Source: a virus (lineage: Duplodnaviria > Heunggongvirae > Uroviricota > Caudoviricetes). From it: 64,000 nucleotides of DNA. The stretch is taken from IMG/VR virus record IMGVR_UViG_3300008108_000037, positions 4,002 through 68,001 of that record. One strand, given 5' to 3'. Within the stretch, counting starts at the first letter, position 1. The number at the start of each line of letters is the position of its first letter. Made by a program: the position numbers and the translations under genes. A model generated the notes under the pieces. That model worked only from the letters and a program-made list of their open reading frames with translations. It was not told the origin of the DNA and made no database searches. Positions 1 through 64,000 of the stretch are shown here, one piece after another.

Positions 1-111
1 CCTATGGATGTTTATTGGAGTGGTGCATCTCTCATAGTTGAAATGCAGAATGGACAACTCCGTAGATACTTCGGATTGGGTTCAGAAGATTTTGAAATCG
101 TTTACATATGA
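1..111 (+). CDS. hypothetical protein, 3' end (partial)
   Basis: Frame 1 open from the window edge to TGA 109-111 (PMDVYWSGASLIVEMQ...IVYI). Confidence 0.5.
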   Translation, partial: PMDVYWSGASLIVEMQNGQLRRYFGLGSEDFEIVYI

Positions 112-296
112 TACGTAGAGACTTTCCCAAAGACAATATCAGTCCAAGAAACCACGAGGGCAAAGTAATTGGAGGTGGCATGTACTTCATAATACACATT
201 ATAAGAATGCTATTACTTCTTGTAACCTTTCCTATTCGTGCATTTATATACATGCTCAATCCCTTCGCCTCTAAGAACGTCAGAATAAAAGATTAG
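108..296 (+). CDS. small hydrophobic hypothetical protein
   Basis: ORF track; ATGA overlap with upstream stop. Confidence 0.5.
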   Translation: MIRRDFPKDNISPRNHEGKVIGGGMYFIIHIIRMLLLLVTFPIRAFIYMLNPFASKNVRIKD

Positions 297-297
297 G

Positions 298-468
298 ATG
301 GACTTGACGCTAGCTTTAGTATCCGGTATATTAGGAGTTATTGTAATTAGAACAATAGCATTGGAGATCTTAGTATTGAAACTCAAAGGCAAAAACAAGC
401 TATTATGTAGAGAGAATCACAGATTAAGAATTAAACTCCAAGAGCATGAAAACAGTACAAAAGGGTGA
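298..468 (+). CDS. small membrane protein (56 aa)
   Basis: Read manually: MDLTLALVSGILGVIVIRTIALEIL...; starts 1 nt after upstream stop. Confidence 0.4.
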   Translation: MDLTLALVSGILGVIVIRTIALEILVLKLKGKNKLLCRENHRLRIKLQEHENSTKG

Positions 469-628
469 AGACATTAAAAGAGTAAAAGATGAAGAAGCGG
501 AATTATTCGTAAAATCCCGTGGCTATCAATACGTTCCTAAATCAGTTTGGAAAGAATTTAAAAATGGACCGAAACAATCTGAAGACTCAGAACTAAAAGA
601 TAAGAAGTCCAAAGGAAAGAAAGACTAA
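446..628 (+). CDS. basic hypothetical protein
   Basis: ORF track, Lys-rich. Confidence 0.55.
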   Translation: MKTVQKGEDIKRVKDEEAELFVKSRGYQYVPKSVWKEFKNGPKQSEDSELKDKKSKGKKD

Positions 629-902
629 TGAAAAACCAACATAAAGATCTTCAGTACCGAATGCCAACATTAGGTGCTGATGTAGCAGACGTCACGGAAT
701 GAGGATTCTAAGTAGTCTTGCTAGGGAGAACGGTTTAGTCGTGTGAATCGATTTTCCCAAAAAAGAGAAGGTCCAGCTTAAAAACTGGACCTTTTCCCTT
801 GTAGGGGCCATGGTTAGGACCCCGCCCGCGTACGTGCGTATTTGCATTTTTTTCTCTTGAGGATTATTCATAAATTTACCTATCACTAAAAAATCACACG
901 AT

Positions 903-1226
903 ATGCAATTAGAAATGGAAGACTACCACAAAGTAGCAGAAATGGAGTTCATTAAATATGGTAACTCTATGGTTTTTGGAACCCTTACACAAGAAAATAT
1001 CTCTCATATTGTTCAAGTTGGCGCTTCAGTCATGATGACTAGGGACAAATTTTTACAGGGAGGTAGCTTTGTACAATCGGTAGTAGATAACGATCTTCAG
1101 GGTGCAGTAAATAGAGCAGATGCTGTTATCCGCAGAGCACTTGTATTTATGGTATATCTAAACTCACACGTGAGGGCAGAGCTAGAAATAGAAAATATGA
1201 AATCACCATCTTTTGAAACAATCTAA
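903..1226 (+). CDS. early hypothetical protein
   Basis: ORF with upstream promoter at 841-880 and CACACGATATG leader. Confidence 0.8.
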   Translation: MQLEMEDYHKVAEMEFIKYGNSMVFGTLTQENISHIVQVGASVMMTRDKFLQGGSFVQSVVDNDLQGAVNRADAVIRRALVFMVYLNSHVRAELEIENMKSPSFETI

Positions 1227-1240
1227 AGGATAGATAGATT

Positions 1241-1375
1241 ATGGAAAACGAAAAATTTCAAAAGGTAGCAAAGGCAGTTTTTTTAATAGCCGCTTTTGCG
1301 TTTGGATTTTGGATTCTCTCATTTGGATTCAGACTCATTTGGGAAGCAGCTAAATCCATGTATCTGAACTGGTAA
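1241..1375 (+). CDS. small membrane protein (44 aa)
   Basis: Read manually: MENEKFQKVAKAVFLIAAFAFGFWILSFGF...; followed by terminator. Confidence 0.65.
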   Translation: MENEKFQKVAKAVFLIAAFAFGFWILSFGFRLIWEAAKSMYLNW

Positions 1376-1562
1376 AAATCTGTCCCGGATTTTTAGAGAT
1401 GCTCCAACGGAGCATCTTTTTTTGTGGGCATCCGCAGAAGTTGCTGCACGATGCTGCAATTTCCTGAGGCGCCCCTGCGTTACGAATCGGATCAACTTTC
1501 TTTTTTCTGCATTTTTTGTAACAAGAGTTTTTTCTTAATTTGCCCCATAAACACACGACACC

Positions 1563-2018
1563 ATGAATCTAATCTATCAACTCGGGGAAAACCTATTCAT
1601 CAAAGGAGATAAGGTTATCAGCTACGAAACGCACGTAGCATCTATTAAGGATAACATCATTTACGAGTTTGGAAAGTTCTCTAGAACAACTAGCAAACAC
1701 ATTTCAAGAGTAAATCACACGACAATGCAAACTAAAGTCTATTATGAAATGTTCTCCAATGCTGGAGAAAAGGCATGTCAATCACTCGTTGATGGGATCT
1801 CAAAGAAGATTCAGGGCAAAGAGAGAATGACTAAAGAAAGAATCAAAGAACTCTATGATGCTGGGAGAAAGAAGATCTCAGAGAAACATGGAGAAGTTTA
1901 TGACACTGAACCACGTGGGCACATCGCACACCAAATTAGCAAAGCTCTAAGAGACTCTGGTTATGGATTCTATCTTAACTCTTGGGGTGATGTTGAAGAT
2001 GGTCTATACGACAGCTAA
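1563..2018 (+). CDS. early hypothetical protein, apparent fusion of two cassettes (internal start 1725)
   Basis: ORF track; FSRTTSKH motif in N-half; internal CACACGACAATG leader in frame at 1725. Confidence 0.75.
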   Translation: MNLIYQLGENLFIKGDKVISYETHVASIKDNIIYEFGKFSRTTSKHISRVNHTTMQTKVYYEMFSNAGEKACQSLVDGISKKIQGKERMTKERIKELYDAGRKKISEKHGEVYDTEPRGHIAHQISKALRDSGYGFYLNSWGDVEDGLYDS

Positions 2019-2288
2019 ATAAGTCTTTCCAATCTTTAGATTGGTTTAGGTAAGGCCTGGGTTTCTACCCGGGCTTTTTTGTGTGGATGGGTTTTGGGAA
2101 AAGTTGCATATGCTGGCTTTTTTCGCTGGGGCGCCTCAACTGATTCACATCAGCGTGTGGTGTAATTCCAAAGGGGCCATAATCGGGACCCCGCCCGCGT
2201 AGGCACGTGCGAAGAGGGAATTTATGTGGACATTTTTTCTTATCGAGGATTTTTTCTAATTTTATCCTATTAAATAAAAAGGTACATT

Positions 2289-2675
2289 ATGAAGTTATGG
2301 TTTTACGGTTTAGCTGATTGTCACGGTGTGGAATCATTCGTACACGAGGTTAGTCCAATAGCCAGAGAGCTATTTTTTGCCCCAGAGGAATCTGAGGATG
2401 TGTTAGCTGGACAATATGCGATGTGCCTAAGAGCTCACGCAAATCCACAAAGGCATGCAGTAGCTTATCGTGTGAAAATGGAGGAGAGCAAATCGATCGA
2501 AGTACAAGAAATGTTAAAGAAGACTCAGTATGTTGAGGCATTGAGATTCATTAAAGAGAACATGGAAGAACTTCAATTGGGCACTCAATATACTACTAAA
2601 AAAGCAGCGGAGAAAAACTGGAATATGATACCAAATCCAGATTTGGATCCGTACCATGAAGATAATGATTCTTAA
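2289..2675 (+). CDS. early hypothetical protein
   Basis: ORF with own promoter. Confidence 0.8.
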   Translation: MKLWFYGLADCHGVESFVHEVSPIARELFFAPEESEDVLAGQYAMCLRAHANPQRHAVAYRVKMEESKSIEVQEMLKKTQYVEALRFIKENMEELQLGTQYTTKKAAEKNWNMIPNPDLDPYHEDNDS

Positions 2676-2886
2676 ATCTTTTATGGCTTGGATTTCGGGA
2701 GTGAAAGAAAAGCCGGTTGAACCCAAAGTCAAGAAAACCTTTCCTCCTCGAGATGCTAGTCTTTGCTCATTCAACGAATGGACAGAGATCACCCAATTCT
2801 CCTCGCTCTATGAACCCAATTTCAGGAACCAAGAAAGATTAGATCCCATCAAAAAAGAAGTGAGAGAAGCCAACAAGCATTTTTAA
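2656..2886 (+). CDS. hypothetical protein
   Basis: ORF track, overlaps upstream gene end. Confidence 0.55.
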   Translation: MKIMILKSFMAWISGVKEKPVEPKVKKTFPPRDASLCSFNEWTEITQFSSLYEPNFRNQERLDPIKKEVREANKHF

Positions 2887-2930
2887 CTTCAGCGGGGATT
2901 TATTAGATTTGCCTTATTTAACACACGACT

Positions 2931-3575
2931 ATGCACAACAAATCTCACAAACTCGATTCCGCTTCCTTCCGCACATTCATGTTTCAAGGTAAGGCATTCT
3001 TTACCCTGCACAACATCGAGAAGGACACCCACATCACATTCCGGATTCAAACACCCAAGCGTAAACGCGGCCAACCTGAAGAGACCCGTTACTTTGAGGT
3101 CTACGTCAAGGCTTTGAATGACAAGTACGCAGGCAACAAATATGTTGGACGCATTGACCGCAAGGAACGTTCCTTCAAACCATATGGTTATGTGGAGCGT
3201 GACCATGTTGGTATTCAAACTATTGAATGGTTGATTCGCAATTGGAGTCACTTGGAGGAATATGAGAAAGGAGAGAAGCTAGCAATCTATCACTTGGGCA
3301 CATGCTGTAAATGTGGATTACCTCTCACAGTCCCTGAAAGTATTCAAAATGGGATTGGACCACAATGCATGAAATATCGGGAGGGTAAATCCATTGACCT
3401 TCTTAAAGAGCTTGGCTTCTATAAGCCAGCAACCGAATATGCGGAGTTGGTCTATAATGCTCTTGAACTACGCCCGGATCTTTTCGATAAAATCTTTGTC
3501 CCTGATGTTATCCGTAGAGCTAACAAATGGTACAAGCTCATGGATAAACTGAGCAACGATATAGGTCTTTTCTAA
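2931..3575 (+). CDS. DUF6011-like Zn-finger protein
   Basis: CCKCGLPLTVPESIQNGIGPQC matches the CxxCGxxLTxPxSIxxGIGPxC pattern; ends DIGLF. Confidence 0.75.
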   Translation: MHNKSHKLDSASFRTFMFQGKAFFTLHNIEKDTHITFRIQTPKRKRGQPEETRYFEVYVKALNDKYAGNKYVGRIDRKERSFKPYGYVERDHVGIQTIEWLIRNWSHLEEYEKGEKLAIYHLGTCCKCGLPLTVPESIQNGIGPQCMKYREGKSIDLLKELGFYKPATEYAELVYNALELRPDLFDKIFVPDVIRRANKWYKLMDKLSNDIGLF

Positions 3576-3796
3576 AAGACAGTTTTCATAGGTACAACGA
3601 CCCTGGGTTTCTACCCGGGGTTTTTTGTGGAGTTAGGTAAAGTGAATTTTCTCGGACCGTCCGAGAATTCGGCGAGGCGCCCCGGCGAAGTTCAGGTGTT
3701 TTCAGGTGTTAACAGTCTTTACGGGTTGCATTTTTTTCCTCGAGGAAATTATTATAAATTGGACTTATTAAATTACTTACTAAACCCATTATCAAA

Positions 3797-4003
3797 ATGA
3801 CACACCAGTTTAACTTCTTTGAATCCCTAGATGGAAGGGAACTATTCCATTGGTTAGGTACACCATGTTTTATTTCAGATTACTACCAGAAAGAAAACGA
3901 TAATCTAGTTCAGATTACATCTTATGATGGTAGAGTATATGATGATGTCCCAGAGAGGGATTTGGAAAGTATGTCTCCTGAAGACATGGTAGGATTAGTT
4001 TAG
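3797..4003 (+). CDS. early hypothetical protein
   Basis: ORF between promoter and terminator. Confidence 0.75.
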   Translation: MTHQFNFFESLDGRELFHWLGTPCFISDYYQKENDNLVQITSYDGRVYDDVPERDLESMSPEDMVGLV

Positions 4004-4251
4004 ACTTTTTTCATAGGTTAGATCAAATACACCGGCCTGGGTTTCTACCCGGGCCTTTTTGTGTGGACCCATTTTGAACCAGGACTTTCACAGAGACTTC
4101 ACAGAGACTTCGCGGTGAGGCGCCCCTGCGGTTTTATTTGCATTCACACCCGGAACATAGCATAAGGTTTGGCGAGAAAAAAATTTTCAAAAACATTTTT
4201 TAATTTGGAGGTTTATTATTAATTTAGCCTCGTACTTAAAAAAACACGACT

Positions 4252-4518
4252 ATGTTACAAACTTCAACCCCGGGACCATCAATCCCACAAGCTTCAATCG
4301 AAGCTCTCAAAGAAAACCTTAAGAAGGGACCAGTTCGTTTCGCATTCCGTAAAAAGGATGGATCACTCAGATTAGCCTATGGAACTTTGGACATTAACAA
4401 AATTCCTTCCGCTAACCATCCAAAGGGTAATTCAGCTTCTCCTAAAATTCTTCCATTCTATGATTTGGAAAAATTCGCTTGGAGAAGCATTCAAATTGGT
4501 CAACTCGTTTTCAGTTAA
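4252..4518 (+). CDS. SH3 beta-barrel / WYL-like domain protein (DUF2693-like)
   Basis: LKKGPVRFAFRKKDGSLRLAYGTL...FYDLEKFAWRS pattern. Confidence 0.75.
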   Translation: MLQTSTPGPSIPQASIEALKENLKKGPVRFAFRKKDGSLRLAYGTLDINKIPSANHPKGNSASPKILPFYDLEKFAWRSIQIGQLVFS

Positions 4519-4741
4519 AAAGAGGAGTTAATAAATCAAGAGCCTGGGTTTCTACCCGGGCTTTTTTGTGGGGTAAGGTTTGGGAATTTTGCTAGCGTAT
4601 GTGAATCGAGACGAGGCGCCCCTACCGATACACATACGGATCAGGAACTGGGTCGAAACTTTTTTCCGAAACATTTTTGTCATTCGAGGATTTGTCATAC
4701 ATTAGCCTCATAAAACAATTTTTTAATCAAAAATCACACAC

Positions 4742-5176
4742 ATGAAATTAACTAAAGCGCAAGTTGAAGCTGTCGTTTCTGAAGTAAATGATCGTATCAA
4801 CAGAGCAACACAAAGCCAAATTCATCTTTTCAAAGGCAAGGATGAATGGGAAAAAATCAAGACAATAGTTAAAGAGTATCAAAATCTTGAGAAGAGCTTA
4901 GAGAAGGCCAAAGAAGCGGTAGAGAAGTTGGAAAGCGATTATGAGGACTTTGAAAGTGATGTTGAAGCAAGGATCCAAAGGTTTGAAAAGAAGTTCGGTG
5001 TGGATGTAGATTGGAAGTGGATTGAGGATAATGAGGAGCCCACTTTCAAAATGGAATTCAAAGATCTCACCCAGAAAATCGAAAGAACAGTTACCTTGCT
5101 GGGGATTGATAGTAAAGAAAAGATTACCAGTGATCTTCTAATTGAGAAGATGGTAGATAAGTTTTCAACTGTGTAG
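4742..5176 (+). CDS. coiled-coil early hypothetical protein
   Basis: ORF between promoter and terminator. Confidence 0.8.
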   Translation: MKLTKAQVEAVVSEVNDRINRATQSQIHLFKGKDEWEKIKTIVKEYQNLEKSLEKAKEAVEKLESDYEDFESDVEARIQRFEKKFGVDVDWKWIEDNEEPTFKMEFKDLTQKIERTVTLLGIDSKEKITSDLLIEKMVDKFSTV

Positions 5177-5382
5177 TAAATATAGATTTCAAAGATCCAA
5201 GGAGCCCAGATTTAGGTCTGGGTTTTTTGTGGGGTAAGGTTTGGTTTTTTCGGAGACGGCGTGAAGTAATACGATGAGGCGCCCCTACCCGCAATATTGG
5301 GATTCGATTCGTTAGATTTCTTTGAGGAAACATTTTATTTTTCCGTATAACTTTTATAGATTTACGGCATAAAATAAAACAT

Positions 5383-5613
5383 ATGCTTACTGAAGAACAA
5401 AGAGTAATCTTTAGAGAAATCTTAGATCTGAATTGGGAGTTTAGCCACACAGAAGAGAACTGGGGCGTTAAATGGGATATAGCCAGAAAACTCAATCAGA
5501 GAAAGAAAGATCTTAAAATGAGTATGGGTGAAGAAGCTTATGATCACTTCATGAACATGGGCAGGGAAATGTTCTCCCCGAGGAAAGAAGAAGTTGCCGA
5601 GGAGATTTCATAA
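5383..5613 (+). CDS. early hypothetical protein
   Basis: ORF with own promoter. Confidence 0.75.
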   Translation: MLTEEQRVIFREILDLNWEFSHTEENWGVKWDIARKLNQRKKDLKMSMGEEAYDHFMNMGREMFSPRKEEVAEEIS

Positions 5614-5670
5614 AAACATTTTTAATTTCAAGAGTAGTAAACTAAATTTGCAAACTAAAACGTAAACAAT

Positions 5671-5979
5671 ATGCCAAGGAGACCAAAGAAAGGAAAATCA
5701 TCAGATCTGTTGTTAAGAAAACTAATTGGTAAACTTGATCCGATCGAGACAACCCTCTTAAGAGAACGTATAGTTAGAATCTGTGAAATGAGCAAGCAGG
5801 ATATGTTAATGAATCCCGATAAGTATTCAAGGGGAATTATTGCTTCGCATTTGTTAGAAGCCTTTTATAATAAATGTTTAGCCCAGCTGAGTTATGAGAG
5901 CAGAGATTCTGCAGAGCGTGCACCATCCACTGTAACTGAGCCTGTGGTTGAAGAAAAAGAAGAGTTAGTGATTTCTTAG
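5671..5979 (+). CDS. early hypothetical protein
   Basis: ORF; TAAATTTG box upstream; terminator downstream. Confidence 0.75.
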   Translation: MPRRPKKGKSSDLLLRKLIGKLDPIETTLLRERIVRICEMSKQDMLMNPDKYSRGIIASHLLEAFYNKCLAQLSYESRDSAERAPSTVTEPVVEEKEELVIS

Positions 5980-6308
5980 TTTGTTTTTTGATTACAAGGG
6001 AAGCCGGGTTATTCCGGCTTTTTTTGTGGGGAGGGGTATCCCGGGAGACCCCGCACGCGTATGAGCGTGCGAAGTAGATATATAGTAACGACTCCTGAAT
6101 CCTTACCCTGACGAAAGCAAAAACCCGGACGTTTCTACGTTCGGGTTTTTTATTGTCCCAAACTTTTGATGTTACAACATCTGTCTGCGGGATGAGGCGC
6201 CCCTGCTAGTTAGATTGTTTTAAAACAACTTAACTATGGTTTTAATTTGGATAACATTTTTAATCCTTGAGGAATTTCGTTAATTTAGCCCTTCTAAAAT
6301 CAAAGATT

Positions 6309-6596
6309 ATGTTATTAGATGAAGAACCAGTGATAACGGAAGAAGAATTATCAGATGTCTCGATTGAAGATCTGCTTGGTTCATCATTAGTTGTCTATAA
6401 CGACGATGTAAACACTTTTGAATGGGTAATTGAGTGCCTTTGTAGCTATCTAAAGCATTCACGTGAACAAGCAGAACAATGTGCTTGGCTTATTCACACC
6501 AAAGGGAAATGCAAGGTTAAAAGCGGAACTAAAGAGGAATTAGAACCCTATAAAGATGCTCTCCTCGATTCTGGCTTGTCAGCAACGATCGAGTAG
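6309..6596 (+). CDS. clpS: ATP-dependent Clp protease adaptor ClpS (Bacteroidota type)
   Basis: LVVYNDDVNTFEWVIECL...QAEQCAWLIHTKGKCKVKSG signature; ATG 6309 preferred over TTG 6267. Confidence 0.9.
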   Translation: MLLDEEPVITEEELSDVSIEDLLGSSLVVYNDDVNTFEWVIECLCSYLKHSREQAEQCAWLIHTKGKCKVKSGTKEELEPYKDALLDSGLSATIE

Positions 6597-6648
6597 CATT
6601 TTTTTATCCAGAGGCAATTTAATAAATTTGCCTCATAAAATCAAATGT

Positions 6649-6831
6649 ATGGGAACAATTTTCAAAAATCTACTTCACAAAATCTCAGGCGATTCTAACC
6701 TCAACATTCCGTTGGTAGTTAGGGTTCGCAGGGTTCAAATGGAGCGCGAAGGCTTTAACACCGACCATATTAATTGGGAACATTACACCAAAGTATTGGA
6801 GGCCAAAGCTGAAGTGCTGAAACAACAATAA
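6649..6831 (+). CDS. early hypothetical protein
   Basis: ATG 6649 just after TAAATTTGCCTC promoter box. Confidence 0.7.
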   Translation: MGTIFKNLLHKISGDSNLNIPLVVRVRRVQMEREGFNTDHINWEHYTKVLEAKAEVLKQQ

Positions 6832-7067
6832 GTTTAAGTGGTTCTGGTTACATAAAGACCCTGGGTTTTACCCAGGGTTTTTTGTTGGGTAAAGTCTGGG
6901 TAAAACTGGATAAGCGCTGGGTAAAGTTGCTGCGGCGCCCCGGCAGAACCGCATGAACCTGATGTACCGGTTGTACCCGATGTACCGGATGTACCGGATG
7001 TTCAGTTCGCATTTTTTTATATCGGGGAGATTTCATAAATTGCCTTATAATTAAAAATACACACGAC

Positions 7068-7364
7068 ATGGAAAAATCAGTCACACTCAATTTCAGCCAC
7101 TTCATTTGTAAGGGCACTGCACAAATCACTCTTTGGGGTGGGGATCAAGGAACAATCACTATGGATTCATTCAGAATATCGGAAGGTTACACCGATGCGG
7201 ATCTTAAAGCTTGCCTGAACGATGGCGGGTTTGGTTGTGAATCTATTGATGGTGCGGTCATTGACATTTATGCAGTTTACAGTAACTATGAATCTCAAAC
7301 AACCCGTTGGTATGAAACAAGAGTTATTGGTAGAGTTAATGAAGAGTTGTTAATGGAAGCTTAG
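7068..7364 (+). CDS. early hypothetical protein
   Basis: ACACACGACATG leader; promoter and terminator. Confidence 0.8.
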   Translation: MEKSVTLNFSHFICKGTAQITLWGGDQGTITMDSFRISEGYTDADLKACLNDGGFGCESIDGAVIDIYAVYSNYESQTTRWYETRVIGRVNEELLMEA

Positions 7365-7507
7365 GTTTGGTTATGGTTAGTTGATGAGCTTGGACTTAGG
7401 TCCAAGCTTTTTTTGTGGGGTATTGAAGAAAGCCACACGCTAGCGTGCATCGGTTGCGGCGCCCCGACCGATAACAGCTACACGCTAGCTTTTGAATACA
7501 TATAGTT

Positions 7508-7690
7508 ATGAAACACATCCGAATCTTTGAAGAGTTTGAAAATGAAGGTGAATACATTCCTCCGATACAAATAGAGTGTAATAAATGTGGATGGAATTGG
7601 AACTCCACCGAAACCAATCCCAAAGACCTGTATATCTGTCACAAGTGTGGAGCGGATAATAAGGATTTTTACAAACCGGAAGAAGAGTAG
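7508..7690 (+). CDS. Zn-ribbon protein with capsid-targeting-like N-terminus
   Basis: MKHIRIFE; CxxC...CxxC; flanked by 14-bp direct repeats. Confidence 0.75.
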   Translation: MKHIRIFEEFENEGEYIPPIQIECNKCGWNWNSTETNPKDLYICHKCGADNKDFYKPEEE

Positions 7691-7802
7691 TTGCGGCGCC
7701 CCGGCGGTTGGATACAGGACAATGCCCTATACTTTTTTTCTTGCGGCATTTTTTCTTTTCGCCTTTTTATATTACTTTTATGTCATACTAAACAACACGA
7801 CT

Positions 7803-8177
7803 ATGACAGATCAAGAACAATTCGAGCATCTCAAGAAAGAGATAAAGAACCTCAACGGAAAAATCTTTATCTCATTCGTTCATCCAGGACTTTATGGTCC
7901 ACTCAGAAATCTCAACTTCATTTTAGAAAACCCAGATCCGGTAGAACTAAACAAGTATCTTAAGGAAGGCTGGCACAGAATAGTTGAAGATATTTGGAAA
8001 GAAACCCTAATGGCAACTCAACCTATGGTCATGCCTTGGGAAATGACTTTAACTGCTGAAAAAACCCCAAAGGTTTTCAAAACAATTAAAGATGCTGAAA
8101 CCCATATTAGGCATTTACTTAAGACCGGAATTAGTATGACTCAAGATCCTTTCTATTACAGATTAGGAATTCACTAA
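7803..8177 (+). CDS. early hypothetical protein
   Basis: ACACGACTATG leader at 7803 inside the longer ORF-track call. Confidence 0.8.
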   Translation: MTDQEQFEHLKKEIKNLNGKIFISFVHPGLYGPLRNLNFILENPDPVELNKYLKEGWHRIVEDIWKETLMATQPMVMPWEMTLTAEKTPKVFKTIKDAETHIRHLLKTGISMTQDPFYYRLGIH

Positions 8178-8460
8178 CCTCAAAACTTTAAACCCTTGGA
8201 AAAACATCCAAGGGTTTTTTGTGGGGTAAGGTTTGGGAAATTCGCTAGCGGATGTGAAACGGGATGGGGCGCCTCAGCAAGTATACATCAGATCTACACA
8301 TTTTCAGGAAGGGGTATCCGGGGAGACCCCGCCCGCGTACGTGCGCTGCGAGGCGCCTCGGCAAAGTCAACCTATGGTTTACCTATGGTCTATTCCTTTT
8401 TGAGGCATTTTTTTGTTTTACCCCAATTGATTATATTTGGGATAACTAATACATCTTTAT

Positions 8461-8652
8461 ATGACACAAGAAAAAGACCCATTAATTGGAAAAAGAATTA
8501 AACTAATTAGAATGGACGATCCTTTCCCGGTTGAACCAGGTTCCGAAGGAACTATAGAATCAATTGATGGGATGGGACAGATTTGGGTACATTGGGATAA
8601 TGGAAGAGGTTTAGCCATTATACCGGGTACGGATGAGTATGAAATAGTTTAA
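8461..8652 (+). CDS. DUF4314-like protein
   Basis: RIKLIRMDDPFPVEPGSEGTIESIDGMGQIWVHWDNGRGLAIIPGTD pattern. Confidence 0.8.
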   Translation: MTQEKDPLIGKRIKLIRMDDPFPVEPGSEGTIESIDGMGQIWVHWDNGRGLAIIPGTDEYEIV

Positions 8653-8925
8653 GTGTGTTGAAGTCTTTTGTTTAAAAGTTTAAACAAAAGATTAAACGAG
8701 CCTGCAGAGGCTCGTTTTTTTTTGTGGGGTAGTATTCCAAACCTCAAAAAATAGCTACACGCTAGGTTTTGAAGCTGAGGCGCCCCGACTGGAAAAAACC
8801 AAAAAACCCACTTTATCCAGAAAAGGCGCCCCTGCGGTATAGAGGCGGACAAAAACTTTTTTCGTGGGCATTTTTTTATTTCGCCTCTTTATAGTATATT
8901 TACACCATAATCAAATATCACACAC

Positions 8926-9237
8926 ATGACAACATCAATTAAAAAAGCAAGCAACTCAGCTCTCTCAAACGGAACATCTTTTCACGGACACGTTTTCAGG
9001 GCAACACCCCAACAACTCACTGACCTTTTTGGACCAGCCCATTATTCAGCTAATGATGGCGAGGACAAAAGCAATTTTGATTGGACAATGTTATTGGGCG
9101 AGGAAGTTCCGTTTACAATTTATGATTGGAAAGAATACCGCACATTAAAAATGAATGAAAAGGTGGAATGGCATATTGGGGCTAAAGACCCTTTTTTTGC
9201 AGGTTTGGCTTTATCTGAAGTAATCAAGCTTTTATAG
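8926..9237 (+). CDS. early hypothetical protein
   Basis: FTIYDWKEY/WHIG phage-type motif; cassette context. Confidence 0.8.
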   Translation: MTTSIKKASNSALSNGTSFHGHVFRATPQQLTDLFGPAHYSANDGEDKSNFDWTMLLGEEVPFTIYDWKEYRTLKMNEKVEWHIGAKDPFFAGLALSEVIKLL

Positions 9238-9435
9238 GAACAGAGGAATTTAGAAACCCGGATCTTTTTAAGGTCCGGGTTTTTTGTGGGCTAAGGTTTG
9301 GGAATTTTCTCGGACCGTCCTAAAATCTGGCGAGGCGCCCCGGCCGGTATGCAAACTTTTTGCATACTTTCCAAATTGCATTTTTTTCTTTCGGGGAGAT
9401 TTATTAATTTAGCCTCATAATCAAACACACACACT

Positions 9436-9840
9436 ATGTCACATTTTCAAGTTACCCTCGGACAACAAATTTCAGCTTTCATCAACGAAGGCAAGATCAT
9501 TGGAGATTACGAGCACTGCTCAGGCTTCTATGATTGGTTCTGTTCAGACCGCGCATTAGAGGCCAAAGCCAAATCACTAATGCCTAAGGTTATCAAATTC
9601 GTTAAGGCCAAAGGAATCGACCCTAACCGCCATTACGTGTGGTTCAAAAACAACTGTCCCATTAACGGACCTTTGTATGATGATTTCCGTATTGCCTCGC
9701 TAGAGACCGGAGATAATGTGTTCTGTGTTACACCCAAATCCGGACACACCGACAGAGCAGAAGTTTACGGCCAGGAGAATCTTTGGAACGGGCCAATCCA
9801 TCAGGCTAACACCTGGACAGAACTAATAAGAGCAATTTAA
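9436..9840 (+). CDS. early hypothetical protein
   Basis: YDWFC...FKNNCP...LYDDFRI; cassette context. Confidence 0.85.
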   Translation: MSHFQVTLGQQISAFINEGKIIGDYEHCSGFYDWFCSDRALEAKAKSLMPKVIKFVKAKGIDPNRHYVWFKNNCPINGPLYDDFRIASLETGDNVFCVTPKSGHTDRAEVYGQENLWNGPIHQANTWTELIRAI

Positions 9841-10038
9841 TTTTTCATAGATAGGTTGATGTTTTTAAAGGCCTGGGATTTTATCCCAGGTTTTTTTGTG
9901 GGGTAAGGTTTAGGAAATTTGCTAGCGTATGTGAATCGAGACGAGGCGCCCCAGCATGTATGCATGTGAGCTGCACACTTGCATTTTTTATTATCGGGGA
10001 AATTTTATAATTTTACCTCACACTTAAATCACACAAGC

Positions 10039-10224
10039 ATGCAAGCAAACTTAGAAATTGAAATCCCAGAGGATTTCATCACAGCAGGAAAAGAACTAGC
10101 TCTTTCAGATGCAAGGATCCAAGAGATCTTTGAAGGATGGTTACACCTTATAATTTATGAAAGGATTATTCCTGATTATCTAGAAGATATGATACAGGAT
10201 TTACCTGAGGAAGTGAAGGAGTAA
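10039..10224 (+). CDS. early hypothetical protein
   Basis: ATG 10039 after CACACAAGC leader. Confidence 0.7.
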   Translation: MQANLEIEIPEDFITAGKELALSDARIQEIFEGWLHLIIYERIIPDYLEDMIQDLPEEVKE

Positions 10225-10566
10225 GTATTTAAGATCCCGGGATTCACATCTCGGGATTTTTTGTGGGGTAAGGTTTGGAAAAAGCTAGCGTGTAGCTGAA
10301 AACTGTTGCGGCGCCCCAGCAAGTATGCATCAGGTTTGCATACTTAACTTCTCTTGCATTCGGGGGATACCCGGGAGACCCCGCGCTCGTGCGAGAGAAA
10401 AAAGAGTGAATCAACCAAAATCGATGATCGATCGATTCAAATCGTTGCGGCGCCCCTGCAGGTTAATCCATTTTTAGACATTATTATAACCTGAGGGTAT
10501 TTCGGGGTACATTTTTCTTTTTGCCCCGGATTTCATATATTTACATCATAATTAAAAACATACACC

Positions 10567-10746
10567 ATGAGCAAAAGGGATTTAATCGATCTAACCAAAC
10601 AATTTCTCCGTCAAGAGGGCATCACAGATGACTCTTACATCATTTCATTACAAGGACCTACCTTTATCTTCACTTCAGGAATAAAGTTAGCTACGGGCAT
10701 TAAAAAGAAGTTAAAAGAAGCTGGTGTGTTGGTTATGGGAGGATAA
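10567..10746 (+). CDS. early hypothetical protein (59 aa)
   Basis: Read manually: MSKRDLIDLTKQFLRQEGITDD...; promoter, ACACCATG leader and terminator. Confidence 0.7.
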   Translation: MSKRDLIDLTKQFLRQEGITDDSYIISLQGPTFIFTSGIKLATGIKKKLKEAGVLVMGG

Positions 10747-11078
10747 GTTTATCCTTCCGAAAAAGAAAAAACCTGGGAGACCAGGTTTTTTTGTGGGGTA
10801 AGGTTTGGGAAAGAATCAAAAAATGGATTATCATTCAGAGGCGCCCCGACTGGAAAAAACCAAAAATTGGGTTTTATCTAAATAAGGCGCCCCTGCGGTA
10901 AAAACCAAAAAAAACCAATTTTTCCAAATGAGGCGCCCCGGCGGTTTGCAAATCCAAGGATTTCTGGGGTTATAATGTTGGAAAAGTTAAAGTCGTGTTA
11001 GAACGAATAACAATTTCAATTGCATTTTTTTGTTTCGAGGAAAATCTCTAATTTAGCCTCATTAAAACATCACACACC

Positions 11079-11309
11079 ATGAAAAAATTCTTACAAACCA
11101 CAGCATCTTGGTCATTCCTCTTATTTGGAATCCTTACCATTTTAATTCTTTGCGCCGAACCACCCACTGGCCCAGCAGATGAACCTTATATTGAGCATGC
11201 AATGTTTGTCAAAACCTGGGGTGGGATAATTCTCGGAACCTGGATTGGCTTAATAGTCACTGCTGTGACCTGTGGATCCATTTTAAGGTTTAAATATGAA
11301 GATGACTAA
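11079..11309 (+). CDS. early membrane protein
   Basis: Two hydrophobic segments; cassette context. Confidence 0.75.
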   Translation: MKKFLQTTASWSFLLFGILTILILCAEPPTGPADEPYIEHAMFVKTWGGIILGTWIGLIVTAVTCGSILRFKYEDD

Positions 11310-11367
11310 AGCATTTTTTCCCTTCGGGGAAATTTATTAATTTAGCCTCGTACTTAAACAACATCCC

Positions 11368-11496
11368 ATGAAAGCACCCTTTAGATTAACCTGTAAAGGA
11401 GGCGTCTACGAAGCAGACACCTTCTTCTCCCTCGTCATAGAAGTTCTTAAACACCGATTTTGGCATTTAAGAACTCACGGTAAATGGATAGACTAA
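11368..11496 (+). CDS. early hypothetical protein (42 aa)
   Basis: Read manually: MKAPFRLTCKGGVYEADTFFSLVIEVLKHRFWHLRTHGKWID; own promoter and terminator. Confidence 0.7.
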   Translation: MKAPFRLTCKGGVYEADTFFSLVIEVLKHRFWHLRTHGKWID

Positions 11497-11748
11497 TTTC
11501 TTCCCCCCGTTTCTCAAACCAGACCTAGTGTCTGGTTTTTTTGTGGGGTGGGGAACCCGGGGAGACCCCGCACGCGTACGAGGGTTTTTGAGGCGCCCCA
11601 ACCAAGAGAGCTAAAAAACCAAATTGCATGCATGCATAGGAATAGGCGCCCCTGCCCGCTTGCACATCTTTCACACATCTTTTTTCCCCTGCATTTTTCT
11701 TTCTCGAGGAAAAGTCTTAATTTAGCCTCATCATTAAATAACCACACT

Positions 11749-11925
11749 ATGTTAAAAGAACAATTCAACCGAGTAATCGAAATCTACCAATCTCTAGATG
11801 GAATCGAACAAGCCGCCTTCTCCTTTTGGAGTTTATGTGTAGCTGCATTTTATGGTACACTGGTTTACATTTTGTATTTAATAGGAAAAGAAGGGATAGA
11901 AAAATTAAGGAGAAGTAGAAGTTAA
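11749..11925 (+). CDS. early membrane protein
   Basis: CACACTATG start at 11749; one TM. Confidence 0.7.
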   Translation: MLKEQFNRVIEIYQSLDGIEQAAFSFWSLCVAAFYGTLVYILYLIGKEGIEKLRRSRS

Positions 11926-12227
11926 TTCACACAAGTATTCATTCATTTTAAAAAAGTCCCAATGGGACTTTTTTTGTGGGGTAAGGTTTGGGAAAAGTGA
12001 AAAGTTAGGATTATCATTCCGAGGCGCCCCGACTGGAAAAAACCAAAAAACCAAGTTTAACTTGAAAAGGCGCCCCTGCTGGAAAAAACCAAAAAACCCA
12101 ATTTTTCAAAATGAGGCGCCCCTGCCCGCTAGCCATTCGCTAATGGCACTTGTAACATTTTCTCTCGGCATTTTTTCTTTTCGCCTCTTTACATTACTTT
12201 TACCCTATCAATCAAAAATCACACACA

Positions 12228-12446
12228 ATGAACACAGCACTTAAAATGATTCTCGCCGGAGTATCCACCGCCATCCTTCTTATTCTCATGCTTTGGAAGG
12301 GATTTGAAAACGCTCCCATTTTCGAAAGCGTAGCAGCTGAGATAACCTTCGCTTCCATTCTTTTCGTCGCCACCATGCTATTCACCCTTGGGGGTATTAG
12401 AGAGTTATACCATAACTCCTATGGGAAGCGACCCCAAAAATTTTAA
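12228..12446 (+). CDS. early membrane protein
   Basis: Two TMs; CACACACAATG leader. Confidence 0.75.
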   Translation: MNTALKMILAGVSTAILLILMLWKGFENAPIFESVAAEITFASILFVATMLFTLGGIRELYHNSYGKRPQKF

Positions 12447-12448
12447 CC

Positions 12449-12748
12449 ATGGATTGTCAGTTGTGTAAGTATAAGAGAGATGAACCCGGCACGCCTTATG
12501 TGCGTTGCCGGGCCATCAAAGAACATCCCGCTTTCCACAAGCTCTCCATAGATGAAAAGGGAGCGTTAGAGTTAGGCGTGTCAGCCACAGGAAGGTTTCC
12601 TTATCTCACCAAAGACAACAAACCACTGATTGAGATTCATAAAGGTCCAGACTGCTTCTGGCCCACATCATATGATCCGGCAGATATTGGAGATTGCCAC
12701 TTCATGAAGCTCCGCCCAGATGCTGTCTCTTGGGAGAGGATAAAATAA
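12449..12748 (+). CDS. Cys-rich hypothetical protein
   Basis: CxxC...C...FWPxxYDP...C phage-type motif. Confidence 0.75.
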   Translation: MDCQLCKYKRDEPGTPYVRCRAIKEHPAFHKLSIDEKGALELGVSATGRFPYLTKDNKPLIEIHKGPDCFWPTSYDPADIGDCHFMKLRPDAVSWERIK

Positions 12749-12814
12749 TCCTCAATAACATTTTTTTCTTTTGGAGGTGTTTATTAATTTACATGCACAC
12801 TAAAACACTTTCCC

Positions 12815-13042
12815 ATGTTAATTCATCTTCCCTCTGTCGCTTCTTTCATCGACACCTCAGACGCCTTAGTTTACGCCGCTTACCAAAACGGTAACGTGGA
12901 TCACGATTCCGCCACCTCTATAGCAGACTGTTCAGAGGTCTGGTTTTCTTTGCTCTCTCACCGAGACGCTGAGATAGTGGAGATCGTGGAAAGATATCTA
13001 CAGCTGAACATCAGCTTTCTAGTTAGAGGACTCGCAAATTAA
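12815..13042 (+). CDS. early hypothetical protein
   Basis: ORF with own promoter. Confidence 0.7.
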   Translation: MLIHLPSVASFIDTSDALVYAAYQNGNVDHDSATSIADCSEVWFSLLSHRDAEIVEIVERYLQLNISFLVRGLAN

Positions 13043-13224
13043 TGTCCAGTACAGCATAATCTTATGAACGGAATTTCTTACATTTGCCTCTCAATACAAA
13101 CAAAAGACTTTAAAGAATAGTTCATAGGTGTGTTAGTAAGTGTAACTCTCCCTTCGGGGAGAGTTTTTTTTGTGGGGTGAACCAGAAGGGTCAAAAACGG
13201 TGACCGCTTTTGACTGCGCGGCGA

Positions 13225-13519
13225 GGCGCCCCGGATAGAAAAACCCAAAAATTGGATTTTATCTAAATAAGGCGCCCCTGCTGGATTTTTTTAAATTTTT
13301 GGTTTTTCCAAAAAGGGCGCCCCTGCTGAAAAAACCCAAAAACCCTAGTTTTTCCAAATAAGGCGCCCCTGCCGCAAAACCTCTCTATTCTTTCTATCAG
13401 CGGTGCCCCTGCATGGAAGTTTAATTTGGATTTCTTGCATTATCCAAATAGGGCGCCCCTGCCGGGAAACCTTTTTTTGGCTTTTTTAGGTTTTTTGGAT
13501 TTAACCCCTGGGGCACCCC
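13225..13519 (+). repeat. tandem array of 7 GG(C/T)(G/A)CCCC(T)GC units with A/T-tract spacers
   Basis: Unit spacings 46,45,46,40,50,60 bp. Confidence 0.9.
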
Positions 13520-13554
13520 TGCCGGCTAACTCTTTCTAGAAATGCCATTTATGG

Positions 13555-13745
13555 GGATGGCCAGGGGGCTTAAAAGAGGGTGTTTTTTAGGGGGCCAAAA
13601 AAGGGGTGTTTTAAGGGGGGTAAAATAAGGGGGACGGTACCCCCTAGGCTCCCCCCGTTTTTAGGGGGGGTTTTGGGCCCATTTAGGACCCCTTTTTAAG
13701 GGGGGCCGTATATGCCTTGTTTTACTATATTTTGGGGGAGGGGTG
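13555..13745 (+). other. G-run/A-T-run tract with G-quadruplex potential
   Basis: G3-G7 runs starting 13564,13578,13590,13603,13615,13629,13664,13700. Confidence 0.75.
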
Positions 13746-13838
13746 CCTTGTGGATTGGAGAGATGAAATATAGAGCTGGGATTAGTCGTGGGGGTCCCTT
13801 CTTTCTTCTCGTTTTTCTTTTGCAGTAGAAATAGCTCC

Positions 13839-13972
13839 TACCAATGCGCGTACGCACACTTAATAACGGTCATACTATGACGCAATTTTATAATTTAAGT
13901 ACGACACGATTTTATAATTTTAATACGGCCACGCGCACGTATATTAGTAATACCAATGCGCGTACGCACACT
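13839..13972 (+). repeat. 22-bp perfect direct repeat TACCAATGCGCGTACGCACACT enclosing an AT-rich core
   Basis: 13839-13860 and 13951-13972; ATTTTATAATTT at 13885 and 13909 between them. Confidence 0.95.
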
Positions 13973-13999
13973 GGATATCCCTCCATTTGGAGGGACAGA

Positions 14000-14048
14000 G
14001 TGGGATTTCTTTATAAATCGACCGGGCCAGTGTGGGCTTTCTTTATAA
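14000..14048 (+). repeat. 17-bp direct repeat GTGGG(A/C)TTTCTTTATAA
   Basis: 14000-14016 and 14032-14048. Confidence 0.85.
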
Positions 14049-14125
14049 GTGGATAAGGATGGACCTTATATCAGGTGGTAGTTTCCCTAGGGGTTTGGAA
14101 TATATAGGGTAAATAATATTCGATT

Positions 14126-14473
14126 ATGAGACACCTACGTATCTTTGAATCCCACACTGAGCAGTTGCAAGAAGCAACCCCGCCCAAAACAGAGTCCAAG
14201 GAATCCATTCAGAACAAGAGAATGGCTAATTTCTTTAACAAGCTCTACAAGATGAATCTGCCTCTAGATGGCAATGGGAAAAACCCAGAGTACATCAAAG
14301 CTTTCACTCGTTACTGTGGAGAAAAGAAGATTACCACCCATATCTGTAAAAAGGGAGATGGCTTCTGTTCTGATCTTCAAGCTGGAGAAATCACCGTCAA
14401 AGATGCCCAGATGCGAGCAAAATTTGAGAGGAGTGTGAAAAACAATGCTCTTGCCCTCCTAATGAAACCTTAA
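14126..14473 (+). CDS. putative internal head protein
   Basis: MRHLRIFE N-terminus; GAATATATAG box upstream. Confidence 0.75.
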   Translation: MRHLRIFESHTEQLQEATPPKTESKESIQNKRMANFFNKLYKMNLPLDGNGKNPEYIKAFTRYCGEKKITTHICKKGDGFCSDLQAGEITVKDAQMRAKFERSVKNNALALLMKP

Positions 14474-14527
14474 GGGTGAACTAAGATTTTCTAAGAACCA
14501 GACCTAGCGTCTGGTTTTTTGTGAGGT

Positions 14528-15079
14528 TTACTCCGTGAAGTAAGTGTTTCTGAAGTATCTGAGAGGACGGGCAATCGAAGTGTCTCTTAGATGTATAACA
14601 GTCATATCCCTTTCAAATCTACGTTGGGTGATCCAACCTTTAATTCTTTGAATGTCTTTGTTGTACCATCCTCCCACATCGGGTGGTAATTCGAGATCTC
14701 CGTTAATCCTGAGGACTTGCTCCTCCACGCTCTCCACACGGCCTAAGACCTCTTGACAGAGAGCTATGACCTCTTCAGAGGGAAAGGAGGTTAAGCTTCC
14801 TTTGTGCCACATTCTGTCTGGATCTGTGTCAAACACGATGTGCTCTCTCAGCTCTTGTAGGGGTATTTCGAACTCCACTATCCATTCCCCATAGATGACT
14901 TTGTTGGGATCTAGAAAGGCACCCATTCCAGCTCCTTCTGCACTGGCTCCCTTTCTTTGGCTCTCATCCCAGCCGGATTTGAGGATAGTCTGGGCATCTT
15001 CCTCGGATCTTGTCCCGTGGTAGATCTTTAAACCTCTCCGAGAGAGCAGGAAGGCTTCAAATAGTTGGAGATGTCTCAT
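14528..15079 (-). CDS. putative ADP-ribosyltransferase-fold internal head protein
   Basis: MRHLQLFE N-terminus then LKIYHGT...ILKSGW...GAGMG..; YHGT motif typical of H-Y-E ARTs. Confidence 0.55.
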   Translation of the reverse strand: MRHLQLFEAFLLSRRGLKIYHGTRSEEDAQTILKSGWDESQRKGASAEGAGMGAFLDPNKVIYGEWIVEFEIPLQELREHIVFDTDPDRMWHKGSLTSFPSEEVIALCQEVLGRVESVEEQVLRINGDLELPPDVGGWYNKDIQRIKGWITQRRFERDMTVIHLRDTSIARPLRYFRNTYFTE

Positions 15080-15157
15080 ATGCTTTATATATTATAGATC
15101 ATGGAGATTGTTACCTTTCCTCCTCTTTGGGCTATAAGAGGTAAATAAAAGAATCTC

Positions 15158-15697
15158 ATGAAACAACTCTTTTTCAAGCTCCGCAATTGGCTCTATAAAG
15201 ACAGCCGACTCACTATCCGTAAAAAGGCTGACAGTATGCCTGATGGAGGATTGAATAATCCTTTCACTGTGAACATGCTTACCTTCAGTCCCCCTGCCAC
15301 TCAGACCAAAGTGCTCTCTAAGGCCCATGAGGAGACTTCCCTCTCTGGCACCTATGGTCTGAATCCCTGGGACATCTTTAATCCTTTTAAGACCAACACT
15401 AACATTGTGTGGCTGATGATGTACCAACAGGGATTGATTAAAGATGTCACTGCTGAGATCGTGCATCCCAAAATGGGCAGTAGCTTTGCTGTGACAGTCA
15501 ATAATCCTCAGGTGGGCACTCCCTATGCTGTGTTCTATAACTCTCCCATGGAGCTGGCCATTCCTTCTCCTCTAGTGGGTCATCGAGTGGATCTGAATGA
15601 AAACGGTAAAGCTTTCTGGATGAGTGAGAAAGGCATTCAAGTGGAGGTGCAACGTTTACAGGACTCTGATTGCAAGGAGTTCTTAGTTATCCTTTAA
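15158..15697 (+). CDS. hypothetical protein
   Basis: ORF track. Confidence 0.75.
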   Translation: MKQLFFKLRNWLYKDSRLTIRKKADSMPDGGLNNPFTVNMLTFSPPATQTKVLSKAHEETSLSGTYGLNPWDIFNPFKTNTNIVWLMMYQQGLIKDVTAEIVHPKMGSSFAVTVNNPQVGTPYAVFYNSPMELAIPSPLVGHRVDLNENGKAFWMSEKGIQVEVQRLQDSDCKEFLVIL

Positions 15698-15708
15698 AGA
15701 TATGTTCC

Positions 15709-16368
15709 ATGCAGATTAGTTACACTAAATCCGGCATTTTAGGAGGGGATGGTGTGGTTTTTTATAATCCACTCTATGATGGGGGAGGAACCACCATCGG
15801 ATATGATATGTGCAAGCATCCATCCATCCTAAAACACCTCTCCAATATAAACAACACTTTGGAGATATGCTCCGGTCCCGGATTTATTGGCTTCTATTTG
15901 TTATTTAACGGTCTAACAAAAAAATTATGGCTATCCGATAAATTTGACGGTGTGCTGCCGGATATTCTCAAAACAAATGCATTCAATCAGGTAGATGTGA
16001 AATTTATTCATTCAGATTGTTTTCAAAATTTTGAAAAGTCCTTAAAATTTGATTTGATAATCAGTAACCCTCCCCATGTCCAACATGATATGGAATGGAT
16101 TAGAGACAGAAAGACCGAGGAGGAAAAACACGCAAGTTATAGAATTAATCTTGATGAGGATCTAAAATTCCATCGGGAATTCTTTGAAAATGTCAAGAAT
16201 CATCTCAATCCCGGAGGCAAAGTAATATTGGTCGAAAACCAAACATACATAAGCTATGCAACCATTATGGATCTAGCAGGATCTGGATTTGAGTGTGAGG
16301 TTATAAATGGGGTATATGCCGAGAAGAATTTTTATTATATCGTCCTGACTCTAGGTACCAGAGATTAA
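15709..16368 (+). CDS. class I SAM-dependent methyltransferase (PrmC/HemK-like)
   Basis: LEICSGPGFIG motif I; FDLIISNPPH motif IV; ATG 15709. Confidence 0.85.
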   Translation: MQISYTKSGILGGDGVVFYNPLYDGGGTTIGYDMCKHPSILKHLSNINNTLEICSGPGFIGFYLLFNGLTKKLWLSDKFDGVLPDILKTNAFNQVDVKFIHSDCFQNFEKSLKFDLIISNPPHVQHDMEWIRDRKTEEEKHASYRINLDEDLKFHREFFENVKNHLNPGGKVILVENQTYISYATIMDLAGSGFECEVINGVYAEKNFYYIVLTLGTRD

Positions 16369-16490
16369 TAAAGAGCTTCCTTCTCAGCCCGGGCCTAGTG
16401 TCTGGGTTTTTTTATGTGCTAGGGGGCCTTGGGGCCTTGACGGCTCGGATGTCACGGGATCAGCATAGAGGAGGGATCGATATATAAATC

Positions 16491-17228
16491 ATGAGACACA
16501 AAGAAATTTCAGAGGCCATCTTTCTCATTAAACAATCTATTCACAATAAATCCCCACTCAGCTTAGTGAGAATAGGCGATGGTGAAATAAACATTTTAAA
16601 AGAAAGAGGTGGGTCAGATGACTGGAATCAAAAGGTAATCTCCCTCAATGAAACGTCCACGATCGAGGAAGCTTTTTCCATCAACAAACCATTCATAGAG
16701 AATGCAATAGCAAAAGCTGATATCCTTGGATTATTAGACCCCAAGTCTAAATACGTCTCTTTTAACTATGACGAGAATCTTTGGTCTATCTCCGATGAAT
16801 ACATTTTAAGGTTCAGAACCTCCATGCCAATGATTGTGGATCATCAGATATCTAGATCCAGAGAACTGGGATCAGTTCAGGGAATGAGAGATTTACTTTC
16901 AGGTAAAGCAATTCATATCATATCCCCTAATGTGGACAGATTAAAAGAGAGAAAAATAAGCGAACTTTTGGGATCTAAAGTTTCCTTTACGGATAATTCG
17001 ATGTCAATTAAGCACTATAACAGGCAACCAATCATTGACTCTTTTAAAAACATACGAGAGGATATAGTTCTTTTAGGTGTAGGACCTCATAAGGATTATT
17101 GTACAATTCTAAAAGAACATGGTAAAATAGCGATAGATCTTGGGGCGACATTGGATGCCTGGGCGGGATTAAAAACCCGGGGATGGTTCGAGAAGGGCAA
17201 TCTCCAAGAATATCTATTTATAGAGTAG
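16491..17228 (+). CDS. GT-D fold glycosyltransferase-like protein
   Basis: SLVRIGDGE, ADILGL, AIDLGAxxD motifs. Confidence 0.75.
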   Translation: MRHKEISEAIFLIKQSIHNKSPLSLVRIGDGEINILKERGGSDDWNQKVISLNETSTIEEAFSINKPFIENAIAKADILGLLDPKSKYVSFNYDENLWSISDEYILRFRTSMPMIVDHQISRSRELGSVQGMRDLLSGKAIHIISPNVDRLKERKISELLGSKVSFTDNSMSIKHYNRQPIIDSFKNIREDIVLLGVGPHKDYCTILKEHGKIAIDLGATLDAWAGLKTRGWFEKGNLQEYLFIE

Positions 17229-17307
17229 GATGCACAGAAAAATCTCAGAAATCAACACCGTGATGAGATTGATATATAAAACACACGGCATCATCTAACA
17301 CTAAATT

Positions 17308-17625
17308 ATGAATCATTCCTTGACTGATGCCGAATTTTTAATCGGAATTTTATTAGCTATTGCAATTATTGGGGGATCCCTCTATGGAGTCTCTAAACTC
17401 TTTGTCTATAAAACCCAAGACATTCTGGTCAGATTTATTCTACTGATCTTCACAGCCATGGTCTCACTGTACGTTGTGGATAAAGTGGTTGCTAGAAATT
17501 ATGAATTTCTTCCAGAGGAGCAAAATGCTCAATTGTTTGATTTGATCAAAACCCTGGTTTTAATGATTTTCAGTTACTATTTTGGAACTAGAGAGAACAG
17601 TAAGAATGATGGCGAGAATAAATAA
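17308..17625 (+). CDS. membrane protein (holin-like)
   Basis: Three hydrophobic segments ending ...SYYFGT. Confidence 0.7.
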   Translation: MNHSLTDAEFLIGILLAIAIIGGSLYGVSKLFVYKTQDILVRFILLIFTAMVSLYVVDKVVARNYEFLPEEQNAQLFDLIKTLVLMIFSYYFGTRENSKNDGENK

Positions 17626-17686
17626 CTATTTAGATTGAAACGTAATTAAAACCCTGATATATAAAGAAAAATAAATCATTTGCACA

Positions 17687-18910
17687 ATGAAAAGAATTAA
17701 ACTATTTGAAGCCTGGGTACATGCACAGGCTTTGAACGAAGCAGCCCCTTTTGGAAAGTTAGATCTTTCCCTGTTTGATCAAGCGATGGCAGCTCGAGAT
17801 TTTGTAAAGGAGGAGAAACTGAACGAGGATCAAAATATGAGATATGAAGCCCTTAAAGCCATCTTGAAAAACAATGGGGTTATTTTTTCGATCCCCGTTG
17901 AAGATGCCGCACTGATCCTCGCAAATTACTGGATTTTTGGAGCGCCCCAGATTGGCTCTATGCTACCCGAAGCGAAGAGGTGGTTCGCCAAAGATGTGAA
18001 CTCACCAATTAAGCTAAATCCCTCTCCTGCGGATCCCACTAAAATTCTTACCAAAGGTGTTTTCACCGAGGATGAAATAATCGATCCGGGTGATGAATCT
18101 GCATCCTCGGATTACAATGAGATTGCTTTGTATTGTAATAATGCCTCTTTGATTCTCGTTGCACAATATCTAAAAGACAAAATGGGGGATAACACTAAAG
18201 TAGGTACTCCCACTCTCGGAAGTCTTAGACTAAGCATAGACGAGGATGCTGGTTATGTAAATTGGAAAAGAGAAGCCAATGGTCTTGATTTCATATTTTA
18301 TGGAACATCCTCAACCACGCAGGCTCAATCTAAACAGACTGTAACCACTCTCACTTGGGAGGTTCCAGATACCGGAAAAACAATTGTTAAGCAATTACCT
18401 GGTACAATGTTTGCCACAGGCCAGGTTACTCTAACTGATGCTAAAGAATTGGATGCAGCCATTGCGGAATTAAAAGCTCTATTAGCTGATAAAAGTACCG
18501 TACTTGGATCAATTGAAATTGAATCCAGTGCATCTGGTGATCGCCCAACCGGAGATAATCAAAGCGGATATCCTGCTGGCACTACACCTGGAAAGTATTC
18601 TCTTGGCACACCATATGTCGTGAAGACAGGAGAGACCTCGGGAAATGCAAAATTAGCACTTGGCAGGGGAGAAACAATTAAAGCAAAGTTAGCTGGCTTA
18701 AGCAATGACATTAAGGTTAAAGCCGTTATTCAAGACGGAGGTGATAAAGCTCAATATGCTAAACTTATCGTCACGGCTAAAAAAGCAGGAGGAGCCAGTG
18801 AAGTTTACACCAAAGACGAATTAAAAAATCTGGTATTAAAAACTAAACAAACAAAAGACTTAGCTTCATCTAACACTCTTACTGTGTGGGAGGCTAGGCT
18901 TCGTTGGTAA
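17687..18910 (+). CDS. putative virion protein with C-terminal OmpA-like domain
   Basis: MKRIKLFE...LNE N-terminus; FATG...IEIESSAS...NAKLALGRGETI resembles OmpA_C. Confidence 0.7.
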   Translation: MKRIKLFEAWVHAQALNEAAPFGKLDLSLFDQAMAARDFVKEEKLNEDQNMRYEALKAILKNNGVIFSIPVEDAALILANYWIFGAPQIGSMLPEAKRWFAKDVNSPIKLNPSPADPTKILTKGVFTEDEIIDPGDESASSDYNEIALYCNNASLILVAQYLKDKMGDNTKVGTPTLGSLRLSIDEDAGYVNWKREANGLDFIFYGTSSTTQAQSKQTVTTLTWEVPDTGKTIVKQLPGTMFATGQVTLTDAKELDAAIAELKALLADKSTVLGSIEIESSASGDRPTGDNQSGYPAGTTPGKYSLGTPYVVKTGETSGNAKLALGRGETIKAKLAGLSNDIKVKAVIQDGGDKAQYAKLIVTAKKAGGASEVYTKDELKNLVLKTKQTKDLASSNTLTVWEARLRW

Positions 18911-18964
18911 TCTACATGAGCCTACGCCGGTCAATAGACGTACCTGGTTCATGCTCAACTTAAG

Positions 18965-19528
18965 CTAGAGAGAACTACTGTTCTGATAATACCCTAACTG
19001 GAAAACGATATATGCGATTTTATAGTTAGGGTATTTTATTATGTTTACAGAGATAGCTCCATATTTACAAAGTAACACATCGGAAACCTTGGAGTCTCCA
19101 AATTGCACAGTTCCTGTGTCTCCTACTCTTTCCTGTCTCGGAGCAACAATTCCACTAACATGATATTTAGATTGTAGCCATTTTCTAAGGGCATTCTCAG
19201 CAATGTGTTGGTAATTATCCTCTGCTGCAGAAAGGATAGGAACTGCAACAATCATTTCTTGTCCTTTAAAATCCTCCCATTCCTTTCCTCGATTGTGTCC
19301 CCAAGATTCTGTGGTTGAAACCCGGTTGTTCCATTTTTTGGCAGAATTATACCAAAACTCTGTCCAGATGAAAGGCTTTTGAGGCAAGGTTGCCCGATAG
19401 CTATTAATATGATCGAACACATATTTAGATAGTTGTTTATCTTCCGTGACACTTAATGGAGTTGCAGACTGAGCATATGATCTGACTGATAATAACACAA
19501 GAAGAGAAGAAACAATCAGGAATTTCAT
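18965..19528 (-). CDS. secreted CAP/SCP-domain protein
   Basis: Signal peptide; INSYRA...WGHNRG...WLQSKYH pattern. Confidence 0.65.
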   Translation of the reverse strand: MKFLIVSSLLVLLSVRSYAQSATPLSVTEDKQLSKYVFDHINSYRATLPQKPFIWTEFWYNSAKKWNNRVSTTESWGHNRGKEWEDFKGQEMIVAVPILSAAEDNYQHIAENALRKWLQSKYHVSGIVAPRQERVGDTGTVQFGDSKVSDVLLCKYGAISVNIIKYPNYKIAYIVFQLGYYQNSSSL

Positions 19529-19659
19529 AATTCAGGGAAGTTATTGTTAATATTTGCCTCAAATATAAGGATAAAAGCGGCCACAAAAAAATGCTGAGAG
19601 CGGTGGCAGTGAATCATTCTTGAAATCTTGATATATAAATAAAGATTAACTCGAACAAT

Positions 19660-19887
19660 ATGAAACACATTAAACTTTTTGAAAACTGGCAGGATATGGA
19701 GTCGGAAGAATCCTATTCTGATGAAATGGATCAAATGCCTGCTGATGCCGGGGATCCTCCGATAGATGCTATGACCCGTCAGGAGCTGCTAGATTATCTC
19801 GAATTGGAAGAAACCCAAGGAAGTTTAGAACTCACCGACGAACAATTAAGAGACGCAGTGAGAGAAAAAGCAAGCGCAGAATCCTAA
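19660..19887 (+). CDS. acidic putative internal head protein
   Basis: MKHIKLFE; GATATATAA box upstream. Confidence 0.75.
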   Translation: MKHIKLFENWQDMESEESYSDEMDQMPADAGDPPIDAMTRQELLDYLELEETQGSLELTDEQLRDAVREKASAES

Positions 19888-19909
19888 TTAAAAATATCGA
19901 TCCCAGCAT

Positions 19910-20263
19910 CTATTTGCTGGGATTTTTGTTTGTGTCCAAAACAAAATTGTCCAAAAAATATTTTTCGGCAAATGCCAGTTTCCAATCTCCAGTATGCCCA
20001 TCCTCGTCTAGTGCATAAAGTACTGCTTTTTTGATGTTATTCTTTTCCTGATCCTTGAGGTTTTGCACTAGGATTTCAAACGATTCGTTGGTTTCGTATC
20101 TGTCTTTTACGTACTGAGCTAATCTTTCTACTGGTGTCATGTTTATTATCTTTTTTGGAGCTTCCTCAATGATGGTTTCACATCCCCAGCATCTATATAA
20201 GCCATCCCGATAATATTCTCTCAGTCTAACTTCATGTGTGCATACTGATGTTTGTTCTGCCAT
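19910..20263 (-). CDS. hypothetical protein
   Basis: ORF track. Confidence 0.7.
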   Translation of the reverse strand: MAEQTSVCTHEVRLREYYRDGLYRCWGCETIIEEAPKKIINMTPVERLAQYVKDRYETNESFEILVQNLKDQEKNNIKKAVLYALDEDGHTGDWKLAFAEKYFLDNFVLDTNKNPSK

Positions 20264-20341
20264 TTTAATTTATTTTAGATTTAGTGAGGGAATTTGCAAT
20301 TGCATTAAGTTTGGTATTGTTAAATTCTCTACTCATGGATC

Positions 20342-20593
20342 TTATTTTTTTCTTGTCGGAGGTAAATAATAAATCTTCAACCAATCAAAGTGTCCGAGAG
20401 CATCTGTGAAGGGACCTCCGAAAACTGGATATTCATCTTTTAGATATTCTTCCTCTATTTCCTCCCAGGTTTCTTTATTTAGAATCTGCATGATTTCTCT
20501 AGTAAGAGTCCCCGCAGTTTTGGTGCCGTCATTATTCCATTTAATAATAGCATTTTCGATTTCCCGATAAAGTTTGATTTGATCTTCCTGCAT
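20342..20593 (-). CDS. hypothetical protein
   Basis: ORF track, coupled to neighbour. Confidence 0.65.
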   Translation of the reverse strand: MQEDQIKLYREIENAIIKWNNDGTKTAGTLTREIMQILNKETWEEIEEEYLKDEYPVFGGPFTDALGHFDWLKIYYLPPTRKK

Positions 20594-20928
20594 TAGAATT
20601 TTTTAAGTTCGTAATATAATTTAAGGAGTATCTTATAGAGCCATTGGGGATTGCGATAATAAAACGCATCTCCCCGTTTTCGGTGTGGATATGTCCAATG
20701 ATATCCTACCATTTGTTCGAAGAAAAATTTCCGTGCTCTCCATTTGAATTCATCCCACGGATTCAACATATAGATCTCACACTCCAGATCATCCTCCCAA
20801 GGATTAAGTGTCTGGAAGGCAAACAGAGTATTGCCCATGCGACATAAACCGGAAATATGAACGTCAAAGTGATTTGAGATCCAGACAAAATCTACTTCTT
20901 CATAGGGTATGGTTGCAATCTTTTTCAT
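20593..20928 (-). CDS. hypothetical protein
   Basis: Start MKKIATIP at 20928 preferred to avoid overlap. Confidence 0.65.
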   Translation of the reverse strand: MKKIATIPYEEVDFVWISNHFDVHISGLCRMGNTLFAFQTLNPWEDDLECEIYMLNPWDEFKWRARKFFFEQMVGYHWTYPHRKRGDAFYYRNPQWLYKILLKLYYELKKF

Positions 20929-20980
20929 ATTATTTAAATGATTATTTAAAAACGATGCCACGATGGGGCTCGCTTTTCGT

Positions 20981-21550
20981 TTATTTTTTCTTGTAAACGT
21001 AAACATGATCGTGGATTCCGTGCCAACTGGGAATGGAAGCACCAGTTTTTAAATGTTCAAATTGTTTTTCTAGGTATTTGAAAAAATCATCATTTCCTGT
21101 GCACCCGCCATAATCCTCCCCTACAAATACTAATAATTTTCCTCCACTCATTCTTTGAGCGACATTAAAAGCCATTGGATCATCATAGGGAGGCCATGCC
21201 ATAAAAACGTTTCGATCCCTATATTTAGATACTGCTTCCGCTGCTTCTAGCTGTTCGACTTTTAAACGGTATTCGCCTTCCCTACACCATTTATTAGAGA
21301 TGTTTGGATTGAGATCAGTTGCTATGATGTCTCCACCTTGCTCTTTTACCAGGGATTCAGTGTAACCAAAACCCGATCCCACGCTTACCAGGGGTGATAG
21401 ACTAATTAATAGATCTATTAAACTTTGTGTGGGTATGTGCCAAGAAATCCCATGTCTGAAATGATCCCTTTTGGCCCAGGACTCCCCTGAAGGCCATCCG
21501 TACTCAGAAATTAATTTTTTGTATTCAGGGTCTACTAAAAAATCCTCCAT
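20981..21550 (-). CDS. SAM-dependent methyltransferase-like protein
   Basis: VSVGSGFGY motif I; VFMAWPPY; VGEDYGGCTG. Confidence 0.75.
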   Translation of the reverse strand: MEDFLVDPEYKKLISEYGWPSGESWAKRDHFRHGISWHIPTQSLIDLLISLSPLVSVGSGFGYTESLVKEQGGDIIATDLNPNISNKWCREGEYRLKVEQLEAAEAVSKYRDRNVFMAWPPYDDPMAFNVAQRMSGGKLLVFVGEDYGGCTGNDDFFKYLEKQFEHLKTGASIPSWHGIHDHVYVYKKK

Positions 21551-21617
21551 ACTTTTTGAATTAGTAGGACAAATATAGGAAATATCCCCGATAAGATTTT
21601 GCTGTGGTGTGATCTAT

Positions 21618-21926
21618 TTAGTAATCCCAGGATGTACCCACGAGTTTTTGTGCTTCCTTCCTTCTGTTCTGTCTATACAGATCTGAGATGTTTATCCAGA
21701 ATTCTATCTCCTCCTCTCTTAATTGCAATGTGGATAAAACAGCTTCTTGTGTTTCCTCCAGCTCTTGTATTTTTTCTCTTTGAGTTTTAATTATGGAGTC
21801 TCTATATGCAATTTCCTTTTCCATCTCGTTGTATGCTGAGTTCTTATCGTCATTCAATTTATAGATCATCAGAACGATAAAAAGAACTATCAAAAATAAA
21901 ACAATCTTATGTAACGGGTATTTCAT
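21618..21926 (-). CDS. membrane-anchored coiled-coil protein
   Basis: N-terminal TM then coiled coil. Confidence 0.7.
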   Translation of the reverse strand: MKYPLHKIVLFLIVLFIVLMIYKLNDDKNSAYNEMEKEIAYRDSIIKTQREKIQELEETQEAVLSTLQLREEEIEFWINISDLYRQNRRKEAQKLVGTSWDY

Positions 21927-22657
21927 CAGAATCCAAAGGTATCATTAAATTTAATCACTGCCTTAGCAGTAGAAGGATCGTATCCTGCTGCTATCAAAAT
22001 TTCTTCTTTGTCAAATCCTTTTGGAATTCCATTTATGATCGAAACATCTTTTTTCACCATGTTTGCCAATGCCGAGAAAACATCATTTCCTTTCTCCTGT
22101 GAAATTTCTAGGAGATAGCTTTTCATCAAATCTAATCTAGCGTCATTTTTTGGATTGTGAATTGCCATTTTTTTACGATCGTCAAAGAATTTAAGTAATT
22201 TTTTAGTATCAGAAAGCATTTTATCAACCACGCTCTTTCTCACATCTAGTGATCTAGCTATTGAATAAGCTCCAATTTCTATGAAAGCTGCATTCCAGTC
22301 TTCTAGTGAATTAAAATTAAGAGGGTATCCTTTATTTACCAGTTCCTGACCATAGTAAATAATTCCCCTGCATGGGCTGATTCTAAAATGGTAATATCCA
22401 ATCGGAAAAAAAACTTCTCTGATTCCCTGTTTATAGCTTTTAGTGATCTCCCATCTGAATTCTTTTGGTGCGCCTGGATCAATTATATAACGTCTGCTGA
22501 CATCATAATATCGATCTTCTGGATATGCACGATGCAAATCCTTCACCAGGCTAACTATTCTCTGAAATTCTGGTAATTTCTCCAGTTCTTCTTTTTCTGG
22601 AGCAGTGCATCCACCCTCCTCCTCGAAAACACTATATTCAAAAAGATGTTTCATCAC
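21926..22657 (-). CDS. putative internal head protein
   Basis: MMKHLFE; GATATATAA box 2 nt upstream; ends DTFGF. Confidence 0.8.
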   Translation of the reverse strand: MMKHLFEYSVFEEEGGCTAPEKEELEKLPEFQRIVSLVKDLHRAYPEDRYYDVSRRYIIDPGAPKEFRWEITKSYKQGIREVFFPIGYYHFRISPCRGIIYYGQELVNKGYPLNFNSLEDWNAAFIEIGAYSIARSLDVRKSVVDKMLSDTKKLLKFFDDRKKMAIHNPKNDARLDLMKSYLLEISQEKGNDVFSALANMVKKDVSIINGIPKGFDKEEILIAAGYDPSTAKAVIKFNDTFGF

Positions 22658-22685
22658 TGTTATATATCACTTAAATATATACAAG

Positions 22686-23132
22686 ATGAAGCATCTCGAT
22701 ACCTTTAAAATATTTGAATCTAGACAGTCTCAAACCTTGTGGGGATTTTGGCTTCATAATTTTGAGGGAAGTTTAGTTGGACTTTTGGATAAGCCAACAG
22801 CAAAAATCATATCTAAGATTCTGGACGACCAATTAGATCCCAACGGGGATGACATGTACGGAATATCAGCCAATCCGATGGAAAGAAATGGTGGAGATAT
22901 TTGGTTTGACGAATCGGAGTTTATAATTCAACAAGGTGACAACAGCGATTTAACGGATTTTGCAACCACCCTGCATGCTAAAGATCTTTTTGACCATCCG
23001 AATCAATTCATCAGTTTAGAAGGAGATTATGAGATCAACGGACCCTGGCTAAATGCCATAGATGCTATTTTAAGGGCATATCCGGATATTAAATTTCCTT
23101 TCCCTAAATGGGAAACAGTTTATAAAAAATAA
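22686..23132 (+). CDS. putative internal head protein
   Basis: MKHLDTFKIFE start at 22686. Confidence 0.75.
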   Translation: MKHLDTFKIFESRQSQTLWGFWLHNFEGSLVGLLDKPTAKIISKILDDQLDPNGDDMYGISANPMERNGGDIWFDESEFIIQQGDNSDLTDFATTLHAKDLFDHPNQFISLEGDYEINGPWLNAIDAILRAYPDIKFPFPKWETVYKK

Positions 23133-23137
23133 TTCTT

Positions 23138-23932
23138 TTGGAGATATTAAAGCATTTCAATCCAGATTTTTTTGAACCATCTTGTGTGGAAAAATTAATA
23201 GCTGGGAGAAAGAATAAGTCATTTAATACAATTCCAGGTGAAAATTCTGGGAGGTGCACGTATACTTTTAACGAACTTGGATTCAGGGGTGATTCTATAA
23301 ACAAGAAAGGATTTAGAATAATGTCTATCGGATGTTCAGTAACCGAAGGATATGGAGTAAGCGATAATGAAACATGGTCACACTATTTGTCCAGAATGAT
23401 CCCGGGTGGGGTTGATCTGAATTTTGGGTTATCGTCTAGAAGCAACGATTACATTTCCAGATGTCTTCTGACTTATTATGATTTGATTAAACCTGATTTA
23501 GTAATAATTTTCTATACGTTCACGACAAGAAGAGAATATATTGATGAAACCAACTCTATTTCATCAACGATGGTTAGAAAAAGCAAAGATAGCTTTTGGT
23601 CGTCTTTCAAAAATCCAGAAAATGATATCATATTAAATTCCCATATTAATCTATCTAATGAACACCAGGATAAATATAACTGGTATAAAAATCACCTTCT
23701 GATTAAAAATTTTCTGGAAAATAAAGGATGCAATTGGATATGGAATGGAGATTTGCTAATTGAAAAAAACTATCAGGAATCGAATAGGATAGATGGTGGA
23801 TTTTTAAATGATCAAAATCAGTTTATGGATTATGCAGTAGATAATTTGCATCCTGGACCCAAAACAAATCTTAGATATGCTCAAAAACTTTTCTCATATA
23901 TAAAAAAAATCCAGCGGGGGAGCCTTATTTAG
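23138..23932 (+). CDS. SGNH/GDSL hydrolase-like protein
   Basis: IGCSVTEG block I, NFG block II, DNLHPG catalytic DxxH. Confidence 0.8.
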   Translation: MEILKHFNPDFFEPSCVEKLIAGRKNKSFNTIPGENSGRCTYTFNELGFRGDSINKKGFRIMSIGCSVTEGYGVSDNETWSHYLSRMIPGGVDLNFGLSSRSNDYISRCLLTYYDLIKPDLVIIFYTFTTRREYIDETNSISSTMVRKSKDSFWSSFKNPENDIILNSHINLSNEHQDKYNWYKNHLLIKNFLENKGCNWIWNGDLLIEKNYQESNRIDGGFLNDQNQFMDYAVDNLHPGPKTNLRYAQKLFSYIKKIQRGSLI

Positions 23933-23946
23933 ATATATAAAAAAGC

Positions 23947-24261
23947 ATGAAGCATTTAGAAATCTACGAATCTTATTCTGACGAAAGGACTATTATTCTG
24001 ACATCCCGACAGGGAAGAGAAATAAAGTTTTCTACAAGAGGTGGAAGGATTACAGATATTCACAACGATTCTGATGTTAGATTTCCTTATTCAGTAGGTC
24101 AAACAGCAAATGCTTCTATGAAAACCTGGGCTTGTAATAATGGATTCAAATGGAACGGAGAGGATCCCTGCCCGGAGGAAAAAATATATGGCATAAGAAA
24201 AAAAGACATTCCTCAAGGACACGAACTAAGAATGTTATTCCCTCATAAATTTAGAAATTAA
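23947..24261 (+). CDS. putative internal head protein
   Basis: MKHLEIYE; GATATATAA box upstream. Confidence 0.75.
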   Translation: MKHLEIYESYSDERTIILTSRQGREIKFSTRGGRITDIHNDSDVRFPYSVGQTANASMKTWACNNGFKWNGEDPCPEEKIYGIRKKDIPQGHELRMLFPHKFRN

Positions 24262-24262
24262 A

Positions 24263-25186
24263 ATGAAACACCTTAAACAGTTTACAAGATTTATTAACGA
24301 ACAGGAGGAAAAAAACCCAACACCTCCCCCACCCTCTGTTGGTTCAGGAATTGATACAACAGGACTGGGCGATATTTTTAAAGATGCTGCTAAGATTTTT
24401 AAGGATGCTGGATTTTTACCCGCTGACGCAGAAGGTGGAGGAATGACCTGGGGTGATAGACTACAAGCTACAGGGGAATACAAGGTTCCAAGTGCAGAGG
24501 AAGTGCAAAAAGGAGTTGATGCAGTTAATGCAGCTATGGATAGACATGGTATCACAGATAAAAATATGAGAGCTTCTATACAAGGAGTAATTGGTAAAGA
24601 ATCTGGTTGGGTACCTAAAAATGAGCATCCTTACACCAACACCTCCAATGATAGAATCAGAAAAATCTTTGGAAAAAGAGTTGCTTCATTAAGCGATGCT
24701 GAATTAAATATGATAAAAGCAGATCCAAATAAATTCTGGGACAGAGTTTATGGTCCAGATGACATAACAGGTGCTTCACAGAAAATGGGTAACACCAATC
24801 CTGGAGACGGAGCTAAATATTTAGGTAGAGGATTCAACGGAATCACATTTAAATCCGGATATGAGAAAATGCAAAAACTCTATAACCAGGACGGTAAACT
24901 CGGAAAATCAATTGATTTTGTGTCGAATCCTGATGCTTTAAATGATTTGGATGTTGCAGCGGAAGTTGCAGTACTTTATTTTGTTGACAATCTTAAAAAT
25001 CCAAAGGTAAAATCCATGTATGGATCAAATGATCCTAATGATTTTCCTGATAAAGACTCCGCTCTTAAAGCTGTATTTCACGTGAATGCAGGATTGGGCA
25101 ATAATTTATCCTCTCCGATTTTCCAAGAAACTTTAGCAAAGTCTGCAGATTTCAGAGACGACATGCTACAAAAAAATATGGTTTAA
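24263..25186 (+). CDS. GH19-like lysozyme/chitinase with capsid-targeting-like N-terminus
   Basis: GKESG, DGAKYLGRGFNGITFKSGY, NPDAL...AAEVAVLYF; MKHLKQFTRFINE. Confidence 0.8.
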   Translation: MKHLKQFTRFINEQEEKNPTPPPPSVGSGIDTTGLGDIFKDAAKIFKDAGFLPADAEGGGMTWGDRLQATGEYKVPSAEEVQKGVDAVNAAMDRHGITDKNMRASIQGVIGKESGWVPKNEHPYTNTSNDRIRKIFGKRVASLSDAELNMIKADPNKFWDRVYGPDDITGASQKMGNTNPGDGAKYLGRGFNGITFKSGYEKMQKLYNQDGKLGKSIDFVSNPDALNDLDVAAEVAVLYFVDNLKNPKVKSMYGSNDPNDFPDKDSALKAVFHVNAGLGNNLSSPIFQETLAKSADFRDDMLQKNMV

Positions 25187-25187
25187 A

Positions 25188-25718
25188 ATGGTAAACATTT
25201 CTGAGCATTTACAATATCATCTGGACCAAGGAGTCTGTATAGCAGAATCTATTTTTAGACCAGGAAGTGAATCCCACATTTCTCTTCTCTCTGAATCCAG
25301 AAATTTATACCTGTCGGGTAATTTAACAGTTGATCCAGTTACTGCTCTACTATTCGAGGCAACAGATCTAGGTATGATCGCAGAATTTGAAGGAGTAATG
25401 GTTCCTCTAGATATGCCTTTAGAGATTTTAGATGAGGCAGAATATAGAGGTAGAAATGTTAAATTGGGATATCCTAAAAGAGGTGGATCCAAGAAGTTTT
25501 ATGTTTATGTAAAAAACCAAAAGGGTAATGTCATAAGAGTAGAATTTGGAATTCCTGGGATGAAAGCTAAAGTTAGCGATCCTGAACGCAGAAGAAGTTT
25601 TGCAGCAAGGCATCAGTGTCACAAAAAGAAAGATAGAACTAAACCAGGATATTGGGCATGTAGAGCAAACAGATATGCTCATCTTTGGGGAGGTAAAACA
25701 TATCCAGGATATTGGTAA
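25188..25718 (+). CDS. conserved T4-like phage protein
   Basis: EAEYRGRNVKL...KKFYVYVKN...FG...RRSFAARHQC...YWAC pattern seen in large myoviruses. Confidence 0.75.
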   Translation: MVNISEHLQYHLDQGVCIAESIFRPGSESHISLLSESRNLYLSGNLTVDPVTALLFEATDLGMIAEFEGVMVPLDMPLEILDEAEYRGRNVKLGYPKRGGSKKFYVYVKNQKGNVIRVEFGIPGMKAKVSDPERRRSFAARHQCHKKKDRTKPGYWACRANRYAHLWGGKTYPGYW

Positions 25719-25975
25719 TGACTCCATACACAGAAAAAAAAGAACAGGATTTAATTATCAGAAGATTCTCCCATGATATAGATCCAACAGAATTATTATG
25801 GCATAGGGATCTTAAAAACCGAGAGATAAAAGTTATGGAAGGGAGAGGATGGAAAATTCAGATCGATAATCAGCTCCCGCAAGATATTGATTTAGTTACT
25901 ATCCCAAAAAAGGTTTGGCACCGTGTGATTAAGGGGGAAAGCGACCTTGTTATCCGAATTAAGGAATGGGATTAG
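25718..25975 (+). CDS. small cupin-like protein
   Basis: WHRD...IPKKVWHRVIKG; start overlaps upstream stop. Confidence 0.7.
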   Translation: MTPYTEKKEQDLIIRRFSHDIDPTELLWHRDLKNREIKVMEGRGWKIQIDNQLPQDIDLVTIPKKVWHRVIKGESDLVIRIKEWD

Positions 25976-25982
25976 CCACCAC

Positions 25983-26012
25983 GTTATCTTCCGATTAACT
26001 TACTATTAACTT
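25983..26012 (+). promoter_or_regulatory. Pho-box-like 11-bp-period direct repeats upstream of the TBDR
   Basis: GTTATCTT-ccg-ATTAACTT-act-ATTAACTT. Confidence 0.5.
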
Positions 26013-26022
26013 TCCGTGAAAT

Positions 26023-26044
26023 AAGTCCCAAAAGGGACTTTTTT
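26023..26044 (+). terminator. hairpin + T-tract
   Basis: AAGTCCC-AAAA-GGGACTT-TTTT. Confidence 0.7.
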
Positions 26045-26093
26045 AGTGTTTTTTTAATCCATAAGTGGGTAGATAGTTCGACAAAAGACCCAC

Positions 26094-28574
26094 ATGAAAA
26101 AATATCTCATATTATTTTTTATACTGCTTCCTTTTTTATCTTTTTCTCAAATTAAGTTATCAGGAAAGACCTATTCAAAATCCGAAAAATTATATTTCGT
26201 TCATATAGTAATTAAGGACGCATCACAGAAAGTGATTTCAACGACATCAGACCAAGATGGGAATTATAACATCTCGCTCTCTCAAGGAATATATGATATC
26301 TCAGCAACATATGTTGGATATAAAGATTTTAAAAAGCAAATAGATCTTAATACAGATTCTAATATGGATATCGTGATGGAAGAAAGCATCACAGGATTAA
26401 GCGAGGTTGTTGTCAGATCGGTTCCACAGAAAACAACAGAGATTTCTGTTATTAGAACTCTTAGAAATAGTAGCGTTGTTTCTGATGGAATTGCAATAGA
26501 TTTTATTAAAAAAACCCCAGACAGAAATGTTGGAGATGCACTCAAAAGAGTAAGCGGGGTAACAATACAAAATGATAGATTTGTTTTGGTTAGGGGGTTG
26601 GCAGACAGATACAATTCAGCTTTATTAAATAAAACTCCTTTACCATCAACCGAACCTGATAGGAGAGCATTTTCTTTTGATATTATTCCTACATCTCTTA
26701 TCGATAATATTATTGTTTCCAAATCTGCAGCAGCGAATCTTCCCGGAGATTGGTCTGGTGGACTAGTACAAATCACAACTAAAGAGATCTCTGATAACTT
26801 TCTCAACATCTCATTTGGTGGAAGTGCAGGATTAGTGTCCTCGTTTAAAAATTTTAATGCCGTTGATCCTGTCAATTTTCCATCGTCTTTTCCTTCAACA
26901 TATCGGTACAGAATAAGTGGAAATGGTGATAAAAGAGCATTCACGAAATTGATATCAAATCCATTAATGGAATCATTTACTTCAATCCCCAATTTAAATG
27001 GAGGGATGAGTGCTGGATTTAAATTGGATAAAATTAATGTTCTTCTAAGTTCTACAGTTCGTAACACATATTCTCTTAATTATATAGAAAGGACAGACTA
27101 CCAATCTTCAACTGAATTAGCTTACGATTACAGGGACACTATGTACTCTAAAAGATTTTCTGCAAATGGTCTCTTGAATCTTACCTATTTGGGGAAAAAC
27201 AGATACAGCTGGAAAACCCTATTTAATTATCAAAGCGATGATAGTTATCTTTCAAGAATTGGTCAAAACCTTGATAATGTTCAGGATGTTAGAAGCAATT
27301 CATCCAATCATATTAATAACATTGTAGTCAATTCTCAATTTGACGGAAAAATAAAAACCATAGATTTTAATCTTGGGTATAATTTTATCTTCAGAGAACA
27401 GCCAGATTACAGGGTAAACCCGATTACAAAATCTCTAGGTATAAATGAACCATATGCAACTGCTTGGAGAGACACTTACAGATTTTGGAGTGTTATGGAT
27501 GAGAATTCTTTCAATGGAAATTTAAATAAGGACTTTGGAAAAATCAGGGTTGGCGGAGGGTATCTCAAAAAAATAAGAGGATTCAATGCAAGGGTTTTTA
27601 GGTATCTTTCCACTGATATGCTAGACGAGATCACAAATAATACTGACAGATATAATGCAGAATTTGATCTTGGTAGTTTATATAGCATGTATGAGAATGA
27701 TTTTGGTAAATGGAAATTAAACACTGGATTAAGAGGGGAGTATAACACTTTTGATGTATTAACTGCAGATTTTAGTGGACAAAAGGTAAATGTAAATAGA
27801 GAGTATTTGGATATTTTGCCCTCTCTAAATCTTTCTTATAATCTTGAAAAAACAAAATATAGATTCTCGTTAAGTAAAACCCTTTCTAGACCGGAGTTTA
27901 GAGAGGTTGCTAATTTTGCTTATTATGATTTTATCAGAAATGCCCAACTTTTGGGAAATCCCAAATTAGAAAAATCTGACATTTATAATTTGGATATTAA
28001 ATATGAATTCTATCCAAAAACTGGAGAAAACTTTTTTGTATCATTTTTCGGAAAAAATTTTATAAGACCAATAGAACAGATAGTAGCTGATGGATCAGTA
28101 CCTTCTAATCTATTACTTACTTATACAAATCCAGAGAATGCTATACTCTATGGAATGGAGCTAGAGTTTAGAAAAAAAATAAACGAATGGTTTGATTTTT
28201 ACACAAATGCTTCAATTATGAATTCCGAGGTAGAAATAAATGGCAGAAAGAGACAATTGCAGGGACAATCTAATTATGTTTTAAACGGAGGAATAAATTT
28301 GAACAGAAAAAATAACACACTAAATTTAACTTACAATAGAGTAGGAGACAGAATTTCCGCTGTTGGATTTCAAGGATATCCAGATATCTTTGAAAACAGC
28401 AGAGATGTTCTAGATGTTACATTTCTACATAAAATAAAATCTGGAGAGATCAAAATATCAGTTAGTGATGTGTTCTCCCAACCCTCTGTATACTATCAAA
28501 AGATTTCAAACAGAAATCTTATAAAAACAAATAATGAAAGTATAGTTTCGATATCAATGAATATAAATCTATAA
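26094..28574 (+). CDS. TonB-dependent receptor (Bacteroidota type)
   Basis: Signal peptide, carboxypeptidase-regulatory-like N-domain, plug (DALKRVSGVT...VRGLADRYN), barrel, ends in aromatic/aliphatic strand. Confidence 0.92.
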   Translation: MKKYLILFFILLPFLSFSQIKLSGKTYSKSEKLYFVHIVIKDASQKVISTTSDQDGNYNISLSQGIYDISATYVGYKDFKKQIDLNTDSNMDIVMEESITGLSEVVVRSVPQKTTEISVIRTLRNSSVVSDGIAIDFIKKTPDRNVGDALKRVSGVTIQNDRFVLVRGLADRYNSALLNKTPLPSTEPDRRAFSFDIIPTSLIDNIIVSKSAAANLPGDWSGGLVQITTKEISDNFLNISFGGSAGLVSSFKNFNAVDPVNFPSSFPSTYRYRISGNGDKRAFTKLISNPLMESFTSIPNLNGGMSAGFKLDKINVLLSSTVRNTYSLNYIERTDYQSSTELAYDYRDTMYSKRFSANGLLNLTYLGKNRYSWKTLFNYQSDDSYLSRIGQNLDNVQDVRSNSSNHINNIVVNSQFDGKIKTIDFNLGYNFIFREQPDYRVNPITKSLGINEPYATAWRDTYRFWSVMDENSFNGNLNKDFGKIRVGGGYLKKIRGFNARVFRYLSTDMLDEITNNTDRYNAEFDLGSLYSMYENDFGKWKLNTGLRGEYNTFDVLTADFSGQKVNVNREYLDILPSLNLSYNLEKTKYRFSLSKTLSRPEFREVANFAYYDFIRNAQLLGNPKLEKSDIYNLDIKYEFYPKTGENFFVSFFGKNFIRPIEQIVADGSVPSNLLLTYTNPENAILYGMELEFRKKINEWFDFYTNASIMNSEVEINGRKRQLQGQSNYVLNGGINLNRKNNTLNLTYNRVGDRISAVGFQGYPDIFENSRDVLDVTFLHKIKSGEIKISVSDVFSQPSVYYQKISNRNLIKTNNESIVSISMNINL

Positions 28575-28576
28575 AA

Positions 28577-29779
28577 ATGAAAAATTTACTGTTGCTATTT
28601 TTAGCTTTTCTATCGTTTGGATGCTCAAAAGATTTGGGTGGAATAGACGACCCTATCAATGTTCCTCTTACAACTACTTTGAGCGGAACGTACAATGAAA
28701 CGATAACCTTAACATCCGATAAGGTGTGGACTCTAAAAGGTTATGTTTACATCACAAACGGATCTAGGTTAGTAATTCAACCAGGAACAACGATCATCTC
28801 AGATGTTGCAGAAAAAGGAGCACTTTGTATAGAAAGGGGTGCACAAATAATTGCGGACGGAACTCCATCAAAACCAATTGTATTTACATCAGGTAAACCG
28901 GAGGGGCAAAGAGCACCTGGTGACTGGGGAGGAATTGTTATACTAGGTATGGCAAGAACAAATCGTTCATCTGAACCAACTATAGAAGGAGGTATCGGAA
29001 GAGCTTATGGAGGAACTTTAGATAATGATAATAGTGGGATTCTTCGTTATGTAAGAATTGAATACGCAGGTATTGCAGCAATGCCAAATTCTGAAATTAA
29101 TGCATTAACATTAGGCGGTGTTGGCAGCGGAACAATCATTGAAAATGTTCAAACCATTTACGCCAATGATGATGCTTTTGAATTCTTCGGTGGAACTGTT
29201 TCACCTAAAAACCTATATGCATTTGCAACTGCGGATGATGATTATGATTTTGATTTTGGATACACAGGTACAGTAACAAACGGTGTTTCAAAAAGAGACC
29301 CACAATTTGTGGACAATGGCGATGCTGGGAACGGTGTTGAATGTGATAATGATGGCACGGGTTCTCCTGCTCAGCCCTTCACACACCCTAAATTAAATGG
29401 TATGATATTAATCGGACCGTTCGATGCAACTTCATTAGCAAATCATAATCTGGGTTTAAGGTGGAGAAGAGCAACACAATTTACAATGACAAACTCTAAA
29501 GTATTGGGCTATCAAAAAGGAGGATTCTCCATTGAAAGCAACGAAACTGCACAAGCATACAAAGACGGGGTTTCTAAATTCCAAAACAATGAAATTCAGT
29601 CTTTTGATCCACTTCAAAACTTTAGGTCAACCTCGACAGTATTTACCGCAGTCCAAATGAAAGAAAAAGCATTAGGTGAAGGTAATGTTGAAAAAAATTA
29701 CACAAAAGCGGAATTGGAAGCACTTTCCAAACCCGTGTGGAGCAACGGGTGGACCAGATTCCCATCGAAGGGAAATTAA
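28577..29779 (+). CDS. lipoprotein with parallel beta-helix fold, partner of the TBDR
   Basis: Lipobox FGC; GAPGDWGG, DNSGILRYVRIEYAG, INALTLGGVGSGT, DDAFEFFGG motifs. Confidence 0.85.
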   Translation: MKNLLLLFLAFLSFGCSKDLGGIDDPINVPLTTTLSGTYNETITLTSDKVWTLKGYVYITNGSRLVIQPGTTIISDVAEKGALCIERGAQIIADGTPSKPIVFTSGKPEGQRAPGDWGGIVILGMARTNRSSEPTIEGGIGRAYGGTLDNDNSGILRYVRIEYAGIAAMPNSEINALTLGGVGSGTIIENVQTIYANDDAFEFFGGTVSPKNLYAFATADDDYDFDFGYTGTVTNGVSKRDPQFVDNGDAGNGVECDNDGTGSPAQPFTHPKLNGMILIGPFDATSLANHNLGLRWRRATQFTMTNSKVLGYQKGGFSIESNETAQAYKDGVSKFQNNEIQSFDPLQNFRSTSTVFTAVQMKEKALGEGNVEKNYTKAELEALSKPVWSNGWTRFPSKGN

Positions 29780-29809
29780 TAAATATATAGACCATATAAA
29801 ATTTTCTAT

Positions 29810-29974
29810 ATGAAATGGAGGGATCTTAAAAACCTATCTCCTGAGGAGAGAAAAGAAATGAGAAGAGCAGTTGCAAAAACAACAAGTGATCAAATTTCTT
29901 ATCTAAAAAAAATTCAGGAAGCTAAAAAATTAGAGGAAGAAATCCAAGGATCCATCGAAGAGGAAGAGGAATAG
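29810..29974 (+). CDS. small charged protein (54 aa)
   Basis: Read manually: MKWRDLKNLSPEERKEMRRA... Confidence 0.55.
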   Translation: MKWRDLKNLSPEERKEMRRAVAKTTSDQISYLKKIQEAKKLEEEIQGSIEEEEE

Positions 29975-30006
29975 CGCGTATTCGCGAAGCTCGATATATA
30001 AGGGAT

Positions 30007-30213
30007 ATGAAAGACGAAAAGTTTATCAATCCCTTTTTAAGTGGGGAAAAAAATCCAAATTCAAAATTAACGGAAGCAGAGGTCCAGGAAATTAGAAAGA
30101 TTTACAAATCTGGATCAATCACTATGATTCAATTAGCTGAAAAATTCGGTGTTTCCCGAAGGAGCATTTCAGCAATTATCAATAAAGACAGATGGAAACA
30201 TCTTGAATCCTAA
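30007..30213 (+). CDS. stand-alone HTH DNA-binding protein (homing-endonuclease C-terminal type)
   Basis: GEKNPNSKLTEAEVQEIR...LAEKFGVSRRSISAII..W. Confidence 0.75.
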   Translation: MKDEKFINPFLSGEKNPNSKLTEAEVQEIRKIYKSGSITMIQLAEKFGVSRRSISAIINKDRWKHLES

Positions 30214-30224
30214 AAAACAAGTTT

Positions 30225-31907
30225 ATGTATATTCTAGGGATATCTGCTTTTTATCACGATTCTGCAGCTTGTCTATACAAGAACTCTACCTTATTGGGAG
30301 CTGCTGAGGAGGAAAGATTCACAGGAATTAAAGGCGACAGTTCGTTTCCTGCGAGAACAATAGAATGGCTTCTTAAATCTAATGGCCTAAAAATCTCTGA
30401 CATAGCAGTTGTTTGTTGGTACGAGAATCCAGATTTAAAAAGAAAAAGGGTTCTAGAAACATTTAAACGTAAACCACTTAAGAACGCGAAAAGAATTTTC
30501 AATTACATTCTTAACGATCAGAACTGGAACATAGAGAAAATTTTAAGAAGAGAAATAGGATTTAAAAAAAGAATCCATGTGGTGAATCACCATCTTTCTC
30601 ACGCTTGCTTGGCATATTTTACCTCACCTTTTGATGAATGTACAGTGGTAACAGTGGATGGTGTAGGAGAGAAAGAAACCCTTACGATTTCTAAAGCTTT
30701 TCATAATGTCATAAAGAAACTTAAATCTATTGAATATCCACATTCCCTAGGATTGTTTTATTCAGCATTCACAGCATTTCTTGGATTCAAGCCAAATGAA
30801 GGAGAATATAAGGTTATGGGACTTGCTGCTTACGGAGACCCCGCGTTTTATTATGATATAATAAAGAACATGATCTCTTTTAATGGGGGTCAACTTGAAG
30901 TTGATATGGATCTTTTTTCCTGGGATTATTCGGACAAAACAATGTTTAGCTGGAAGTTAATCGAATCCTTGGGAATAGATCCAAGAAACCCTGATGATAA
31001 ATCCATATCACCTCAATATAAGCACATAGCTGCTGCAGTTCAGGATGTTTATGAACAAACATTATTTGAGATCATAAATCACAGCTACGAGCTTAATATG
31101 AGCAATAATTTATGTCTAGGCGGGGGTTGCGCCTATAACGGTTTGGCAAACGCCAAAATTTCTAAACACACTCCTTATAAGAAGGTGTGGATTCCACTTT
31201 CTCCCTCCGACGGGGGATCTTCTATCGGAGCGTGTCTCCATTACATTAACGTGGTGAAGGGACAAAAAAGGAAAGGACCAATAGATCCGTATCAGGGTCC
31301 TTCGTTTAAGGGAACTGACACAATTAAAGTTTTAGAAAAATATAAAATTCTAATTTCTTTTGAGCACTTAGAAACCCCTCAAATAATAGAATCCGCAGCA
31401 AAGCTTCTGAATCATGGTAAAGTTATTGGATGGTTTCAGGGAAGAATGGAATTTGGATCAAGGGCTTTAGGAAATAGATCCATCCTAGCTTCTCCACTTG
31501 TCCCAGATATGCAAAATAGAATTAATTCGGTGATCAAGAAGAGGGAAATGTTTAGACCTTTTGCTCCTTCCGTAATATTGGAAGAGTCTAATAAATATTT
31601 TGAAATTGAGGACCCAATACCATATATGAATATGGTAGTAAAAGTTAAACCAGGACACACGCTTCCTGCAATAACCCACGTTGATGGAACGGCAAGGGTA
31701 CAGACAGTTGTTCAATTTGATAATCCTAGATTTTATAGACTTCTAAAGAGATTTGGGGACCTTTCTGGAGTACCAATTTTACTTAACACCTCCTTTAATT
31801 TTAAAGATCAAACGATAACTCTAAGCCCAGAGGATGCCGTGATAAGATTCCTGGATTCTGATATGGATCATCTGGTTATAGATAATTTTTTGATATCTAA
31901 AAAATAG
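30225..31907 (+). CDS. carbamoyltransferase (NodU/CmcH family)
   Basis: ILGISAFYHDSAA, EERF, HHLSHA, DGVGE, EYKVMGLAAYG, GGCAYN, EFGSRALGNRSIL, LNTSFN. Confidence 0.95.
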   Translation: MYILGISAFYHDSAACLYKNSTLLGAAEEERFTGIKGDSSFPARTIEWLLKSNGLKISDIAVVCWYENPDLKRKRVLETFKRKPLKNAKRIFNYILNDQNWNIEKILRREIGFKKRIHVVNHHLSHACLAYFTSPFDECTVVTVDGVGEKETLTISKAFHNVIKKLKSIEYPHSLGLFYSAFTAFLGFKPNEGEYKVMGLAAYGDPAFYYDIIKNMISFNGGQLEVDMDLFSWDYSDKTMFSWKLIESLGIDPRNPDDKSISPQYKHIAAAVQDVYEQTLFEIINHSYELNMSNNLCLGGGCAYNGLANAKISKHTPYKKVWIPLSPSDGGSSIGACLHYINVVKGQKRKGPIDPYQGPSFKGTDTIKVLEKYKILISFEHLETPQIIESAAKLLNHGKVIGWFQGRMEFGSRALGNRSILASPLVPDMQNRINSVIKKREMFRPFAPSVILEESNKYFEIEDPIPYMNMVVKVKPGHTLPAITHVDGTARVQTVVQFDNPRFYRLLKRFGDLSGVPILLNTSFNFKDQTITLSPEDAVIRFLDSDMDHLVIDNFLISKK

Positions 31908-31948
31908 AAACAATTTTTTAAAAATATACTAAATAATATATACAGATT

Positions 31949-32143
31949 ATGTTAATTATAGATTGTAGCAAATATAATTCGATAGATCAGGCTTTAAAAG
32001 TGCTGAAAAACAAGGTGTCTAAAACAAATCTTGTTAAGCAACTGAGGGACAGACAAACTTATACAAAGCCTTCCGTGGTTAGGAGAAAAGAAGTTCTTGA
32101 TGCTATTTATAAGGAAAGCAAGATGAACTCTTTCGATAAATAA
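31949..32143 (+). CDS. rpsU: 30S ribosomal protein bS21 (Bacteroidota type)
   Basis: MLII...IDQALK..K.K..KT.....LRDRQTYTKPSVVRR pattern. Confidence 0.88.
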   Translation: MLIIDCSKYNSIDQALKVLKNKVSKTNLVKQLRDRQTYTKPSVVRRKEVLDAIYKESKMNSFDK

Positions 32144-32169
32144 TTTTTTTGACCACTAAAAATTGAAAA

Positions 32170-32457
32170 ATGAGCAGCGCCTCTACCAAGGAAAGATGTG
32201 TAATGTGCTCCAAATTAACCGACTATGACATTACAACGCATATAGACCTGAGACATGGCTATGTGGAAGGGATGGGACAGCTTTGTTTCAGCTGTTATAC
32301 AGGATCATCTAGGAACTCCATATCAGTTGACGAAAGAACAATAATGGATACTCCAAATGATATGGAGCTTGGAAGTAAGATAAGAAGGGTTTTTTATGAG
32401 GCAAAGGGAGTACCTATGCCTAAAGATCCCAAATGGGAAAAAATATCCATCCGATAA
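32170..32457 (+). CDS. Zn-finger hypothetical protein
   Basis: CxxC...HIDLRHGYVEGMGQLCxxC. Confidence 0.7.
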   Translation: MSSASTKERCVMCSKLTDYDITTHIDLRHGYVEGMGQLCFSCYTGSSRNSISVDERTIMDTPNDMELGSKIRRVFYEAKGVPMPKDPKWEKISIR

Positions 32458-32465
32458 ATAGATCG

Positions 32466-33629
32466 ATGGTAGATAAAAATTTGTCTAAACAAAATTCTGG
32501 ATTCTTAAGTAAATTTGTCCGCGGACACTGGTTTATAAATGAATCAGGAACTGTGGATATAGAAGGGGATTTCGATTGTTCCAGCGGATTAACTGAGGAT
32601 CAATTAAAACTGCCTAAAATAAAGATCAGGAGAGTGAGCGGAGATTTTAACTGCTCTAATAATAGTCTGGAGTCCTTAGAAAATTGTCCTCAAGAGATTG
32701 GGGGATCTTTTAGGTGTTATTCTAATAAGATAAAAAACCTAAAGCATTCCCCAAAAAAAGTGGGATTAAATTTTGATTGTACTAGAAATCAGATAGATTC
32801 CCTACAAGGTTGCACTGAAATAATCTATGGTAACTTTTCGTGTGATTTTAATCTTCTTAGGGATTTATCAGGGTCTCCACTTTTGGTCGATGGGGATTTT
32901 AGAGTTTCCAATAATTTAATAGAATCTCTTGAAGGATGTCCACAGGAAATAAAGGGATCTTTTTATTGTGACGGAAACAATCTCGACACTCTAGAGTGTG
33001 GGCCACAAACAGTTGGAAAAATTTATGATTGTTCAGGAAATAATTTAAAAGATCTCTCGGGATCTCCTGATGAAATCAATGGAAAATTTATTTGCTCAAA
33101 TAACAAACTTGTTTCTCTCTCCGGTTCCCCTAGAAAAATCATAGGTGATTTTATATGTAGCAATAATTTCTTGGTTGACCTTGACGGATCACCTGAGATA
33201 TTAGGTTCCGGATTTAATTTTTCAAATAACCTTGTAAACTCCTTGTACGGTGTTCCTAAAATGAATTCTGAAATGGTTGTGTGTTCTGGAAATGTTGTTT
33301 CGGAAAGAACCCTTAATTCATTATTAAAAGAGGTTTGTTCTGGAATCCCTTTCCATGTTTCTCTTGCTCTTTTTTGGGAATCGATAGATTATAGGGACCA
33401 GGAGCATTTAAGTCTTTATCTGGATCATATTAAAGTTTCTGAATATATTTTTAAAAATTTTTCAGGAGATCCTGCAAGGATAACTAAAATATACGACCAC
33501 CTTCCAGTGCACATTAAAAGTAAAGTTATAAAAGAGATATCTAAAATGGGGAATAAAAACGGATCTTTTGAAAGATCTCTTGAAAACATTTCATCCCTAG
33601 TAGACTCTGGTTTATTTGATGATATATAA
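32466..33629 (+). CDS. leucine-rich-repeat-like protein
   Basis: About ten 22-aa repeats GDFxCSxNxLxSLxGxP; ends DSGLFDDI. Confidence 0.85.
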   Translation: MVDKNLSKQNSGFLSKFVRGHWFINESGTVDIEGDFDCSSGLTEDQLKLPKIKIRRVSGDFNCSNNSLESLENCPQEIGGSFRCYSNKIKNLKHSPKKVGLNFDCTRNQIDSLQGCTEIIYGNFSCDFNLLRDLSGSPLLVDGDFRVSNNLIESLEGCPQEIKGSFYCDGNNLDTLECGPQTVGKIYDCSGNNLKDLSGSPDEINGKFICSNNKLVSLSGSPRKIIGDFICSNNFLVDLDGSPEILGSGFNFSNNLVNSLYGVPKMNSEMVVCSGNVVSERTLNSLLKEVCSGIPFHVSLALFWESIDYRDQEHLSLYLDHIKVSEYIFKNFSGDPARITKIYDHLPVHIKSKVIKEISKMGNKNGSFERSLENISSLVDSGLFDDI

Positions 33630-33632
33630 TTC

Positions 33633-34226
33633 GTGAAGCATTTAAAAAATTTCTCCATTTTTGAGGGTGATAGCTCCGGATTCTCTAGGAAGACCCGGGA
33701 CATTTTTGACATCTGGAACAATTACAGATTACAGGGTCCGCTTTTGGTAAATCTCGATAGATCTTATTTTGATACCCTTGATTGGGTGAAAGAAGATATA
33801 GTAGATAAACCCGACGATCATGTTGTAATTTGGTCCGTTACTGCAGAGGATGATGACGGATTTTTCTGGGGGTCTGATCAAGCAGTTATTGATGATCACT
33901 ACGATGAAGACGTAGATTTTTCACAGGTTGAGGTTTTTGGTGACGATTTTTTTATCAATCAAATAAAAAATGCATTCGAAGAAAAGGGATTTGTATTTGA
34001 TTTAGACAAAAGAAATATTCTTAAAACCGATGCATCAGAAGAGGAGATAGGGGAAATTTTTCCAAGAAGCTTGGAGTACCTCGGAATGGGCAAGCAAGGA
34101 CAATTCATTATGGATGGTTATATTATCAATCCCGTCTATACCATTAGATTTGACATCCAGGGAGCGGATTTCAGTTATATCTACATTAAGAATGGGGATG
34201 GCAGCAGGTTCTGGTCAGTAATTTAA
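33633..34226 (+). CDS. putative internal head protein
   Basis: GTG start, MKHLKNFSIFE; GATATATAA box 3 nt upstream. Confidence 0.75.
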   Translation: MKHLKNFSIFEGDSSGFSRKTRDIFDIWNNYRLQGPLLVNLDRSYFDTLDWVKEDIVDKPDDHVVIWSVTAEDDDGFFWGSDQAVIDDHYDEDVDFSQVEVFGDDFFINQIKNAFEEKGFVFDLDKRNILKTDASEEEIGEIFPRSLEYLGMGKQGQFIMDGYIINPVYTIRFDIQGADFSYIYIKNGDGSRFWSVI

Positions 34227-34423
34227 GACCTTCTTTCCTCAATCATAGAGCTTATTTTTAGAATCAATTCCTCGTTTTCTACAATTTCCTCATTATCGTC
34301 ATAAACATCTATAGAGAAATATCCGCTATAAAAATCCTCTATCACCAGTGCTGTGTAGCACTTTCCATCATCCATCTCTACATTATAAGTCAGGTCGGTT
34401 TGCATTAATTGAACAAAGGCCAT
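34223..34423 (-). CDS. hypothetical protein
   Basis: ORF track. Confidence 0.6.
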   Translation of the reverse strand: MAFVQLMQTDLTYNVEMDDGKCYTALVIEDFYSGYFSIDVYDDNEEIVENEELILKISSMIEERRS

Positions 34424-34482
34424 AAAAAAACGATTAGTGTTTCTAATCGTTTTAGTCTTTCTTGTAAAGAAGTGTCCGGAAA

Positions 34483-34797
34483 TTATTTCTTAGCCTTCTT
34501 TGCTTTTGTAGGAGGTACTTCTGCCTTAGCCTTTTTAGCAGCGGGCTTCTTTGCAACTTCCTTTTTTGTGCTTCTGGAAGCTTTCTTAGCAGCTACAACT
34601 TCAACTATAACATCGGATTTTAGAATCTCCTGGGCTACAGCATCTTGTGTAATTTCTACCTTTACTTCTTCTACGACAGGAAGTTCTGGAGCTTTTTCTG
34701 CAGGAAGCTTTAGTGAATCGGCTTTTACCTTTTTAAATTGCTTTACTAAAAAGTAAACTCCGACAGCTACAGCAGCAAGTAATAATAATAATTTCAT
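34483..34797 (-). CDS. membrane-anchored protein with histone-H1-like Ala/Lys/Pro tail
   Basis: N-terminal TM; KPAAKKAKAEVPPTKAKKAKK. Confidence 0.75.
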   Translation of the reverse strand: MKLLLLLAAVAVGVYFLVKQFKKVKADSLKLPAEKAPELPVVEEVKVEITQDAVAQEILKSDVIVEVVAAKKASRSTKKEVAKKPAAKKAKAEVPPTKAKKAKK

Positions 34798-34893
34798 GTT
34801 TTTTAATTATTTCCTTTATATATCAGAAATTCCCTGCTTTTTTTGGGTACTTTTAAGTTTTTAGACTAAAATAAAAGAACCAAATAGTCTCAA

Positions 34894-35580
34894 ATGAAGC
34901 TAGATTATAAATTAATAAAGGGGAATCTTATCGAGGTTTATCCCAAAATATTTGCGGTTTCTATTAAAAATGACTATGATCGTGCCATGTTATTTTGCAG
35001 ATACCAGGAGTTTTATGAATCTCCCTTCAAAGAAATACGGGGAAAGCATTTCTCTCTAGAGTATTATATGTGGGTTTACACAAAGCAGAGAAAAAGTGAA
35101 CTGTTTACATATCCTAGGGATTGGTCAGGATACAACATTCCGTCAGGAATCGTGGAAAAAGCTTTGGATGTTTTTTACTACAGAAACACTCCCTCCCCCT
35201 ACGATACAATCATGAAAGACATCTATTTCCAATGTGAAAATCATCCCCTAAAATCCGGAAATCCTAGATCCAAGTGGTACTTGTTAGGTGCAGATAGTTA
35301 CAAATCCCAAACCATGGATCACGAGATTGCTCATGGGATGTATTATACAAATAAATCATATAAGAAATCAGTCAAAGAACTAATATCAACTATAAAATCC
35401 AAGGACTATACTTTTCTTTGCAAAAATCTAATCAAATTGGGATATGCAAATGATAAAAAAATACTGGATGATGAAATACAAGCATTTCTTTCAACTGGTC
35501 TTTATAAAACATTTGACACAAAGGAGATCAAAAAGTACTCCGATGATTTTGTAAACAATTTTAATGAATATAAAAAATAA
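34894..35580 (+). CDS. HExxH metallopeptidase-like protein
   Basis: MDHEIAHG motif. Confidence 0.65.
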   Translation: MKLDYKLIKGNLIEVYPKIFAVSIKNDYDRAMLFCRYQEFYESPFKEIRGKHFSLEYYMWVYTKQRKSELFTYPRDWSGYNIPSGIVEKALDVFYYRNTPSPYDTIMKDIYFQCENHPLKSGNPRSKWYLLGADSYKSQTMDHEIAHGMYYTNKSYKKSVKELISTIKSKDYTFLCKNLIKLGYANDKKILDDEIQAFLSTGLYKTFDTKEIKKYSDDFVNNFNEYKK

Positions 35581-35581
35581 A

Positions 35582-36265
35582 ATGCTACAAGAAAAATTTT
35601 ATACGCTGGGAGGCAATCTAATGTCTTTTGAAAATGTAGATTTTGACCAGACCCAATCAGATGTTGAATATAAATATGGTTGGGAAGCATGTATGTACTG
35701 GTGTGCTTTTAAGAACGAAGAACTTTCATTACATCCAGATTGCTCTGTGAAAGCTGGGGATGTATTTGTAGATCTTGGTGCCAACATAGGAATGTCATCT
35801 AGGTATGCGGAAAGAATCGGAGCCAAAGAAATCCATTGTTTCGAACCCGATCCGAGAGTTTTCGGATGTCTTGAAAAAAATAAAGGTGATAATTGGAAAA
35901 TCTACAACAAAGCAATTTCAGAGATTAGGGGAAAATTCGAAATAGGTTTATGGCCAGAAATAAAAGAATTTGTGGAAGTTGAATCAGTTAGTCTAAAAGA
36001 TGTTTTTTCGATATGTGGATTGGAGAAGATTGATTTTCTTAAGGTTGATGTTGAGGGATGCGAAAGATCCATGTTCAATAGAGTAACTGATGAAGAATTA
36101 AGAAAGATAGATCGGATTTTTGTCGAATGGCATAAAATCGATGGAATAACGGAAAATGCAAACGAGAAATTCAGAGATGCCTTTATGAATAGGTTTAATC
36201 AAGCAGGATATAATGCTTTTGTTTATCTCGGATACCAGGATTTAATTTATTTCTGGAGGATTTAG
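35582..36265 (+). CDS. FkbM-family methyltransferase
   Basis: VFVDLGANIG, CFEPD, IDFLKVDVEGCE. Confidence 0.9.
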   Translation: MLQEKFYTLGGNLMSFENVDFDQTQSDVEYKYGWEACMYWCAFKNEELSLHPDCSVKAGDVFVDLGANIGMSSRYAERIGAKEIHCFEPDPRVFGCLEKNKGDNWKIYNKAISEIRGKFEIGLWPEIKEFVEVESVSLKDVFSICGLEKIDFLKVDVEGCERSMFNRVTDEELRKIDRIFVEWHKIDGITENANEKFRDAFMNRFNQAGYNAFVYLGYQDLIYFWRI

Positions 36266-36315
36266 AACCATCAAAAATGTGAGATTTTCTGAATATATAA
36301 AAGAAAAACTCATAT

Positions 36316-36447
36316 ATGGCAAAGGGTAAAGGTTCTTCTGAAAAAAGAAACAAAGTAACGTTCGGAAAGAGAAAGGGCGGTAAGGCTCAAAAATCTTTTA
36401 ACAAAAGTGATCGCAAAGAAAGAAACTATAGGGGTCAAGGAAGATAA
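36316..36447 (+). CDS. small highly basic protein ending YRGQGR (43 aa)
   Basis: Read manually: MAKGKGSSEKRNKVTFGKRKGGKAQKSFNKSDRKERNYRGQGR; GAATATATAA box upstream. Confidence 0.75.
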   Translation: MAKGKGSSEKRNKVTFGKRKGGKAQKSFNKSDRKERNYRGQGR

Positions 36448-36456
36448 TTAAAATAT

Positions 36457-36843
36457 ATGGAAAAAATATTGTTTATAGTTAGAGGACTACCGGGTTCTGG
36501 TAAATCAACTTTTGCCTCTACACTTAGCGATGTTTATTTCGAAGCCGATCAATTTTTTATGCAAGAAGGATCTTACAAATTTGATCCTTCTAAATTAAGG
36601 GATGCACATGCATGGTGTCTTGCTCAGGTTGAATCTATGATGCAAAAATCTGAACCAAGAATCGCGGTATCTAATACTTTTACCCAAGAATGGGAGATGA
36701 ATTCATATTTCGAAGCTGCAAAAAAATATGGATATCAAGTTTTTTCAATTATAGTAGAAAATCGTCACGGTGGAAAAAATGCTCATGGAGTTCCAGACGA
36801 TAAAATTCAAATCATGAAAGATCGTTTTCAGATTTCACTATAA
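36457..36843 (+). CDS. AAA_33 / N4BP2-like P-loop kinase
   Basis: IVRGLPGSGKST; EAD.FF; VSNTFTQ.WE; HGVP. Confidence 0.88.
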   Translation: MEKILFIVRGLPGSGKSTFASTLSDVYFEADQFFMQEGSYKFDPSKLRDAHAWCLAQVESMMQKSEPRIAVSNTFTQEWEMNSYFEAAKKYGYQVFSIIVENRHGGKNAHGVPDDKIQIMKDRFQISL

Positions 36844-36893
36844 AAAATATTTAGCTGCATTAGATTTCTAGCACGATTGAGGATATATAAATC

Positions 36894-37024
36894 AGAAAAA
36901 ATCCTCATTCCGTGCGAAAGAATACACGACTTTCCACGTATACTTTTTGAGAGAGATCTCCGAAGCCACACGACCTTCGGGGCGCATTCTCCGTAAGCGA
37001 ATTACAGATTCGAGGGTTTTTTCT
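36894..37024 (+). ncRNA. structured RNA element, copy 1 (unassigned family)
   Basis: Closed by AGAAAAAATCCT/AGGGTTTTTTCT; shares 28-, 17- and 9-nt blocks with 44062-44173. Confidence 0.75.
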
Positions 37025-37042
37025 AGAATAAAACCAAAGACC

Positions 37043-37483
37043 ATGGGATTTCTAGAAAAGATTTTTAACCCAACCTCACAAACGCAGGTTCCAGACAAGC
37101 AGAACCGTTTCAACGCAATTCTACAGAGAATGATGGCCACGAGATGGTACATCACAGCATTAACACTTTTCACCTTTGTGATTATTGCTGGTGGTATTTT
37201 AGTGTCTATTGCTTCAGGTACAGAGGTCAATCAGGAGTGGAAAGAAATTCTCCTTCTAATGCTCGGCGCATTTATCGGATCTTACAACAGGGTTATTGAT
37301 TATTGGTTCAATAACGATCAGAGAGATCAAGTACTTATTCAGAAAGTTGACGAGGAAGATGATGATCCAGGAACAGAAAAGAAAACCTTTGCATTCCAGG
37401 AAGAGATAAAAAATAACGATCCTCTATCTTCTTCTGCTTCTCAATCAAAAAATGAATCATCTTATGAAGAAGAATCTATTTAA
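37043..37483 (+). CDS. two-TM membrane protein
   Basis: Start MGFLEK at 37043 downstream of the RNA element; EWKEILLLMLGAFIG. Confidence 0.8.
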   Translation: MGFLEKIFNPTSQTQVPDKQNRFNAILQRMMATRWYITALTLFTFVIIAGGILVSIASGTEVNQEWKEILLLMLGAFIGSYNRVIDYWFNNDQRDQVLIQKVDEEDDDPGTEKKTFAFQEEIKNNDPLSSSASQSKNESSYEEESI

Positions 37484-37970
37484 AATCCTGATTTCGGTTT
37501 TTTTACTGATGGTTTGCATTCCTGTATTTTCACAGGAAAAGAAGATTACTGTAGGTGATATAAAAAATAAAATATCGATAGGCAATCTCACAGGGTCTAG
37601 ACAATTGACCTTCGGATTTAAAAATATACTACTGGAATTTTTACAGGAAAAAGACTATCCAGTAGTTGAAGATGATGAGGCTTATGATATAAAAATAAGT
37701 CTAGATCTACTTTTCTTCGATGTTGAAACTACCAAATCTAACCTGTCTGTTTTTCATAGAGATAATGCAGAAACAGTATTAAGGGTTAAAGCTTATGCAT
37801 ATGATTCATCTGGCAAGAAAATTAAAGAGGTAGTTATCACAGAAAAATCATCAGAGATCTCAGTTTCAACCCTCGTAATAGACGAAGGTGGCGGTATAAA
37901 TCAACAATCTGTCTCTAATGTTATTAAAAAGGTTTGTGATTCCGCTATAAAACAATTATTAACAAAATGA
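37464..37970 (+). CDS. secreted CsgG/TolB-N-like alpha/beta protein
   Basis: Signal peptide; architecture parallels 45140-45859. Confidence 0.55.
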   Translation: MKKNLFKILISVFLLMVCIPVFSQEKKITVGDIKNKISIGNLTGSRQLTFGFKNILLEFLQEKDYPVVEDDEAYDIKISLDLLFFDVETTKSNLSVFHRDNAETVLRVKAYAYDSSGKKIKEVVITEKSSEISVSTLVIDEGGGINQQSVSNVIKKVCDSAIKQLLTK

Positions 37971-39616
37971 AAAAGCTAATTTTATTTTTTGGGATATTTT
38001 TAATATCTCTCACGACGTTTGGTCAATTAAGTGTTACGCAAACAATTACCCCTACTACAGGACTGAAGGTTGGTGACACATTAACTGTAAAATATACAGT
38101 AACAAGGGGAACTACAACCCCTCGTTATTTTTGGTTGAGATACTCATTTAACAATAAAGCTTTGGCTATGGTACCAAATAGTACTGTCTTTACACAGGGA
38201 TCATCAACACAAACGTTCTTTACTCTTTGGAATAATTATGCATTTACTCCATCCCAAACTGCGGCAGCAACTAGCTTGTATGCACAGTATCAAGCTACTC
38301 CTTGGGCTTACACTGCAAACAATGATTGGAATGTTGGGCAATTAACAGTTCAAAGAACTGATGCATCGATCAATGGCGACATTGCAACTCAAAAATATGT
38401 ATTAAAGGATCAAAACACGTATAACAATATACATAAACTGGATTTAGCATACGCCATTAATGATACGTCAGTAAACATTTCTCCAATCACAAAAAGCTCT
38501 ACTGATCTATCATTAACAAACGTAACTGGTAATACTTCCCAATTCAAGGTTAAAGTGTTATTTCCTCAGGGATATACGATCACAGATCATAATGTTCAAT
38601 TAATGAAATTAAAAAATGATGGAACGGGAGCAATTGATTGGTCTGTTCCGCCAATTGCCCAATTACCATTAGATGCTACAGGCGAAGCACTATTTACAAC
38701 TCAGGTTAAAGTTGGGGATTCTGTTGGGGTGTTTGTATCTCCCGCTTCTCAGAAAGCTTGGATGAATAATGTCATTACTGTATCTGATGCGTACAAAGCA
38801 TTCCTAGGACATTCTCAAACAGACATTAGTGGAAATCCAACCTATTTTACCTATCCTAACTTAGAAAAACTTGTTGGTAATGTATCAAAAAATGATGCAA
38901 TTTTTAATGAAACAGATTCCTATTATCTATTTGCATACGTGATGGGTCAAGACGTTTCAGCGAATGCTTTTATTCCAACACAAACCGCAACCTCCTGGAG
39001 ATGGAATAGTGGTTTATTAAACCAAAGCTGGTTGGATGGTAATATTAAGAACAAGGTAACTATTGATACCCCAATTAAAGAAGTGTATGCTGTATTTGCA
39101 TGGGGTGGAGATTTAGATTGGTCACATTCATCTTCGACTGCAGAAATTGTAAGCAGAATTAATGCAGGTCAATATACAAATTCAGTAAACTCGATTAATG
39201 CTAAAACGACGATGTCAACTCAATCCATGGCTTACAGAACAGAAGCATTGGAAACAGCTAAATTAAGTGTATCGTCATCCTTAGAAGCTGGCAAAGTTGT
39301 TTTAAAAGCAACATTAACTAAAGAAGAATTAGCAGGACTACAAGTTATTATGCAGTACGATAACACAAAACTAACTTTAGATAATGTAATATTTGATGCA
39401 GGAAGCACTATTACCAATTTCTCTACACACGACAATGGTAGATTAACTTTCGGTTCTATCGATCAGCTAAAGACTGCTAGAATTAAAACCGGAACACCAT
39501 ACAAATTGGTGTTTACTCCAAAAGTAAATCTACAAAATACCGCAGGATTATTCTATTTCGTGTTAGCAGATGCAGTAGATGCAAATGGTAACAAGGTCGA
39601 CCTGACTATAGAATAA
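37967..39616 (+). CDS. secreted cohesin-like/dockerin-like protein
   Basis: Signal peptide; LKVGDTLTV...F N-domain; TVSDAY..GNV..ND..FNETD; C-terminal AGLQVIMQYD cohesin-like. Confidence 0.65.
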   Translation: MKKLILFFGIFLISLTTFGQLSVTQTITPTTGLKVGDTLTVKYTVTRGTTTPRYFWLRYSFNNKALAMVPNSTVFTQGSSTQTFFTLWNNYAFTPSQTAAATSLYAQYQATPWAYTANNDWNVGQLTVQRTDASINGDIATQKYVLKDQNTYNNIHKLDLAYAINDTSVNISPITKSSTDLSLTNVTGNTSQFKVKVLFPQGYTITDHNVQLMKLKNDGTGAIDWSVPPIAQLPLDATGEALFTTQVKVGDSVGVFVSPASQKAWMNNVITVSDAYKAFLGHSQTDISGNPTYFTYPNLEKLVGNVSKNDAIFNETDSYYLFAYVMGQDVSANAFIPTQTATSWRWNSGLLNQSWLDGNIKNKVTIDTPIKEVYAVFAWGGDLDWSHSSSTAEIVSRINAGQYTNSVNSINAKTTMSTQSMAYRTEALETAKLSVSSSLEAGKVVLKATLTKEELAGLQVIMQYDNTKLTLDNVIFDAGSTITNFSTHDNGRLTFGSIDQLKTARIKTGTPYKLVFTPKVNLQNTAGLFYFVLADAVDANGNKVDLTIE

Positions 39617-39619
39617 TTT

Positions 39620-41926
39620 ATGAAAAAACTCGTATTCATATTTTTAATATTGTTGAATTCAGTCTTGGTTCTAGGGCAGCAAGTGAACTCCCCAGACCCA
39701 AAAACCTTTATTCAAGGCACAGTTTCTCAAGATGCTAGTGGATTCTCTCTTAGTGGATTTAATTCAACTGTAACCCTATTATGCGCTATCGGGTTACCAC
39801 AAGCACCAACAGGAACAACTTTTAGTTTAACTACAGTTTCGGGTCTTACCCCTGCAAGCGGTTATACTATGAACGGTAATAAAACTCGTTTGGCATTTAC
39901 TGGAACAATGGCTAATATTAATGCTGCCTTAGCAACATTAAAAATAAACACAACAGCAACTGCAGGTGCAATTAACATTTCAGTATCTGCAACAGTAAAC
40001 CCTACTGGTTATTTTTACAATCCAACAAACGGACACTTTTATAGACCTATATCAACCGGAGCAACTTATACAAATGCAAGAACATTATCATCTCAACAAA
40101 CATTCAAAGGTCAACAAGGATATTTGGTAACGATAACATCAGCAGATGAAGATGCTTTTATATTTGCTAATGTTCCACAAGCTAGTATTTGGTTTGCACT
40201 AACGGATGAAGCGGTTGAAGGTCAATGGAGAATTGATGCAGGACCGGAAGCAGGAACTTTAATAAAAACTGCAAACGGACAACTTAATGGAAACGTAGTA
40301 GGACAATATAATAACTGGGCCGGTGGTGAACCAAACAATTCTGGTAATGAAGATTATGCTGTAACTAAATGGGGTGGTGGAAATCAATGGAATGATTTAC
40401 CTAATAATTTTAGCTGTGCTTATGTAGTTGAATTTGGAACTTGGACTAATCCTGATGACCAAACTTTTACCGAATTCTATTCCAATAGTGTAACACATTC
40501 AAATGGTGAAACCTTAAGGTTACAATTTACCTTCGATTTTGGTAACAATATAGACGAGACCAAATTTAAAACCAAAATGTTTACATATACTGATTATGTG
40601 TCTGGACCTTACAATGAAGCGGTTACTGGAACTACCTATACATCTTTAAATGGATTAGGAAAAACAGATAAAACAAATGATATTGATCTAGTAAAAATAA
40701 ATTCCGGACAAAAGGCAACTATATCAACAGGACAGGCTGAATTTTCTTATGTTAACATATCAAACAACACTACAACATTATACATTGATCTGTCCAGATT
40801 TGGTGGAGTAGATCCGTCAACAATAAGTAATGTCAGTATTTTAGATGCATATAACGGTCCAGTAACATATCAGCAAACTTCAACATATTGGGCACATTAT
40901 ATAGTACCCTCAGCATTAACAAAAATCACTAACGGGACGTCTTCATTTAATTCAAGTATAAGAAATGCTGGAAATAATAACTGGGCATTTATGTCCAATA
41001 TATCATTTTCACAAAATCAAATTTTTAAAAATCATGCGATCTTGTTTCAATCTTATAATTCAAGCGAACTTCAGACTTTACTTTCGCAGATTGTAACAAT
41101 TTCAGATGTTTATTTAGCATTTAAAGAATTTTCAGACAGGGGTATATTTGGAAATTCAAATGGACAGTATTTTCAATCGGGTATTCAATTTCAAAATGCT
41201 GATGTTAATCATGATAATGTTTTTGACGAGACTGATTGCTTTAAGTTGCTTAAGTATTTGCAGGGAACAGAAAATCTTTGGGAAAGTGCAGCTCTTCCAT
41301 ATGTAATGAAAATAGTTCCAAAATCCACCTATGATGATATTAATAAGAATAACTGGAACACATTCGGGGCTTATGAATTTCTGAGATCCAAATATCCTAT
41401 CACTTTAAATGATGGTGTGTTAAATTCCCATGTATTAAATGTTACATGGAAAGGTGACGTAAATCTTTCGCACTCTCCTGCACAATCCGCGAGCGGATCT
41501 ATAGCAAACCAATCTCTTTCTTTTTCTTCTGTTGCAATGCAGAATGTCGTTAATAGCGAGTCACCCACAGCTTATATTGTTTCACAAATTTCTGGAGATG
41601 TCTTGGATGTAATTATAAAATTCAATTCAAAATCCAATCCTATAGTCGGTACACAATTTCAAGTTAATTACGATAACACTAGAATTAAATATGTTAGTAC
41701 AGATTTTAAAATAAAGGGGTCCCCATCAAATTTTGATGCTAACAGGGGATCTTTTATAAATCTTGGATCCTTAGTTACCAGCGGCGAACTTCTAGACCCG
41801 CTTGCAGAATACAGATTAACTTTTAAACTAAAAACAAACCTTTCAAATTCTCTAGGATTGATTTCTATAGCATCTAACGAAGCGGTAAATCAAACTGGGC
41901 AATCAATAAAAATAAGAATAGAATGA
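39620..41926 (+). CDS. secreted C-type lectin + dockerin + cohesin-like protein
   Basis: NGHFY...GYLVTITS..WFALTD..EGQW..WAGGEPNN..EDY..WND; ADVNHDNVFDETD; GTQFQVNYD. Confidence 0.8.
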   Translation: MKKLVFIFLILLNSVLVLGQQVNSPDPKTFIQGTVSQDASGFSLSGFNSTVTLLCAIGLPQAPTGTTFSLTTVSGLTPASGYTMNGNKTRLAFTGTMANINAALATLKINTTATAGAINISVSATVNPTGYFYNPTNGHFYRPISTGATYTNARTLSSQQTFKGQQGYLVTITSADEDAFIFANVPQASIWFALTDEAVEGQWRIDAGPEAGTLIKTANGQLNGNVVGQYNNWAGGEPNNSGNEDYAVTKWGGGNQWNDLPNNFSCAYVVEFGTWTNPDDQTFTEFYSNSVTHSNGETLRLQFTFDFGNNIDETKFKTKMFTYTDYVSGPYNEAVTGTTYTSLNGLGKTDKTNDIDLVKINSGQKATISTGQAEFSYVNISNNTTTLYIDLSRFGGVDPSTISNVSILDAYNGPVTYQQTSTYWAHYIVPSALTKITNGTSSFNSSIRNAGNNNWAFMSNISFSQNQIFKNHAILFQSYNSSELQTLLSQIVTISDVYLAFKEFSDRGIFGNSNGQYFQSGIQFQNADVNHDNVFDETDCFKLLKYLQGTENLWESAALPYVMKIVPKSTYDDINKNNWNTFGAYEFLRSKYPITLNDGVLNSHVLNVTWKGDVNLSHSPAQSASGSIANQSLSFSSVAMQNVVNSESPTAYIVSQISGDVLDVIIKFNSKSNPIVGTQFQVNYDNTRIKYVSTDFKIKGSPSNFDANRGSFINLGSLVTSGELLDPLAEYRLTFKLKTNLSNSLGLISIASNEAVNQTGQSIKIRIE

Positions 41927-42273
41927 CAAGGGTTTTACTAACTATATTAATTGTTTCATCTCTTTGGGGGTGTCGAAAAATGGAAATAGAGCCAATTCCT
42001 CCATCAAGGAATGAGGACATTTTTTCTACCAAACAAGCATCTGTCTCCGACGATGCCCCCATAAATTTCAATTTAAAAATCGAAGGAATTTACACGTTAA
42101 CTCTCTTTGATCCTGTGAGCCAGCAGGTAGTAACAAGAGAAAGAATTTTTGGAATTACAGGAAATAACACATTCAAATTATACACGAAGGCGTTACCAAC
42201 GAATCAAGTTTATTTATTGTTACAAGATGAAAACAATAATGAAATCGGAAAAACGCTTCTAGTGATAAAATAA
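41923..42273 (+). CDS. lipoprotein with T9SS-CTD-like Ig fold
   Basis: Lipobox WGC; YTLTLFD...VV......G.N...LYTKALP...Y.L. Confidence 0.55.
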   Translation: MTRVLLTILIVSSLWGCRKMEIEPIPPSRNEDIFSTKQASVSDDAPINFNLKIEGIYTLTLFDPVSQQVVTRERIFGITGNNTFKLYTKALPTNQVYLLLQDENNNEIGKTLLVIK

Positions 42274-42284
42274 AAAATAAAAAA

Positions 42285-42653
42285 ATGAAAAAAATAATTT
42301 TAGCAGCATTTATTTCATCCATTGTTATGGGATGTAACAAGATGGACATTGAAATGCCTTCACCTCCAGCCCCGGATCGATTAGCTATTGAATCTTCTGT
42401 TGGTATCAAATTGGAATCACCTTTTGTTACCTCAGAAGTATCAATGAACGTTAAGAGTGATATAACTCAAACTGTAAGTATTAGGATCTATGATATCTCA
42501 AATAGAGTTGTTTCCAAAGAGACTGTAAACGTAAAGGCTGGAGATAATATTTTAAAAGTTTATACCTCAGCTTTACCATCTTCAGCATATAGGATTGGCT
42601 TATATGATTCAAAAGGAAACGAGTTAGGTATTACCGATTTTAACAAGCTTTAA
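42285..42653 (+). CDS. lipoprotein with T9SS-CTD-like Ig fold
   Basis: Lipobox MGC; IRIYDISNRVV...VKAGDN.LKVYTSALPSSAYRI. Confidence 0.65.
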   Translation: MKKIILAAFISSIVMGCNKMDIEMPSPPAPDRLAIESSVGIKLESPFVTSEVSMNVKSDITQTVSIRIYDISNRVVSKETVNVKAGDNILKVYTSALPSSAYRIGLYDSKGNELGITDFNKL

Positions 42654-42688
42654 ATCTAGAAGGAGGGAGCAATTTATGACACGACAAA

Positions 42689-44044
42689 TTGATGAAAAAA
42701 TTAATAATATTTTTTTTATTGACAATAGCCCTCAAGGTAAATGGTCAAATCTTTACTCAGACTTATGTTGATAAATGTACAGGGGAAATAAAAACAGTAA
42801 CTACAACACCCATGGGAAATGGTATGGTTGTAGTTGCTTTTTATAATCAGATAAAAACATTTTCGAGCACTGACTTGACCAACGGAACGGTTCAGACGTG
42901 GCTTAATCAGGTTTATTCTGATTATAATTCGAGGCCCTGTCCTGTTATCAGTGTGGTCCAGCAAACGGTAACCCAAGCAGTTGCCCAACAAGCAGCTGCA
43001 GCCGCAGCTTCTGCAGCATCCTCTGCAGCAAGTGCATCAGCTAGTGCTGCAGCAAGTTCTTCTGCCAGTACTGCAGCAAGTTCTTCCGCTAGTAGTTCTG
43101 CAGCAACTTCATCGGCTAGCTCTCCACCACAGAGCAGCTCGTCGCAAAGCGGGGGTAGTTCCTCTTCAAATTCGTCGCAAAGCGGAGGTAGCTCATCATC
43201 TTCAGAATCAAAAAATGAAACTAAATCTGAGGGAACAAAATCGGAAAGTAAATCAGAGGAGAAGAAAGAAGAAAGTAAATCTGAATCTAACGAAGAGAAG
43301 AAGGAGGAAAAGAAAGAAGAATCCAAGGAGGAGAAAAAGGAGGAGGACAAGAAAGAAGATAAAAAAGACGATAAAAAGAAGAAGCAACAAAATACGAATC
43401 CAACTTTAATTGCATCAGATCTTGCGGTTACCCAGAGTGCAGATGGCAGATACACCGCGATGATTTCAACCGGCATAAGTAAGTCTTCTATGACGGGAAC
43501 GAGCTCGTGGGGTTTAACCTCTTTGATATGGGCAACTTTTGATCAGTTTGCTCTAAACGGGGGCTATACCAAAATGAATTTTGATAAGGGTAAACTAAAT
43601 AATATAAAATCATATTCGATGACCGCTGCTTATTTGCAGGGAAATTTTATGATCATGCAGGGACACACATACATTAGGCCACATCCTAAGATTGGAACAT
43701 ATGGATACAATGTGGGTGTTATCAGTTTACTGATAAAGAATGGAAACAGGTATGACTATTCTCTTTCGAGCTCTTTAGTTGGATTTTGGACCAAGCCATA
43801 TCAGATGAACAAGAGACTTTCTATCTCACCGCAGGTTTTTATAACATCTTCTCCCATAGCTTGGAACCCGTCAACAAACCAGACTGTAGTTAGCAAGGAT
43901 TTTGGTTATATGGGAGGTGCTTCGTATGACTATAAATTAACCAAGAGATTTGGAATGAATTTTAGTTACAGATTTGCTGGATCGACAAAAGAAGGATCCA
44001 AGATACTTCACAATTTCATGATAGGATCAAGAATTTTGTTATAG
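42689..44044 (+). CDS. secreted protein with Ser/Ala and Glu/Lys linkers and C-terminal beta-barrel-like domain
   Basis: Signal peptide; low-complexity middle; alternating amphipathic strands at C-terminus. Confidence 0.75.
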   Translation: MMKKLIIFFLLTIALKVNGQIFTQTYVDKCTGEIKTVTTTPMGNGMVVVAFYNQIKTFSSTDLTNGTVQTWLNQVYSDYNSRPCPVISVVQQTVTQAVAQQAAAAAASAASSAASASASAAASSSASTAASSSASSSAATSSASSPPQSSSSQSGGSSSSNSSQSGGSSSSSESKNETKSEGTKSESKSEEKKEESKSESNEEKKEEKKEESKEEKKEEDKKEDKKDDKKKKQQNTNPTLIASDLAVTQSADGRYTAMISTGISKSSMTGTSSWGLTSLIWATFDQFALNGGYTKMNFDKGKLNNIKSYSMTAAYLQGNFMIMQGHTYIRPHPKIGTYGYNVGVISLLIKNGNRYDYSLSSSLVGFWTKPYQMNKRLSISPQVFITSSPIAWNPSTNQTVVSKDFGYMGGASYDYKLTKRFGMNFSYRFAGSTKEGSKILHNFMIGSRILL

Positions 44045-44061
44045 AAAAAAGATATATAGAA

Positions 44062-44173
44062 GTGAAAAAATCCTCATTCCGTGCGAAAGAACACAAAAGC
44101 CTTTCCACGTATACTTTAATGGGAGAGTTAGAAAACTCTCAAAAAAGCGAATTTAAGATTCGGATTTTTTCAC
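44062..44173 (+). ncRNA. structured RNA element, copy 2 (unassigned family)
   Basis: Closed by GTGAAAAAATC/GATTTTTTCAC; compensatory changes relative to copy 1. Confidence 0.75.
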
Positions 44174-44244
44174 ATGAGAATAAAAAGAAGAACTGTATTA
44201 AATGTATATGTTTCTGATGACAAAAAAGAATATAATTTAAAATC

Positions 44245-44559
44245 ATGGCAGAAGAAATGCAAGAAACAGAAGGAACTTGGACTGGTCTGAAAAAAACAAT
44301 TGTGGGAACGTTAGCTACAGTTGTAACAGCCGGTGGTGCTTGGCTCGGAACTACTCTTTTCGGGGGAGGTAGTGACAATGCTGCTCCAGCTGCTGCTCCA
44401 GCTCCGATTATTAACATTACCAATTCTAACCAGCAAGCTCAGCAAGCTGCAGGAGGTAAAACAGTAATAATCAAAGAAAAAGCTTCCTCTGAAAAACCAG
44501 CAGAAAAGAAAGAGGAAAAGAAAAAAGACGAATGGACCAAAGAGGAGCCTAAATGGTAA
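44245..44559 (+). CDS. membrane-anchored protein
   Basis: One TM, Ala/Pro/Gln and Lys/Glu-rich tail. Confidence 0.75.
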   Translation: MAEEMQETEGTWTGLKKTIVGTLATVVTAGGAWLGTTLFGGGSDNAAPAAAPAPIINITNSNQQAQQAAGGKTVIIKEKASSEKPAEKKEEKKKDEWTKEEPKW

Positions 44560-44595
44560 ATCTCAATCCTTTTGCAGAATATAAAAACACACGAC

Positions 44596-44853
44596 ATGAA
44601 AAAATTCTTTTCACAGCTTTTTAGCGACGACAACAGTATTAACGAAAAATCCGTTGTTGGGTTCTTAGCTTTCGTAATGATGGCATTATTTGCTGTCGCC
44701 GACATTGTAACAGGTTACTTGGGTAAGGATTTAGTAATCAATGAGTTCATCTTTAACGCCTTCCTTTGGTTGGTACTTGGATCTTTTGGAATAGGATCCG
44801 TTGATAAGTACATCAATAAGAAGGGAAGTTCTAATGACGAAACTGTTGAGTAA
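44596..44853 (+). CDS. two-TM membrane protein (holin-like)
   Basis: ACACACGACATG start; INEKSVVGF...LGSFGIGSVDK. Confidence 0.75.
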   Translation: MKKFFSQLFSDDNSINEKSVVGFLAFVMMALFAVADIVTGYLGKDLVINEFIFNAFLWLVLGSFGIGSVDKYINKKGSSNDETVE

Positions 44854-44910
44854 GAGTCAAAAAAAAGAGTGTAGGTAAATCCTACACTCTTTAAAATATT
44901 ATAAAATAAA

Positions 44911-45129
44911 ATGAAAATCTTACAACAAGTAGAAAAATTTCTATTCACAACATTTGCTCTATCAGCTACAGCATTTGTTTTTTGTGCATTTTGTGTACAA
45001 CTGGCTTTTGTTTATATGCACTTTACCAAGACCGAAGAGGAGCAACTCAAAATCTCTAATGATATAACTTGGAAAATCGACGGAAGATGGGGTGATACAC
45101 CAGGTAATATTTGGTACGAAGGAAAATAA
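44911..45129 (+). CDS. small membrane protein
   Basis: One TM. Confidence 0.65.
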   Translation: MKILQQVEKFLFTTFALSATAFVFCAFCVQLAFVYMHFTKTEEEQLKISNDITWKIDGRWGDTPGNIWYEGK

Positions 45130-45139
45130 TCTCATATAC

Positions 45140-45859
45140 ATGAAAAAGATTTTATTCACCCTAATATTGGGACTGATCTCTGCTGCATCATATGCTCAGG
45201 TAGTAGGACAAACTAAGACTGAAGATTATAAGGCTTCCTTCGAAAAAAAGATTAACATAGATTCATTAATGGATTATGATGGTCCAACAATACCAATTCA
45301 GCTATTGAATCTTGGTATTAACGAGGAGGTTTATGCCATGTATCCGGAACTCAAGGATAAAAGAGTAGGTCTAGGAGTGACTAATATCGTAATTGAATTC
45401 TTCGAAGAAATGGGGAGATTCACTTTCACTGAGGATAAAACGGAAATTAAAAATAGAATGGTAAAGCAATTCCAAGCAAGCCAATCGGGATTTACTGAAA
45501 ACAAATTAGACGGAAGAGGAAAGATAAAACTTGCTAGATACTTTGTTTACATTGAAGTTTATGATTTTTCAGTTTCTGAAGATGAAACCGTTAATCTAAA
45601 AAATGGAGTTAAAAACACTATGGTTACTAGACTTGGTATGCAAGTTAAATTTGTTGATGCAGAGACTGGAGAATTTTTTACAGGATCTGGATTGGGAGAA
45701 GCTAAAACCGTAAGGGAATTAACATTGATGAATGATGAAAATTTCTCAGAGGTTAAGTTTAACCAATCGACCATAGGAACTTCTACAAAGAAAGCTTTGG
45801 AAATTGCTTCTAGTAGAATTTTAGTAAGAATGATAAAGAAGGGTATTTTCCAAAAATAA
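45140..45859 (+). CDS. CsgG/HfaB-family protein
   Basis: Signal peptide; GLGVTNIV...RF.F.E.K; VYDF..; RLG.QVKFVDAETGE...GSG.GE. Confidence 0.8.
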   Translation: MKKILFTLILGLISAASYAQVVGQTKTEDYKASFEKKINIDSLMDYDGPTIPIQLLNLGINEEVYAMYPELKDKRVGLGVTNIVIEFFEEMGRFTFTEDKTEIKNRMVKQFQASQSGFTENKLDGRGKIKLARYFVYIEVYDFSVSEDETVNLKNGVKNTMVTRLGMQVKFVDAETGEFFTGSGLGEAKTVRELTLMNDENFSEVKFNQSTIGTSTKKALEIASSRILVRMIKKGIFQK

Positions 45860-45918
45860 TCCTAAATTATTTTTCTTAAGACTATTCTTTAGTCACGACC
45901 TAAAGTAAAAGTATTAAG

Positions 45919-46563
45919 ATGAAAAATAAAATCTATGAGGGAATAATATTTACCCTCATATTACTAATCACACTGTCCGGAATTTCTGGATGTAAAAATT
46001 CTAAAGAACAGAAAATGCCTACAGTTGAGGCATCAATTCCTTCCAAGGATACAATTCCAGTCCATGATACAGTGTATGTTGAAACTGAGGTTGAGGTGCA
46101 AGTTCCTGTAGAAATAATCAAAGAAAGAATAGAATATAGAGAGGTAGAAGCTAAGGTCGACACTGCTGCTATACTTGCTATATTTTTACAGAAAAAAAGC
46201 GTTATTGACACGCTTAAGCTAGAATATGGATACATTTATTTAACCGATACCCTATCAGGAAATTCCATAGTTTCTAGAAAATTCATCCCTAAAATTAAAG
46301 TTCCTTCCAAGGAAAAAATAGTTTACGAAGAAAAAGAGCCAGAACCATCTTTTTATATTGGAATCAACTCTGGATTAGACAAACCAAATTATGTTTACAA
46401 CTTGGGAACTTCTCTATTTTATCAAACACCAAGATCTGGGATGTATCAAGTGGGTATTGGGGTTTGGAATCAAACCATAGATGGGATTAATGGTAAATTC
46501 GTTCCCTATATTACAGGGGGTTACTACTGGAGAATAAATTTAAAAGGTAGAAGGGAAAAATAA
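45919..46563 (+). CDS. lipoprotein (possible spanin/envelope protein)
   Basis: Hydrophobic N-terminus with SGC lipobox; DTIPVHDTVYV repeats; beta-rich C-terminus. Confidence 0.65.
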   Translation: MKNKIYEGIIFTLILLITLSGISGCKNSKEQKMPTVEASIPSKDTIPVHDTVYVETEVEVQVPVEIIKERIEYREVEAKVDTAAILAIFLQKKSVIDTLKLEYGYIYLTDTLSGNSIVSRKFIPKIKVPSKEKIVYEEKEPEPSFYIGINSGLDKPNYVYNLGTSLFYQTPRSGMYQVGIGVWNQTIDGINGKFVPYITGGYYWRINLKGRREK

Positions 46564-46610
46564 CCAATATTTTTCGAATCATTTTTTGTCTTCCTGGATA
46601 TAATCTGATA

Positions 46611-46886
46611 ATGAAGATTACAGCAAATCCAAGACTCTGCCTTCTTTATTTTGACTTTATCATTGGGGAATTTCAATATGATGTTGAAATAAAGCAATAT
46701 CTAGATTCCCCTAAAGAGGTTGAAATCCGGGTTAAAAATAATTTGGGGAATATTGTAGAAGATCCCAATTTAATAGGAATCATTAAGAATTATTCAATGC
46801 AAAAATATTCCATTGGATACGAAGATTCAAAAATTAATTCTGGATATTCATCCAGCCCTGATACTAGATTAGATCCTCCAATATAA
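46611..46886 (+). CDS. hypothetical protein
   Basis: ORF track. Confidence 0.6.
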   Translation: MKITANPRLCLLYFDFIIGEFQYDVEIKQYLDSPKEVEIRVKNNLGNIVEDPNLIGIIKNYSMQKYSIGYEDSKINSGYSSSPDTRLDPPI

Positions 46887-46895
46887 TATTTAAAA

Positions 46896-47447
46896 ATGGT
46901 CATCGAGAAAGAAAATTTTCTAACTGCTGAAGAATGTGACGAATTTATCCAAGAATCAAGTTCTCACTTTTTTAGAACTAGCACCCTAGGAAAAGAGATC
47001 GAAGGATATAGGGTTGCCGACGGAGCTTGGCTTTCAAACAGTCTTGATATAGTCAAAAAGCTCAAGGAAAAGGTAAACGAAGAATCAGGAATTCCAGTAC
47101 CAAACATGGAAGGAACTCACATAGTAAAGTATGAAGTAGGAGGGGAATATAAGGTCCACCATGATTTTTTCCATCCAAATGAATCCTATTTTCCGAATGA
47201 GATGAAAAGAGGTGGGCAGAGACTAAAGACTGCACTCGTATATTTAAACGATGAATTTACTGGGGGAGAGACAGAATTTCCAAAGATGTCGATAAAGGTT
47301 AAACCTAAAAAGGGCAAGCTTGTTTTATGGGATAACACAAATCCTGATGGGTCCCCAGACTATGAAAGTTTACATGCTGGACTTCCGGTAGAAACTGGAA
47401 CCAAATACATAGCAGTGGTTTGGATCAGAGAATCAACATTTTTCTAA
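46896..47447 (+). CDS. 2OG-Fe(II) oxygenase, prolyl-4-hydroxylase-like
   Basis: ENFLT.EEC; Y..G.EYK.HHD; TALVYLND..GGET.FP; LHAG.PV..G.K. Confidence 0.92.
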   Translation: MVIEKENFLTAEECDEFIQESSSHFFRTSTLGKEIEGYRVADGAWLSNSLDIVKKLKEKVNEESGIPVPNMEGTHIVKYEVGGEYKVHHDFFHPNESYFPNEMKRGGQRLKTALVYLNDEFTGGETEFPKMSIKVKPKKGKLVLWDNTNPDGSPDYESLHAGLPVETGTKYIAVVWIRESTFF

Positions 47448-47499
47448 GATAACATTTTTATTTTCAGTTTTCTGTAATTATTTTTGACAAAAAACAAAA

Positions 47500-47922
47500 G
47501 TGTCACACGATATCACTGCTTTTTCTAAGAATTCAGGAGAAAAACTCTCCTCCCTTTCGATTGGAGCATTCAATCAAGGTAAATCCTGGATTCTTTACGA
47601 GTCACTAGATTGTAATGAATGCAATTCTGGTGTTTCAGGATCAGGAACTTCTAAAACCTTTACTGAGGATAAAATTAGAATCTCGATTTCAAAATTTAGA
47701 TATCTTCTAGGTGAGCCAGAAAATGAGCTATATCATATAGTGAAAGATTCAAAGCCGTGCAGATCCGCAACTGGTTTATTGCACAGGGTTTTAAGATCCA
47801 TTGGAGCTAGACCTTCTGTGGCAGATGTAAAAATATCTTTAGATAGGGACTCCGCGGAAGATGTTGAGAGATTCCTCGAGGAAATTCAAAATTCTGGGGA
47901 GGTCTTAGTGGAATTTAATTAA
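47500..47922 (+). CDS. hypothetical protein
   Basis: GTG start after host-type promoter. Confidence 0.6.
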   Translation: MSHDITAFSKNSGEKLSSLSIGAFNQGKSWILYESLDCNECNSGVSGSGTSKTFTEDKIRISISKFRYLLGEPENELYHIVKDSKPCRSATGLLHRVLRSIGARPSVADVKISLDRDSAEDVERFLEEIQNSGEVLVEFN

Positions 47923-48016
47923 TTTCCGCATATCCTTAATTTTTTGGAACTTTTTGAGTGGTTTAGAGTATAAACTATGTATTTAATTAATGTTTAACTT
48001 TAAATTATTTAAAAAG

Positions 48017-48232
48017 ATGGCAAACAAAACAAGCCGCACAACTGGAAGCAGAAAGCCTGCTAATCCGACTGCAAAATCTGTTTATCAGATGACAATGGGT
48101 GGAAGAAAACTTAAAAAGTATGCTTCCATTCGCCAAGCTGGTGTATCAACCAACGTTGATCCAAGTAGCATCTCTAAAGCAACTAGAGGGGTACTTAACA
48201 CAGCTGGCGGATTCCGCTGGCAGACTGTTTAA
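48017..48232 (+). CDS. NUMOD1-type DNA-binding protein
   Basis: VYQMTMGG..LKKYASIRQA...ISK......TAGGFRW. Confidence 0.8.
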   Translation: MANKTSRTTGSRKPANPTAKSVYQMTMGGRKLKKYASIRQAGVSTNVDPSSISKATRGVLNTAGGFRWQTV

Positions 48233-48251
48233 TCGGATTATCGATTAATTT

Positions 48252-48284
48252 TGGACTCCTCTTAATTGGGGAGTCCATTTTTTT
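48252..48284 (+). terminator. intrinsic terminator
   Basis: TGGACTCCTC-TTAATT-GGGGAGTCCA-TTTTTTT. Confidence 0.75.
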
Positions 48285-48295
48285 ATCCCTTTTTT

Positions 48296-49000
48296 ATGGT
48301 TTACGACTTCTATGGAAAATTCTCTGAGATCTATCCAATTAATTTGGAAGATTTAAAGTCTCCAGAAAGAGACAAATGGGGATATTTTTGGGACATGGAA
48401 GATTATATGTTTAAGGATAAGAATGGCAGGGGATTACTATTGCAGGGTATACTTTTAAGCACACCAAAAGATTTTGATACCTTTACTAAAATCTTCGATC
48501 ATAATTTAAGAAAGACAACTTTTAATTCTTTATTAAAACTCACAGAATCTTTAATAGAGAATGTATATGAAATAGGCCCGCAAGATCTAGATTTTACAGA
48601 ATCTGCTGAATATGGCGCATTTAAATATTTTTGTGATGAATCTCATAAGGTTGGGGAACAAAGAAGGGAATACTTTGAAAGTCTCAACCTTTCCGTCAGA
48701 AGAGGTAAAATCTGGATCTCACTTAACCACTACTGGACGGATTTAATCAAAAAAGAAACAGAGGATTTTTGGGGTCCGGAAATAAGAGTTTTTAGACTTC
48801 CTGATCGTTATTTTGTTATGAACAGGAAAGATCTATGGGAGGAGACAATTATAGAGGGGATGGAGAAATTAGACGAGAATAAAATTTGGGAGGATTTTTC
48901 ATACAAATTTCCCACGCTTGTTAAGCACATAGACCCGGAAATTCGCCAAAAAATTGGGGTCAATTTTTTAACCAAGGCGACCGATTGGGGATTATTTTAA
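48296..49000 (+). CDS. hypothetical protein
   Basis: ORF; ends DWGLF. Confidence 0.7.
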   Translation: MVYDFYGKFSEIYPINLEDLKSPERDKWGYFWDMEDYMFKDKNGRGLLLQGILLSTPKDFDTFTKIFDHNLRKTTFNSLLKLTESLIENVYEIGPQDLDFTESAEYGAFKYFCDESHKVGEQRREYFESLNLSVRRGKIWISLNHYWTDLIKKETEDFWGPEIRVFRLPDRYFVMNRKDLWEETIIEGMEKLDENKIWEDFSYKFPTLVKHIDPEIRQKIGVNFLTKATDWGLF

Positions 49001-49160
49001 AATCCTTCAAAGATTTAAAATGCCACCGAAGTATTATTTCTACCAGTTTCATTTCGTGTCTATAATTAAAAAATGGAATATCCTGCCCAGTTAAAAAAGG
49101 ATCTCTACGAAAATTAAATAGATAGAGGTAGCACGATAACTAAATTTTATAAAAATGTAA

Positions 49161-49571
49161 ATGGAATCGGAAAAAAAAGAAAAAGAAATCAACAAAGAAG
49201 AAGCGAGCACAGAAACAACAAAAGGACCATTAACTGACCTAGAAGTAGCTAAAAAAATGCTTAATTTGAAACAGAGCGCAGACTCTCGGAATATAAAGTT
49301 CGATCTTTCTTTTGTCACATTAAAAGAATTAATGGAACAAAAAAAGTGCTTTTATACCGGGAGAGTTCTTGAACCTAAGGGAGATTTCTCCTTAAGCATT
49401 GATAGGATAGACAACAAACTAGGATACATTGAGGGTAATGTTGTTGCATGCACTGTTGATATAAACCGTAAGAAAACTGATATAACTATAGATGAGATTG
49501 AAATGATCCACAAGGCTATCCAAAAAGCAAAAAAAGGATCTTCAATCTCAAAGGAAGAAAAAACTGATTAA
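49161..49571 (+). CDS. His-Me finger (HNH-like) nuclease-fold protein
   Basis: CFYTG...SIDRIDNKLGYIEGNVVAC...N..K. Confidence 0.75.
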   Translation: MESEKKEKEINKEEASTETTKGPLTDLEVAKKMLNLKQSADSRNIKFDLSFVTLKELMEQKKCFYTGRVLEPKGDFSLSIDRIDNKLGYIEGNVVACTVDINRKKTDITIDEIEMIHKAIQKAKKGSSISKEEKTD

Positions 49572-49583
49572 ATCTAGGATTTT

Positions 49584-49958
49584 TTGATGAATACCTCGGA
49601 TATAAATCTTAAAAATGCTAAGCTTATATTGAAGTGGTGTTACGATAATCTGGGTAATTCTAAATATAGAAGTTTTTCTAAATTAAAGATTTCTATATCC
49701 AGAAGCATTAAAACACCAGGCCTTTATGAGGAGGATGGTGAGTGTAGCGTGATTTATGTCAATCCTGACAAGCATCGCAGTTTTAATGAGTTTATAGATA
49801 CCATAATACACGAATACACGCATTTTCTTCAGGGCCTAAGATACTATGATCAAATCATGGAAATAACAGGCTATGACAAGCATCCAATGGAGCATTCTTC
49901 GAACCTTTTAGCCATAATCCTCAAAAGAAAGTGCAGGAGGGAGGTTTTTTCCAATTAA
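49584..49958 (+). CDS. HExxH metallopeptidase-like protein
   Basis: TIIHEYTHFLQ...Y..HPME. Confidence 0.7.
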   Translation: MMNTSDINLKNAKLILKWCYDNLGNSKYRSFSKLKISISRSIKTPGLYEEDGECSVIYVNPDKHRSFNEFIDTIIHEYTHFLQGLRYYDQIMEITGYDKHPMEHSSNLLAIILKRKCRREVFSN

Positions 49959-49994
49959 TTTAGTTTCCTTACATTTACCTATTAAACCAATACT

Positions 49995-50396
49995 ATGGAC
50001 GGTAAACAATGGAAAAAAGAGGAGCTAGATTTTCTACTTTCCAATTATGAAAAAATGAGTTTTAAAGAGCTTTCTGAATCCCTGGGAAGAGGTATAGAAG
50101 GAGTAAGATCTAAGCTCCATCGGATGGGCATCCGGAAAGGAAAAAAACCGGATCAGAACAACAAAAACAATCTGATTAATAAATCTCCCATCGGTAAAGC
50201 TAGTCAACGACCAGATCCCAGAATAAAAGAGAGAACCAGATTAAAAAGGAGCTATCCGAATATAGAGAGGGATTTCAATAAAATGATTCCTGTTATAATA
50301 GACAATAGGACTAGAATCTATATAAAAAGCGGGGAGGATCCTGAAAAAGCTCGGGAAAAGTATATGGAAAGAATGCTACAAAATCCCCGTTTCTAG
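49995..50396 (+). CDS. HTH-containing hypothetical protein
   Basis: W..EE..FL...Y......EL...LGR....V..K. Confidence 0.7.
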   Translation: MDGKQWKKEELDFLLSNYEKMSFKELSESLGRGIEGVRSKLHRMGIRKGKKPDQNNKNNLINKSPIGKASQRPDPRIKERTRLKRSYPNIERDFNKMIPVIIDNRTRIYIKSGEDPEKAREKYMERMLQNPRF

Positions 50397-50439
50397 TGCA
50401 TTTTTAATATTTGTATCCATTTATTAAATTTGGGATAAT

Positions 50440-50772
50440 ATGAAAGCATTCCATATTTCGCCTAAGAAGAATCGTAAGAAAATACTGAACGAAGGATTAA
50501 AACCCACATTGGGTCCAAGATCTAAAAGATTTGGGGAGAGGGAGCCAAAACTCTTTTTGACACAGAATATAAAGGATTCAATTGACCTTATCAATATAAG
50601 ATTCTTTAATTCCCATCCAGATTTTATCGACGGGATTGATATCTGGGAGGTTAATATAATAGAGCCTTTCGATGTGAATAAAGACGAAAGGTTTCCACGA
50701 GGATTTTATATAAAAGAGGAGACTAAAGTGGAGAACATAAAGCTAAAAAAATCATTTAAGTGGGTAGAATAA
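50440..50772 (+). CDS. small ART/Tpt1-fold-like protein
   Basis: FH.SP....ILNEGLKP...LFLT...IWEV pattern. Confidence 0.5.
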   Translation: MKAFHISPKKNRKKILNEGLKPTLGPRSKRFGEREPKLFLTQNIKDSIDLINIRFFNSHPDFIDGIDIWEVNIIEPFDVNKDERFPRGFYIKEETKVENIKLKKSFKWVE

Positions 50773-50792
50773 ATAAAAAAACAATTTTAATT

Positions 50793-51023
50793 ATGAAGTG
50801 GTTAAAGCATGAAAATCGTAGGGTAAATTTAGAAAATGTGGTTTACTTCGAATCTGTGGATTTCAAAAGAAGGGAAGAAAACGGGGAGGTCAAGGCGATA
50901 TTTGCAATAAGATTCGTCTATTCAACACCTAGGGATGAGGTGAATTTTGAATTTTTTAAATTTGAAGAGCGGGAGAATTTTATAAAATCTATTGACGATA
51001 GTTTGTTTTCACAAATGGTATAA
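50793..51023 (+). CDS. hypothetical protein
   Basis: Start MKWLK at 50793. Confidence 0.65.
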   Translation: MKWLKHENRRVNLENVVYFESVDFKRREENGEVKAIFAIRFVYSTPRDEVNFEFFKFEERENFIKSIDDSLFSQMV

Positions 51024-51077
51024 GACAAGAGAAACTCCAGGTAACACTTTCGATATAAATACAAATAACGTGTTACC

Positions 51078-51446
51078 TTGGAAAAATCCGTGCATTATGA
51101 CGTGTATCCCAATTCTGTTTCAGAGCTTACTGAGAAGCTGCTAGAAGGTCTAGAAGAAGAGGGATTTTTTGAAAGAGAAGGTGCTGACTATAATATCACT
51201 TTCAAGAGGTTTGCAGATACAGTTTTTAGAAATTGGCTATCTGGTGAGGACCTAGAAAACATCTCAGAAAAAGAATTTTCACAAATTTTAAATCTTTCCA
51301 TAATCCAATCTGATTTAGAAAGTCTCAGAGGTAGAGGTGTTTTAGAGACTATAGAGAATGAAGAGGGAGAACCTATGTATTTTTTAACAGAAAAGGGAAA
51401 GGGTGAAATGGAAAAATTTATAGGAAAAAATAAATCAGTTCTATGA
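51078..51446 (+). CDS. hypothetical protein
   Basis: ORF track. Confidence 0.7.
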   Translation: MEKSVHYDVYPNSVSELTEKLLEGLEEEGFFEREGADYNITFKRFADTVFRNWLSGEDLENISEKEFSQILNLSIIQSDLESLRGRGVLETIENEEGEPMYFLTEKGKGEMEKFIGKNKSVL

Positions 51447-51679
51447 ACAATCTTTCGTGGTCTAAAGAATCAACCCCTAAGAAGACAATAGAAAAAGAAG
51501 AACCCCCCAAACCAAAGAAGAAGATTTCATATAAAAAAGAGATCGAGGATTTGGAAAAGGTAAAATCTAGGTTGAAGGAAAAGTATGAAGTTTTTGCAAT
51601 CAATAGGATTTCGAATGCTATATTAGAGGTAGAAACAGCAATTCAAAACCTTAAAAAACAAGAATATTATGATGCTTAA
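51443..51679 (+). CDS. coiled-coil hypothetical protein
   Basis: ATGA-coupled. Confidence 0.65.
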   Translation: MNNLSWSKESTPKKTIEKEEPPKPKKKISYKKEIEDLEKVKSRLKEKYEVFAINRISNAILEVETAIQNLKKQEYYDA

Positions 51680-51897
51680 TGTTGAAAGAAATAAAGGAGA
51701 GCGAAATAAAAGCAGCATCATTAAAATTTGTAAAAGAGAGGTTTGGATTTTCTAATTTAAAAGCAGGAGATGGATCTGATATAGATTTAAAATCGCACAG
51801 AATATCATTTGAGGCTGGTATGAAAATTTTATTAATCAATTCAGGCTTCGTAAAAGAGGGGAAGAAATATATCCTCAAAAAATCCCATCTTGTTTAA
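51679..51897 (+). CDS. hypothetical protein
   Basis: Coupled to neighbours. Confidence 0.65.
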   Translation: MLKEIKESEIKAASLKFVKERFGFSNLKAGDGSDIDLKSHRISFEAGMKILLINSGFVKEGKKYILKKSHLV

Positions 51898-52615
51898 AAG
51901 ATCTGTAAATATTATAATTCCTGCCAGAATGTCTAGCACTAGACTTCCAGGAAAACCTTTGGAAAGAATAGGAGATAAAACTATGATTCAAAGAGTTTAT
52001 GAAAATTGTAAAGATACAGATGCTTCTGATGTTTATGTTGCAACAGATTCCCAAGAAATATACGACCACGTTTCTAGATTTGGCAAATGTATTTTAACGC
52101 CAGAATTTGACAACGGAACTCTCAGAGTTTGTTATGCCTCAAAACATATGGAATCGCCTTCTGATTTCATAATAAATGTCCAGGGCGATGAGCCGTTCAT
52201 AAGTAAACATTTCCTTAATTCTTTTATCAGAGAAATAGCTTCATTACGGAGGAAATGTGTTTTAACTGGAGCTTCTAAATTACAAACAATTCATTTAAGA
52301 AATAGAAATTCAGTAAAATTAATACATGATAGTAACGACGCAATAATTTCGTTTACTAGAAGTCCTTTTTTTGGAAATTCCGAAAATTGTCTAAAACATG
52401 TTGGAATCTATGGGTTCATGTTTGATGATTTGTCAGAGATAGAAAAAATAAAACCAACAGAGGAATCTCTAAATTCTTCTTTAGAGCAAATTGCCTGGAT
52501 GGAAAATGGATTTTCACTGAGATATGTTATGTGTTATCAAGAATCAATTTGTATAGACACGCAGAGTGATTTGGATCTTGCTAGGAATGCTGTTTTATTA
52601 GACAAAATTCCTTAA
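51890..52615 (+). CDS. kdsB: CMP-Kdo synthetase-like cytidylyltransferase
   Basis: IIPARMSSTRLPGKPL, VATDS, GT.R, INVQGDEP, HVGIY, SLEQ..W.ENG, IDT..DL. Confidence 0.9.
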   Translation: MFKRSVNIIIPARMSSTRLPGKPLERIGDKTMIQRVYENCKDTDASDVYVATDSQEIYDHVSRFGKCILTPEFDNGTLRVCYASKHMESPSDFIINVQGDEPFISKHFLNSFIREIASLRRKCVLTGASKLQTIHLRNRNSVKLIHDSNDAIISFTRSPFFGNSENCLKHVGIYGFMFDDLSEIEKIKPTEESLNSSLEQIAWMENGFSLRYVMCYQESICIDTQSDLDLARNAVLLDKIP

Positions 52616-52634
52616 TTTTAAGATAAATATAGCC

Positions 52635-53111
52635 GTGAGAATTTATGTAGATCTTGATGGTACTGTTTGTGATTTAAAAAAGGCGGTAGAGGAGTTTAGA
52701 TCAAATAACGAAAGTAAAGAGGGAAGTCTAGTTTACAAATATCCCTGGTCATCCCCTGGATTTTTTTCTAATCTAGATCCAATAGAAAAATCAATAGAAT
52801 CTGTTTTCTATCTGTCAAGTAAATTTGATGTCTGGTTTCTCAGCCGTCCTTCCTTTAGAAACATAGAATCATATAGCGATAAAGCTTTGTGGGTAAGAAA
52901 AAATTTCGGTTACGACTTTCAAAAGAAACTTATACTTTGTCCGGACAAGAGTTTGTTAAAGGGAAGAATTCTTATCGATGATGAGGAAAACGCAAACCAA
53001 AGATCTTTTTCAGGAATTTGGATCAGAATTTTCTCAGGGGAATATCCAGACTGGGAATCAGTTATAACAAGGGTGGATGAAATAGGAGAAATTCCGATAA
53101 ATAGTCTATGA
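52635..53111 (+). CDS. 5'(3')-deoxyribonucleotidase (NT5C, HAD)
   Basis: YVDLDG; K..WV...; LIL..DKSL..G.ILIDD. Confidence 0.9.
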   Translation: MRIYVDLDGTVCDLKKAVEEFRSNNESKEGSLVYKYPWSSPGFFSNLDPIEKSIESVFYLSSKFDVWFLSRPSFRNIESYSDKALWVRKNFGYDFQKKLILCPDKSLLKGRILIDDEENANQRSFSGIWIRIFSGEYPDWESVITRVDEIGEIPINSL

Positions 53112-53120
53112 TATCTTCAT

Positions 53121-53420
53121 ATGGCTAGAATGATTCGGAGATTTAAGATTGAAAGAAATGATTTGGGCAGCGATGTAATATTAACCACCCAAGACGTTGA
53201 AATGGTGTATGAAATCATTAGGGGTATTTTATATGGTATAGAAAGGGATAGAAACAGCGTTGATCTTTTTGAAATACAGTCAGGGGAGGATGTTCAAATT
53301 TTTTCAATACCCAAAAGTAAATGGAGAAAAGCTTTAGAAAAGGCTATTTCTAAAATGATAGAGATTGAGGATTATGAAACATGCTCAGATATTAAAAAAG
53401 CTTTTGAAAGCTTGCCTTAA
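53121..53420 (+). CDS. hypothetical protein
   Basis: C-terminal UvrB/C-like EDYE.C..IK. Confidence 0.7.
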   Translation: MARMIRRFKIERNDLGSDVILTTQDVEMVYEIIRGILYGIERDRNSVDLFEIQSGEDVQIFSIPKSKWRKALEKAISKMIEIEDYETCSDIKKAFESLP

Positions 53421-53436
53421 TGGGAATATATAAGTT

Positions 53437-53691
53437 ATGAGACATCTAAAGATATACGAAAGCTTCGAACCCACATATGATACAAATTATAATCCAAAAG
53501 ATTATAAAATTTTAAATCCTGGGCAAATTGCACATTATCGTCAGGTTTTTAGATTAAGACCCGCTAGGGAGGTCGACTATGTCTGGAAAGTTCTAGATAC
53601 GATAGAAAAAAATAATGGTAGAGCATCTCTTAAACAATGGAACGTCATTCAAAGAACTTACAGTGGAGGAAATTATCCAGTTAATTACTAA
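53437..53691 (+). CDS. putative internal head protein
   Basis: MRHLKIYE; GAATATATAA box 3 nt upstream. Confidence 0.75.
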   Translation: MRHLKIYESFEPTYDTNYNPKDYKILNPGQIAHYRQVFRLRPAREVDYVWKVLDTIEKNNGRASLKQWNVIQRTYSGGNYPVNY

Positions 53692-54332
53692 TGAGACACC
53701 TTTTTGAATATATGGAATTTGATGAACTTAGTTCTAAAGCTAAAACATCAGCTCTGGATAACGTAAGGAATGAAAAGTACTCTGGTAGATATGGGGGTGA
53801 CGATGTTGCTTCTTGGGTAATCGATGATGATTCACTTTTTGAGCCACCTCATGAAGAAATGGAAAAACTTTTCGGAGATGATTATTACGAGGATAATGGG
53901 AATAGGTTCATGATCCAAAATCTAAGAAAGGACATCTATTTTATAGGGAAGCAAGATCCTAATTACTATTTACACTGTGAAAACGCAATTGACATCAGTA
54001 ATGATAATCTTTTTCTTAGATGGTTAGAAATACCTGCAGCATTCCGTCCTCATATTTACTATATGTTCAAAAGTTCCGGTAAAAGTAATACCACTATAGT
54101 ATTTGAAATAGAGGATTTAGACTCTATGATTGCTGAATACGGAGAAGAATCCGAGGATCTTCTAACCAATTACTGCAATAGAGCCGAAAGAAAGTTTAGT
54201 GACCACATGGATCGGGTTTTAACCCGTATTTCTAATGATATAGATGCTCAGTTCGAGGATGGTGGCATCATCGACACTATAGAAATCAACGATATTAAAT
54301 TCGAAGAAGACGGGTCAATAGCGGAGGATTAA
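53691..54332 (+). CDS. putative internal head protein
   Basis: MRHLFE; acidic. Confidence 0.75.
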   Translation: MRHLFEYMEFDELSSKAKTSALDNVRNEKYSGRYGGDDVASWVIDDDSLFEPPHEEMEKLFGDDYYEDNGNRFMIQNLRKDIYFIGKQDPNYYLHCENAIDISNDNLFLRWLEIPAAFRPHIYYMFKSSGKSNTTIVFEIEDLDSMIAEYGEESEDLLTNYCNRAERKFSDHMDRVLTRISNDIDAQFEDGGIIDTIEINDIKFEEDGSIAED

Positions 54333-54389
54333 TCTGCATTTCTTTTCATGGAGAAATTATTTTAAATTTGTCAGTATAAAAGGCAAATA

Positions 54390-55163
54390 GTGATTCAATT
54401 GGTATCTCCTAAAAAATTTAACCCTTTAAAAATAGTATCCGACGGAAAATATTCTGTGGTTTCAAAAAAGCATTACAAGGACAAAATTAATGTTAACGAA
54501 TATGCAATAGAATGTATAGATCATGCCTATCAATTATGCTGGGGATCTGGATACCTAAAATCAAACAAAAGAGACAAATCAACCAAATTCAAGAATGCAC
54601 TCAAAGGAAAATTGGGGGAATTTGCCCTTTATAAGCATTTGTTGTCTCTCGGTCACGAAGTTAAATATCCGGATCTTACTGTTCTTGGAAAGGGTAAATG
54701 GGACGACGGTGATCTTTTTATCATCACTAAAGACTCAGAAGGTAATGACGTAACCAAAAAGTTATCAGTAAAGACCACGTATCATTTTTCAGATCTTTTA
54801 CTTTTAAATAAGGATGAATGGGATATGGAAGGTGGATATATTTACACAGAGAAAGGAATTCCAGATTATACATACAAAGCTTTTTTTCTCTGCAGAATGA
54901 GACAAAACCTAGACAATCTTTTGAACATAAGCGGAGATGAAGATCCTGGGATCGATAAAATTTATAAATCCTTAGATGGTGTTCGATTTAGTATGGACAT
55001 AGCTGGGTATATTACCATAGATGATTTTAAAAGAATAATTCAAGATGGAATGTTTTTTAATGTCGGAGATTATGTAGGCAAAAAGAAATGGGAAGAAAGC
55101 TTTTATTACTGTCAATCTGGGGATTTGAGGGACATCAACGACATTAAAAAGAAAAGAAGCTAA
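54390..55163 (+). CDS. PD-(D/E)xK nuclease-like protein
   Basis: GKLGEFA...WDDGDL...SVKT pattern. Confidence 0.55.
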   Translation: MIQLVSPKKFNPLKIVSDGKYSVVSKKHYKDKINVNEYAIECIDHAYQLCWGSGYLKSNKRDKSTKFKNALKGKLGEFALYKHLLSLGHEVKYPDLTVLGKGKWDDGDLFIITKDSEGNDVTKKLSVKTTYHFSDLLLLNKDEWDMEGGYIYTEKGIPDYTYKAFFLCRMRQNLDNLLNISGDEDPGIDKIYKSLDGVRFSMDIAGYITIDDFKRIIQDGMFFNVGDYVGKKKWEESFYYCQSGDLRDINDIKKKRS

Positions 55164-55166
55164 AAG

Positions 55167-55865
55167 ATGATTGATGTAATTATATTGAGTTATGCTTATA
55201 ATGATGAGCTTTATTTTTATACCGATCGATGTATAAAATCCATTCTGGATTCCGAATCAAATTCAAGTGATCTTTTTAATATTATAGTTTTAGAATCGCA
55301 GAAAGATGTTTCGTGGGATCACCTTCCAAATACTAAAACTTATGATCCTCCTAAACCATATGGATACCACAAGTTTATGAATTATGGAAGAAAACTAGGA
55401 ACTTCCGAATATGTTTGTCTTTGTAATAATGATTTGTATTTTACTAAGGGATGGGCTTCTGAAATATTAAACGTTGCTCAACACGATCCGGATATTCTTT
55501 CGTTCTCTCCGATATGTACTATGACCCAGCCGAAATACGGAATAAATCCGCATACAGGAAATTTGATCGGATACGAGATAAGGAAACATATTTCGGGATG
55601 GTGTATTTTTCAAAAGAGAGAAATATACGAATCTATAGGAGATCTTGACGAAAGGTTTACCCATTGGTTTTCTGATAATGATTATTCTCTAACATTATAT
55701 TTTAAAAAAATTAAACACTGCTTGGTTACTTCTTCCGTTGTAATACATCATGATAAGGACATCGGAAAAACTGGACCCTATGTTTTATCTGACCCTGAAA
55801 TGTATGACATGACAAGCGGAAGTCATCAAATATTTCTAGAAAAGTGGGGTTCTAAGATTTCCTAG
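55167..55865 (+). CDS. glycosyltransferase family 2
   Basis: IDVIILSY; NYG; CLCNND; GDLDERFTHWFSDND. Confidence 0.88.
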   Translation: MIDVIILSYAYNDELYFYTDRCIKSILDSESNSSDLFNIIVLESQKDVSWDHLPNTKTYDPPKPYGYHKFMNYGRKLGTSEYVCLCNNDLYFTKGWASEILNVAQHDPDILSFSPICTMTQPKYGINPHTGNLIGYEIRKHISGWCIFQKREIYESIGDLDERFTHWFSDNDYSLTLYFKKIKHCLVTSSVVIHHDKDIGKTGPYVLSDPEMYDMTSGSHQIFLEKWGSKIS

Positions 55866-55882
55866 AGAATATATAAGTTACT

Positions 55883-56551
55883 ATGAAAAAAATGAAGAGA
55901 TATAAGAATTTCTTAAATGAAGGAAATTTTATAGAAGACTTTGTAAAAAGTGTAATTGGCGGAGATGAACAAAAAGAAAAAGTATTGAGGCCGGAAATAT
56001 TGAATTTTAATACCCAATCTTTTTTTAATTGGATGTCCGAAAAAATAAAAAGAGGCGACGATCAACCTCTGTATATTTTTAATTCTGTAAATTCATCAAA
56101 TCCTTTTTATGTGATGTCTGAGTTTCATGAAGAATCGAAAGCCTATGGATTCGAGGAAGACGAAAGCGGAAACATAATTGCGGGGGGTAAGAAATATTCC
56201 TACTGTATATTTAATTGCTCAAAGATTGATTCATTTTCTGCGGATTTTTTGATTTCTGACCTAAATAAAATACTTTCTAAAAATTCAGAGGAATTCAGGA
56301 ATACAATAATAGAGGTTACTAATTTCTCTTCACTTGACGACACGGAGAAAAAGCTTTTTAACACTTTTGTAGAATCTAGAAAAGTTGGGGATTATGAATT
56401 AAAACCGGGGGAATTTTTTATATTTTCCGACAACACCAATTCTAAAAAGGGAGGGAAGGACGAATCCTCTCATCTGGGATCTATATTCCCAAATACTAAA
56501 TTTTATATTATAGGTCATAAATTTTCCAGAACAGAAGAAAACTTGGATTGA
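55883..56551 (+). CDS. putative internal head protein
   Basis: MKKMKRYKNFLNE; GAATATATAA box upstream. Confidence 0.7.
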   Translation: MKKMKRYKNFLNEGNFIEDFVKSVIGGDEQKEKVLRPEILNFNTQSFFNWMSEKIKRGDDQPLYIFNSVNSSNPFYVMSEFHEESKAYGFEEDESGNIIAGGKKYSYCIFNCSKIDSFSADFLISDLNKILSKNSEEFRNTIIEVTNFSSLDDTEKKLFNTFVESRKVGDYELKPGEFFIFSDNTNSKKGGKDESSHLGSIFPNTKFYIIGHKFSRTEENLD

Positions 56552-56579
56552 ATTGATCATATAATATAAAAAATGATAG

Positions 56580-57056
56580 ATGCATTACAAGATTGTTTTC
56601 AAGGTTTCTCCTTTCCAAGATTTTGATAAGGGTTCATTAGTAACCTACAGAGACGAAAATCTTCTTGAATACATTAAAGAAACCCTTTATTCCAAATCAA
56701 ATTTCTTCTATGTTTCTGAGATAGATTGGAAGAGCTATACTTGTGAGGTATCAAATTACATAGATTCTATTAAAACATCTCCAGATCAGCTAATAGAAAT
56801 AGTTGCTTACCTAGAAAAAGTCAACAACGGGAAAATAAAAAAATCTAATACCAAATTAGAAAATATAATAATCCATCAAGATGAAATAGAATCCACGTAT
56901 ATACTGGAAGATCAAAAAATTTCAATTTCGCTGGAAAATTCTTTGATACCCGATGGGTATTTTGATCTGATTAATTCTGTTGTTTCTATCGACAGAAGAT
57001 ACAAAGAATACAAAATAGTTAGATTTAAGGAAAACATAATCTCTGATCTTTTTTGA
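56580..57056 (+). CDS. hypothetical protein
   Basis: ORF track. Confidence 0.7.
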   Translation: MHYKIVFKVSPFQDFDKGSLVTYRDENLLEYIKETLYSKSNFFYVSEIDWKSYTCEVSNYIDSIKTSPDQLIEIVAYLEKVNNGKIKKSNTKLENIIIHQDEIESTYILEDQKISISLENSLIPDGYFDLINSVVSIDRRYKEYKIVRFKENIISDLF

Positions 57057-57117
57057 GATAGATATAAAATAATGCACTTAAAAAATCACCAATTAAAATA
57101 AATATAACAGGAAAAAA

Positions 57118-57363
57118 ATGTCAGAACTTAATAGTCAAAATTTCGATCAAGCTATCTCATCATCAGAAAAATGCATGATAGACTTCTATGCAACCTGGTG
57201 TGGCCCATGTAAAGCAATGAACCCAGTGTTGGAAAGTGCAGAAACTGATTTAGGAGAGGGTAAAATTTACAAGGTTGATGTTGACAAAAATCGTGATCTT
57301 GTTGAGAAGTTTGGAAAGAGCGGGGTTATCCCGAAAGGGCTTATACTTGAATATCTGAATTAA
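57118..57363 (+). CDS. trxA: thioredoxin, internally shortened
   Basis: DFYATWCGPCK; lacks the usual GIRSIPT...G segment. Confidence 0.8.
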   Translation: MSELNSQNFDQAISSSEKCMIDFYATWCGPCKAMNPVLESAETDLGEGKIYKVDVDKNRDLVEKFGKSGVIPKGLILEYLN

Positions 57364-57368
57364 AAATA

Positions 57369-57677
57369 ATGTCGATTAAAAAATACAGAGAATTTATTAA
57401 TGAAAGTGCATCAGAGGAAATAGCTGGGGGAAAATCTTCAGGAATGAGCCTAATTGATATAGCTAAAAAACATTCTTATGATGATTCCAGTGATTCAACT
57501 TCACAAGAAAAGATAGATGACATGTATACCATACTCACTAAACAATTAGAGATAGGAATTTCTGTCGAGCTTGAGCATACAGGTAATGAAGATGTTGCGA
57601 TGGAAATCGCTATGGACCATCTAGAGGAAGATCCACGTTATTATGAAAAGCTTGGAAAAGCAGGTCTAATAGATTAG
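57369..57677 (+). CDS. DUF5661-like putative internal head protein
   Basis: MSIKKYREFINE; GISVELEHT...IAMDHL.EDP.YY.KL. Confidence 0.8.
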   Translation: MSIKKYREFINESASEEIAGGKSSGMSLIDIAKKHSYDDSSDSTSQEKIDDMYTILTKQLEIGISVELEHTGNEDVAMEIAMDHLEEDPRYYEKLGKAGLID

Positions 57678-57773
57678 AAATTCGAGGAAATTCTTCTAAA
57701 CATGCGAAATTTTATTACATTTGCGATATATAACAATCAAAGTTCTTTAAAATATTGGTAATTTGATTTCGAA

Positions 57774-57840
57774 GCGGCAGATTTGGATACTTCAAACTAT
57801 ACAAATAAGCAACGGATTAATTAGGCTTCATGCCCAATCT
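57774..57840 (+). ncRNA. Y-RNA-like hairpin 1 upstream of TROVE
   Basis: GCGGCAGATTTGG-ATACTTCAAACTA...CCAATCT; shares TACTTCAA(A)CTA with hairpin 2. Confidence 0.5.
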
Positions 57841-58034
57841 AAAACGAGCAAATCCCCTCTCGGCTGGGTAATGCTCCTCTGGACGTTAAACGACTGGAGT
57901 AACTAACCGGGTATTTCCTGTAGAAACGGGGGTGTCAGAGACCATAAGGCTGAAGATTCGCTTCCTTAAGGAGCAACCCCAAACTGGGAATTCTCGAAAC
58001 AAAAAACCAAATTTATTTAAGATTATAAACTATC

Positions 58035-58084
58035 CGACGCGGGACAGGGAGTTACTTCAACTACAAACCGAAACAACACTCCCT
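58035..58084 (+). ncRNA. Y-RNA-like hairpin 2 upstream of TROVE
   Basis: GCGGGAC-AGGGAGT-TACTTCAACTA...ACTCCCT; 7-bp perfect stem. Confidence 0.55.
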
Positions 58085-58133
58085 TTCAATATTCTCGGTA
58101 AGTTTCTAAAAGTCTTTATTATTAGACATGTGG

Positions 58134-58163
58134 AAGCTTATCGGAACCCGATAGGCTTTTTTT
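58134..58163 (+). terminator. intrinsic terminator 24 nt upstream of the TROVE start
   Basis: AAGCTTATCGG-AAC-CCGATAGGCTT-TTTTT. Confidence 0.85.
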
Positions 58164-58187
58164 ATTGGGAAAATTAAAAACAAACAT

Positions 58188-59828
58188 ATGTCTAAATTAA
58201 CAGAATACGCAGTAAAGTCAAGATCAGAAGTTAGAAAGCACGAGGAAAAAGTTGTCGAAAATTTCATGGGTGGAAATTCTTACACAATTTCTCCGCTCCA
58301 AACCCTTAAAATAGTGGCAGCAAGTTCTATCTTTGGAGAGCCCCAATATTACAGAGACGGAATTAAGGAGGAGAAGAAAATTAAGAATCATGACTCTCTT
58401 TTGGAATACTCCATATTTTCTGAATTAATCAAAGATAAAAGGACCGCTGCGGACGTTTTTACAGACGCTATTGATAAGGCCTTAGATTATGACTTCAAAG
58501 GAACTTTGGACTTAGCTACGGAGCTAAGAACCACCTTTTACATGAGGTTAAATCCCGCTGTTATTTTTGTAAGAGCATCTATGCATCCAAATAGGATTGA
58601 ATTCAATGAGAATAATCCAGGATACATGAAAAAGGTGGGTAAAGCCATTGCATTAAGACCTGACGATCTAACAAATCAATTTGAATATTTCATGTTCTTA
58701 AATAAGTCCAAGAATAAGCTTAGCTCCCTGGTTAAAAGAACATGGGCAGAAAAACTTGCTGAATATTCAAGATATCAGCTCAACAAATACAAGGGGAAAA
58801 TGCTGATCGACCTGGTAAGGATTTCCCATGCGTGGAGCAACGATATTGACGAGTTAATGAAGACTGGTTCTCTGAAGATCGAAGAGAACGAGAGAACCTG
58901 GGAGAATTTAAAATCCGAGGGTAAATCCTGGAAAGAGATTTTAGAAACTATTGAAATTCCGCACATGGCTCTTTTAAGAAATTTAAGAGGAATTTTCATA
59001 GAGATCGAGGATATCGAGGTGGCTAAGAAAGTGACAGAGAAACTTAAGTCTGGGGTTTTAAATGGGAAACAATTTCCATTCAGGTATTGGTCTGCGTATC
59101 AGGCGATAAAAGATACCGAGACAATAAATCATTCGGGAATTTTGACTGATGCTTTAGAAGAGTGTATGGACATAGCAGTTGATAATATGCCAAAACTAAA
59201 AGGGAAAACCATTTCTCTTTCGGATAACTCCGGATCATCCTGGGGAACCTGCAATTCAGAATATGGAAAAGTGCATGTTGCTGAGATAGCAAATCTTTCA
59301 TCCCTGATCACAGGAAAGAATTCAGACGAGGGTGAAATTGGATTATTCGGTGACGGTCTTTTAGTTGAACCTGTTTCAAAAAGGGACGGTCTTCTTTCTC
59401 AACTTAAAAAAATGAATGCTGTTGAAAAGGAGCACGGAAAACTGGGTGGTGGGACCGAAAATGGTATTTGGCTATTTTTTGATAGAGCTATCAAAAACAA
59501 AATCCACTATGATAATATTTTCATCTATTCAGACATGCAAGCAGGTCATGGTGGTTTATATGGGGTAAATCCTGATGACTATAAGGATTTTATTCATGGG
59601 AAGGGCGGATATGGAAGATATATCGACGTTCTAGCTCTAGCTCAGAAGTACCGAAAGGAAGTTAATCCGAAAGTAAATCTTTTCTCAGTCCAAGTGGCTG
59701 GATATGATAACTCAGTTCTACCTGAAAATCTTTATAGAGGAGCAATCTTAGCTGGATGGACAGGTAAAGAACCGATCTTTGCTAAGGCTTTAATTGACAC
59801 GTGGGATTCGATAGAAAACAATCAATAA
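58188..59828 (+). CDS. Ro60/TROVE-domain RNA-binding protein with vWA domain
   Basis: NFMGG.SY; LR....MRLNP; RPDD; LIDLVRISH; MALLRNLRG; QFPFRY; MIDAS-like DNSGS; SDMQ. Confidence 0.92.
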   Translation: MSKLTEYAVKSRSEVRKHEEKVVENFMGGNSYTISPLQTLKIVAASSIFGEPQYYRDGIKEEKKIKNHDSLLEYSIFSELIKDKRTAADVFTDAIDKALDYDFKGTLDLATELRTTFYMRLNPAVIFVRASMHPNRIEFNENNPGYMKKVGKAIALRPDDLTNQFEYFMFLNKSKNKLSSLVKRTWAEKLAEYSRYQLNKYKGKMLIDLVRISHAWSNDIDELMKTGSLKIEENERTWENLKSEGKSWKEILETIEIPHMALLRNLRGIFIEIEDIEVAKKVTEKLKSGVLNGKQFPFRYWSAYQAIKDTETINHSGILTDALEECMDIAVDNMPKLKGKTISLSDNSGSSWGTCNSEYGKVHVAEIANLSSLITGKNSDEGEIGLFGDGLLVEPVSKRDGLLSQLKKMNAVEKEHGKLGGGTENGIWLFFDRAIKNKIHYDNIFIYSDMQAGHGGLYGVNPDDYKDFIHGKGGYGRYIDVLALAQKYRKEVNPKVNLFSVQVAGYDNSVLPENLYRGAILAGWTGKEPIFAKALIDTWDSIENNQ

Positions 59829-59831
59829 TTT

Positions 59832-59858
59832 AAAGGGATCTTCTGATCCCTTTTCTTT
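59832..59858 (+). terminator. terminator after TROVE
   Basis: AAAGGGATC-TTCT-GATCCCTTT-TCTTT. Confidence 0.75.
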
Positions 59859-59911
59859 GATATATAATAAAACTCCTGAATATCCTTCAGGTAAGAAAAA
59901 TATATACCAAT

Positions 59912-60160
59912 ATGGAAATTAAAAGGTTCAAAGCATTTTTGAATGAAATGAAAAAGGGTTACGGTCAAGATTATTCCCTGGAAGATGTTACAAAGGGAGA
60001 AATCGTTGCTTACAGAGGCACAAGATATTTTGTGATAGATTCTAACGAATACATGCTAGAACTTTCCAAAGATAAAGATGCCGTTCCTGGAGACAGAAAA
60101 AACATGCTCGCAAACAAAAGTATGTTTAGAGAATATGGAGCCATTCCAGATCAAAATTGA
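59912..60160 (+). CDS. putative internal head protein
   Basis: MEIKRFKAFLNE. Confidence 0.75.
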   Translation: MEIKRFKAFLNEMKKGYGQDYSLEDVTKGEIVAYRGTRYFVIDSNEYMLELSKDKDAVPGDRKNMLANKSMFREYGAIPDQN

Positions 60161-60181
60161 TATATAAATAAAAATAAGACG

Positions 60182-60511
60182 ATGAGACATTTAAAATATT
60201 TTAGACCCCTAAACGAAGAAATGGGCCAAGACGAAGTCATTTATGCAGATTCTTGGACCCCAACCCAACATCCAGAAGGTGATTATGATGTTAAGTGGAC
60301 ATCAGAGGTAGGGGAAGAAAAACAAGCGGTATTTTCCGACGTTGGGGGTCCAATTATGGACGACGGGGAATCCGGATATTCAGTTTTTGAAACAATTCCG
60401 GGAACATCCTCAGATGGAAACGAATATTTAGGTGAGGTGGTTTATAAAGAACTTGGCGGAGATGGATCACATGAATTCCAGATAGTTTCTATCATGATCA
60501 AAAACAAGTAA
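60182..60511 (+). CDS. putative internal head protein
   Basis: MRHLKYFRPLNE; GATATATAA box upstream. Confidence 0.75.
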   Translation: MRHLKYFRPLNEEMGQDEVIYADSWTPTQHPEGDYDVKWTSEVGEEKQAVFSDVGGPIMDDGESGYSVFETIPGTSSDGNEYLGEVVYKELGGDGSHEFQIVSIMIKNK

Positions 60512-60558
60512 TTTCTTTCGCATTTTTTAGAACCGGGGTTTTATTGTAAATTTACAAA

Positions 60559-61077
60559 ATGAAACTACCGGTTTTATTTTTGTTCCTAATAAGTGTCACT
60601 AGTTCACTTAGATCACAGACAGTTCTGGTTCATGATCCTGTATCAAACATGAAGATCCTCCAAGCCTGTGAAATTCTTAGAGAGAATGAGGGAGAGATAT
60701 ACGAGTCTATAGTTCAGCATTCCAATCTACAAAAATATAAAGATCCGGATAATTCCTTTAATAGTACCTGTAGTTATGATGTTTCTAGTGGATCCCTTTG
60801 GATATTAATCGGTGAGGGATCTCTTTATGATCGGAGCGTATATAGATTGGCAGGAACAATTTATCACGAATCCCTCCACTTGCTACTCAAATTACAAAGA
60901 CAGAGAGAAGGTAGGATCGTAAATTTTTCAGATTTATCCGCACAGGAAAGGAAACAAGAAGAGATTTTTATCTATAAAAAAACAAAAGAACTATTGAAAA
61001 AAATTGGAACTCCTTTATGGGAAATCCAGGAGTATGATCAATGGTTAGAAGGGGCAAAAAACAAAAACTATTTTTAA
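60559..61077 (+). CDS. secreted HExxH protein
   Basis: Signal peptide; IYHESLH. Confidence 0.7.
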   Translation: MKLPVLFLFLISVTSSLRSQTVLVHDPVSNMKILQACEILRENEGEIYESIVQHSNLQKYKDPDNSFNSTCSYDVSSGSLWILIGEGSLYDRSVYRLAGTIYHESLHLLLKLQRQREGRIVNFSDLSAQERKQEEIFIYKKTKELLKKIGTPLWEIQEYDQWLEGAKNKNYF

Positions 61078-61107
61078 GATAGATAGCTCCAATATAAGAT
61101 ATTATGA

Positions 61108-61434
61108 ATGGCTCTTGTTATTTACACAAAACTTCGCGAATTACAAATCCAAGAAAAAGAAATTTATGAGTTTGGCAACTGGCTCAGAAGCTTTGCCAAT
61201 GAAACAACCTGGGGAGAGGACGATGAATATGATAGCTCCTACGACGAAGATGCAGAATTACCTGTAAACGACCAAGGTGATGTTATGGAATATCCGTGGG
61301 ACGATTTTAGTTACATTGTGGTTCCTGATTCTAATGATGAAGCAGAAGAAGCTTTAGAAATTGCTCAGATGCTAGGGGTTACTCTTAGATTCGACGTGCA
61401 TGATTTGGGACGTGTATTTTTTGTCGTAAGATAA
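61108..61434 (+). CDS. acidic hypothetical protein
   Basis: ORF track. Confidence 0.7.
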   Translation: MALVIYTKLRELQIQEKEIYEFGNWLRSFANETTWGEDDEYDSSYDEDAELPVNDQGDVMEYPWDDFSYIVVPDSNDEAEEALEIAQMLGVTLRFDVHDLGRVFFVVR

Positions 61435-61482
61435 AAAAACGGGAGTAGTTCTTTTAGATATATAAAAAAAAGAAGATCCAAG

Positions 61483-62034
61483 ATGGCCCTCCAAATTAAC
61501 AAAGAAATAGAAACCATAAATAAAGGTGCACTGTCTACTTCCTATGCTAGGATAGAAGTATATCACATAGATAAGCATATTGGCGTTATGAGGGTTAGCA
61601 TCGCTCTTTATGTCGATAAGGACGATGCAGATAAAAACAAATTTGTATATCATGAGGATTTTTTAGATCCCCTGAACAGGTCTTCCCAATCTGGTCCAAT
61701 TCCAACATTAATAAATGTTGATGGAAATTCTATAAATTATCCCACAATATTCGATCTTCCACTTTCAGTAGATGAAACAGTGACTGAAGACGAATACCAA
61801 ACACAGGATCTCGTTAGAACTGTCAAATATTATGATTTTGACGAGGATGGCAATGTGATAGAAAAAACTAGAGAAGAAACATACCAGGACAGGGTTAAGA
61901 CTGGAACAAAATCTGTAACAAAGTCCAAAATAGATCTCTCTGTGATAGGCTCTAATCCATATGAGTGGGCATACAGTAAATTGAAGCCGAAATTGGAGGA
62001 GGTTTTCGGCGAAGGAAATGTAATTGATCTCTAA
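61483..62034 (+). CDS. putative structural protein
   Basis: GATATATAA box upstream; ...YE.AY..LK...F...D ending common in tail-associated proteins. Confidence 0.65.
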   Translation: MALQINKEIETINKGALSTSYARIEVYHIDKHIGVMRVSIALYVDKDDADKNKFVYHEDFLDPLNRSSQSGPIPTLINVDGNSINYPTIFDLPLSVDETVTEDEYQTQDLVRTVKYYDFDEDGNVIEKTREETYQDRVKTGTKSVTKSKIDLSVIGSNPYEWAYSKLKPKLEEVFGEGNVIDL

Positions 62035-62037
62035 GAT

Positions 62038-62505
62038 ATGAGTGTAGTTTCGATCGGTACAACGAACATTAATATGGGTAATCAAGGATTTGAGGGGGGC
62101 ACAGCCCAACTTTCAAATATCTTCGTAGGTACCAGCAATAACAGTTTAGACAATCTTTGGGACAATAAGAGATATCCAAGAGGATCTGGACAATCTAATT
62201 TTGGGTATTTTTACAATAAGAAATTTAGATGCATCAGAGTCTATTCTAATGATACGGGTAAAGGTACAGTTTCCATAACATATCCGATCACTTTAAGTGG
62301 TCAAGGTGCTGGACTTGATTACGGATTTAGTTATTCCGATTATGCTTATATAACTGTGACAGCAACCCAAACATATCCTTATGTTTTTCAATACTGGCAA
62401 ACACGAACCCCTACATCGGGAACGGTTTTAAGCTATAGTTCATCGGTGAATTTGGCCAGCACAGACTGGACAGGTAACTATACTGTTACTGCGGTGTTCG
62501 CCTAA
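62038..62505 (+). CDS. putative tail-associated protein with InlB-B-repeat-like domain
   Basis: ITVTAT..YPYVFQYW...GT.LS.......TVTAVF. Confidence 0.6.
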   Translation: MSVVSIGTTNINMGNQGFEGGTAQLSNIFVGTSNNSLDNLWDNKRYPRGSGQSNFGYFYNKKFRCIRVYSNDTGKGTVSITYPITLSGQGAGLDYGFSYSDYAYITVTATQTYPYVFQYWQTRTPTSGTVLSYSSSVNLASTDWTGNYTVTAVFA

Positions 62506-62540
62506 CATTATTATAATTTCTTTTTCTGCAAAATTAATAA

Positions 62541-63116
62541 TTAAATCAGGGATTGGCCTTCTGTATAATATTTTGAACCTATTGGGAATTCAACTTCACT
62601 GTTCAATTTAAAAGTGTTTTTAACGAAATTTATACCATTGCTGAAATATAAATTTTCATAGGAAATCGATGGAATTTTTTTTAGATCAATCCAATTTTTG
62701 AATTCCTCTTTATTATTTTTCAGTGATGTTCCATAGTAAGATATTATTTCTTCCTCAGTAATGATCTTTTTTACCATATCTCCATTGTATCTGTGATGCC
62801 ATAAATTTGTTTTTTCTGCAAACAGGTATGATCTAGATTGTTCGTACCAATTTTCTCTATATAAACACATCACCACGTCGCTTATATCCAGAAGTGTTGA
62901 AAAATCTACATTATTTCTCCATAATTCCTTAATGAAATAGCTTTTATTCGGATCGATCCATGACGTATCCTTATAATTTACATCCTTCGTGAAATCATTA
63001 TTGTCGGGATTATACGGCTCGTGGGCAATTATAAATTTATTTTTTAATGATAATCTAAACCACTCTGTTAGTGTTTGTCCCCCGGATCTACCCTCGGCAA
63101 TTACAGTTAAAACCAT
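62541..63116 (-). CDS. sulfotransferase-like protein
   Basis: GRSGGQTL PAPS-loop; HEPYN; LYRE...Q..S; YE.L. Confidence 0.7.
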   Translation of the reverse strand: MVLTVIAEGRSGGQTLTEWFRLSLKNKFIIAHEPYNPDNNDFTKDVNYKDTSWIDPNKSYFIKELWRNNVDFSTLLDISDVVMCLYRENWYEQSRSYLFAEKTNLWHHRYNGDMVKKIITEEEIISYYGTSLKNNKEEFKNWIDLKKIPSISYENLYFSNGINFVKNTFKLNSEVEFPIGSKYYTEGQSLI

Positions 63117-63127
63117 ATCAGAATATT

Positions 63128-63580
63128 TTAATTAGAAACACTAAAGTTATTTGATGTGAAAATTCTTTGCGCATGTGTATTCCAATCCTCACATTCACAT
63201 TTTATTGACGAATAGGACCCTAACATCTGAGAGCATGTCTCGTTGACAAACCAGATCGGAGCTAATTTTGGTCTTTTGATCCTGTTAGTAACATACAGGT
63301 TATACAGAAATGCGATTTCATTATCAAGTTTATTAAACCAAACATAGCCCAGCGGAGATTTGTTTGAAAATAAAATAAAAAGTGTATGACCCTCTTTTAG
63401 TCTATTAAAAACGTCTTCTAATTTGAACATCTTATCCCACGAGTATTCCTGTTTAAAATAGTTGATTAGAATCTCCATATGATTTATATGAATGTCTTCA
63501 ATTTGATTTTCGATTCTTACCACACCCAATTTTTTTTGATCTATAAAATCTTCCCTGTTTATATTAAAGTTAATCATCAT
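63128..63580 (-). CDS. GNAT-like acetyltransferase
   Basis: LGYVWF...LYNLYV...WN..A..IF...F. Confidence 0.65.
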   Translation of the reverse strand: MMINFNINREDFIDQKKLGVVRIENQIEDIHINHMEILINYFKQEYSWDKMFKLEDVFNRLKEGHTLFILFSNKSPLGYVWFNKLDNEIAFLYNLYVTNRIKRPKLAPIWFVNETCSQMLGSYSSIKCECEDWNTHAQRIFTSNNFSVSN

Positions 63581-63999
63581 ATTAGTTTTCTTTCTTTGTT
63601 TATAAATTCTTGCATATTATGCCAAACATCGTCTTTTAAACCAATTTTATTTAATTCATTAATAAAATCTTGATGATCCGGATGATCCTTGTCCCAAATT
63701 TTATGTAGTTGAAATTCAGTATCACTAAATGTTCCCCAATTTGTAATTTTTCCAAAAAATACATTTAATTTATTTCCAAAGATGGAGTGCATCAAATCAT
63801 AGAATTTCTTCATTTCTTTATAGTTTGATGTTTGCACTACAAACGAGGTTTTTACAGATTTTAATGTTGGTATAGTAGATATGAATTTTAAATTATCAAT
63901 TAATTCTTCCCAATTACCTCCCACCCTTACCTTGTTTTCGTAAGTATCTTTAGTAGCCGCATCTATGCTGATTTCACACGTTTTTACATATTTGTGAAC
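63577..63999 (-). CDS. radical SAM protein, 3' end (partial)
   Basis: Frame open to the window edge: EISIDAATKDTYE..R.GGNW..L..NL...FVVQ..NY.EM. Confidence 0.75.
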   Translation of the reverse strand, partial: VHKYVKTCEISIDAATKDTYENKVRVGGNWEELIDNLKFISTIPTLKSVKTSFVVQTSNYKEMKKFYDLMHSIFGNKLNVFFGKITNWGTFSDTEFQLHKIWDKDHPDHQDFINELNKIGLKDDVWHNMQEFINKERKLI

Positions 64000-64000
64000 T

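Follow-up and report, generated by a model that had tools for sequence, protein, structure and literature searches.

What is the long run of small plus-strand genes in this phage sequence, and by what route could its genes come and go? The preliminary description of the 64,000-nucleotide window (the whole stretch of DNA analysed here) took positions 800-13180 for an integron-like exchange platform of about 25 single-gene cassettes, nearly all with their own promoter and terminator. Every element that it quoted is present at its position, and the early-gene cassette array is confirmed as a real, highly non-random feature of this sequence. We count 27 plus-strand genes in 800-13180, with 23 predicted promoters and 18 predicted terminators (Table 1); self-contained promoter-gene-terminator units do exist, but several are di- or tricistronic. 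Nor does the array start at 800: it extends from about window position -6,886 to ~13,171 (13.18 kb of it within the window). The whole comprises ~48 small genes, mostly orphans, and ~30 promoters, with one to three genes per promoter. The tightly packed genes of 1..628 are the upstream continuation of the array, which begins ~6.9 kb ahead of the window. We consider it probable that this region makes up the greater part of a hyperplastic array, ~20 kb long, whose genes are presumed to be early. In the 132-kb record, GGCGCCCC, the promoter pattern and the terminator tail cluster here, and GGCGCCCC-rich non-coding regions flank the array at both ends.

The carrier is an abundant, large, bS21-encoding freshwater phage, most likely of a Bacteroidota host. 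This host is suggested by the bS21 gene, found both in the phage under study (G000) and in its relative G001, by the TAnnTTTG-type -7 boxes and by the absence of Shine-Dalgarno sequences, which also make the earlier assignment to a Bacteroidota jumbo phage a probable one. A bS21 gene is likewise present in the freshwater Bacteroidetes phages, as large as 331 kb, of PMC9723584. Matches to the T9SS C-terminal domain score under the family cut-off. The phage looks lytic.

Anatomy of the units and spacers

A promoter-like element, CATTTTT-N(16-24)-TAnnTT(T/G)R, precedes 23 of the 27 genes in 800-13180 (those at 1241, 2656, 7508 and 12449 lack it) and ends 18-25 nt, in a few cases up to 38 nt, ahead of the ATG. 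Its form, GCATTTTTT and, after ~20 nt, TAnnTTTR, is of the Bacteroidota sigma-A type and matches the Bacteroidetes -33/-7 consensus TTTG/TANNTTTG (PMC6847099, PMC9723704). Against dinucleotide shuffles of the whole window, the promoter pattern is enriched (16 observed, 1.18 expected; 11 of the 16 within the array region), as are terminator-like sites (36 against 16.1) and the G-rich terminator tail TTTTTGTGGGG (12 against 0.05, all 12 on the plus strand and in the array region); sigma-70-type sites are not (35 against 30.5). The leaders are short (under 25 nt), CA- or A-rich and devoid of Shine-Dalgarno sequences, and the folding energies of the 18 hairpin-plus-T-run terminators range from -8 to -19 kcal/mol. 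Most units appear to close with an intrinsic terminator whose G-rich tail is conserved. From these motifs we infer promoter activity and strength, termination and early timing. A 10-bp inverted repeat surrounds the -7 box of promoter 6597, and a 9-nt tandem repeat occupies 6954-7000.

Table 1. Features of the array in window coordinates (P, predicted promoter; g, gene; t, predicted terminator)
Feature	Span	Strand	Components and remarks
Packed small genes	1..628	+	no own promoters; gene ends 111, 296, 468, 628
Double-palindrome module	803..839	+	GGGG..CCGGGAGACCCCGCnCGCGTACG; conserved in G001, L227, L235
Unit	845..1440	+	P 845-886; g 903-1226, 1241-1375; t 1395-1426
GGCGCCCC copies	1468..13459	28 on +	30 copies, consensus tGAGGCGCCCCtGC; at least one per spacer
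Unit	1510..2096	+	P 1510; g 1563-2018; t 2052-2083
Unit	2231..3642	+	P 2231; g 2289-2675; ORF 2656-2886; internal P 2878; DUF6011 g 2931-3575; t 3599-3628
Unit	3729..4076	+	P 3729; g 3797-4003; t 4034-4060
Unit	4194..4585	+	P 4194; WYL_2 g 4252-4518; t 4541-4567 and tail GTGGGGTAAGGTTTGGG
35-nt block	4588..4622	+	identical to 9918-9952, non-adjacent spacer
Unit	4672..5245	+	P 4672; g 4742-5176; t 5205-5228 and tail
Units	5331..6042	+	P 5331, 5617; g 5383-5613, 5671-5979; single t 6000-6025
Units	6255..6899	+	P 6255, 6597; ClpS-like g 6309-6596; g 6649-6831; t 6857-6883
Unit	7010..7425	+	P 7010; g 7068-7364; t 7386-7414
Zinc-ribbon-like 60-aa gene	7508..7690	+	no own early-type P or t
Unit	7747..8238	+	class II P 7747 (TTTTCGCC); g 7803-8177; t 8194-8220 and tail
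Terminator-tail-GCTAGCG-palindrome module	8187..8282	+	chimera of two 95-nt direct repeats
Unit	8406..8735	+	P 8406; DUF4314 g 8461-8652; t 8694-8723
Unit	8869..9300	+	P 8869; g 8926-9237; t 9258-9285
Unit	9379..9915	+	P 9379; g 9436-9840; t 9871-9897 and tail
Unit	9982..10280	+	P 9982; g 10039-10224; t 10236-10262
Unit	10510..10810	+	P 10510; g 10567-10746; t 10766-10792
Three GGCGCCCC units	10817..10942	+	46-nt spacing
Units	11023..11560	+	P 11023, 11312; g 11079-11309, 11368-11496; t 11516-11542
Unit	11692..11992	+	P 11692; g 11749-11925; t 11955-11975 and tail
Three GGCGCCCC units	12000..12125	+	46-nt spacing
Last units	12169..13180	+	P 12169; g 12228-12446, 12449-12748; P 12759; g 12815-13042; t 13144-13171
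Downstream boundary	13180..14100		GGCGCCCC sites, then G-run tracts, then conserved non-coding block

Terminator and promoter are parted by spacers of 85-330 nt that hold the G-rich tail, a terminator-phased palindrome and the double palindrome, of which further copies lie at 2172-2208, 6032-6068, 8310-8346, 10362-10398 and 11549-11585. In the same whole-window comparison, GGCGCCCC turns up 30 times where 0.18 would be expected, in 28 cases on the plus and in 2 on the minus strand (30 and 3 in the whole record), with none in the remaining 115 kb of the record. This GC-rich site is derived from a 16-bp palindrome of the GTCGGGGCGCCCCGAC type; its first copy is centred ~50 nt past the terminator T-run, with later copies at 96 and 142 nt. 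The palindrome holds its place ~50 nt after the T-run in five diverged lineages (median 50-55 nt in G001, L227, L230 and L235), and it is the new part of this architecture. The stretches 10786-10942 and 11969-12125 are 83% identical. The downstream boundary contains five exact GGCGCCCC sites (13225-13459) and two variant units, spaced at 45-46 nt or more, as well as a 211-nt non-coding block (13766-13973) conserved at 77% in G001 and 84% in L227.

Non-adjacent spacers of one genome share identical blocks of 35-37 nt. The repeats listed previously are all there: the 35-nt block of Table 1, AATTTTCTCGGACCGTCC at 3645 and 9303, and GAGGCGCCCCGACTGGAAAAAACCAAAAA at 8777, 10838 and 12021. A block of at least 20 nt is shared with another G000 spacer by 6 of the 17 G000 spacers and with L227 by 1 of the 17; the identical blocks are longer between spacers within one genome than between those of related genomes.

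Variation among strains and relatives

Does gene order vary, and where do the breakpoints fall? Our comparison takes in ~20 strain contigs, nearly identical and drawn from several lakes and several studies (2017-2021), and four diverged relatives (G001, L227, L230, L235). Gene order is identical across the strain contigs, and given this constancy over several lakes and years, cassette turnover has to be slow. The strains differ mostly by small within-gene deletions with no or 1 nt of junction homology. In this record, a unique 301-nt deletion at 1711/1712 has made gene 1563-2018 an in-frame fusion of the N-terminus of a DUF8033 gene with the next gene. One clean spacer-to-spacer event, and only one, could be resolved: L207, L219 and L220 (three samples of a single study) carry an extra 396-nt promoter-gene-terminator cassette with a 65-aa gene, and on either side of it stands a 95-nt direct repeat of the terminator module. 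The only copy in the window (8187-8282) agrees with repeat copy 1 in its left part and with copy 2 in its right part; the crossover falls within 55 identical nt upstream of the palindrome, which points to general homologous recombination rather than site-specific exchange. For a 5,330-nt skip across the 35-nt block in one run, a mis-join by the k=31 assembler and a genuine deletion are equally likely causes.

The promoter, the terminator tail and the GACCCCGC module recur in all four diverged relatives, while 13 of 39 G000 genes lack a homologue in G001 and about half lack one in L235; the architecture is thus kept while genes turn over. In L227 (~76% nucleotide identity), homology blocks begin at CATTTTT and stop at the terminator tail. 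L227 lacks five window cassettes and has two others in their place, with indels only and no re-ordering seen between it and the window; units 7747..8238 and 8406..8735 are absent from L227, and 9982..10280 from both L227 and G001. In L230, 2692-2870 (within ORF 2656-2886) is missing. Three L227 genes stand behind spacers or promoters resembling those of other window cassettes (the homologue of gene 7068-7364, for one, follows a spacer and promoter resembling 10931-11077), and in three runs the joints between contigs fit this re-assortment. Identity jumps sharply between adjacent cassettes: the L227 counterpart of gene 4742-5176 has 57% amino acid identity, its neighbours 90%. In G001 and L235, single cassettes occupy different positions on a colinear backbone. 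Relatives therefore differ by single-cassette gain and loss and, at greater distance, by re-ordering, with breakpoints in the spacers. The earlier proposal that recombination between spacers inserts, excises or reorders genes is supported in part.

Integrons, regulation or replication?

Could the array be an integron-like platform, in which a dedicated site-specific recombinase acting on a conserved spacer site, such as GGCGCCCC, excises and re-inserts circles? As in integrons (intI, attI, attC), there is a unidirectional single-gene cassette array whose content differs among relatives, and each cassette has a conserved, oriented site, derived from a palindrome, at a set distance from the cassette's 3' end; GGCGCCCC clusters lie at both boundaries, cassette-sized indels occur, and a relative's array encodes a VCH_CASS14-family protein, a Vibrio integron cassette in name only. 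However, the 132-kb and 111-kb records (33-40% complete) yielded no Phage_integrase or Resolvase match, that is, no tyrosine or serine recombinase, in a search that recovered the former in 14 of 14 and the latter in 12 of 14 control genomes. A GTTRRRY-type core is absent, and unlike integron cassettes, those found here carry their own promoters and terminators. Furthermore, the resolved crossover is homologous, and the palindromes flanking this indel differ in orientation (GAGGCGCCCC against GGGGCGCCTC), which site-specific exchange there would not leave. We regard an integron-like platform as highly improbable and abandon that part of the earlier interpretation.

A purely regulatory account, under which the modules repeat only since no early unit can do without this promoter, terminator and operator, turnover is ordinary mosaicism and the repeats have no special role in gene exchange, derives strength from the constant gene order of the ~20 strain contigs, their mostly illegitimate within-gene deletions, mid-spacer sequences unconserved among relatives except for functional motifs, and the fixed palindrome, which implies selection for function in five lineages. 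We consider it unlikely, given that the chimeric repeat shows at least one cassette indel to have gone via the repeats, that L227 homology blocks begin and end at modules, with spacers re-assorted among genes, and that the identical blocks shared by non-adjacent spacers imply continuing exchange or conversion. Quite unlikely, too, is that GGCGCCCC serves as an iteron in replication or partition, or as some other signal at the DNA level (strand-specific nick sites, an injection stop), with no link to transcription and tolerated simply for want of other non-coding DNA. Tandem units spaced at 45-46 nt do adjoin a conserved block at 13.2-14.0 kb that is AT-rich and flanked by repeats, a second cluster marks the upstream boundary, and the sites are strongly strand-biased and absent from the other 115 kb; but their fixed spacing after terminators ties them to transcription units, and strain contig L224 lacks 235 nt of the boundary block, which may be dispensable unless L224 is mis-assembled.

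A probable PeSL-type route of cassette exchange

Thus, a recombination architecture of the PeSL type, not an integron, is the probable answer, there being no integrase found in the two incomplete records, nor an attC-like site, and the cassettes carrying their own promoters. In T4-type phages, PeSLs mediate gene shuffling (Arbiol et al. 2010, PMC2839356; Comeau et al. 2014, PMC4122927). The likeness extends to a repeated composite motif, made up of a strong host-type early promoter and a stem-loop terminator, that lies ahead of orphan genes and is concentrated in hyperplastic regions, to indels and replacements bounded by motifs in related phages, and to the single chimeric motif left at a deleted locus. 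The present array belongs to another group of phages and another host phylum, its promoter being of the Bacteroidota -33/-7 type and Shine-Dalgarno sequences being absent, and it forms one contiguous stretch, whereas the T4-type regions are scattered; here, further conserved modules in the spacers part terminator from promoter, and palindrome clusters mark the boundaries. The earlier view of spacers more elaborate than T4 PeSLs is accordingly upheld.

Other systems share single traits with this array. The host-takeover module of SPO1 reportedly has ~24 small early genes with many strong host-sigma promoters and terminators (Stewart et al. 1998); it lies in the terminal redundancy and is not known to have repeated recombinogenic spacers. 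Morons are single insertions within otherwise late operons. The array recalls both, with its small early genes under many host-sigma promoters and its promoter-gene-terminator units, the very unit by which the moron was defined (Hendrix et al. 2000). The stoperators of Cluster A mycobacteriophages (PMC9283540, PMC6550527), ~30 short intergenic sites across a gene block, come to mind for GGCGCCCC, whose sites in this phage lack symmetry and follow the direction of transcription; as a working model, GGCGCCCC might be a roadblock or shut-off operator of this kind. Stoperators are 13-bp sites for the monomeric prophage repressor of temperate phages, whereas here the ancestral site is a 16-bp palindrome, the phage appears lytic and binding is putative.

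The hypothesis that accommodates these findings, which we hold to be probable as a whole, would have ~30 strong host sigma-A-type promoters each driving one to three small genes, with a dimeric phage-encoded protein most likely binding the palindrome to insulate the array or shut it off. The regulatory modules being repeated ~20-30 times in one orientation, general homologous recombination of phage or host could cross over between them, at a frequency that we infer, by the PeSL mechanism of T4-type phages and not by site-specific integron recombination. Such crossovers would delete, insert, swap and eventually re-order whole transcription units while the genes stay unbroken.

Extent and layout of the presumed early-gene array

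The array of single-gene cassettes that the preliminary description placed at 800-13180 is real but considerably longer than proposed, because in strain contigs reaching further upstream the first early promoter lies at about window position -6,886, so that the whole array occupies about 20 kb, with about 30 promoters for about 48 genes. Within 800-13180, where about 25 small plus-strand genes had been claimed, nearly all with a promoter of their own, we count 27, of which 23 are preceded by a promoter-like element, and every sequence block quoted in that description is present in the window. The predicted promoter, GCATTTTTT-N~20-TAnnTTTR, recurs in about 30 copies that end 18-25 nt 5' of start codons; as a sequence motif, this putative promoter fits the Bacteroidetes consensus TTTG/TANNTTTG (PMC6847099, PMC9723704). 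The leaders are CA- or A-rich and carry no Shine-Dalgarno sequence. An inverted repeat around the -7 box was considered as a general feature and dismissed, being found in only about a third of the promoters. Eighteen predicted terminators, each a hairpin with a T-run, fold at -8 to -19 kcal/mol in 800-13180.

The order within a spacer is terminator hairpin, T-run, G-rich tail GTGGGGTAAGGTTTGGG, the GC-rich, palindrome-derived site GGCGCCCC and then the next promoter; before that promoter, some spacers contain in addition short tandem repeats or a double-palindrome module (GGGG..CCGGGAGACCCCGCnCGCGTACG). This module, the second one conserved in the spacers, joins a near-perfect palindrome of 20 bp, with the halves GGGGTATCCC and GGGAGACCCC, to a downstream CGCGTACG. 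The closest IMG/VR relative (G001) and the loci of two diverged relatives (L227 and L235) have it too, and CGCGTACG is seen again in the boundary block described below. The 9-nt repeats have a counterpart in front of a different gene in G001 (L009:3061-3120), and metagenome depth piles up at 6954-7000 because collagen-like coding sequences in other organisms contain similar repeats.

Coordinates of array features (window positions unless a contig is named)
Feature	Position	Character	Remarks
Second spacer module (GACCCCGC...CGCGTACG)	803-839, 2172-2208, 6032-6068, 8310-8346, 10362-10398, 11549-11585		
9-nt tandem repeat (GATGTACCG-like, 5 units)	6954-7000		just 5' of promoter 7010
Zinc-ribbon-like gene, 60 aa	7508-7690	inside the array, without early-type promoter	kept in G001, 66%
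Upstream boundary	L232 (strain contig):10560-11800, about 1.25 kb	non-coding, G- and C-run-rich	six GGCGCCCC sites
Downstream boundary	13180-14100	non-coding, G- and C-run-rich	five exact GGCGCCCC sites and two variant units, in steps of 45-46 nt and longer

The array motifs exceed chance expectation and are confined to the first 17.5 kb of the 132-kb record (G000): GGCGCCCC has 30 matches in the window against 0.18 expected, all intergenic and 28 of them on the plus strand, the promoter pattern CATTTTT-N16-24-TANNTTT 16 against 1.18, the terminator tail TTTTTGTGGGG 12 against 0.05, and terminator-like sites 36 against 16, with no enrichment found for sigma-70-type promoters. Within the downstream boundary, a 211-nt block (13766-13973), in which two ATGCGCGTACGCACA repeats flank an AT-rich core, is kept at 77% in G001 and at 84% in L227; one strain contig (L224) is without 235 nt of this region (13825-14059). 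When IMG/VR was scanned with the double ATGCGCGTACGCACA pattern, G001 alone was retrieved, and an exact scan of the same collection for the terminator tail gave no match; GACCCCGCNCGCGTA was abandoned as a search motif, since at least 115 chance matches make it too unspecific.

Loss, gain and relocation of cassettes

The preliminary description held that recombination between the spacers inserts, excises or reorders the genes. Among close strains this does not apply to gene order, which is identical in all 20 assembled contigs compared (99-100% identity, from at least five studies), but cassette insertions, deletions and relocations do appear among diverged relatives, and the breakpoints fall in the spacers, as had been supposed. 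The best resolved event concerns a 396-nt addition, consisting of a promoter, a 65-aa gene and a terminator, that lies 3' of gene 7803-8177 in three strain contigs from three samples (L207, L219, L220); the terminator-tail module bounds it on both sides as direct repeats of 95 nt. The single copy of this module in the window is a chimera, the left part of which matches copy 1 and the right part copy 2, identically, with the crossover falling within a 55-nt identical block; the palindromes flanking the cassette have opposite orientations. A chimeric site of this kind is the prediction of the excision/insertion model for the promoter-early stem-loops (PeSLs) of T4-type phages (PMC2839356). A 5,330-nt skip in run X20 (4587 to 9918) was set aside as evidence: it spans a 35-nt repeat, and the depths are as compatible with a mis-join at k=31 as with a true deletion. 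The sole raw-read run matched to the array in the search for rare joints or circles contributed 1 read.

Most other differences between strains are small deletions within genes, and the DUF8033 gene has suffered three of them independently. In the window, a 301-nt deletion with its junction at 1711/1712 has fused it in frame with the next gene (1563-2018, 151 aa), and strains L210 and L211 have lost 96 nt and 127 nt from it; three independent loss alleles in phages that are 99-100% identical suggest that this presumed early protein is counter-selected. Elsewhere in the window, 160 nt are missing at 20286/20287 relative to every other strain contig, and in L219 and L220 the methyltransferase and GT-D-like genes (15713-17212) are replaced by a different gene, of 263 aa.

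Of the diverged relatives, L230, at about 86% nucleotide identity, is colinear with the window and has no counterpart of 2692-2870. At about 76%, L227 is likewise colinear; the cassettes starting at 7803, 8461, 10039 and 11368 are absent, the one at 11749 has a weak partial match only, and two cassettes are L227's own. The homology blocks of L227 extend from the start of a promoter to the end of a terminator tail, three of its genes follow spacers or promoters resembling those of other window cassettes, a re-pairing with which contig joints in three runs agree, and divergence jumps between adjacent cassettes (for example, 57% amino acid identity between window and L227 flanked by neighbours at 90%). 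In G001 and L235, at about 50-60% amino acid identity, the backbone is still colinear with several single cassettes relocated, and a third to a half of the genes are unshared (13 of 39 are without a homologue in G001). In both G000 and G001, spacers that are not adjacent have identical blocks in common, up to 35-37 nt long; this exceeds what is seen between spacers of different genomes and indicates exchange or conversion inside a genome.

For most of the cassette proteins, neither Pfam nor PHROG gives a function, and they belong to no family; those recognised are DUF8033, DUF6011, WYL_2, ClpS-like, DUF4314, DUF7303 and the zinc-ribbon protein, and a role of the cassette genes in host takeover is plausible. 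A contig of a more distant relative, with protein P0027, carries an array of more than 50 small plus-strand genes. There the DUF6011 and WYL_2 genes precede the DUF8033 gene, whereas in the window they follow it, and one protein of that array matches the family VCH_CASS14. Searching IMG/VR with single-protein patterns of the DUF6011 protein identified no relative, and the array architecture is absent from loci L010-L088, which also carry the 134-aa gene.

Class of the array and the terminator-phased palindrome

So to which known class of gene arrays does this region belong? The preliminary description proposed an integron-like platform, and this proposal is not supported. Neither tyrosine nor serine recombinases (PF00589, PF00239), and hence no IntI-type enzyme, were found in G000 or G001, both of them incomplete records, with positive controls; the cassettes have predicted promoters of their own, whereas integron cassettes are promoterless and depend on a common Pc; and the resolved event is homologous, with its crossover in the identical block and the flanking palindromes opposed in orientation, not at an attC core. 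Taken together, these observations mean that the integron analogy fails on every defining feature tested. The likeness to PeSLs is much closer: a repeated motif with a predicted early promoter for the primary sigma factor of the host is present in about 30 copies, the same intergenic element contains a predicted stem-loop terminator, the motifs lie upstream of orphan genes in a hyperplastic region, and insertions, deletions and replacements are bounded by the motifs and leave a chimeric motif behind, as in the 396-nt cassette and the L227 blocks. Unlike in PeSLs, the stem-loop is separate from the promoter and does not overlap it, and the spacer grammar is richer than in T4-type phages. We conclude that the array is genuine, well structured and PeSL-like, and that it belongs to a new phage group.

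One component of the spacers goes further. The GGCGCCCC site is asymmetric in the window phage (tGAGGCGCCCCtGC), whereas its counterparts are palindromic in L227 (GTCGGGGCGCCCCGAC), G001 (gtcAGGGCGCCCTcAC) and L235 (GTCGGGGTGCCCTC). In all five lineages (the window phage, G001, L227, L230 and L235), the median distance from the T-run to the centre of the first copy is 50-55 nt (range about 43-61), and additional copies follow at about 96 and 142 nt. Between the site and the next promoter lie 34 to 186 nt, and helical phasing of palindrome to promoter was sought and not found. Given that the sequence between the spacer motifs is not conserved across lineages, the fixed distance between terminator and palindrome argues that this spacing is probably under selection. 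We infer that a dimeric DNA-binding protein would use the 16-bp palindrome as its operator, and that this putative operator goes with the terminator end of each unit. Array proteins kept in all five lineages, among them the products of 5671-5979 and 7508-7690 (zinc-ribbon), may be considered for this part. As in stoperators, one short site is repeated many times between genes in a preferred orientation (30 copies in the window). A tentative and rather unlikely extension is that the palindromes and the clusters at the ends together serve as operators for a phage protein that would coat the early region over its full length or fence it off; this would be a domain-wide, stoperator-like roadblock or shut-off in a lytic Bacteroidota jumbo phage, with sites that might also focus recombination at cassette borders. 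The palindrome at a fixed distance from the terminator and the motif-marked boundaries lie outside the PeSL description and have not been described before.

The phage, its probable host and significance

The window covers bases 4002-68001 of its IMG/VR record. The record is estimated to be 40% complete at 132 kb, which implies a genome of about 330 kb, and G001 33% complete at 111 kb. Both encode ribosomal protein bS21 (window 31970-32113, 48 bits, above the cut-off), as do freshwater phages of up to 331 kb with predicted Bacteroidetes hosts (PMC9723584), and this shared gene apparently links the two records to those phages. Near-identical DNA (92-98% of sampled words) is present in 20 runs of lake or freshwater origin, which come from 13 studies dated 2017-2021, and a megablast of the array region against 50,697 phage records returned no DNA match. 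Two further host clues were discarded, namely the T9SS C-terminal domain, with hits of only 18 bits, below the cut-off, and the Ro-like protein, whose top match in a cultured phage, Bacillus phage G (49%), is uninformative on the host. No sigma-70 region 2 was found in either of the two incomplete records, and a search of both for a T7-type RNA polymerase gave no match, with the control likewise without a match anywhere, which makes this search uninformative. No tRNAs were found, and the Rfam search yielded only sub-threshold terminator look-alikes. A first search of RNA datasets retrieved none and a second a single metatranscriptome, with a 0.17 share of words, which says nothing on expression either way.

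With these findings, modular shuffling of the PeSL type extends beyond the T4-like phages of Proteobacteria and cyanobacteria to freshwater phages, probably of Bacteroidota, that form an abundant but uncultured group. This suggests that the mechanism is a general one, by which phages maintain an early gene set that is open to change. The array is also a source of about 30 natural modules of Bacteroidota type (promoters, leaders and terminators, all predicted) that are ready for use, and it delimits about 48 candidate genes for host takeover or anti-defence. Furthermore, the palindrome and the marked boundaries suggest that a new regulator acts on early transcription in the phage.

Follow-up and report, generated by a model that had tools for sequence, protein, structure and literature searches.

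A terminator-coupled, lineage-variable GC-rich word in the early-gene cassettes of an uncultured giant freshwater phage

The early region of an uncultured giant freshwater phage carries a short GC-rich word that is under selection, tied to terminators, variable between lineages and clustered at the end of the early-gene block. Its conservation supports the reading of this word as a selected, sequence-specific DNA site, for which docking of a protein would be the simplest explanation. We give about even weight, for and against, to the fuller proposal that a protein encoded by the phage, and co-evolving with the word, docks on it and thereby marks or insulates the units of early transcription, the site being an addition to cassettes of the PeSL type. 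The window, i.e. the whole stretch of DNA analysed (64,000 nt), comprises bases 4002-68001 of a 132-kb contig that represents ~40% of the phage genome, and genome-scale searches cover that part.

Exact matching identified 31 copies of GGCGCC in the window, whereas shuffled sequences contained 2.15 ± 1.46 (maximum 6); this reproduces the count and positions listed in an earlier note on this DNA. A contig-wide count, also proposed there, gave 34 copies, every one located within bases 1-17,458, i.e. the first 17.5 kb (where ~1.3-1.6 would be expected). The last exact match in the window is at 13452, in agreement with the earlier remark that none was noticed after 13.5 kb, and none was found in the remaining 114.5 kb of the contig; however, since merely 0.9-2.9 copies are expected there, the absence outside is not significant, while the enrichment inside the block is. 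The G+C content of the DNA is ~40%, so that its description as AT-rich is too strong, and one copy to the left of the window (contig position 3295) falls within an ORF.

The palindrome GGCGCC, by which the motif had been defined, is not the conserved unit. The strictly conserved GC-rich word of the early block is GAGGCGCCCC, the functional word, GA-GGCGCCCC-KGC, lacks symmetry, and the form conserved across relatives is GRGG-NN-CCCC. Among the 31 copies of the window, 28 read GGCGCCCC on the plus strand, two are reversed (GGGGCGCC, at 2128 and 8266) and one reads GGCGCCTC (at 8352); over 33 copies the ratio of forward to reversed words is 30:3. The reversed words occupy the same terminator-relative position as forward ones, and both lie, as had been noticed, ~45 bp ahead of a GGGG..GAGACCCC element. 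The words and arrays are as follows.

1468, 3676, 4119, 4615, 5278, 6196 and 6934, plus strand: single forward GA-GGCGCCCC-KGC, first seven, by exact match
7458, 7695, 9334, 9945, 10310 and 10449, plus strand: single forward GA-GGCGCCCC-KGC, other six, by exact match
8352, plus strand: variant word GGCGCCTC, forward, an exact GGCGCC match
2128..2135, minus strand: reversed word GGGGCGCC, then a GGGG..GACCCCGC element, at the same terminator distance as forward copies
8266..8273, minus strand: reversed word, then a GGGG..GAGACCCCGC element, then the forward GGCGCCTC at 8352
8779..8832, plus strand: two-unit array of 46-bp period with A-tract/T-tract filler, words at 8779 and 8825
10840..10939, plus strand: three-unit array (46 and 46 bp), words at 10840, 10886 and 10932
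11592..11652, plus strand: word pair 53 bp apart, words at 11592 and 11645
12023..12122, plus strand: three-unit array (46 and 46 bp), words at 12023, 12069 and 12115
13225..13523, plus strand: terminal array, five exact words at 13225, 13271, 13316, 13362 and 13452
13402, plus strand: degenerate unit GGTGCCCC of the terminal array
13510-13519, plus strand: degenerate end unit GGGGCACCCC of the terminal array (GGCACCCC at 13512)

Eight inter-word intervals in the window measure 45-46 bp. The last cluster (13225-13519), previously counted as seven copies, does contain seven units, of which five are exact and two degenerate. The pair 11592/11645 was missing from the earlier list of clusters. A hairpin or cruciform, or a structured RNA element, was considered and rejected, as the dyad score of the flanks is 2.8 versus 2.1 at random centres, with few extended palindromes, fold z-scores lie between -2.4 and +0.4, and Rfam returned no match at gathering score.

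The words reside in a block of ~30 small genes in the window, all on the plus strand, in which each unit of transcription runs from its gene(s) through an intrinsic terminator, the word and private repeats to a promoter. Block and motif extend at least 7 kb to the left of the window (contig 1-4001 plus L216:1-3036, the latter read from L216, which is 99.98% identical). The cargo includes ClpS-like, DUF6011, WYL_2, DUF4314 and Zn-ribbon proteins, the others being ORFans. The block and examples of its linker elements are listed here.

1..13170, plus strand: early-gene cassette block, window part, from the ORF map, terminators and promoters
4562..4586, plus strand: terminator tail box TTTTTTGTGGGGTAAGGTTTGGGAA, example
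11023..11081, plus strand: cassette promoter and leader, example, GCATTTTTTT..TCGAGGA..TAATTTAGCC..CACACACC-ATG

Twenty GC-rich hairpins, each followed by a T-run, constitute the intrinsic terminators of the block, and the word is present in 20 of the 20 terminator-bearing spacers, at a distance of 38-54 nt from the terminator tail with a mode of 42-45, while all 7-8 promoter-only junctions are devoid of it. Eight copies of TTTTTTGTGGGGTAAGGTTTGGGAA with at most three mismatches (4568, 5229, 8221, 9286, 9898, 10263, 10793 and 11976; 0.02 expected) were found, and the word begins 47-49 bp past the GTGGGG of the tail box. Conversely, the distance from word to promoter is loose: the promoter follows the last word by 37-101 bp, and terminator and promoter are separated by 100-300 bp. 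The example promoter at 11023..11081 has a Bacteroidota-type -33/-7 layout, judged by the Bacteroidota sigma-A consensus (TTTG / TAnnTTTG), and lacks a Shine-Dalgarno sequence; a conserved predicted promoter box, GCATTTTTTT..CGAGGA..TAnnTTTR, lies 20-30 nt ahead of the start codon at ~25 junctions. Thus, the word belongs with terminators, and not with promoters or with spacers generally, as is also the case in the relatives L261, L262, L256 and L257. This tie is the strongest positional rule of the word, and was absent from the earlier note.

An alternative, which we hold to be unlikely, is a phage-specific transcription signal: the word would form part of a promoter, or be recognised by a sigma factor or RNA polymerase of the phage, so that each unit is read again at a later stage, and the arrays would represent tandem promoters. 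The word heads every transcription unit and is mostly co-oriented with the genes (30:3, and 11:0 in L256), phage promoters and their polymerases typically vary from lineage to lineage, as the word does, and a sigma-70-family protein is encoded beside the L256 block. Nevertheless, reversed words fill the same slot in several spacers (4/16 words in L257 and 5/18 in L261 are reversed), including inverted pairs in L257, the position of the word is set by the upstream terminator rather than by the downstream gene or promoter, no second element is conserved, with only a loose TTT at +33 to +35, and no sigma factor is encoded in the 132 kb. The same reversed words and the strict position relative to terminators weigh against a Chi-like or nick-type polar site controlling a host exonuclease or phage nickase on the entering DNA end. 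Although the 8-mer is oriented and denser toward a possible DNA end, and although T5-type phages bear sequence-specific nicks, the word differs between sister lineages that probably share host types, and we regard such a site as extremely unlikely.

Five relatives with 81-89% identity retain the 8-mer at 197 of 200 positions (98.5%) in orthologous spacers, while its 20-nt flanks are conserved at 81% and 71% and the overall value is 85.5%; between paralogous spacers the word is invariant and the flanks are unrelated. The earlier reading as a sequence-specific site is therefore upheld. In these close relatives the 46-bp period is retained and arrays vary by whole units, with gains and losses of 45-52 nt. 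The 8779/8825 array also has two units in L208 and L219; the 10840 array has two in L219 versus three here, a 45-nt whole-unit deletion. The terminal array of L176/L140 has five exact words and the same GGGGCACCCC end unit, and L259 carries five words at its terminal array and none in its other 11.5 kb. The gradient in copy number described earlier is thus real, words accumulating toward the block end here and, as multiplicity close to that end, also in L219, L176, L261, L256 and L257.

More distant relatives have the same architecture with a different central dinucleotide, which is constant inside each genome and varies among lineages.

CG: this phage, L261 and L264
AG: L262
TG/CA: L263
AA: L256, L257, L265 and L266

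In a relative with a 79% identical DUF6011 protein the clusters are spaced 39-63 bp, and array periods in AA-word lineages are 75 and 92-98 bp. Conservation of the spacing thus extends to relatives of at least 81% nucleotide identity and fails in distant lineages, which indicates that 46 bp reflects recent tandem duplication and not, as had been proposed, a conserved register for a wrapping or spreading protein.

Could the word, then, have no dedicated reader, and be part of a recombining linker seam of the PeSL type with arrays that are neutral slippage minisatellites? Cassette content varies between strains with joints in the spacers, relatives differ by the whole-unit indels mentioned above, periods vary by lineage, and cargo genes are almost wholly unshared with distant relatives (homologues in L255-L257 were found for just two block ORFs of at least 40 aa). 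However, a word of 8-13 nt is too short to drive homologous exchange when the sequence on either side is free to diverge, gene conversion should have made the flanks uniform as well, yet the word alone is invariant, and the fixed terminator distance together with the family-wide GRGG-NN-CCCC form indicates selection on the site. We consider this explanation quite improbable.

For the docking site, we infer from sequence that a protein binds, that the phage encodes it and what its binding does. A putative phage-encoded protein would dock on double-stranded DNA at the lineage's own version of GRGG-NN-CCCC, in a linker composed of terminator, ~47 bp, word, private repeats and host-type promoter, the word being placed on the terminator side. 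A dimeric DNA binder would be expected to use such a GGGG/GAGG-NN-CCCC near-dyad in either orientation, and a centre that is fixed within genomes and variable between lineages is more readily expected of a phage reader that co-evolves with its site than of a host factor; its uniformity within a genome could stem partly from concerted evolution via recombination between linkers. The bound protein may mark or insulate unit boundaries, for example as a roadblock backing up the terminator, or by organising the DNA between strong same-direction promoters; this insulator or roadblock role we infer purely. Arrays expand and shrink through tandem duplication of whole units, hence the exact 46-bp period in this lineage. 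The orientation bias (30:3; 11:0 in L256) speaks against docking in that it would be required by a polar signal, for example a promoter or a Chi-like site, but not by a symmetric binder. No DNA-binding Pfam domain was detected in ~38 proteins of the block and its neighbourhood, bearing out the earlier remark that no candidate binding protein is recognisable.

[quoted passage not shown] 2010, PMC2839356; Comeau et al. 2014, PMC4122927). In both cases composite linkers of terminator and host-type promoter surround early genes that are small and mostly ORFans, in a region that changes rapidly, hairpin terminators lie in the linkers (20 here), indels and swaps between relatives are located there (here as joints and unit indels in spacers), and a host-sigma-type early promoter is found, predicted from sequence at ~25 junctions in our case. 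In contrast, PeSLs as described have neither a separate invariant GC-rich word at a fixed terminator distance nor arrays nor a special block end, and their terminator and promoter overlap or abut rather than standing 100-300 bp apart. PeSL-bearing phages belong to the T4 superfamily; no capsid, terminase or polymerase gene lies within the 132-kb fragment. As a probable docking site, the terminator-coupled word would add an element not described before to the promoter/terminator cassettes known from large phages. A group of giant freshwater phages may even, although we rate this as rather unlikely, possess a dedicated boundary system, with a co-evolving phage protein reading GRGG-NN-CCCC behind every early terminator.

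In every lineage that shows a block end, clustered words are accompanied by a highly conserved phased tract of G-runs and A/T-runs, such as that seen after the last words in L256, L257 and L261. In this phage an AT-rich stretch (13870-13950) follows it and precedes the first gene beyond the block.

13550..13860, plus strand: non-coding block-end tract, G-/C-runs of 4-7 bases every 11-14 bp with A/T runs between
13846..13969, plus strand: two copies of GCGCGTACGCAC (13846 and 13958) around an AT-rich promoter-like stretch, conserved in L176

Bases 13606-13855 are 92-100% identical to L176, versus ~80% in the flanks. This conservation and recurrence would suit a block that enters first or constitutes a long terminal repeat, of which T5, SPO1 and Kayvirus provide examples, the clusters and G-run tract serving as an injection-stop, end-processing or packaging signal at its inner end and the single words being secondary; this unlikely alternative is compatible with the docking site. 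In two runs, contig depth drops by about one half on passing rightwards out of the block (from ~19 to 8.8 and from ~10 to 5.6), and a unitig over 13257-14009 has intermediate depth in three runs with no graph branch. The ~2:1 step is ambiguous, however, because two co-occurring strains sharing the block would explain it equally, and at a dimorphic site at the block's left the depths of the two variants sum to approximately that of the block in three runs. Furthermore, a terminal repeat leaves one word per terminator over 17 kb unexplained, and the L256 block, with the sigma-70-family gene alongside, is only ~6.4 kb.

Both proposed precedents match in part. Repeat region 3 of T5, with nine DRD repeats, straddles the end of the left terminal repeat; as here, an early-gene block ends in a conserved untranslated region full of direct repeats that straddles the block end, with conservation higher in the repeats than in the genes. 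Conversely, the defining paired DnaA boxes and the IRC/IRD inverted repeats of T5 are missing here (TTWTNCACA has just two matches in 1-16,000, one at 6490 and one on the opposite strand at 14434, and none at the block end), and T5 has no word behind each terminator. In T5, DNA transfer proceeds in two steps and requires pre-early proteins. Kayvirus 812 places early host-takeover genes with host-type promoters in its terminal repeats and has a 35-bp tandem repeat of 2 to >20 copies at the repeat/unique junction (PMC6445280). Early genes with host-type promoters and a variable array copy number are shared features; however, its repeat unit is not reported behind each terminator, and its terminal repeat is proven by coverage, which is ambiguous here.

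The terminal array, whose seven direct units adjoin the conserved non-coding tract as well as an AT-rich stretch that carries paired palindromes, could also evoke replication-origin iterons or a centromere with dispersed titrating copies. The sopC centromere of the F plasmid is an array of 43-bp units bound by SopB, and the prophage N15 carries single centromere sites dispersed near promoters; the tandem units of ~43-46 bp, each with one short dyad-like (here putative protein) site, are similar. Nevertheless, the phage studied here looks lytic, no Rep, ParA or ParB genes occur nearby or in the 132 kb, no ParB_N match was obtained in that ~40% of the genome, no initiator gene is recognisable beside the array, DnaA boxes are absent from the block end, the period is not conserved in relatives, and neither role predicts coupling to every terminator. 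Such functions are thus very improbable, and the centromere, replication and recombination roles suggested earlier have no specific support.

Under the docking proposal, the words accumulated in the last spacers would close the early block with a strong barrier. In the rather unlikely dedicated boundary system, block-end words and phased tract would halt host RNA polymerase or entering DNA; if entering DNA is what they halt, this would be a staged delivery of the genome as in T5, achieved with wholly different components.

The window contains 31 copies of the hexamer GGCGCC, compared to 2.15 ± 1.46 expected from dinucleotide-preserving shuffles, and the last of them lies at 13452, bearing out the enrichment and confinement to which the earlier note had drawn attention. 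The whole viral contig (132,001 bp, rated 40% complete, with the window at bases 4002–68001) carries 34 copies, every one of them within bases 1–17,458; there are 30 + strand copies of GGCGCCCC, three in reverse orientation and a single GGCGCCTC. Intervals of 45–46 bp separate neighbouring copies in eight cases, and the last cluster is completed by two degenerate units:

13402: degenerate unit GGTGCCCC
13512: degenerate unit GGCACCCC

As only 0.9–2.9 copies would be expected by chance outside the block of small early-gene cassettes that holds the hexamer, its absence there is no evidence, while its enrichment inside the block is; avoidance of the motif outside the block was consequently dropped as an explanation.

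The approximately 30 small genes of the block share the + strand, and each transcription-unit boundary displays the same order of elements, in which GGCGCC forms part of a longer GC-rich site (hereafter the word):

terminator: GC-rich hairpin and T-run, with the tail TTTTTTGTGGGG(TAAGGTTTGGGAA)
terminator-to-word gap: about 25 variable bases, frequently with a private palindrome
word: consensus GA-GGCGCCCC-KGC
word-to-promoter gap: 30–100 variable bases that include short direct repeats private to the spacer
promoter-like box, conserved: GCATTTTTTT..TCGAGGA..TAnnTTTR
leader: short and CA-rich, without a Shine-Dalgarno sequence

The 19-mer GTGGGGTAAGGTTTGGGAA of the terminator tail is present in eight copies at three or fewer mismatches (0.02 expected). 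The word was observed in 20 of 20 terminator-bearing spacers, 38–54 nt past the tail (mode 42–45) and 47 bp from the GTGGGG of that tail, and in none of the 7–8 promoter-only junctions, which lack a terminator; the spacing between the last word and the promoter is loose (37–101 bp). Since the word follows terminators and not promoters, we infer a role at the boundary between units. That the word is itself a phage-specific promoter is improbable, as it is anchored to the upstream terminator and as reversed copies, which occupy the same slot as forward ones, further weaken this explanation. A sigma-54 or ECF-type promoter was rejected because its spacings do not match. Dyad symmetry outside the word core is weak, single-strand folds around the word are no better than those of shuffles, and the region gave nothing notable in Rfam searches, even at a permissive E-value, or in tRNA searches with ARAGORN, which together mark the word as a duplex-DNA element rather than a hairpin or RNA; the first two observations ruled out a hairpin or cruciform.

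The spacers contain additional features. Between word and promoter, each spacer carries its own short direct repeats, for example GATGTACCGG-like (four copies) and CACAGAGACTT (two copies), at locations such as:

6946–7000, window: private direct repeats
4075–4100, window: private direct repeats
262–310, contig: private direct repeats

An 11-nt repeat unit was gained at 4086 in one sequencing run, and 6946–7000 displays approximately eight-fold depth with many divergent loose ends in four of four runs. A 60-aa zinc-ribbon gene (7508–7690; MKHIRIFE...) is situated between the words at 7458 and 7695 without the promoter typical of early units, resembling an insertion into a linker. Furthermore, a second element, GGGG..CC(C/G)GGGAGACCCCGC(A/C)CGCGTA..GCGTGCG, recurs in six early spacers, where a further regulator may use it as its operator:

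795–845: second spacer element
2165–2215: second spacer element
6020–6070: second spacer element
8300–8350: second spacer element
10355–10400: second spacer element
11540–11585: second spacer element

Relatives carry a cousin of this element, GGGGTCCCCGGCAGGAGGCCGCGCATACGTGCG, and two GCGCGTACGCAC copies with its CGCGTA core (13846 and 13958) flank a promoter-like stretch beyond the block.

Megablast of positions 1–14,000 against 50,697 records of cultured phages yielded no match, and neither did a search for related loci with a 407-aa protein (17687–18910). Scans of IMG/VR, from which near-identical records may be absent, with patterns for the tail box (17-mer), the array unit, a pair of words 36–40 bp apart, an A-tract array, and a terminator plus word returned chance or coding-repeat matches and no true relatives. 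A metagenome scan for the terminator tail followed after 36–54 nt by the word identified five relatives of 81–89% identity (contigs L140, L176, L181, L208 and L219). Across their orthologous spacers the 8-mer of the word is conserved in 197 of 200 cells, compared to 81% for the 20 nt upstream, 71% for the 20 nt downstream and 85.5% overall. The word is a real cis-element under selection. A mere recombination seam accompanied by neutral minisatellites appears quite improbable, given that the flanks of the word diverge freely. The 46-bp period is retained in L219, L208, L140/L176 and L259, and arrays vary by whole units, L219 having gained a 52-nt unit at 9330 and lost a 45-nt unit at 10897, while the terminal array consists of 5+1 units in L176 versus 5+2 in the window. 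In L176 and L259 the words end where the block ends, as they do in the window.

More distant relatives were sought through homologues of P0001, encoded to the right of the block (49–57% identity), and of a DUF6011 protein (37–79%), and DNA was retrieved for eight further contigs. These share the linker architecture and the terminator-to-word distance of the window, while the word itself depends on the lineage:

L261, L264: GGCGCCCC
L262: TC-GGGGAGCCCC
L263: TC-GGGGTGCCCT
L256, L257, L265, L266: GA-GGAACCCC-(A/C)

From these differing words, the family-level site is GRGG-NN-CCCC, a near-dyad of G-runs whose centre is constant inside one genome but not from one lineage to another. The palindrome GGCGCC, emphasised in the earlier note, is incidental, and a restriction-site (NarI-type) explanation was rejected since the palindrome is not the conserved unit. 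The emphasis on a 46-bp period similarly fails in distant relatives, where multi-copy clusters have periods of 39–63 bp (L261), 75 bp (L266) or 62–98 bp (L265), indicating that 46 bp marks recent tandem duplication in one lineage rather than a conserved register. In two relatives whose word has AA at its centre, word arrays (L265:907–1696 and L266:1516–1668) lie directly upstream of the DUF6011 gene, which in the window (2931–3575) lies at a promoter-only junction. In L256, a sigma-70-family protein is encoded (681–1526) immediately left of a short cassette block of ~6.4 kb, whereas the 132-kb contig of the present phage contains no sigma gene.

Selection on the word alone, its strict post-terminator slot, its tolerance of inversion, the near-dyad and the co-variation of its centre with lineage point, with about an even chance of being correct, to a phage-encoded and probably dimeric protein that docks on the duplex word. 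The bound protein could back up termination or insulate strong units transcribed in the same direction, and word clusters would then form a strong barrier where the early block ends. The binding site previously proposed is plausible. A protein reading it was not found among the proteins searched. Pfam detected no DNA-binding domain in ~38 proteins encoded in the block or on its right flank, and the 132-kb fragment revealed no ParB, HU/IHF, sigma-70 or large terminase. Use of the words as iterons or as a centromere is highly unlikely, and as Chi-like or nick sites extremely so. The DUF6011 protein is the sole block protein shared as far as the AA-word lineage; neither Foldseek nor VIA-align matched its AlphaFold2 model (pLDDT 79) to a PDB fold (best Z 4.8), and the Atlas returned only its own family, which neither supports it as the docking protein nor rules it out.

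After the last array follows a 300-bp non-coding tract in which G- or C-runs of 4–7 bases recur every 11–14 bp among A/T runs. Positions 13606–13855 are 92–100% identical to L176 (flanks ~80%), the tract of L261 is nearly identical, and in L256 and L257, whose proteins are only ~50% identical, the block ends with two GGGG(C/T)(A/G)CCCC-type copies followed by similar AAAATAAGGGGG / TAAAAAGGCCCCC runs. The tract is a cis-element conserved across this phage group. The units of T-run then G-run between 13550 and 13860 look telomere-like or G-quadruplex-prone.

Depth over 1–16,000 was taken from Logan contigs of four runs (X10, X14, X2 and X3), in which contigs but not read ends are visible. Unitig depth inside the block is ~19, ~10, ~110 and ~23, respectively; just past the block's right end, the first unitig has about half that depth in the two runs that cover it (8.8 in X10 and 5.6 in X14), and the unitig spanning 13257–14009 is of intermediate depth (71.6, 19.2, 13.8). 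At a short dimorphic stretch on the block's left, the depths of two variants sum to approximately the block depth in three runs. The fall in depth across the block end agrees with a block present in two copies and ending physically at ~13.5–13.9 kb, while two co-occurring strains with an identical block would produce the same numbers; the odds that the block is a terminal repeat are roughly even. In phage T5, a conserved repeat region of nine direct repeats spans the end of the left terminal repeat and is a proposed injection stop, while Kayvirus 812 carries host-takeover genes in long terminal repeats and a junction repeat of 35 bp whose copy number varies (PMC6445280). The DnaA-box signature of T5 is not seen here, DnaA boxes being absent from the block end. 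That the word is a terminal-repeat or injection-stop signal, which would be compatible with a docked protein, is unlikely.

Early-gene linkers of phages are known as gene-shuffling promoter/terminator cassettes, and the PeSL (promoter-early stem-loop) cassettes of T4-type phages, in which composite linkers of terminator and promoter surround ORFan early genes and bring about shuffling (PMC2839356, PMC4122927), are the nearest described kind. The block's linkers share three defining features with PeSL cassettes, which in contrast have no invariant word, no word arrays and no block-end tract. In our literature search we met no account of a distinct word that is strictly conserved, coupled to terminators, variable at its centre between lineages and amplified where an early block ends. 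The present linkers are best described as PeSL-like early cassettes with an added, putative docking word that is coupled to terminators and differs in its centre between lineages, and with a conserved structure at the block end. Should a phage protein read the word, strong tandem transcription units would have a simple natural system of insulators or roadblocks, whose specificity series (CG, AG, TG, AA) already exists and is testable by a two-base swap. If the block end is a physical or entry boundary, it would provide a second, unrelated case bearing on how DNA transfer is stopped in phages like T5, a long-standing question. Both the word and the tract also offer practical markers to find and orient the early region in uncultured giant-phage contigs.

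The metagenome contig L216, 99.98% identical to the record, adds 3 kb on the left with additional such cassettes and one further reversed word, so that the block measures at least 20.5 kb. Its cargo includes ClpS-like, DUF6011, WYL_2, DUF4314 and the 60-aa zinc-ribbon proteins, the remainder being without family. The phage is common in freshwater metagenomes (the stretch was found in 20 runs from 14 studies), and no RNA data set is listed among the public runs containing it. The promoter and leader style, which we take to resemble the -33/-7 promoters of Bacteroidota, and T9SS-type genes elsewhere in the window suggest that the host belongs to the Bacteroidota. To the right of the block, a 183-aa protein (14528–15079, - strand) has motifs recalling ADP-ribosyltransferases (YHGT, GAGMGAF, EFE) and begins with MRHLQLFE, an N-terminus common to many proteins of this phage; its gene is ~99% identical in DNA to L176, and its homologues adjoin the early block in all relatives found through that protein. 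An N6-adenine-type DNA methyltransferase-like gene (15670–16368; MTS / Eco57I / N6_Mtase matches) is found 2 kb beyond the right end of the block.

Follow-up and report, generated by a model that had tools for sequence, protein, structure and literature searches.

Why do so many otherwise unrelated proteins in one stretch of phage DNA begin with almost the same few residues? The window, by which we mean the whole stretch of 64,000 nucleotides analysed here, belongs to a 132 kb contig (217 ORFs counted; ~40% of a genome) of an uncultured giant freshwater phage, whose host, like that of its clade, is probably a member of the Bacteroidota. The first-pass annotation had listed 16 such N-termini, all of which we found to be encoded where it had placed them (Table 1), with two adjustments that leave the tags themselves standing: for the minus-strand gene listed at 22657, that position is a GTG, and the ATG at 22654 yields MKHLFE; and the gene at 33633 begins with GTG in place of the initial Met codon. 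Five more tagged proteins are encoded on the same contig beyond the window (window-relative positions 117186+, 121539-, 121571+, 122401+ and 124196-), giving a total of 21, or about one tenth of the proteins on the contig.

Table 1 Tagged genes in the window, with the encoded N-terminus and the upstream or neighbouring context.
Coordinates	Strand	Product and N-terminus	Context
7508..7690	+	60-aa ORF, MKHIRIFE, short form; possible zinc ribbon	1-13.5 kb cassette region; ATATATA box absent
14126..14473	+	115-aa ORFan, MRHLRIFE	ATATATA box ends 19 nt upstream
14528..15079	-	183-aa protein, MRHLQLFE; ADP-ribosyltransferase-like fold	Box ends 6 nt upstream
17687..18910	+	407-aa ORFan, MKRIKLFE; second site ALNE at residues 15-18	Box ends 23 nt upstream
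19660..19887	+	75-aa acidic ORFan, MKHIKLFE (exact clade consensus)	Box ends 22 nt upstream
21926..22654	-	242-aa ORFan, MKHLFE	Divergent from next gene; start-to-start 32 nt
22686..23132	+	148-aa ORFan, MKHLDTFKIFE	ATATATAC box upstream
23947..24261	+	104-aa protein, MKHLEIYE	Box ends 7 nt upstream
24263..25186	+	307-aa protein, MKHLKQFTRFINE, long T4-like form	Tag followed by Pro-rich linker and lysozyme/endolysin-like domain
33633..34226	+	197-aa ORFan, GTG start then KHLKNFSIFE	Box ends 4 nt upstream
53437..53691	+	84-aa ORFan, MRHLKIYE	Box ends 4 nt upstream
53691..54332	+	213-aa protein, MRHLFE	Start overlaps stop of preceding tagged gene (53437)
55883..56551	+	222-aa ORFan, MKKMKRYKNFLNE, long form Y-x-x-F-L-x-E	Box ends 7 nt upstream
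57369..57677	+	102-aa DUF5661 protein, MSIKKYREFINE	Pfam DUF5661, 1.1e-11
59912..60160	+	82-aa ORFan, MEIKRFKAFLNE, long form	Box ends 5 nt upstream
60182..60511	+	109-aa ORFan, MRHLKYFRPLNE	Box ends 15 nt upstream

The strict pattern M-[KR]-H-[LI] opens 14 real ORFs of the 132-kb contig, against a rough residue-frequency expectation of ~0.1, and a looser motif occurs at 21 of the 217 N-termini, compared with a frequency of 3.4% among 18-residue windows taken from protein interiors (binomial p 2e-5). At the level of BLASTP the proteins are unrelated, as had been claimed, with no pair among the 21 aligning past residue 16 (best E-value 0.35). Two forms of the tag occur: M-(K/R)-H-(L/I)-x-(L/I)-(F/Y)-E is the short one, and the long one closes with (F/Y)-x-x-F-(I/L/V)-x-E; the (I/L)-x-E motif carries little information. 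Across public viral contigs the consensus is MKHIKLFE-x-F-(I/V/L)-N-E, and among 128 distinct tag-bearing IMG/VR proteins, retrieved with a pattern that did not include positions 9-13, these positions are conserved too (aromatic at 10 in 91%, Glu at 13 in 58%), with conservation stopping after position 13. A profile search for the peptide, run position-blind over 1.84 billion proteins, gave 102 matches, 97 of which start at residue 1. What is conserved in the tag is the peptide and not the DNA, since synonymous sites vary (pairwise identity by codon position 0.69, 0.72 and 0.48) and the peptide is kept in contigs spanning 22-43% GC.

The tag also behaves as a module, as the earlier reading had it. 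Orthologues vary both in tag presence and in tag form: DUF5661 bears a long tag here and a short one, MKHVKIFE, in the relative G005; the 53691 product (phrog_5162, function unknown) has a G005 orthologue starting MKTICIYE; one orthologue is tagged in G005 only; and the lysozyme is tagged here while the closest protein to it in G005 (30% identity, E 8e-6) lacks a tag. The tag is kept in 13 homologues of the protein at 14528..15079, with M1, L6 and E8 invariant, and with conservative changes in the orthologues of the 23947 gene, present in 18 viral contigs; in orthologues of the 24263 protein at 75% identity the linker diverges and the tag is kept, and the 33633 orthologue in contig L133 reads MKYLKNFKSLFE. 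The ORFan at 14126 had no match in Pfam or PHROG, and no relative of that at 17687 was found in IMG/VR.

Several functional labels had been proposed for the cargo, and these fared differently. Lysozyme holds, with a phrog_181 endolysin match of 1.1e-22 over residues 77-242 of the 24263 protein. The ADP-ribosyltransferase (ART)-like label is moderately well founded: in the AF2 model of the 14528..15079 protein (pLDDT 78) the tag forms a low-confidence helix at residues 3-12 ahead of the domain, and every top match in fold comparison is an ART (VIA Z 8.0, Foldseek 1.8e-3). The Zn-ribbon label of the 7508 ORF is weak, with all Pfam matches under curated cut-offs, and the OmpA-like label is unsupported, the resemblance of the 17687 product being weak. 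DUF5661 is fused to a DUF2213 head protein in Vibrio phage VPs20. The mature tagged proteins are of mixed charge, many of them acidic. T4 Alt is an ART, and a cargo that pairs an ART-like fold with a lysozyme parallels that of T4, which supports a capsid-targeting reading.

Most tagged genes had been said to follow a GATATATAA-type box, and for 12 of the 16, the gene at 22686 included, we found ATATATA no more than 45 nt upstream, ending 3-23 nt before the start codon. The box tends to accompany the tag (odds ratio 27; p 1e-9 in a Fisher test). Three of the four boxless tagged genes (24263, 53691 and 57369) lie directly behind another gene, which suggests that they are internal to operons; the fourth lies at 1-13.5 kb, where the box precedes none of 40 genes. 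In G005 the box stands upstream of the head protease and of large genes that may be structural. A promoter-like box common to tagged genes and head genes again supports capsid targeting.

Head genes (protease, capsid) are absent among the genes of the 132-kb contig, and neither was found in the two closest relatives of the phage, which are fragments too; the link between tag and protease thus rests on more distant relatives. A Peptidase_S77 of the T4 gp21 type was found in all 5 of the complete tag-bearing records and in 17 of the 30 large ones, and a G005-like major capsid protein, scoring as Pfam Gp23, in 5 of 5 and 18 of 30. All four larger close relatives of this phage with a 23947 orthologue carry the S77 protease and strict tags, with no matches in controls. 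The protease-scaffold ORF of G005 contains ~14 tandem 14-residue repeats with (L/I)-A-E in each, and many x-L-N-E-(S/A/G) besides, while capsid-protein N-termini in relatives bear LNE or INE. The head of this clade is most likely assembled from a gp23-type capsid protein by means of a prohead protease of the gp21 type (Peptidase S77) that is fused to a repetitive scaffold. The majority of tagged genes are found at a distance from the head block, within variable regions, and in some contigs, such as L003, they form tandem paralogue arrays. The short tag form was not above control level in MaF61, pT24, MA9V-1, Lak-B5 and LR756501, which have a related capsid protein. The cultured phage PAU has 19 tags versus none in a control, 14 of them in its head block at 100-121 kb; among the tagged products are the protein annotated as scaffold and two annotated as 'internal capsid proteins', the latter label coming from the depositors' notes, and AKLNE is common to its capsid protein and its tags. 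In a literature search we found no paper describing the tag here or in PAU, nor any mass-spectrometric data on virions of PAU, PTm1 or MA9V-1.

The above analyses suggest that the shared N-terminus is probably a protease-clipped, capsid-loading propeptide of the T4 type. The first-pass reading of a T4-like capsid-targeting sequence (CTS) with a prohead-protease site gains support from residue spacing, from the co-occurrence of protease and capsid genes, from the motif in head substrates, from the clustering in PAU and from the box. Tagged proteins would be made late, from ATATATA-box promoters also used by head genes; the tag would bind the scaffold core, enclosing the protein in the prohead; and the protease would cut after the Glu of (I/L/F)-x-E, freeing the mature protein inside the head. 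At least part of the cargo may afterwards be delivered into the host alongside the DNA, as happens with Alt and the internal proteins of T4, injection being less certain than the propeptide itself. With about one protein in ten bearing a tag that closely resembles that of T4, the phage probably carries a large and mixed protein cargo in its head. A cargo of ~10% of the proteome would, to our knowledge, comprise far more types than any studied phage packages. This scale counts against the loading reading, as do the mixed charge, the low-information motif and the failure of the short form to exceed control level in several phages with a related capsid protein.

A propeptide could also serve ends other than delivery, marking proteins of the prohead core or scaffold accessories that are broken down or expelled during maturation, or holding enzymes such as the lysozyme and the ART-like protein in an inactive or unstable state until the late protease is present, with no injection. 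The motif agrees with the protease rule, the PAU scaffold protein and small proteins of the head block begin with it too, and T4 gp67 and gp68 are core proteins that are cut to fragments (PMC9026906). Many tagged proteins are, moreover, small and acidic. Folded enzyme domains behind the tag (lysozyme, ART-like) speak against it, as does the placement of most tagged genes away from the head block, in variable regions like the T4 internal-protein genes, and we regard it as unlikely. A further explanation takes the tag for a modification leader, recognized for example by a radical-SAM/SPASM maturase, in line with the six radical-SAM matches on this contig; a radical-SAM gene is, however, missing (E <= 0.001) from 4 of 5 complete tag-bearing genomes and from PAU, whereas the S77 protease and gp23-type capsid protein are present in all five, so that this reading is already disfavoured and we give it hardly any weight.

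The conserved start could also be an mRNA feature, a coding-region translation-initiation element for late, near-leaderless transcripts in a host without Shine-Dalgarno pairing, possibly involving the ribosomal protein bS21 that this phage encodes; phage bS21 was proposed by Chen et al. 2022 to give late phage mRNAs an advantage (PMC9723584). The short distance from box to start codon and the A-rich first codons agree with this, but the residues are kept while third codon positions vary freely, the peptide is constant across the GC range given above, and conservation extends to the Glu 13 residues in and then ends. The tag also occurs on the boxless operon-internal genes and is missing from some box-driven ones, among them bS21 and the G005 protease, which makes an mRNA feature improbable. 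Alternatively, the tag could be a functionless relic of promoter-plus-start modules recombining between genes, comparable to the PeSL cassettes of T4-like phages, in which modular shuffling of promoter cassettes is described (PMC4122927). The association of tag and box, the clustering of tagged genes in variable regions and the tandem arrays would all follow. Yet the 24 nt upstream are only 31% identical pairwise and the tag codons differ at synonymous sites, a pattern not expected from recent recombination, the box-to-ATG spacer ranges over 3-23 nt, and the tag is kept in orthologues at 45-57% identity, that is, over deep divergence. We therefore consider such a relic slightly more improbable still.

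Among known systems, Sphingomonas (Sphingobacterium) phage PAU comes close to the capsid-loading propeptide proposed here. Its capsid protein is homologous, and its tagged head-block proteins include gp142-146, 149, 150, 152-154, 164 and 166; its 19 tagged proteins start MK(T/S)(L/I)-x-x-(L/M)-(Y/F)-E, in many cases with AKLNE next, so that the tag head is MKT, not MKH, and the tagged genes are mostly grouped within the head block instead of being dispersed. Giant phages phiKZ, 201phi2-1 and SPN3US likewise use a T4-related protease to trim many internal head proteins after Glu, with gp175/gp245 cutting processed head and ejection proteins at (S/A/G)-x-E, and they package and eject a large protein mass (PMC5694885). 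Their propeptides differ in being mostly >100 residues long and unlike between proteins, and P3 of the cleavage motif is a small residue; processing affects only 8-19 proteins, and a shared short tag is not described.

A further close parallel is with T4. T4 tags a handful of proteins, versus ~21 of 217 ORFs here and ~50 of 401 in G005, and its cargo of internal proteins is basic and DNA-binding, unlike the mostly acidic or neutral tagged ORFans that form the putative cargo of this phage; the hosts here are probably Bacteroidota. The tag here is also longer and two-part, with an MKH(I/L)K(L/I)FE head, often containing a first (L/I)-(F/Y)-E site, and then F-(I/L/V)-N-E. In both systems an extreme N-terminal peptide, here of 8-13 residues, ends in (I/L)-x-E on otherwise unrelated proteins, one cargo resembles Alt in having an ART-like fold, the tagged genes lie in variable regions, and genes for a gp21-type protease and a gp23-type capsid protein are found in the clade. 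Within the T4 CTS, MKTYQEFIAE, targeting is governed by residues 4 and 7 and processing by residues 8 and 10 (PMC9026906). The long tags of this phage have the same spacing of key residues, aromatic-x-x-Phe-Ile/Leu-x-Glu, and that of the 57369 protein shares 6 of its last 8 residues with the T4 peptide.

All 16 N-termini that the first-pass annotation had read as one T4-like capsid-targeting peptide are encoded where it placed them, with qualifications for two starts: the minus-strand gene at 22657 carries the tag, but its ATG lies at 22654 and a GTG at 22657, and the tagged gene at 33633 is confirmed with GTG as its start codon. The tags occur in a short form, M-(K/R)-H-(L/I)-x-(L/I)-(F/Y)-E, and a long form ending in (F/Y)-x-x-F-(I/L/V)-x-E. 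A T4-type capsid targeting sequence (CTS) is a short peptide (about 7–19 residues) at the extreme N-terminus; all 16 tags begin at the start codon, and conservation among tag-bearing proteins stops at residue 13. The proposed (I/L)xE ending was borne out, as the window tags all end in I/L/F-x-E (e.g., IFE, LFE, IYE, INE, and LNE), a short motif that is weak alone. The strict start M-(K/R)-H-(L/I) opens 14 real ORFs on the 132-kb contig, which carries five further tagged genes outside the window, and a looser tag motif is present in 21 of 217 N-termini versus 3.4% of internal windows. Among 21 tagged proteins there was no BLASTP similarity past residue 16, so their description as unrelated stands.

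When IMG/VR was searched for degenerate DNA encoding MKH(L/I)K(L/I)FE, at least 149 matches at 119 or more loci emerged; among the matches listed, nearly all were at ORF starts, on contigs of up to 640 kb. Positions 9–13 lay outside the search pattern, and in the 128 distinct proteins among the matches listed position 10 was aromatic in 91%, position 11 was I/V/L in 55%, and position 13 was Glu in 58%, with no conservation past position 13 and a consensus of MKHIKLFE-x-F-(I/V/L)-N-E. Residues 14–32 had <40% mutual identity in 107 of 126 tagged proteins among the matches listed. A position-blind profile of the first 32 residues, in line with the HMM check that had been suggested, was compared with 1.84 billion proteins (E ≤ 0.001), and 97 of 102 matches began at residue 1; because the profile is short, 102 is a lower bound. 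The 20-residue consensus tag, too short as a tblastn query, had no match in GenBank phages, and a locus search of IMG/VR with the 407-aa tagged protein once labeled OmpA-like returned no relative. String and term searches of the literature covered found no description of the tag, and 'capsid targeting' does not occur in the huge-phage papers searched.

The source of the window (bases 4002–68001) is a linear IMG/VR viral contig of 132,001 bp; CheckV rates it ~40% complete, so the full genome is probably ~300 kb. GC of the window is 34–44%, with no tRNA by ARAGORN and no RNA by Rfam at gathering thresholds. Bacteroidota-type signal peptides on many ORFs, together with a bS21 ribosomal protein gene, suggest a giant Bacteroidota phage; bS21 is known from freshwater Bacteroidetes phages (Chen et al. 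2022, PMC9723584). In published bS21 phage clades this gene stands beside terminase and capsid genes, whereas here it adjoins a carbamoyltransferase gene. Near-identical DNA occurs in 20 public DNA runs from at least 14 studies (2017–2021), mostly of lake/freshwater metagenomes with some labeled 'fungus metagenome', and the search of public sequencing runs returned no RNA run holding the phage. Contigs from four of those runs were nearly identical to window DNA (14101–34100), with very few differences, leaving no basis for testing selection on the tag or for placing transcript starts. For 5.8 kb of the window, megablast gave no match in GenBank phages. The window also encodes a TROVE (Ro60-like) domain protein of 546 aa; neither a Y-RNA nor any other Rfam family scored at gathering level.

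Tag presence and form differ between orthologues, in agreement with the modular character that had been proposed, and orthologues retain the tag while the linker behind it diverges. Relative to G005, a complete genome of 290 kb with 27 ORFs common to the window contig, the DUF5661 protein is long-tagged in the window and short-tagged (MKHVKIFE) in G005; gene 25188, untagged in the window, has a tagged G005 orthologue; and the lysozyme, tagged in the window, finds an untagged protein as its best match in G005 (30% identity, E 8e-6). A repetitive protein of 398 aa matches 13 places in G005, where its paralogues form tandem arrays and start with MKNLKTY-x-x-FE. In the window this protein has a longer N-terminus, which looks less like a clean tag loss than like a degenerate tag preceded by an uncertain start.

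The cargo identities put forward by the first-pass annotation fared unevenly. The lysozyme was upheld by an endolysin family profile, while the zinc ribbon had family matches that all fell short of the cut-offs. For the ART-like protein, all top fold matches were diphtheria-toxin/ExoA/ParT-type ARTs with middling scores (Foldseek E 1.8e-3; VIA Z 8.0, rmsd 4–5.6 Å, 120–146 aligned) but Pfam gave no match, and we hold an ART-like fold with moderate confidence. Its His21, Tyr63, and Glu69, unchanged across 14 homologues, are candidates for the catalytic His, Tyr, and Glu of an ART. The OmpA-like identity found no support (no Pfam match; TM only 0.29–0.43 on a model of pLDDT 0.49). The fusion of DUF5661 to a DUF2213 protein near a capsid gene in Vibrio phage VPs20 hints that this domain is a head-interior module. 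Predicted mature tagged proteins range in pI from 4 to 9.5.

Tagged proteins and neighboring features. Positions are window coordinates unless another genome is named.
Feature	Position	Observation
Candidate zinc ribbon (tagged)	7508	Pfam matches all below cut-offs
ART-like fold (tagged)	14528–15079	pLDDT 78; top fold matches all ARTs
Proposed OmpA-like (tagged)	17687–18910	Unsupported
Divergent tagged gene pair	22654–22686	Start codons 32 nt apart; spacer with two overlapping, near-palindromic TATATAT boxes, one per strand
Lysozyme/endolysin-like (tagged)	24263–25186	phrog_181 1.1e-22, residues 77–242; four weaker lysin/chitinase PHROGs
Carbamoyltransferase	30225–31907	
bS21 ribosomal protein	31949–32143 (+)	Pfam Ribosomal_S21 4.3e-13; ATATATA box upstream
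Repetitive protein	32433–33629 (+)	
DUF5661 (tagged)	57369	Same domain fused to DUF2213 protein in VPs20
Mostly non-coding stretch	57678–58187	~500 nt upstream of TROVE gene, with ATATATA box
TROVE domain protein	58188–59828 (+)	Pfam 1.2e-9
Other tagged proteins		No family match except 53691 (PHROG of unknown function)
DUF2213-DUF5661 gene	VPs20 locus 2347–3615	DUF5661 is second domain; between terminase and capsid (DUF2184) genes
Head protease (S77/phrog_207)	G005 43277–45307	Fused to scaffold-like repeat tail

Most tagged genes had been described as following a common upstream box, and this was confirmed: in 12 of 16, an ATATATA element ends 3–23 nt before the start (odds ratio for the box-tag association 27, p 1e-9), and three of the four boxless tagged genes directly follow another gene. 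Of the genes in the window, 0 of 40 before 13.5 kb have the box upstream, against 20 of 86 past that point, a pattern that fits a gene-class switch near 13.5–14.1 kb. In G005, 59 of 69 ATATATA occurrences are followed within 45 nt by an ORF start, and the boxed ORFs include the head protease, one head-block gene, and many large ORFs that may be structural. Because the box is common to the G005 head protease, large G005 ORFs, and bS21 in the window, and precedes no gene in the first 13.5 kb of the window, it is probably a late promoter. A crude count found no enrichment of the host-type promoter motif TAnnTTTG upstream of genes at 1–13.5 kb.

Neither the S77 (gp21-type) prohead protease nor a gp23-type capsid protein was found on the 132-kb fragment (~40% of the genome), but relatives do have them. 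Of 30 large tag-bearing records, 17 have Peptidase_S77 (5/5 of those ≥90% complete) and 18 encode a protein homologous to that of the G005 capsid, which scores Pfam Gp23 at 2e-41 (5/5 of the complete records again). The G005 protease scores above the curated S77 cut-off and matches phrog_207 at 1e-38. Closer relatives, reached through the orthologue of tagged gene 23947 (61–76% identity), have S77 in all four larger cases, within an ORF of 655–695 residues, and carry 3–11 strict tags each, with zero in reversed-pattern controls; the two closest, both fragments, showed no protease. Protease ORFs of 600–800 residues are the rule in this clade.

The putative cleavage motif recurs in the expected substrates of such a protease. 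The tail of the G005 protease ORF consists of about fourteen tandem repeats of 14 residues with (L/I)-A-E in each, the pattern expected for a scaffold that would be chopped into small pieces, and the ORF holds many x-L-N-E-(S/A/G) sites. Toward its N-terminus the G005 capsid protein has LINE at 3–6 and SLNE at 40–43, the latter followed by SAGA, and the same region of the PTm1 capsid protein has two INE sites. Sphingomonas phage PAU, the host of which is really Sphingobacterium (PMC3738902), has AKLNE-23 in its capsid protein, identical to the end of PAU tags, and LFE-18 and LYE-237 in its protease.

By tblastn, the G005 capsid protein matched Lak megaphages, the 630–735-kb phages of Al-Shayeb et al., Flavobacterium phage MaF61, and PAU, as well as Tenacibaculum and Chryseobacterium phages. 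In PAU the pattern MK(T/S)(L/I)-x-x-(L/I/M)-(F/Y)-E has 19 coding-strand matches and 0 in controls, with 14 of the 19 at 100–121 kb, in the neighborhood of the portal, protease, scaffold, and capsid genes; among the tagged products are the scaffold protein, as annotated, and two that carry the GenBank note 'internal capsid protein'. The short form does not extend throughout the wider clade, its pattern being at control level in MaF61, pT24, MA9V-1, Lak-B5, and LR756501. Long-form tags abound in LR756501, of 735 kb (e.g., MLKYQEFINE), and also occur in MA9V-1, with one tag between the capsid-assembly and protease genes; the crude long-form pattern, run with no frame control, is noisy and clearly enriched only in these two. 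The literature searched contained no virion mass spectrometry of relatives.

Tag codons vary synonymously (AAA/AAG/AGA, CAC/CAT, six Leu/Ile codons, TTT/TTC, and GAA/GAG), with mean pairwise identity of 0.69 at codon position 1, 0.72 at position 2, 0.48 at position 3, and 0.31 over the 24 nt upstream, and the same peptide occurs in contigs spanning 22–43% GC. This synonymous variation, with the peptide kept across such a range of GC, indicates selection on the peptide, and the tag does not look like a DNA repeat, recombination cassette, or mRNA element. Explanations of the tag as an mRNA or translation element, or as a recombination cassette, are disfavored by these codon data and by the tags on internal operon genes. 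The leader of a RiPP-like pathway with a radical-SAM/SPASM maturase was rejected, as no Radical_SAM match was found in PAU or in four of the five tag-bearing genomes that are complete. The main live alternative is a propeptide that the protease cuts from core or accessory proteins, with no delivery into the host. A T4-like capsid-targeting N-terminus is the best supported reading and seems rather probable, on a basis that is wholly sequence and context: position, the (L/I)-x-E end, long-form spacing, and portability (no pairwise similarity past residue 16, and tags that vary among orthologues) argue for it, while the protease and capsid genes are those of relatives and not of the fragment.

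More tentatively, giant phages of this clade might rely on one portable tag of 8–13 residues to fill the capsid with dozens of unrelated enzymes and small proteins that account for about a tenth of their coding capacity; the virion would then deliver a starter proteome with the DNA (an ART-like modifier, a wall-cutting enzyme, and many unknowns), and new cargo would be recruited by gaining the tag. Injection of this cargo into the host is possible but doubtful. Should the tag function as it does in T4, sequence alone could serve to list the proteins that uncultured giant phages package and possibly inject, capsid cargo would be seen to reach tens of protein species, and foreign proteins could be brought into Bacteroidota phages under a ready-made address label. 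The proteins so listed, nearly all of unknown function, would be prime candidates for host take-over and anti-defense roles. PAU, which is cultured and has 19 tags, is a ready experimental system.

In T4, a protein fused to the CTS (MKTYQEFIAE) gets packaged and gp21 removes the tag; amber-suppression work assigned targeting to residues 4 and 7 (Tyr4, Phe7) and processing to residues 8 and 10 (Ile8, Glu10) (PMC9026906). The same spacing of these residues recurs in long-form tags, four in the window (24263, 55883, 57369, and 59912) and two beyond it, which read (F/Y)-x-x-F-(I/L/V)-x-E; the 57369 tag, for example, ends in KYREFINE, against TYQEFIAE in T4. In short-form tags just the L/I-(F/Y)-E portion is present, and it fits the (L/I)-x-E rule of gp21. 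The ART-like cargo candidate would be a parallel to T4 Alt. The proposed reading extends well-known T4 biology: in giant Bacteroidota phages a T4-type tag would be extended to 13 residues and carried by roughly a tenth of the proteome.
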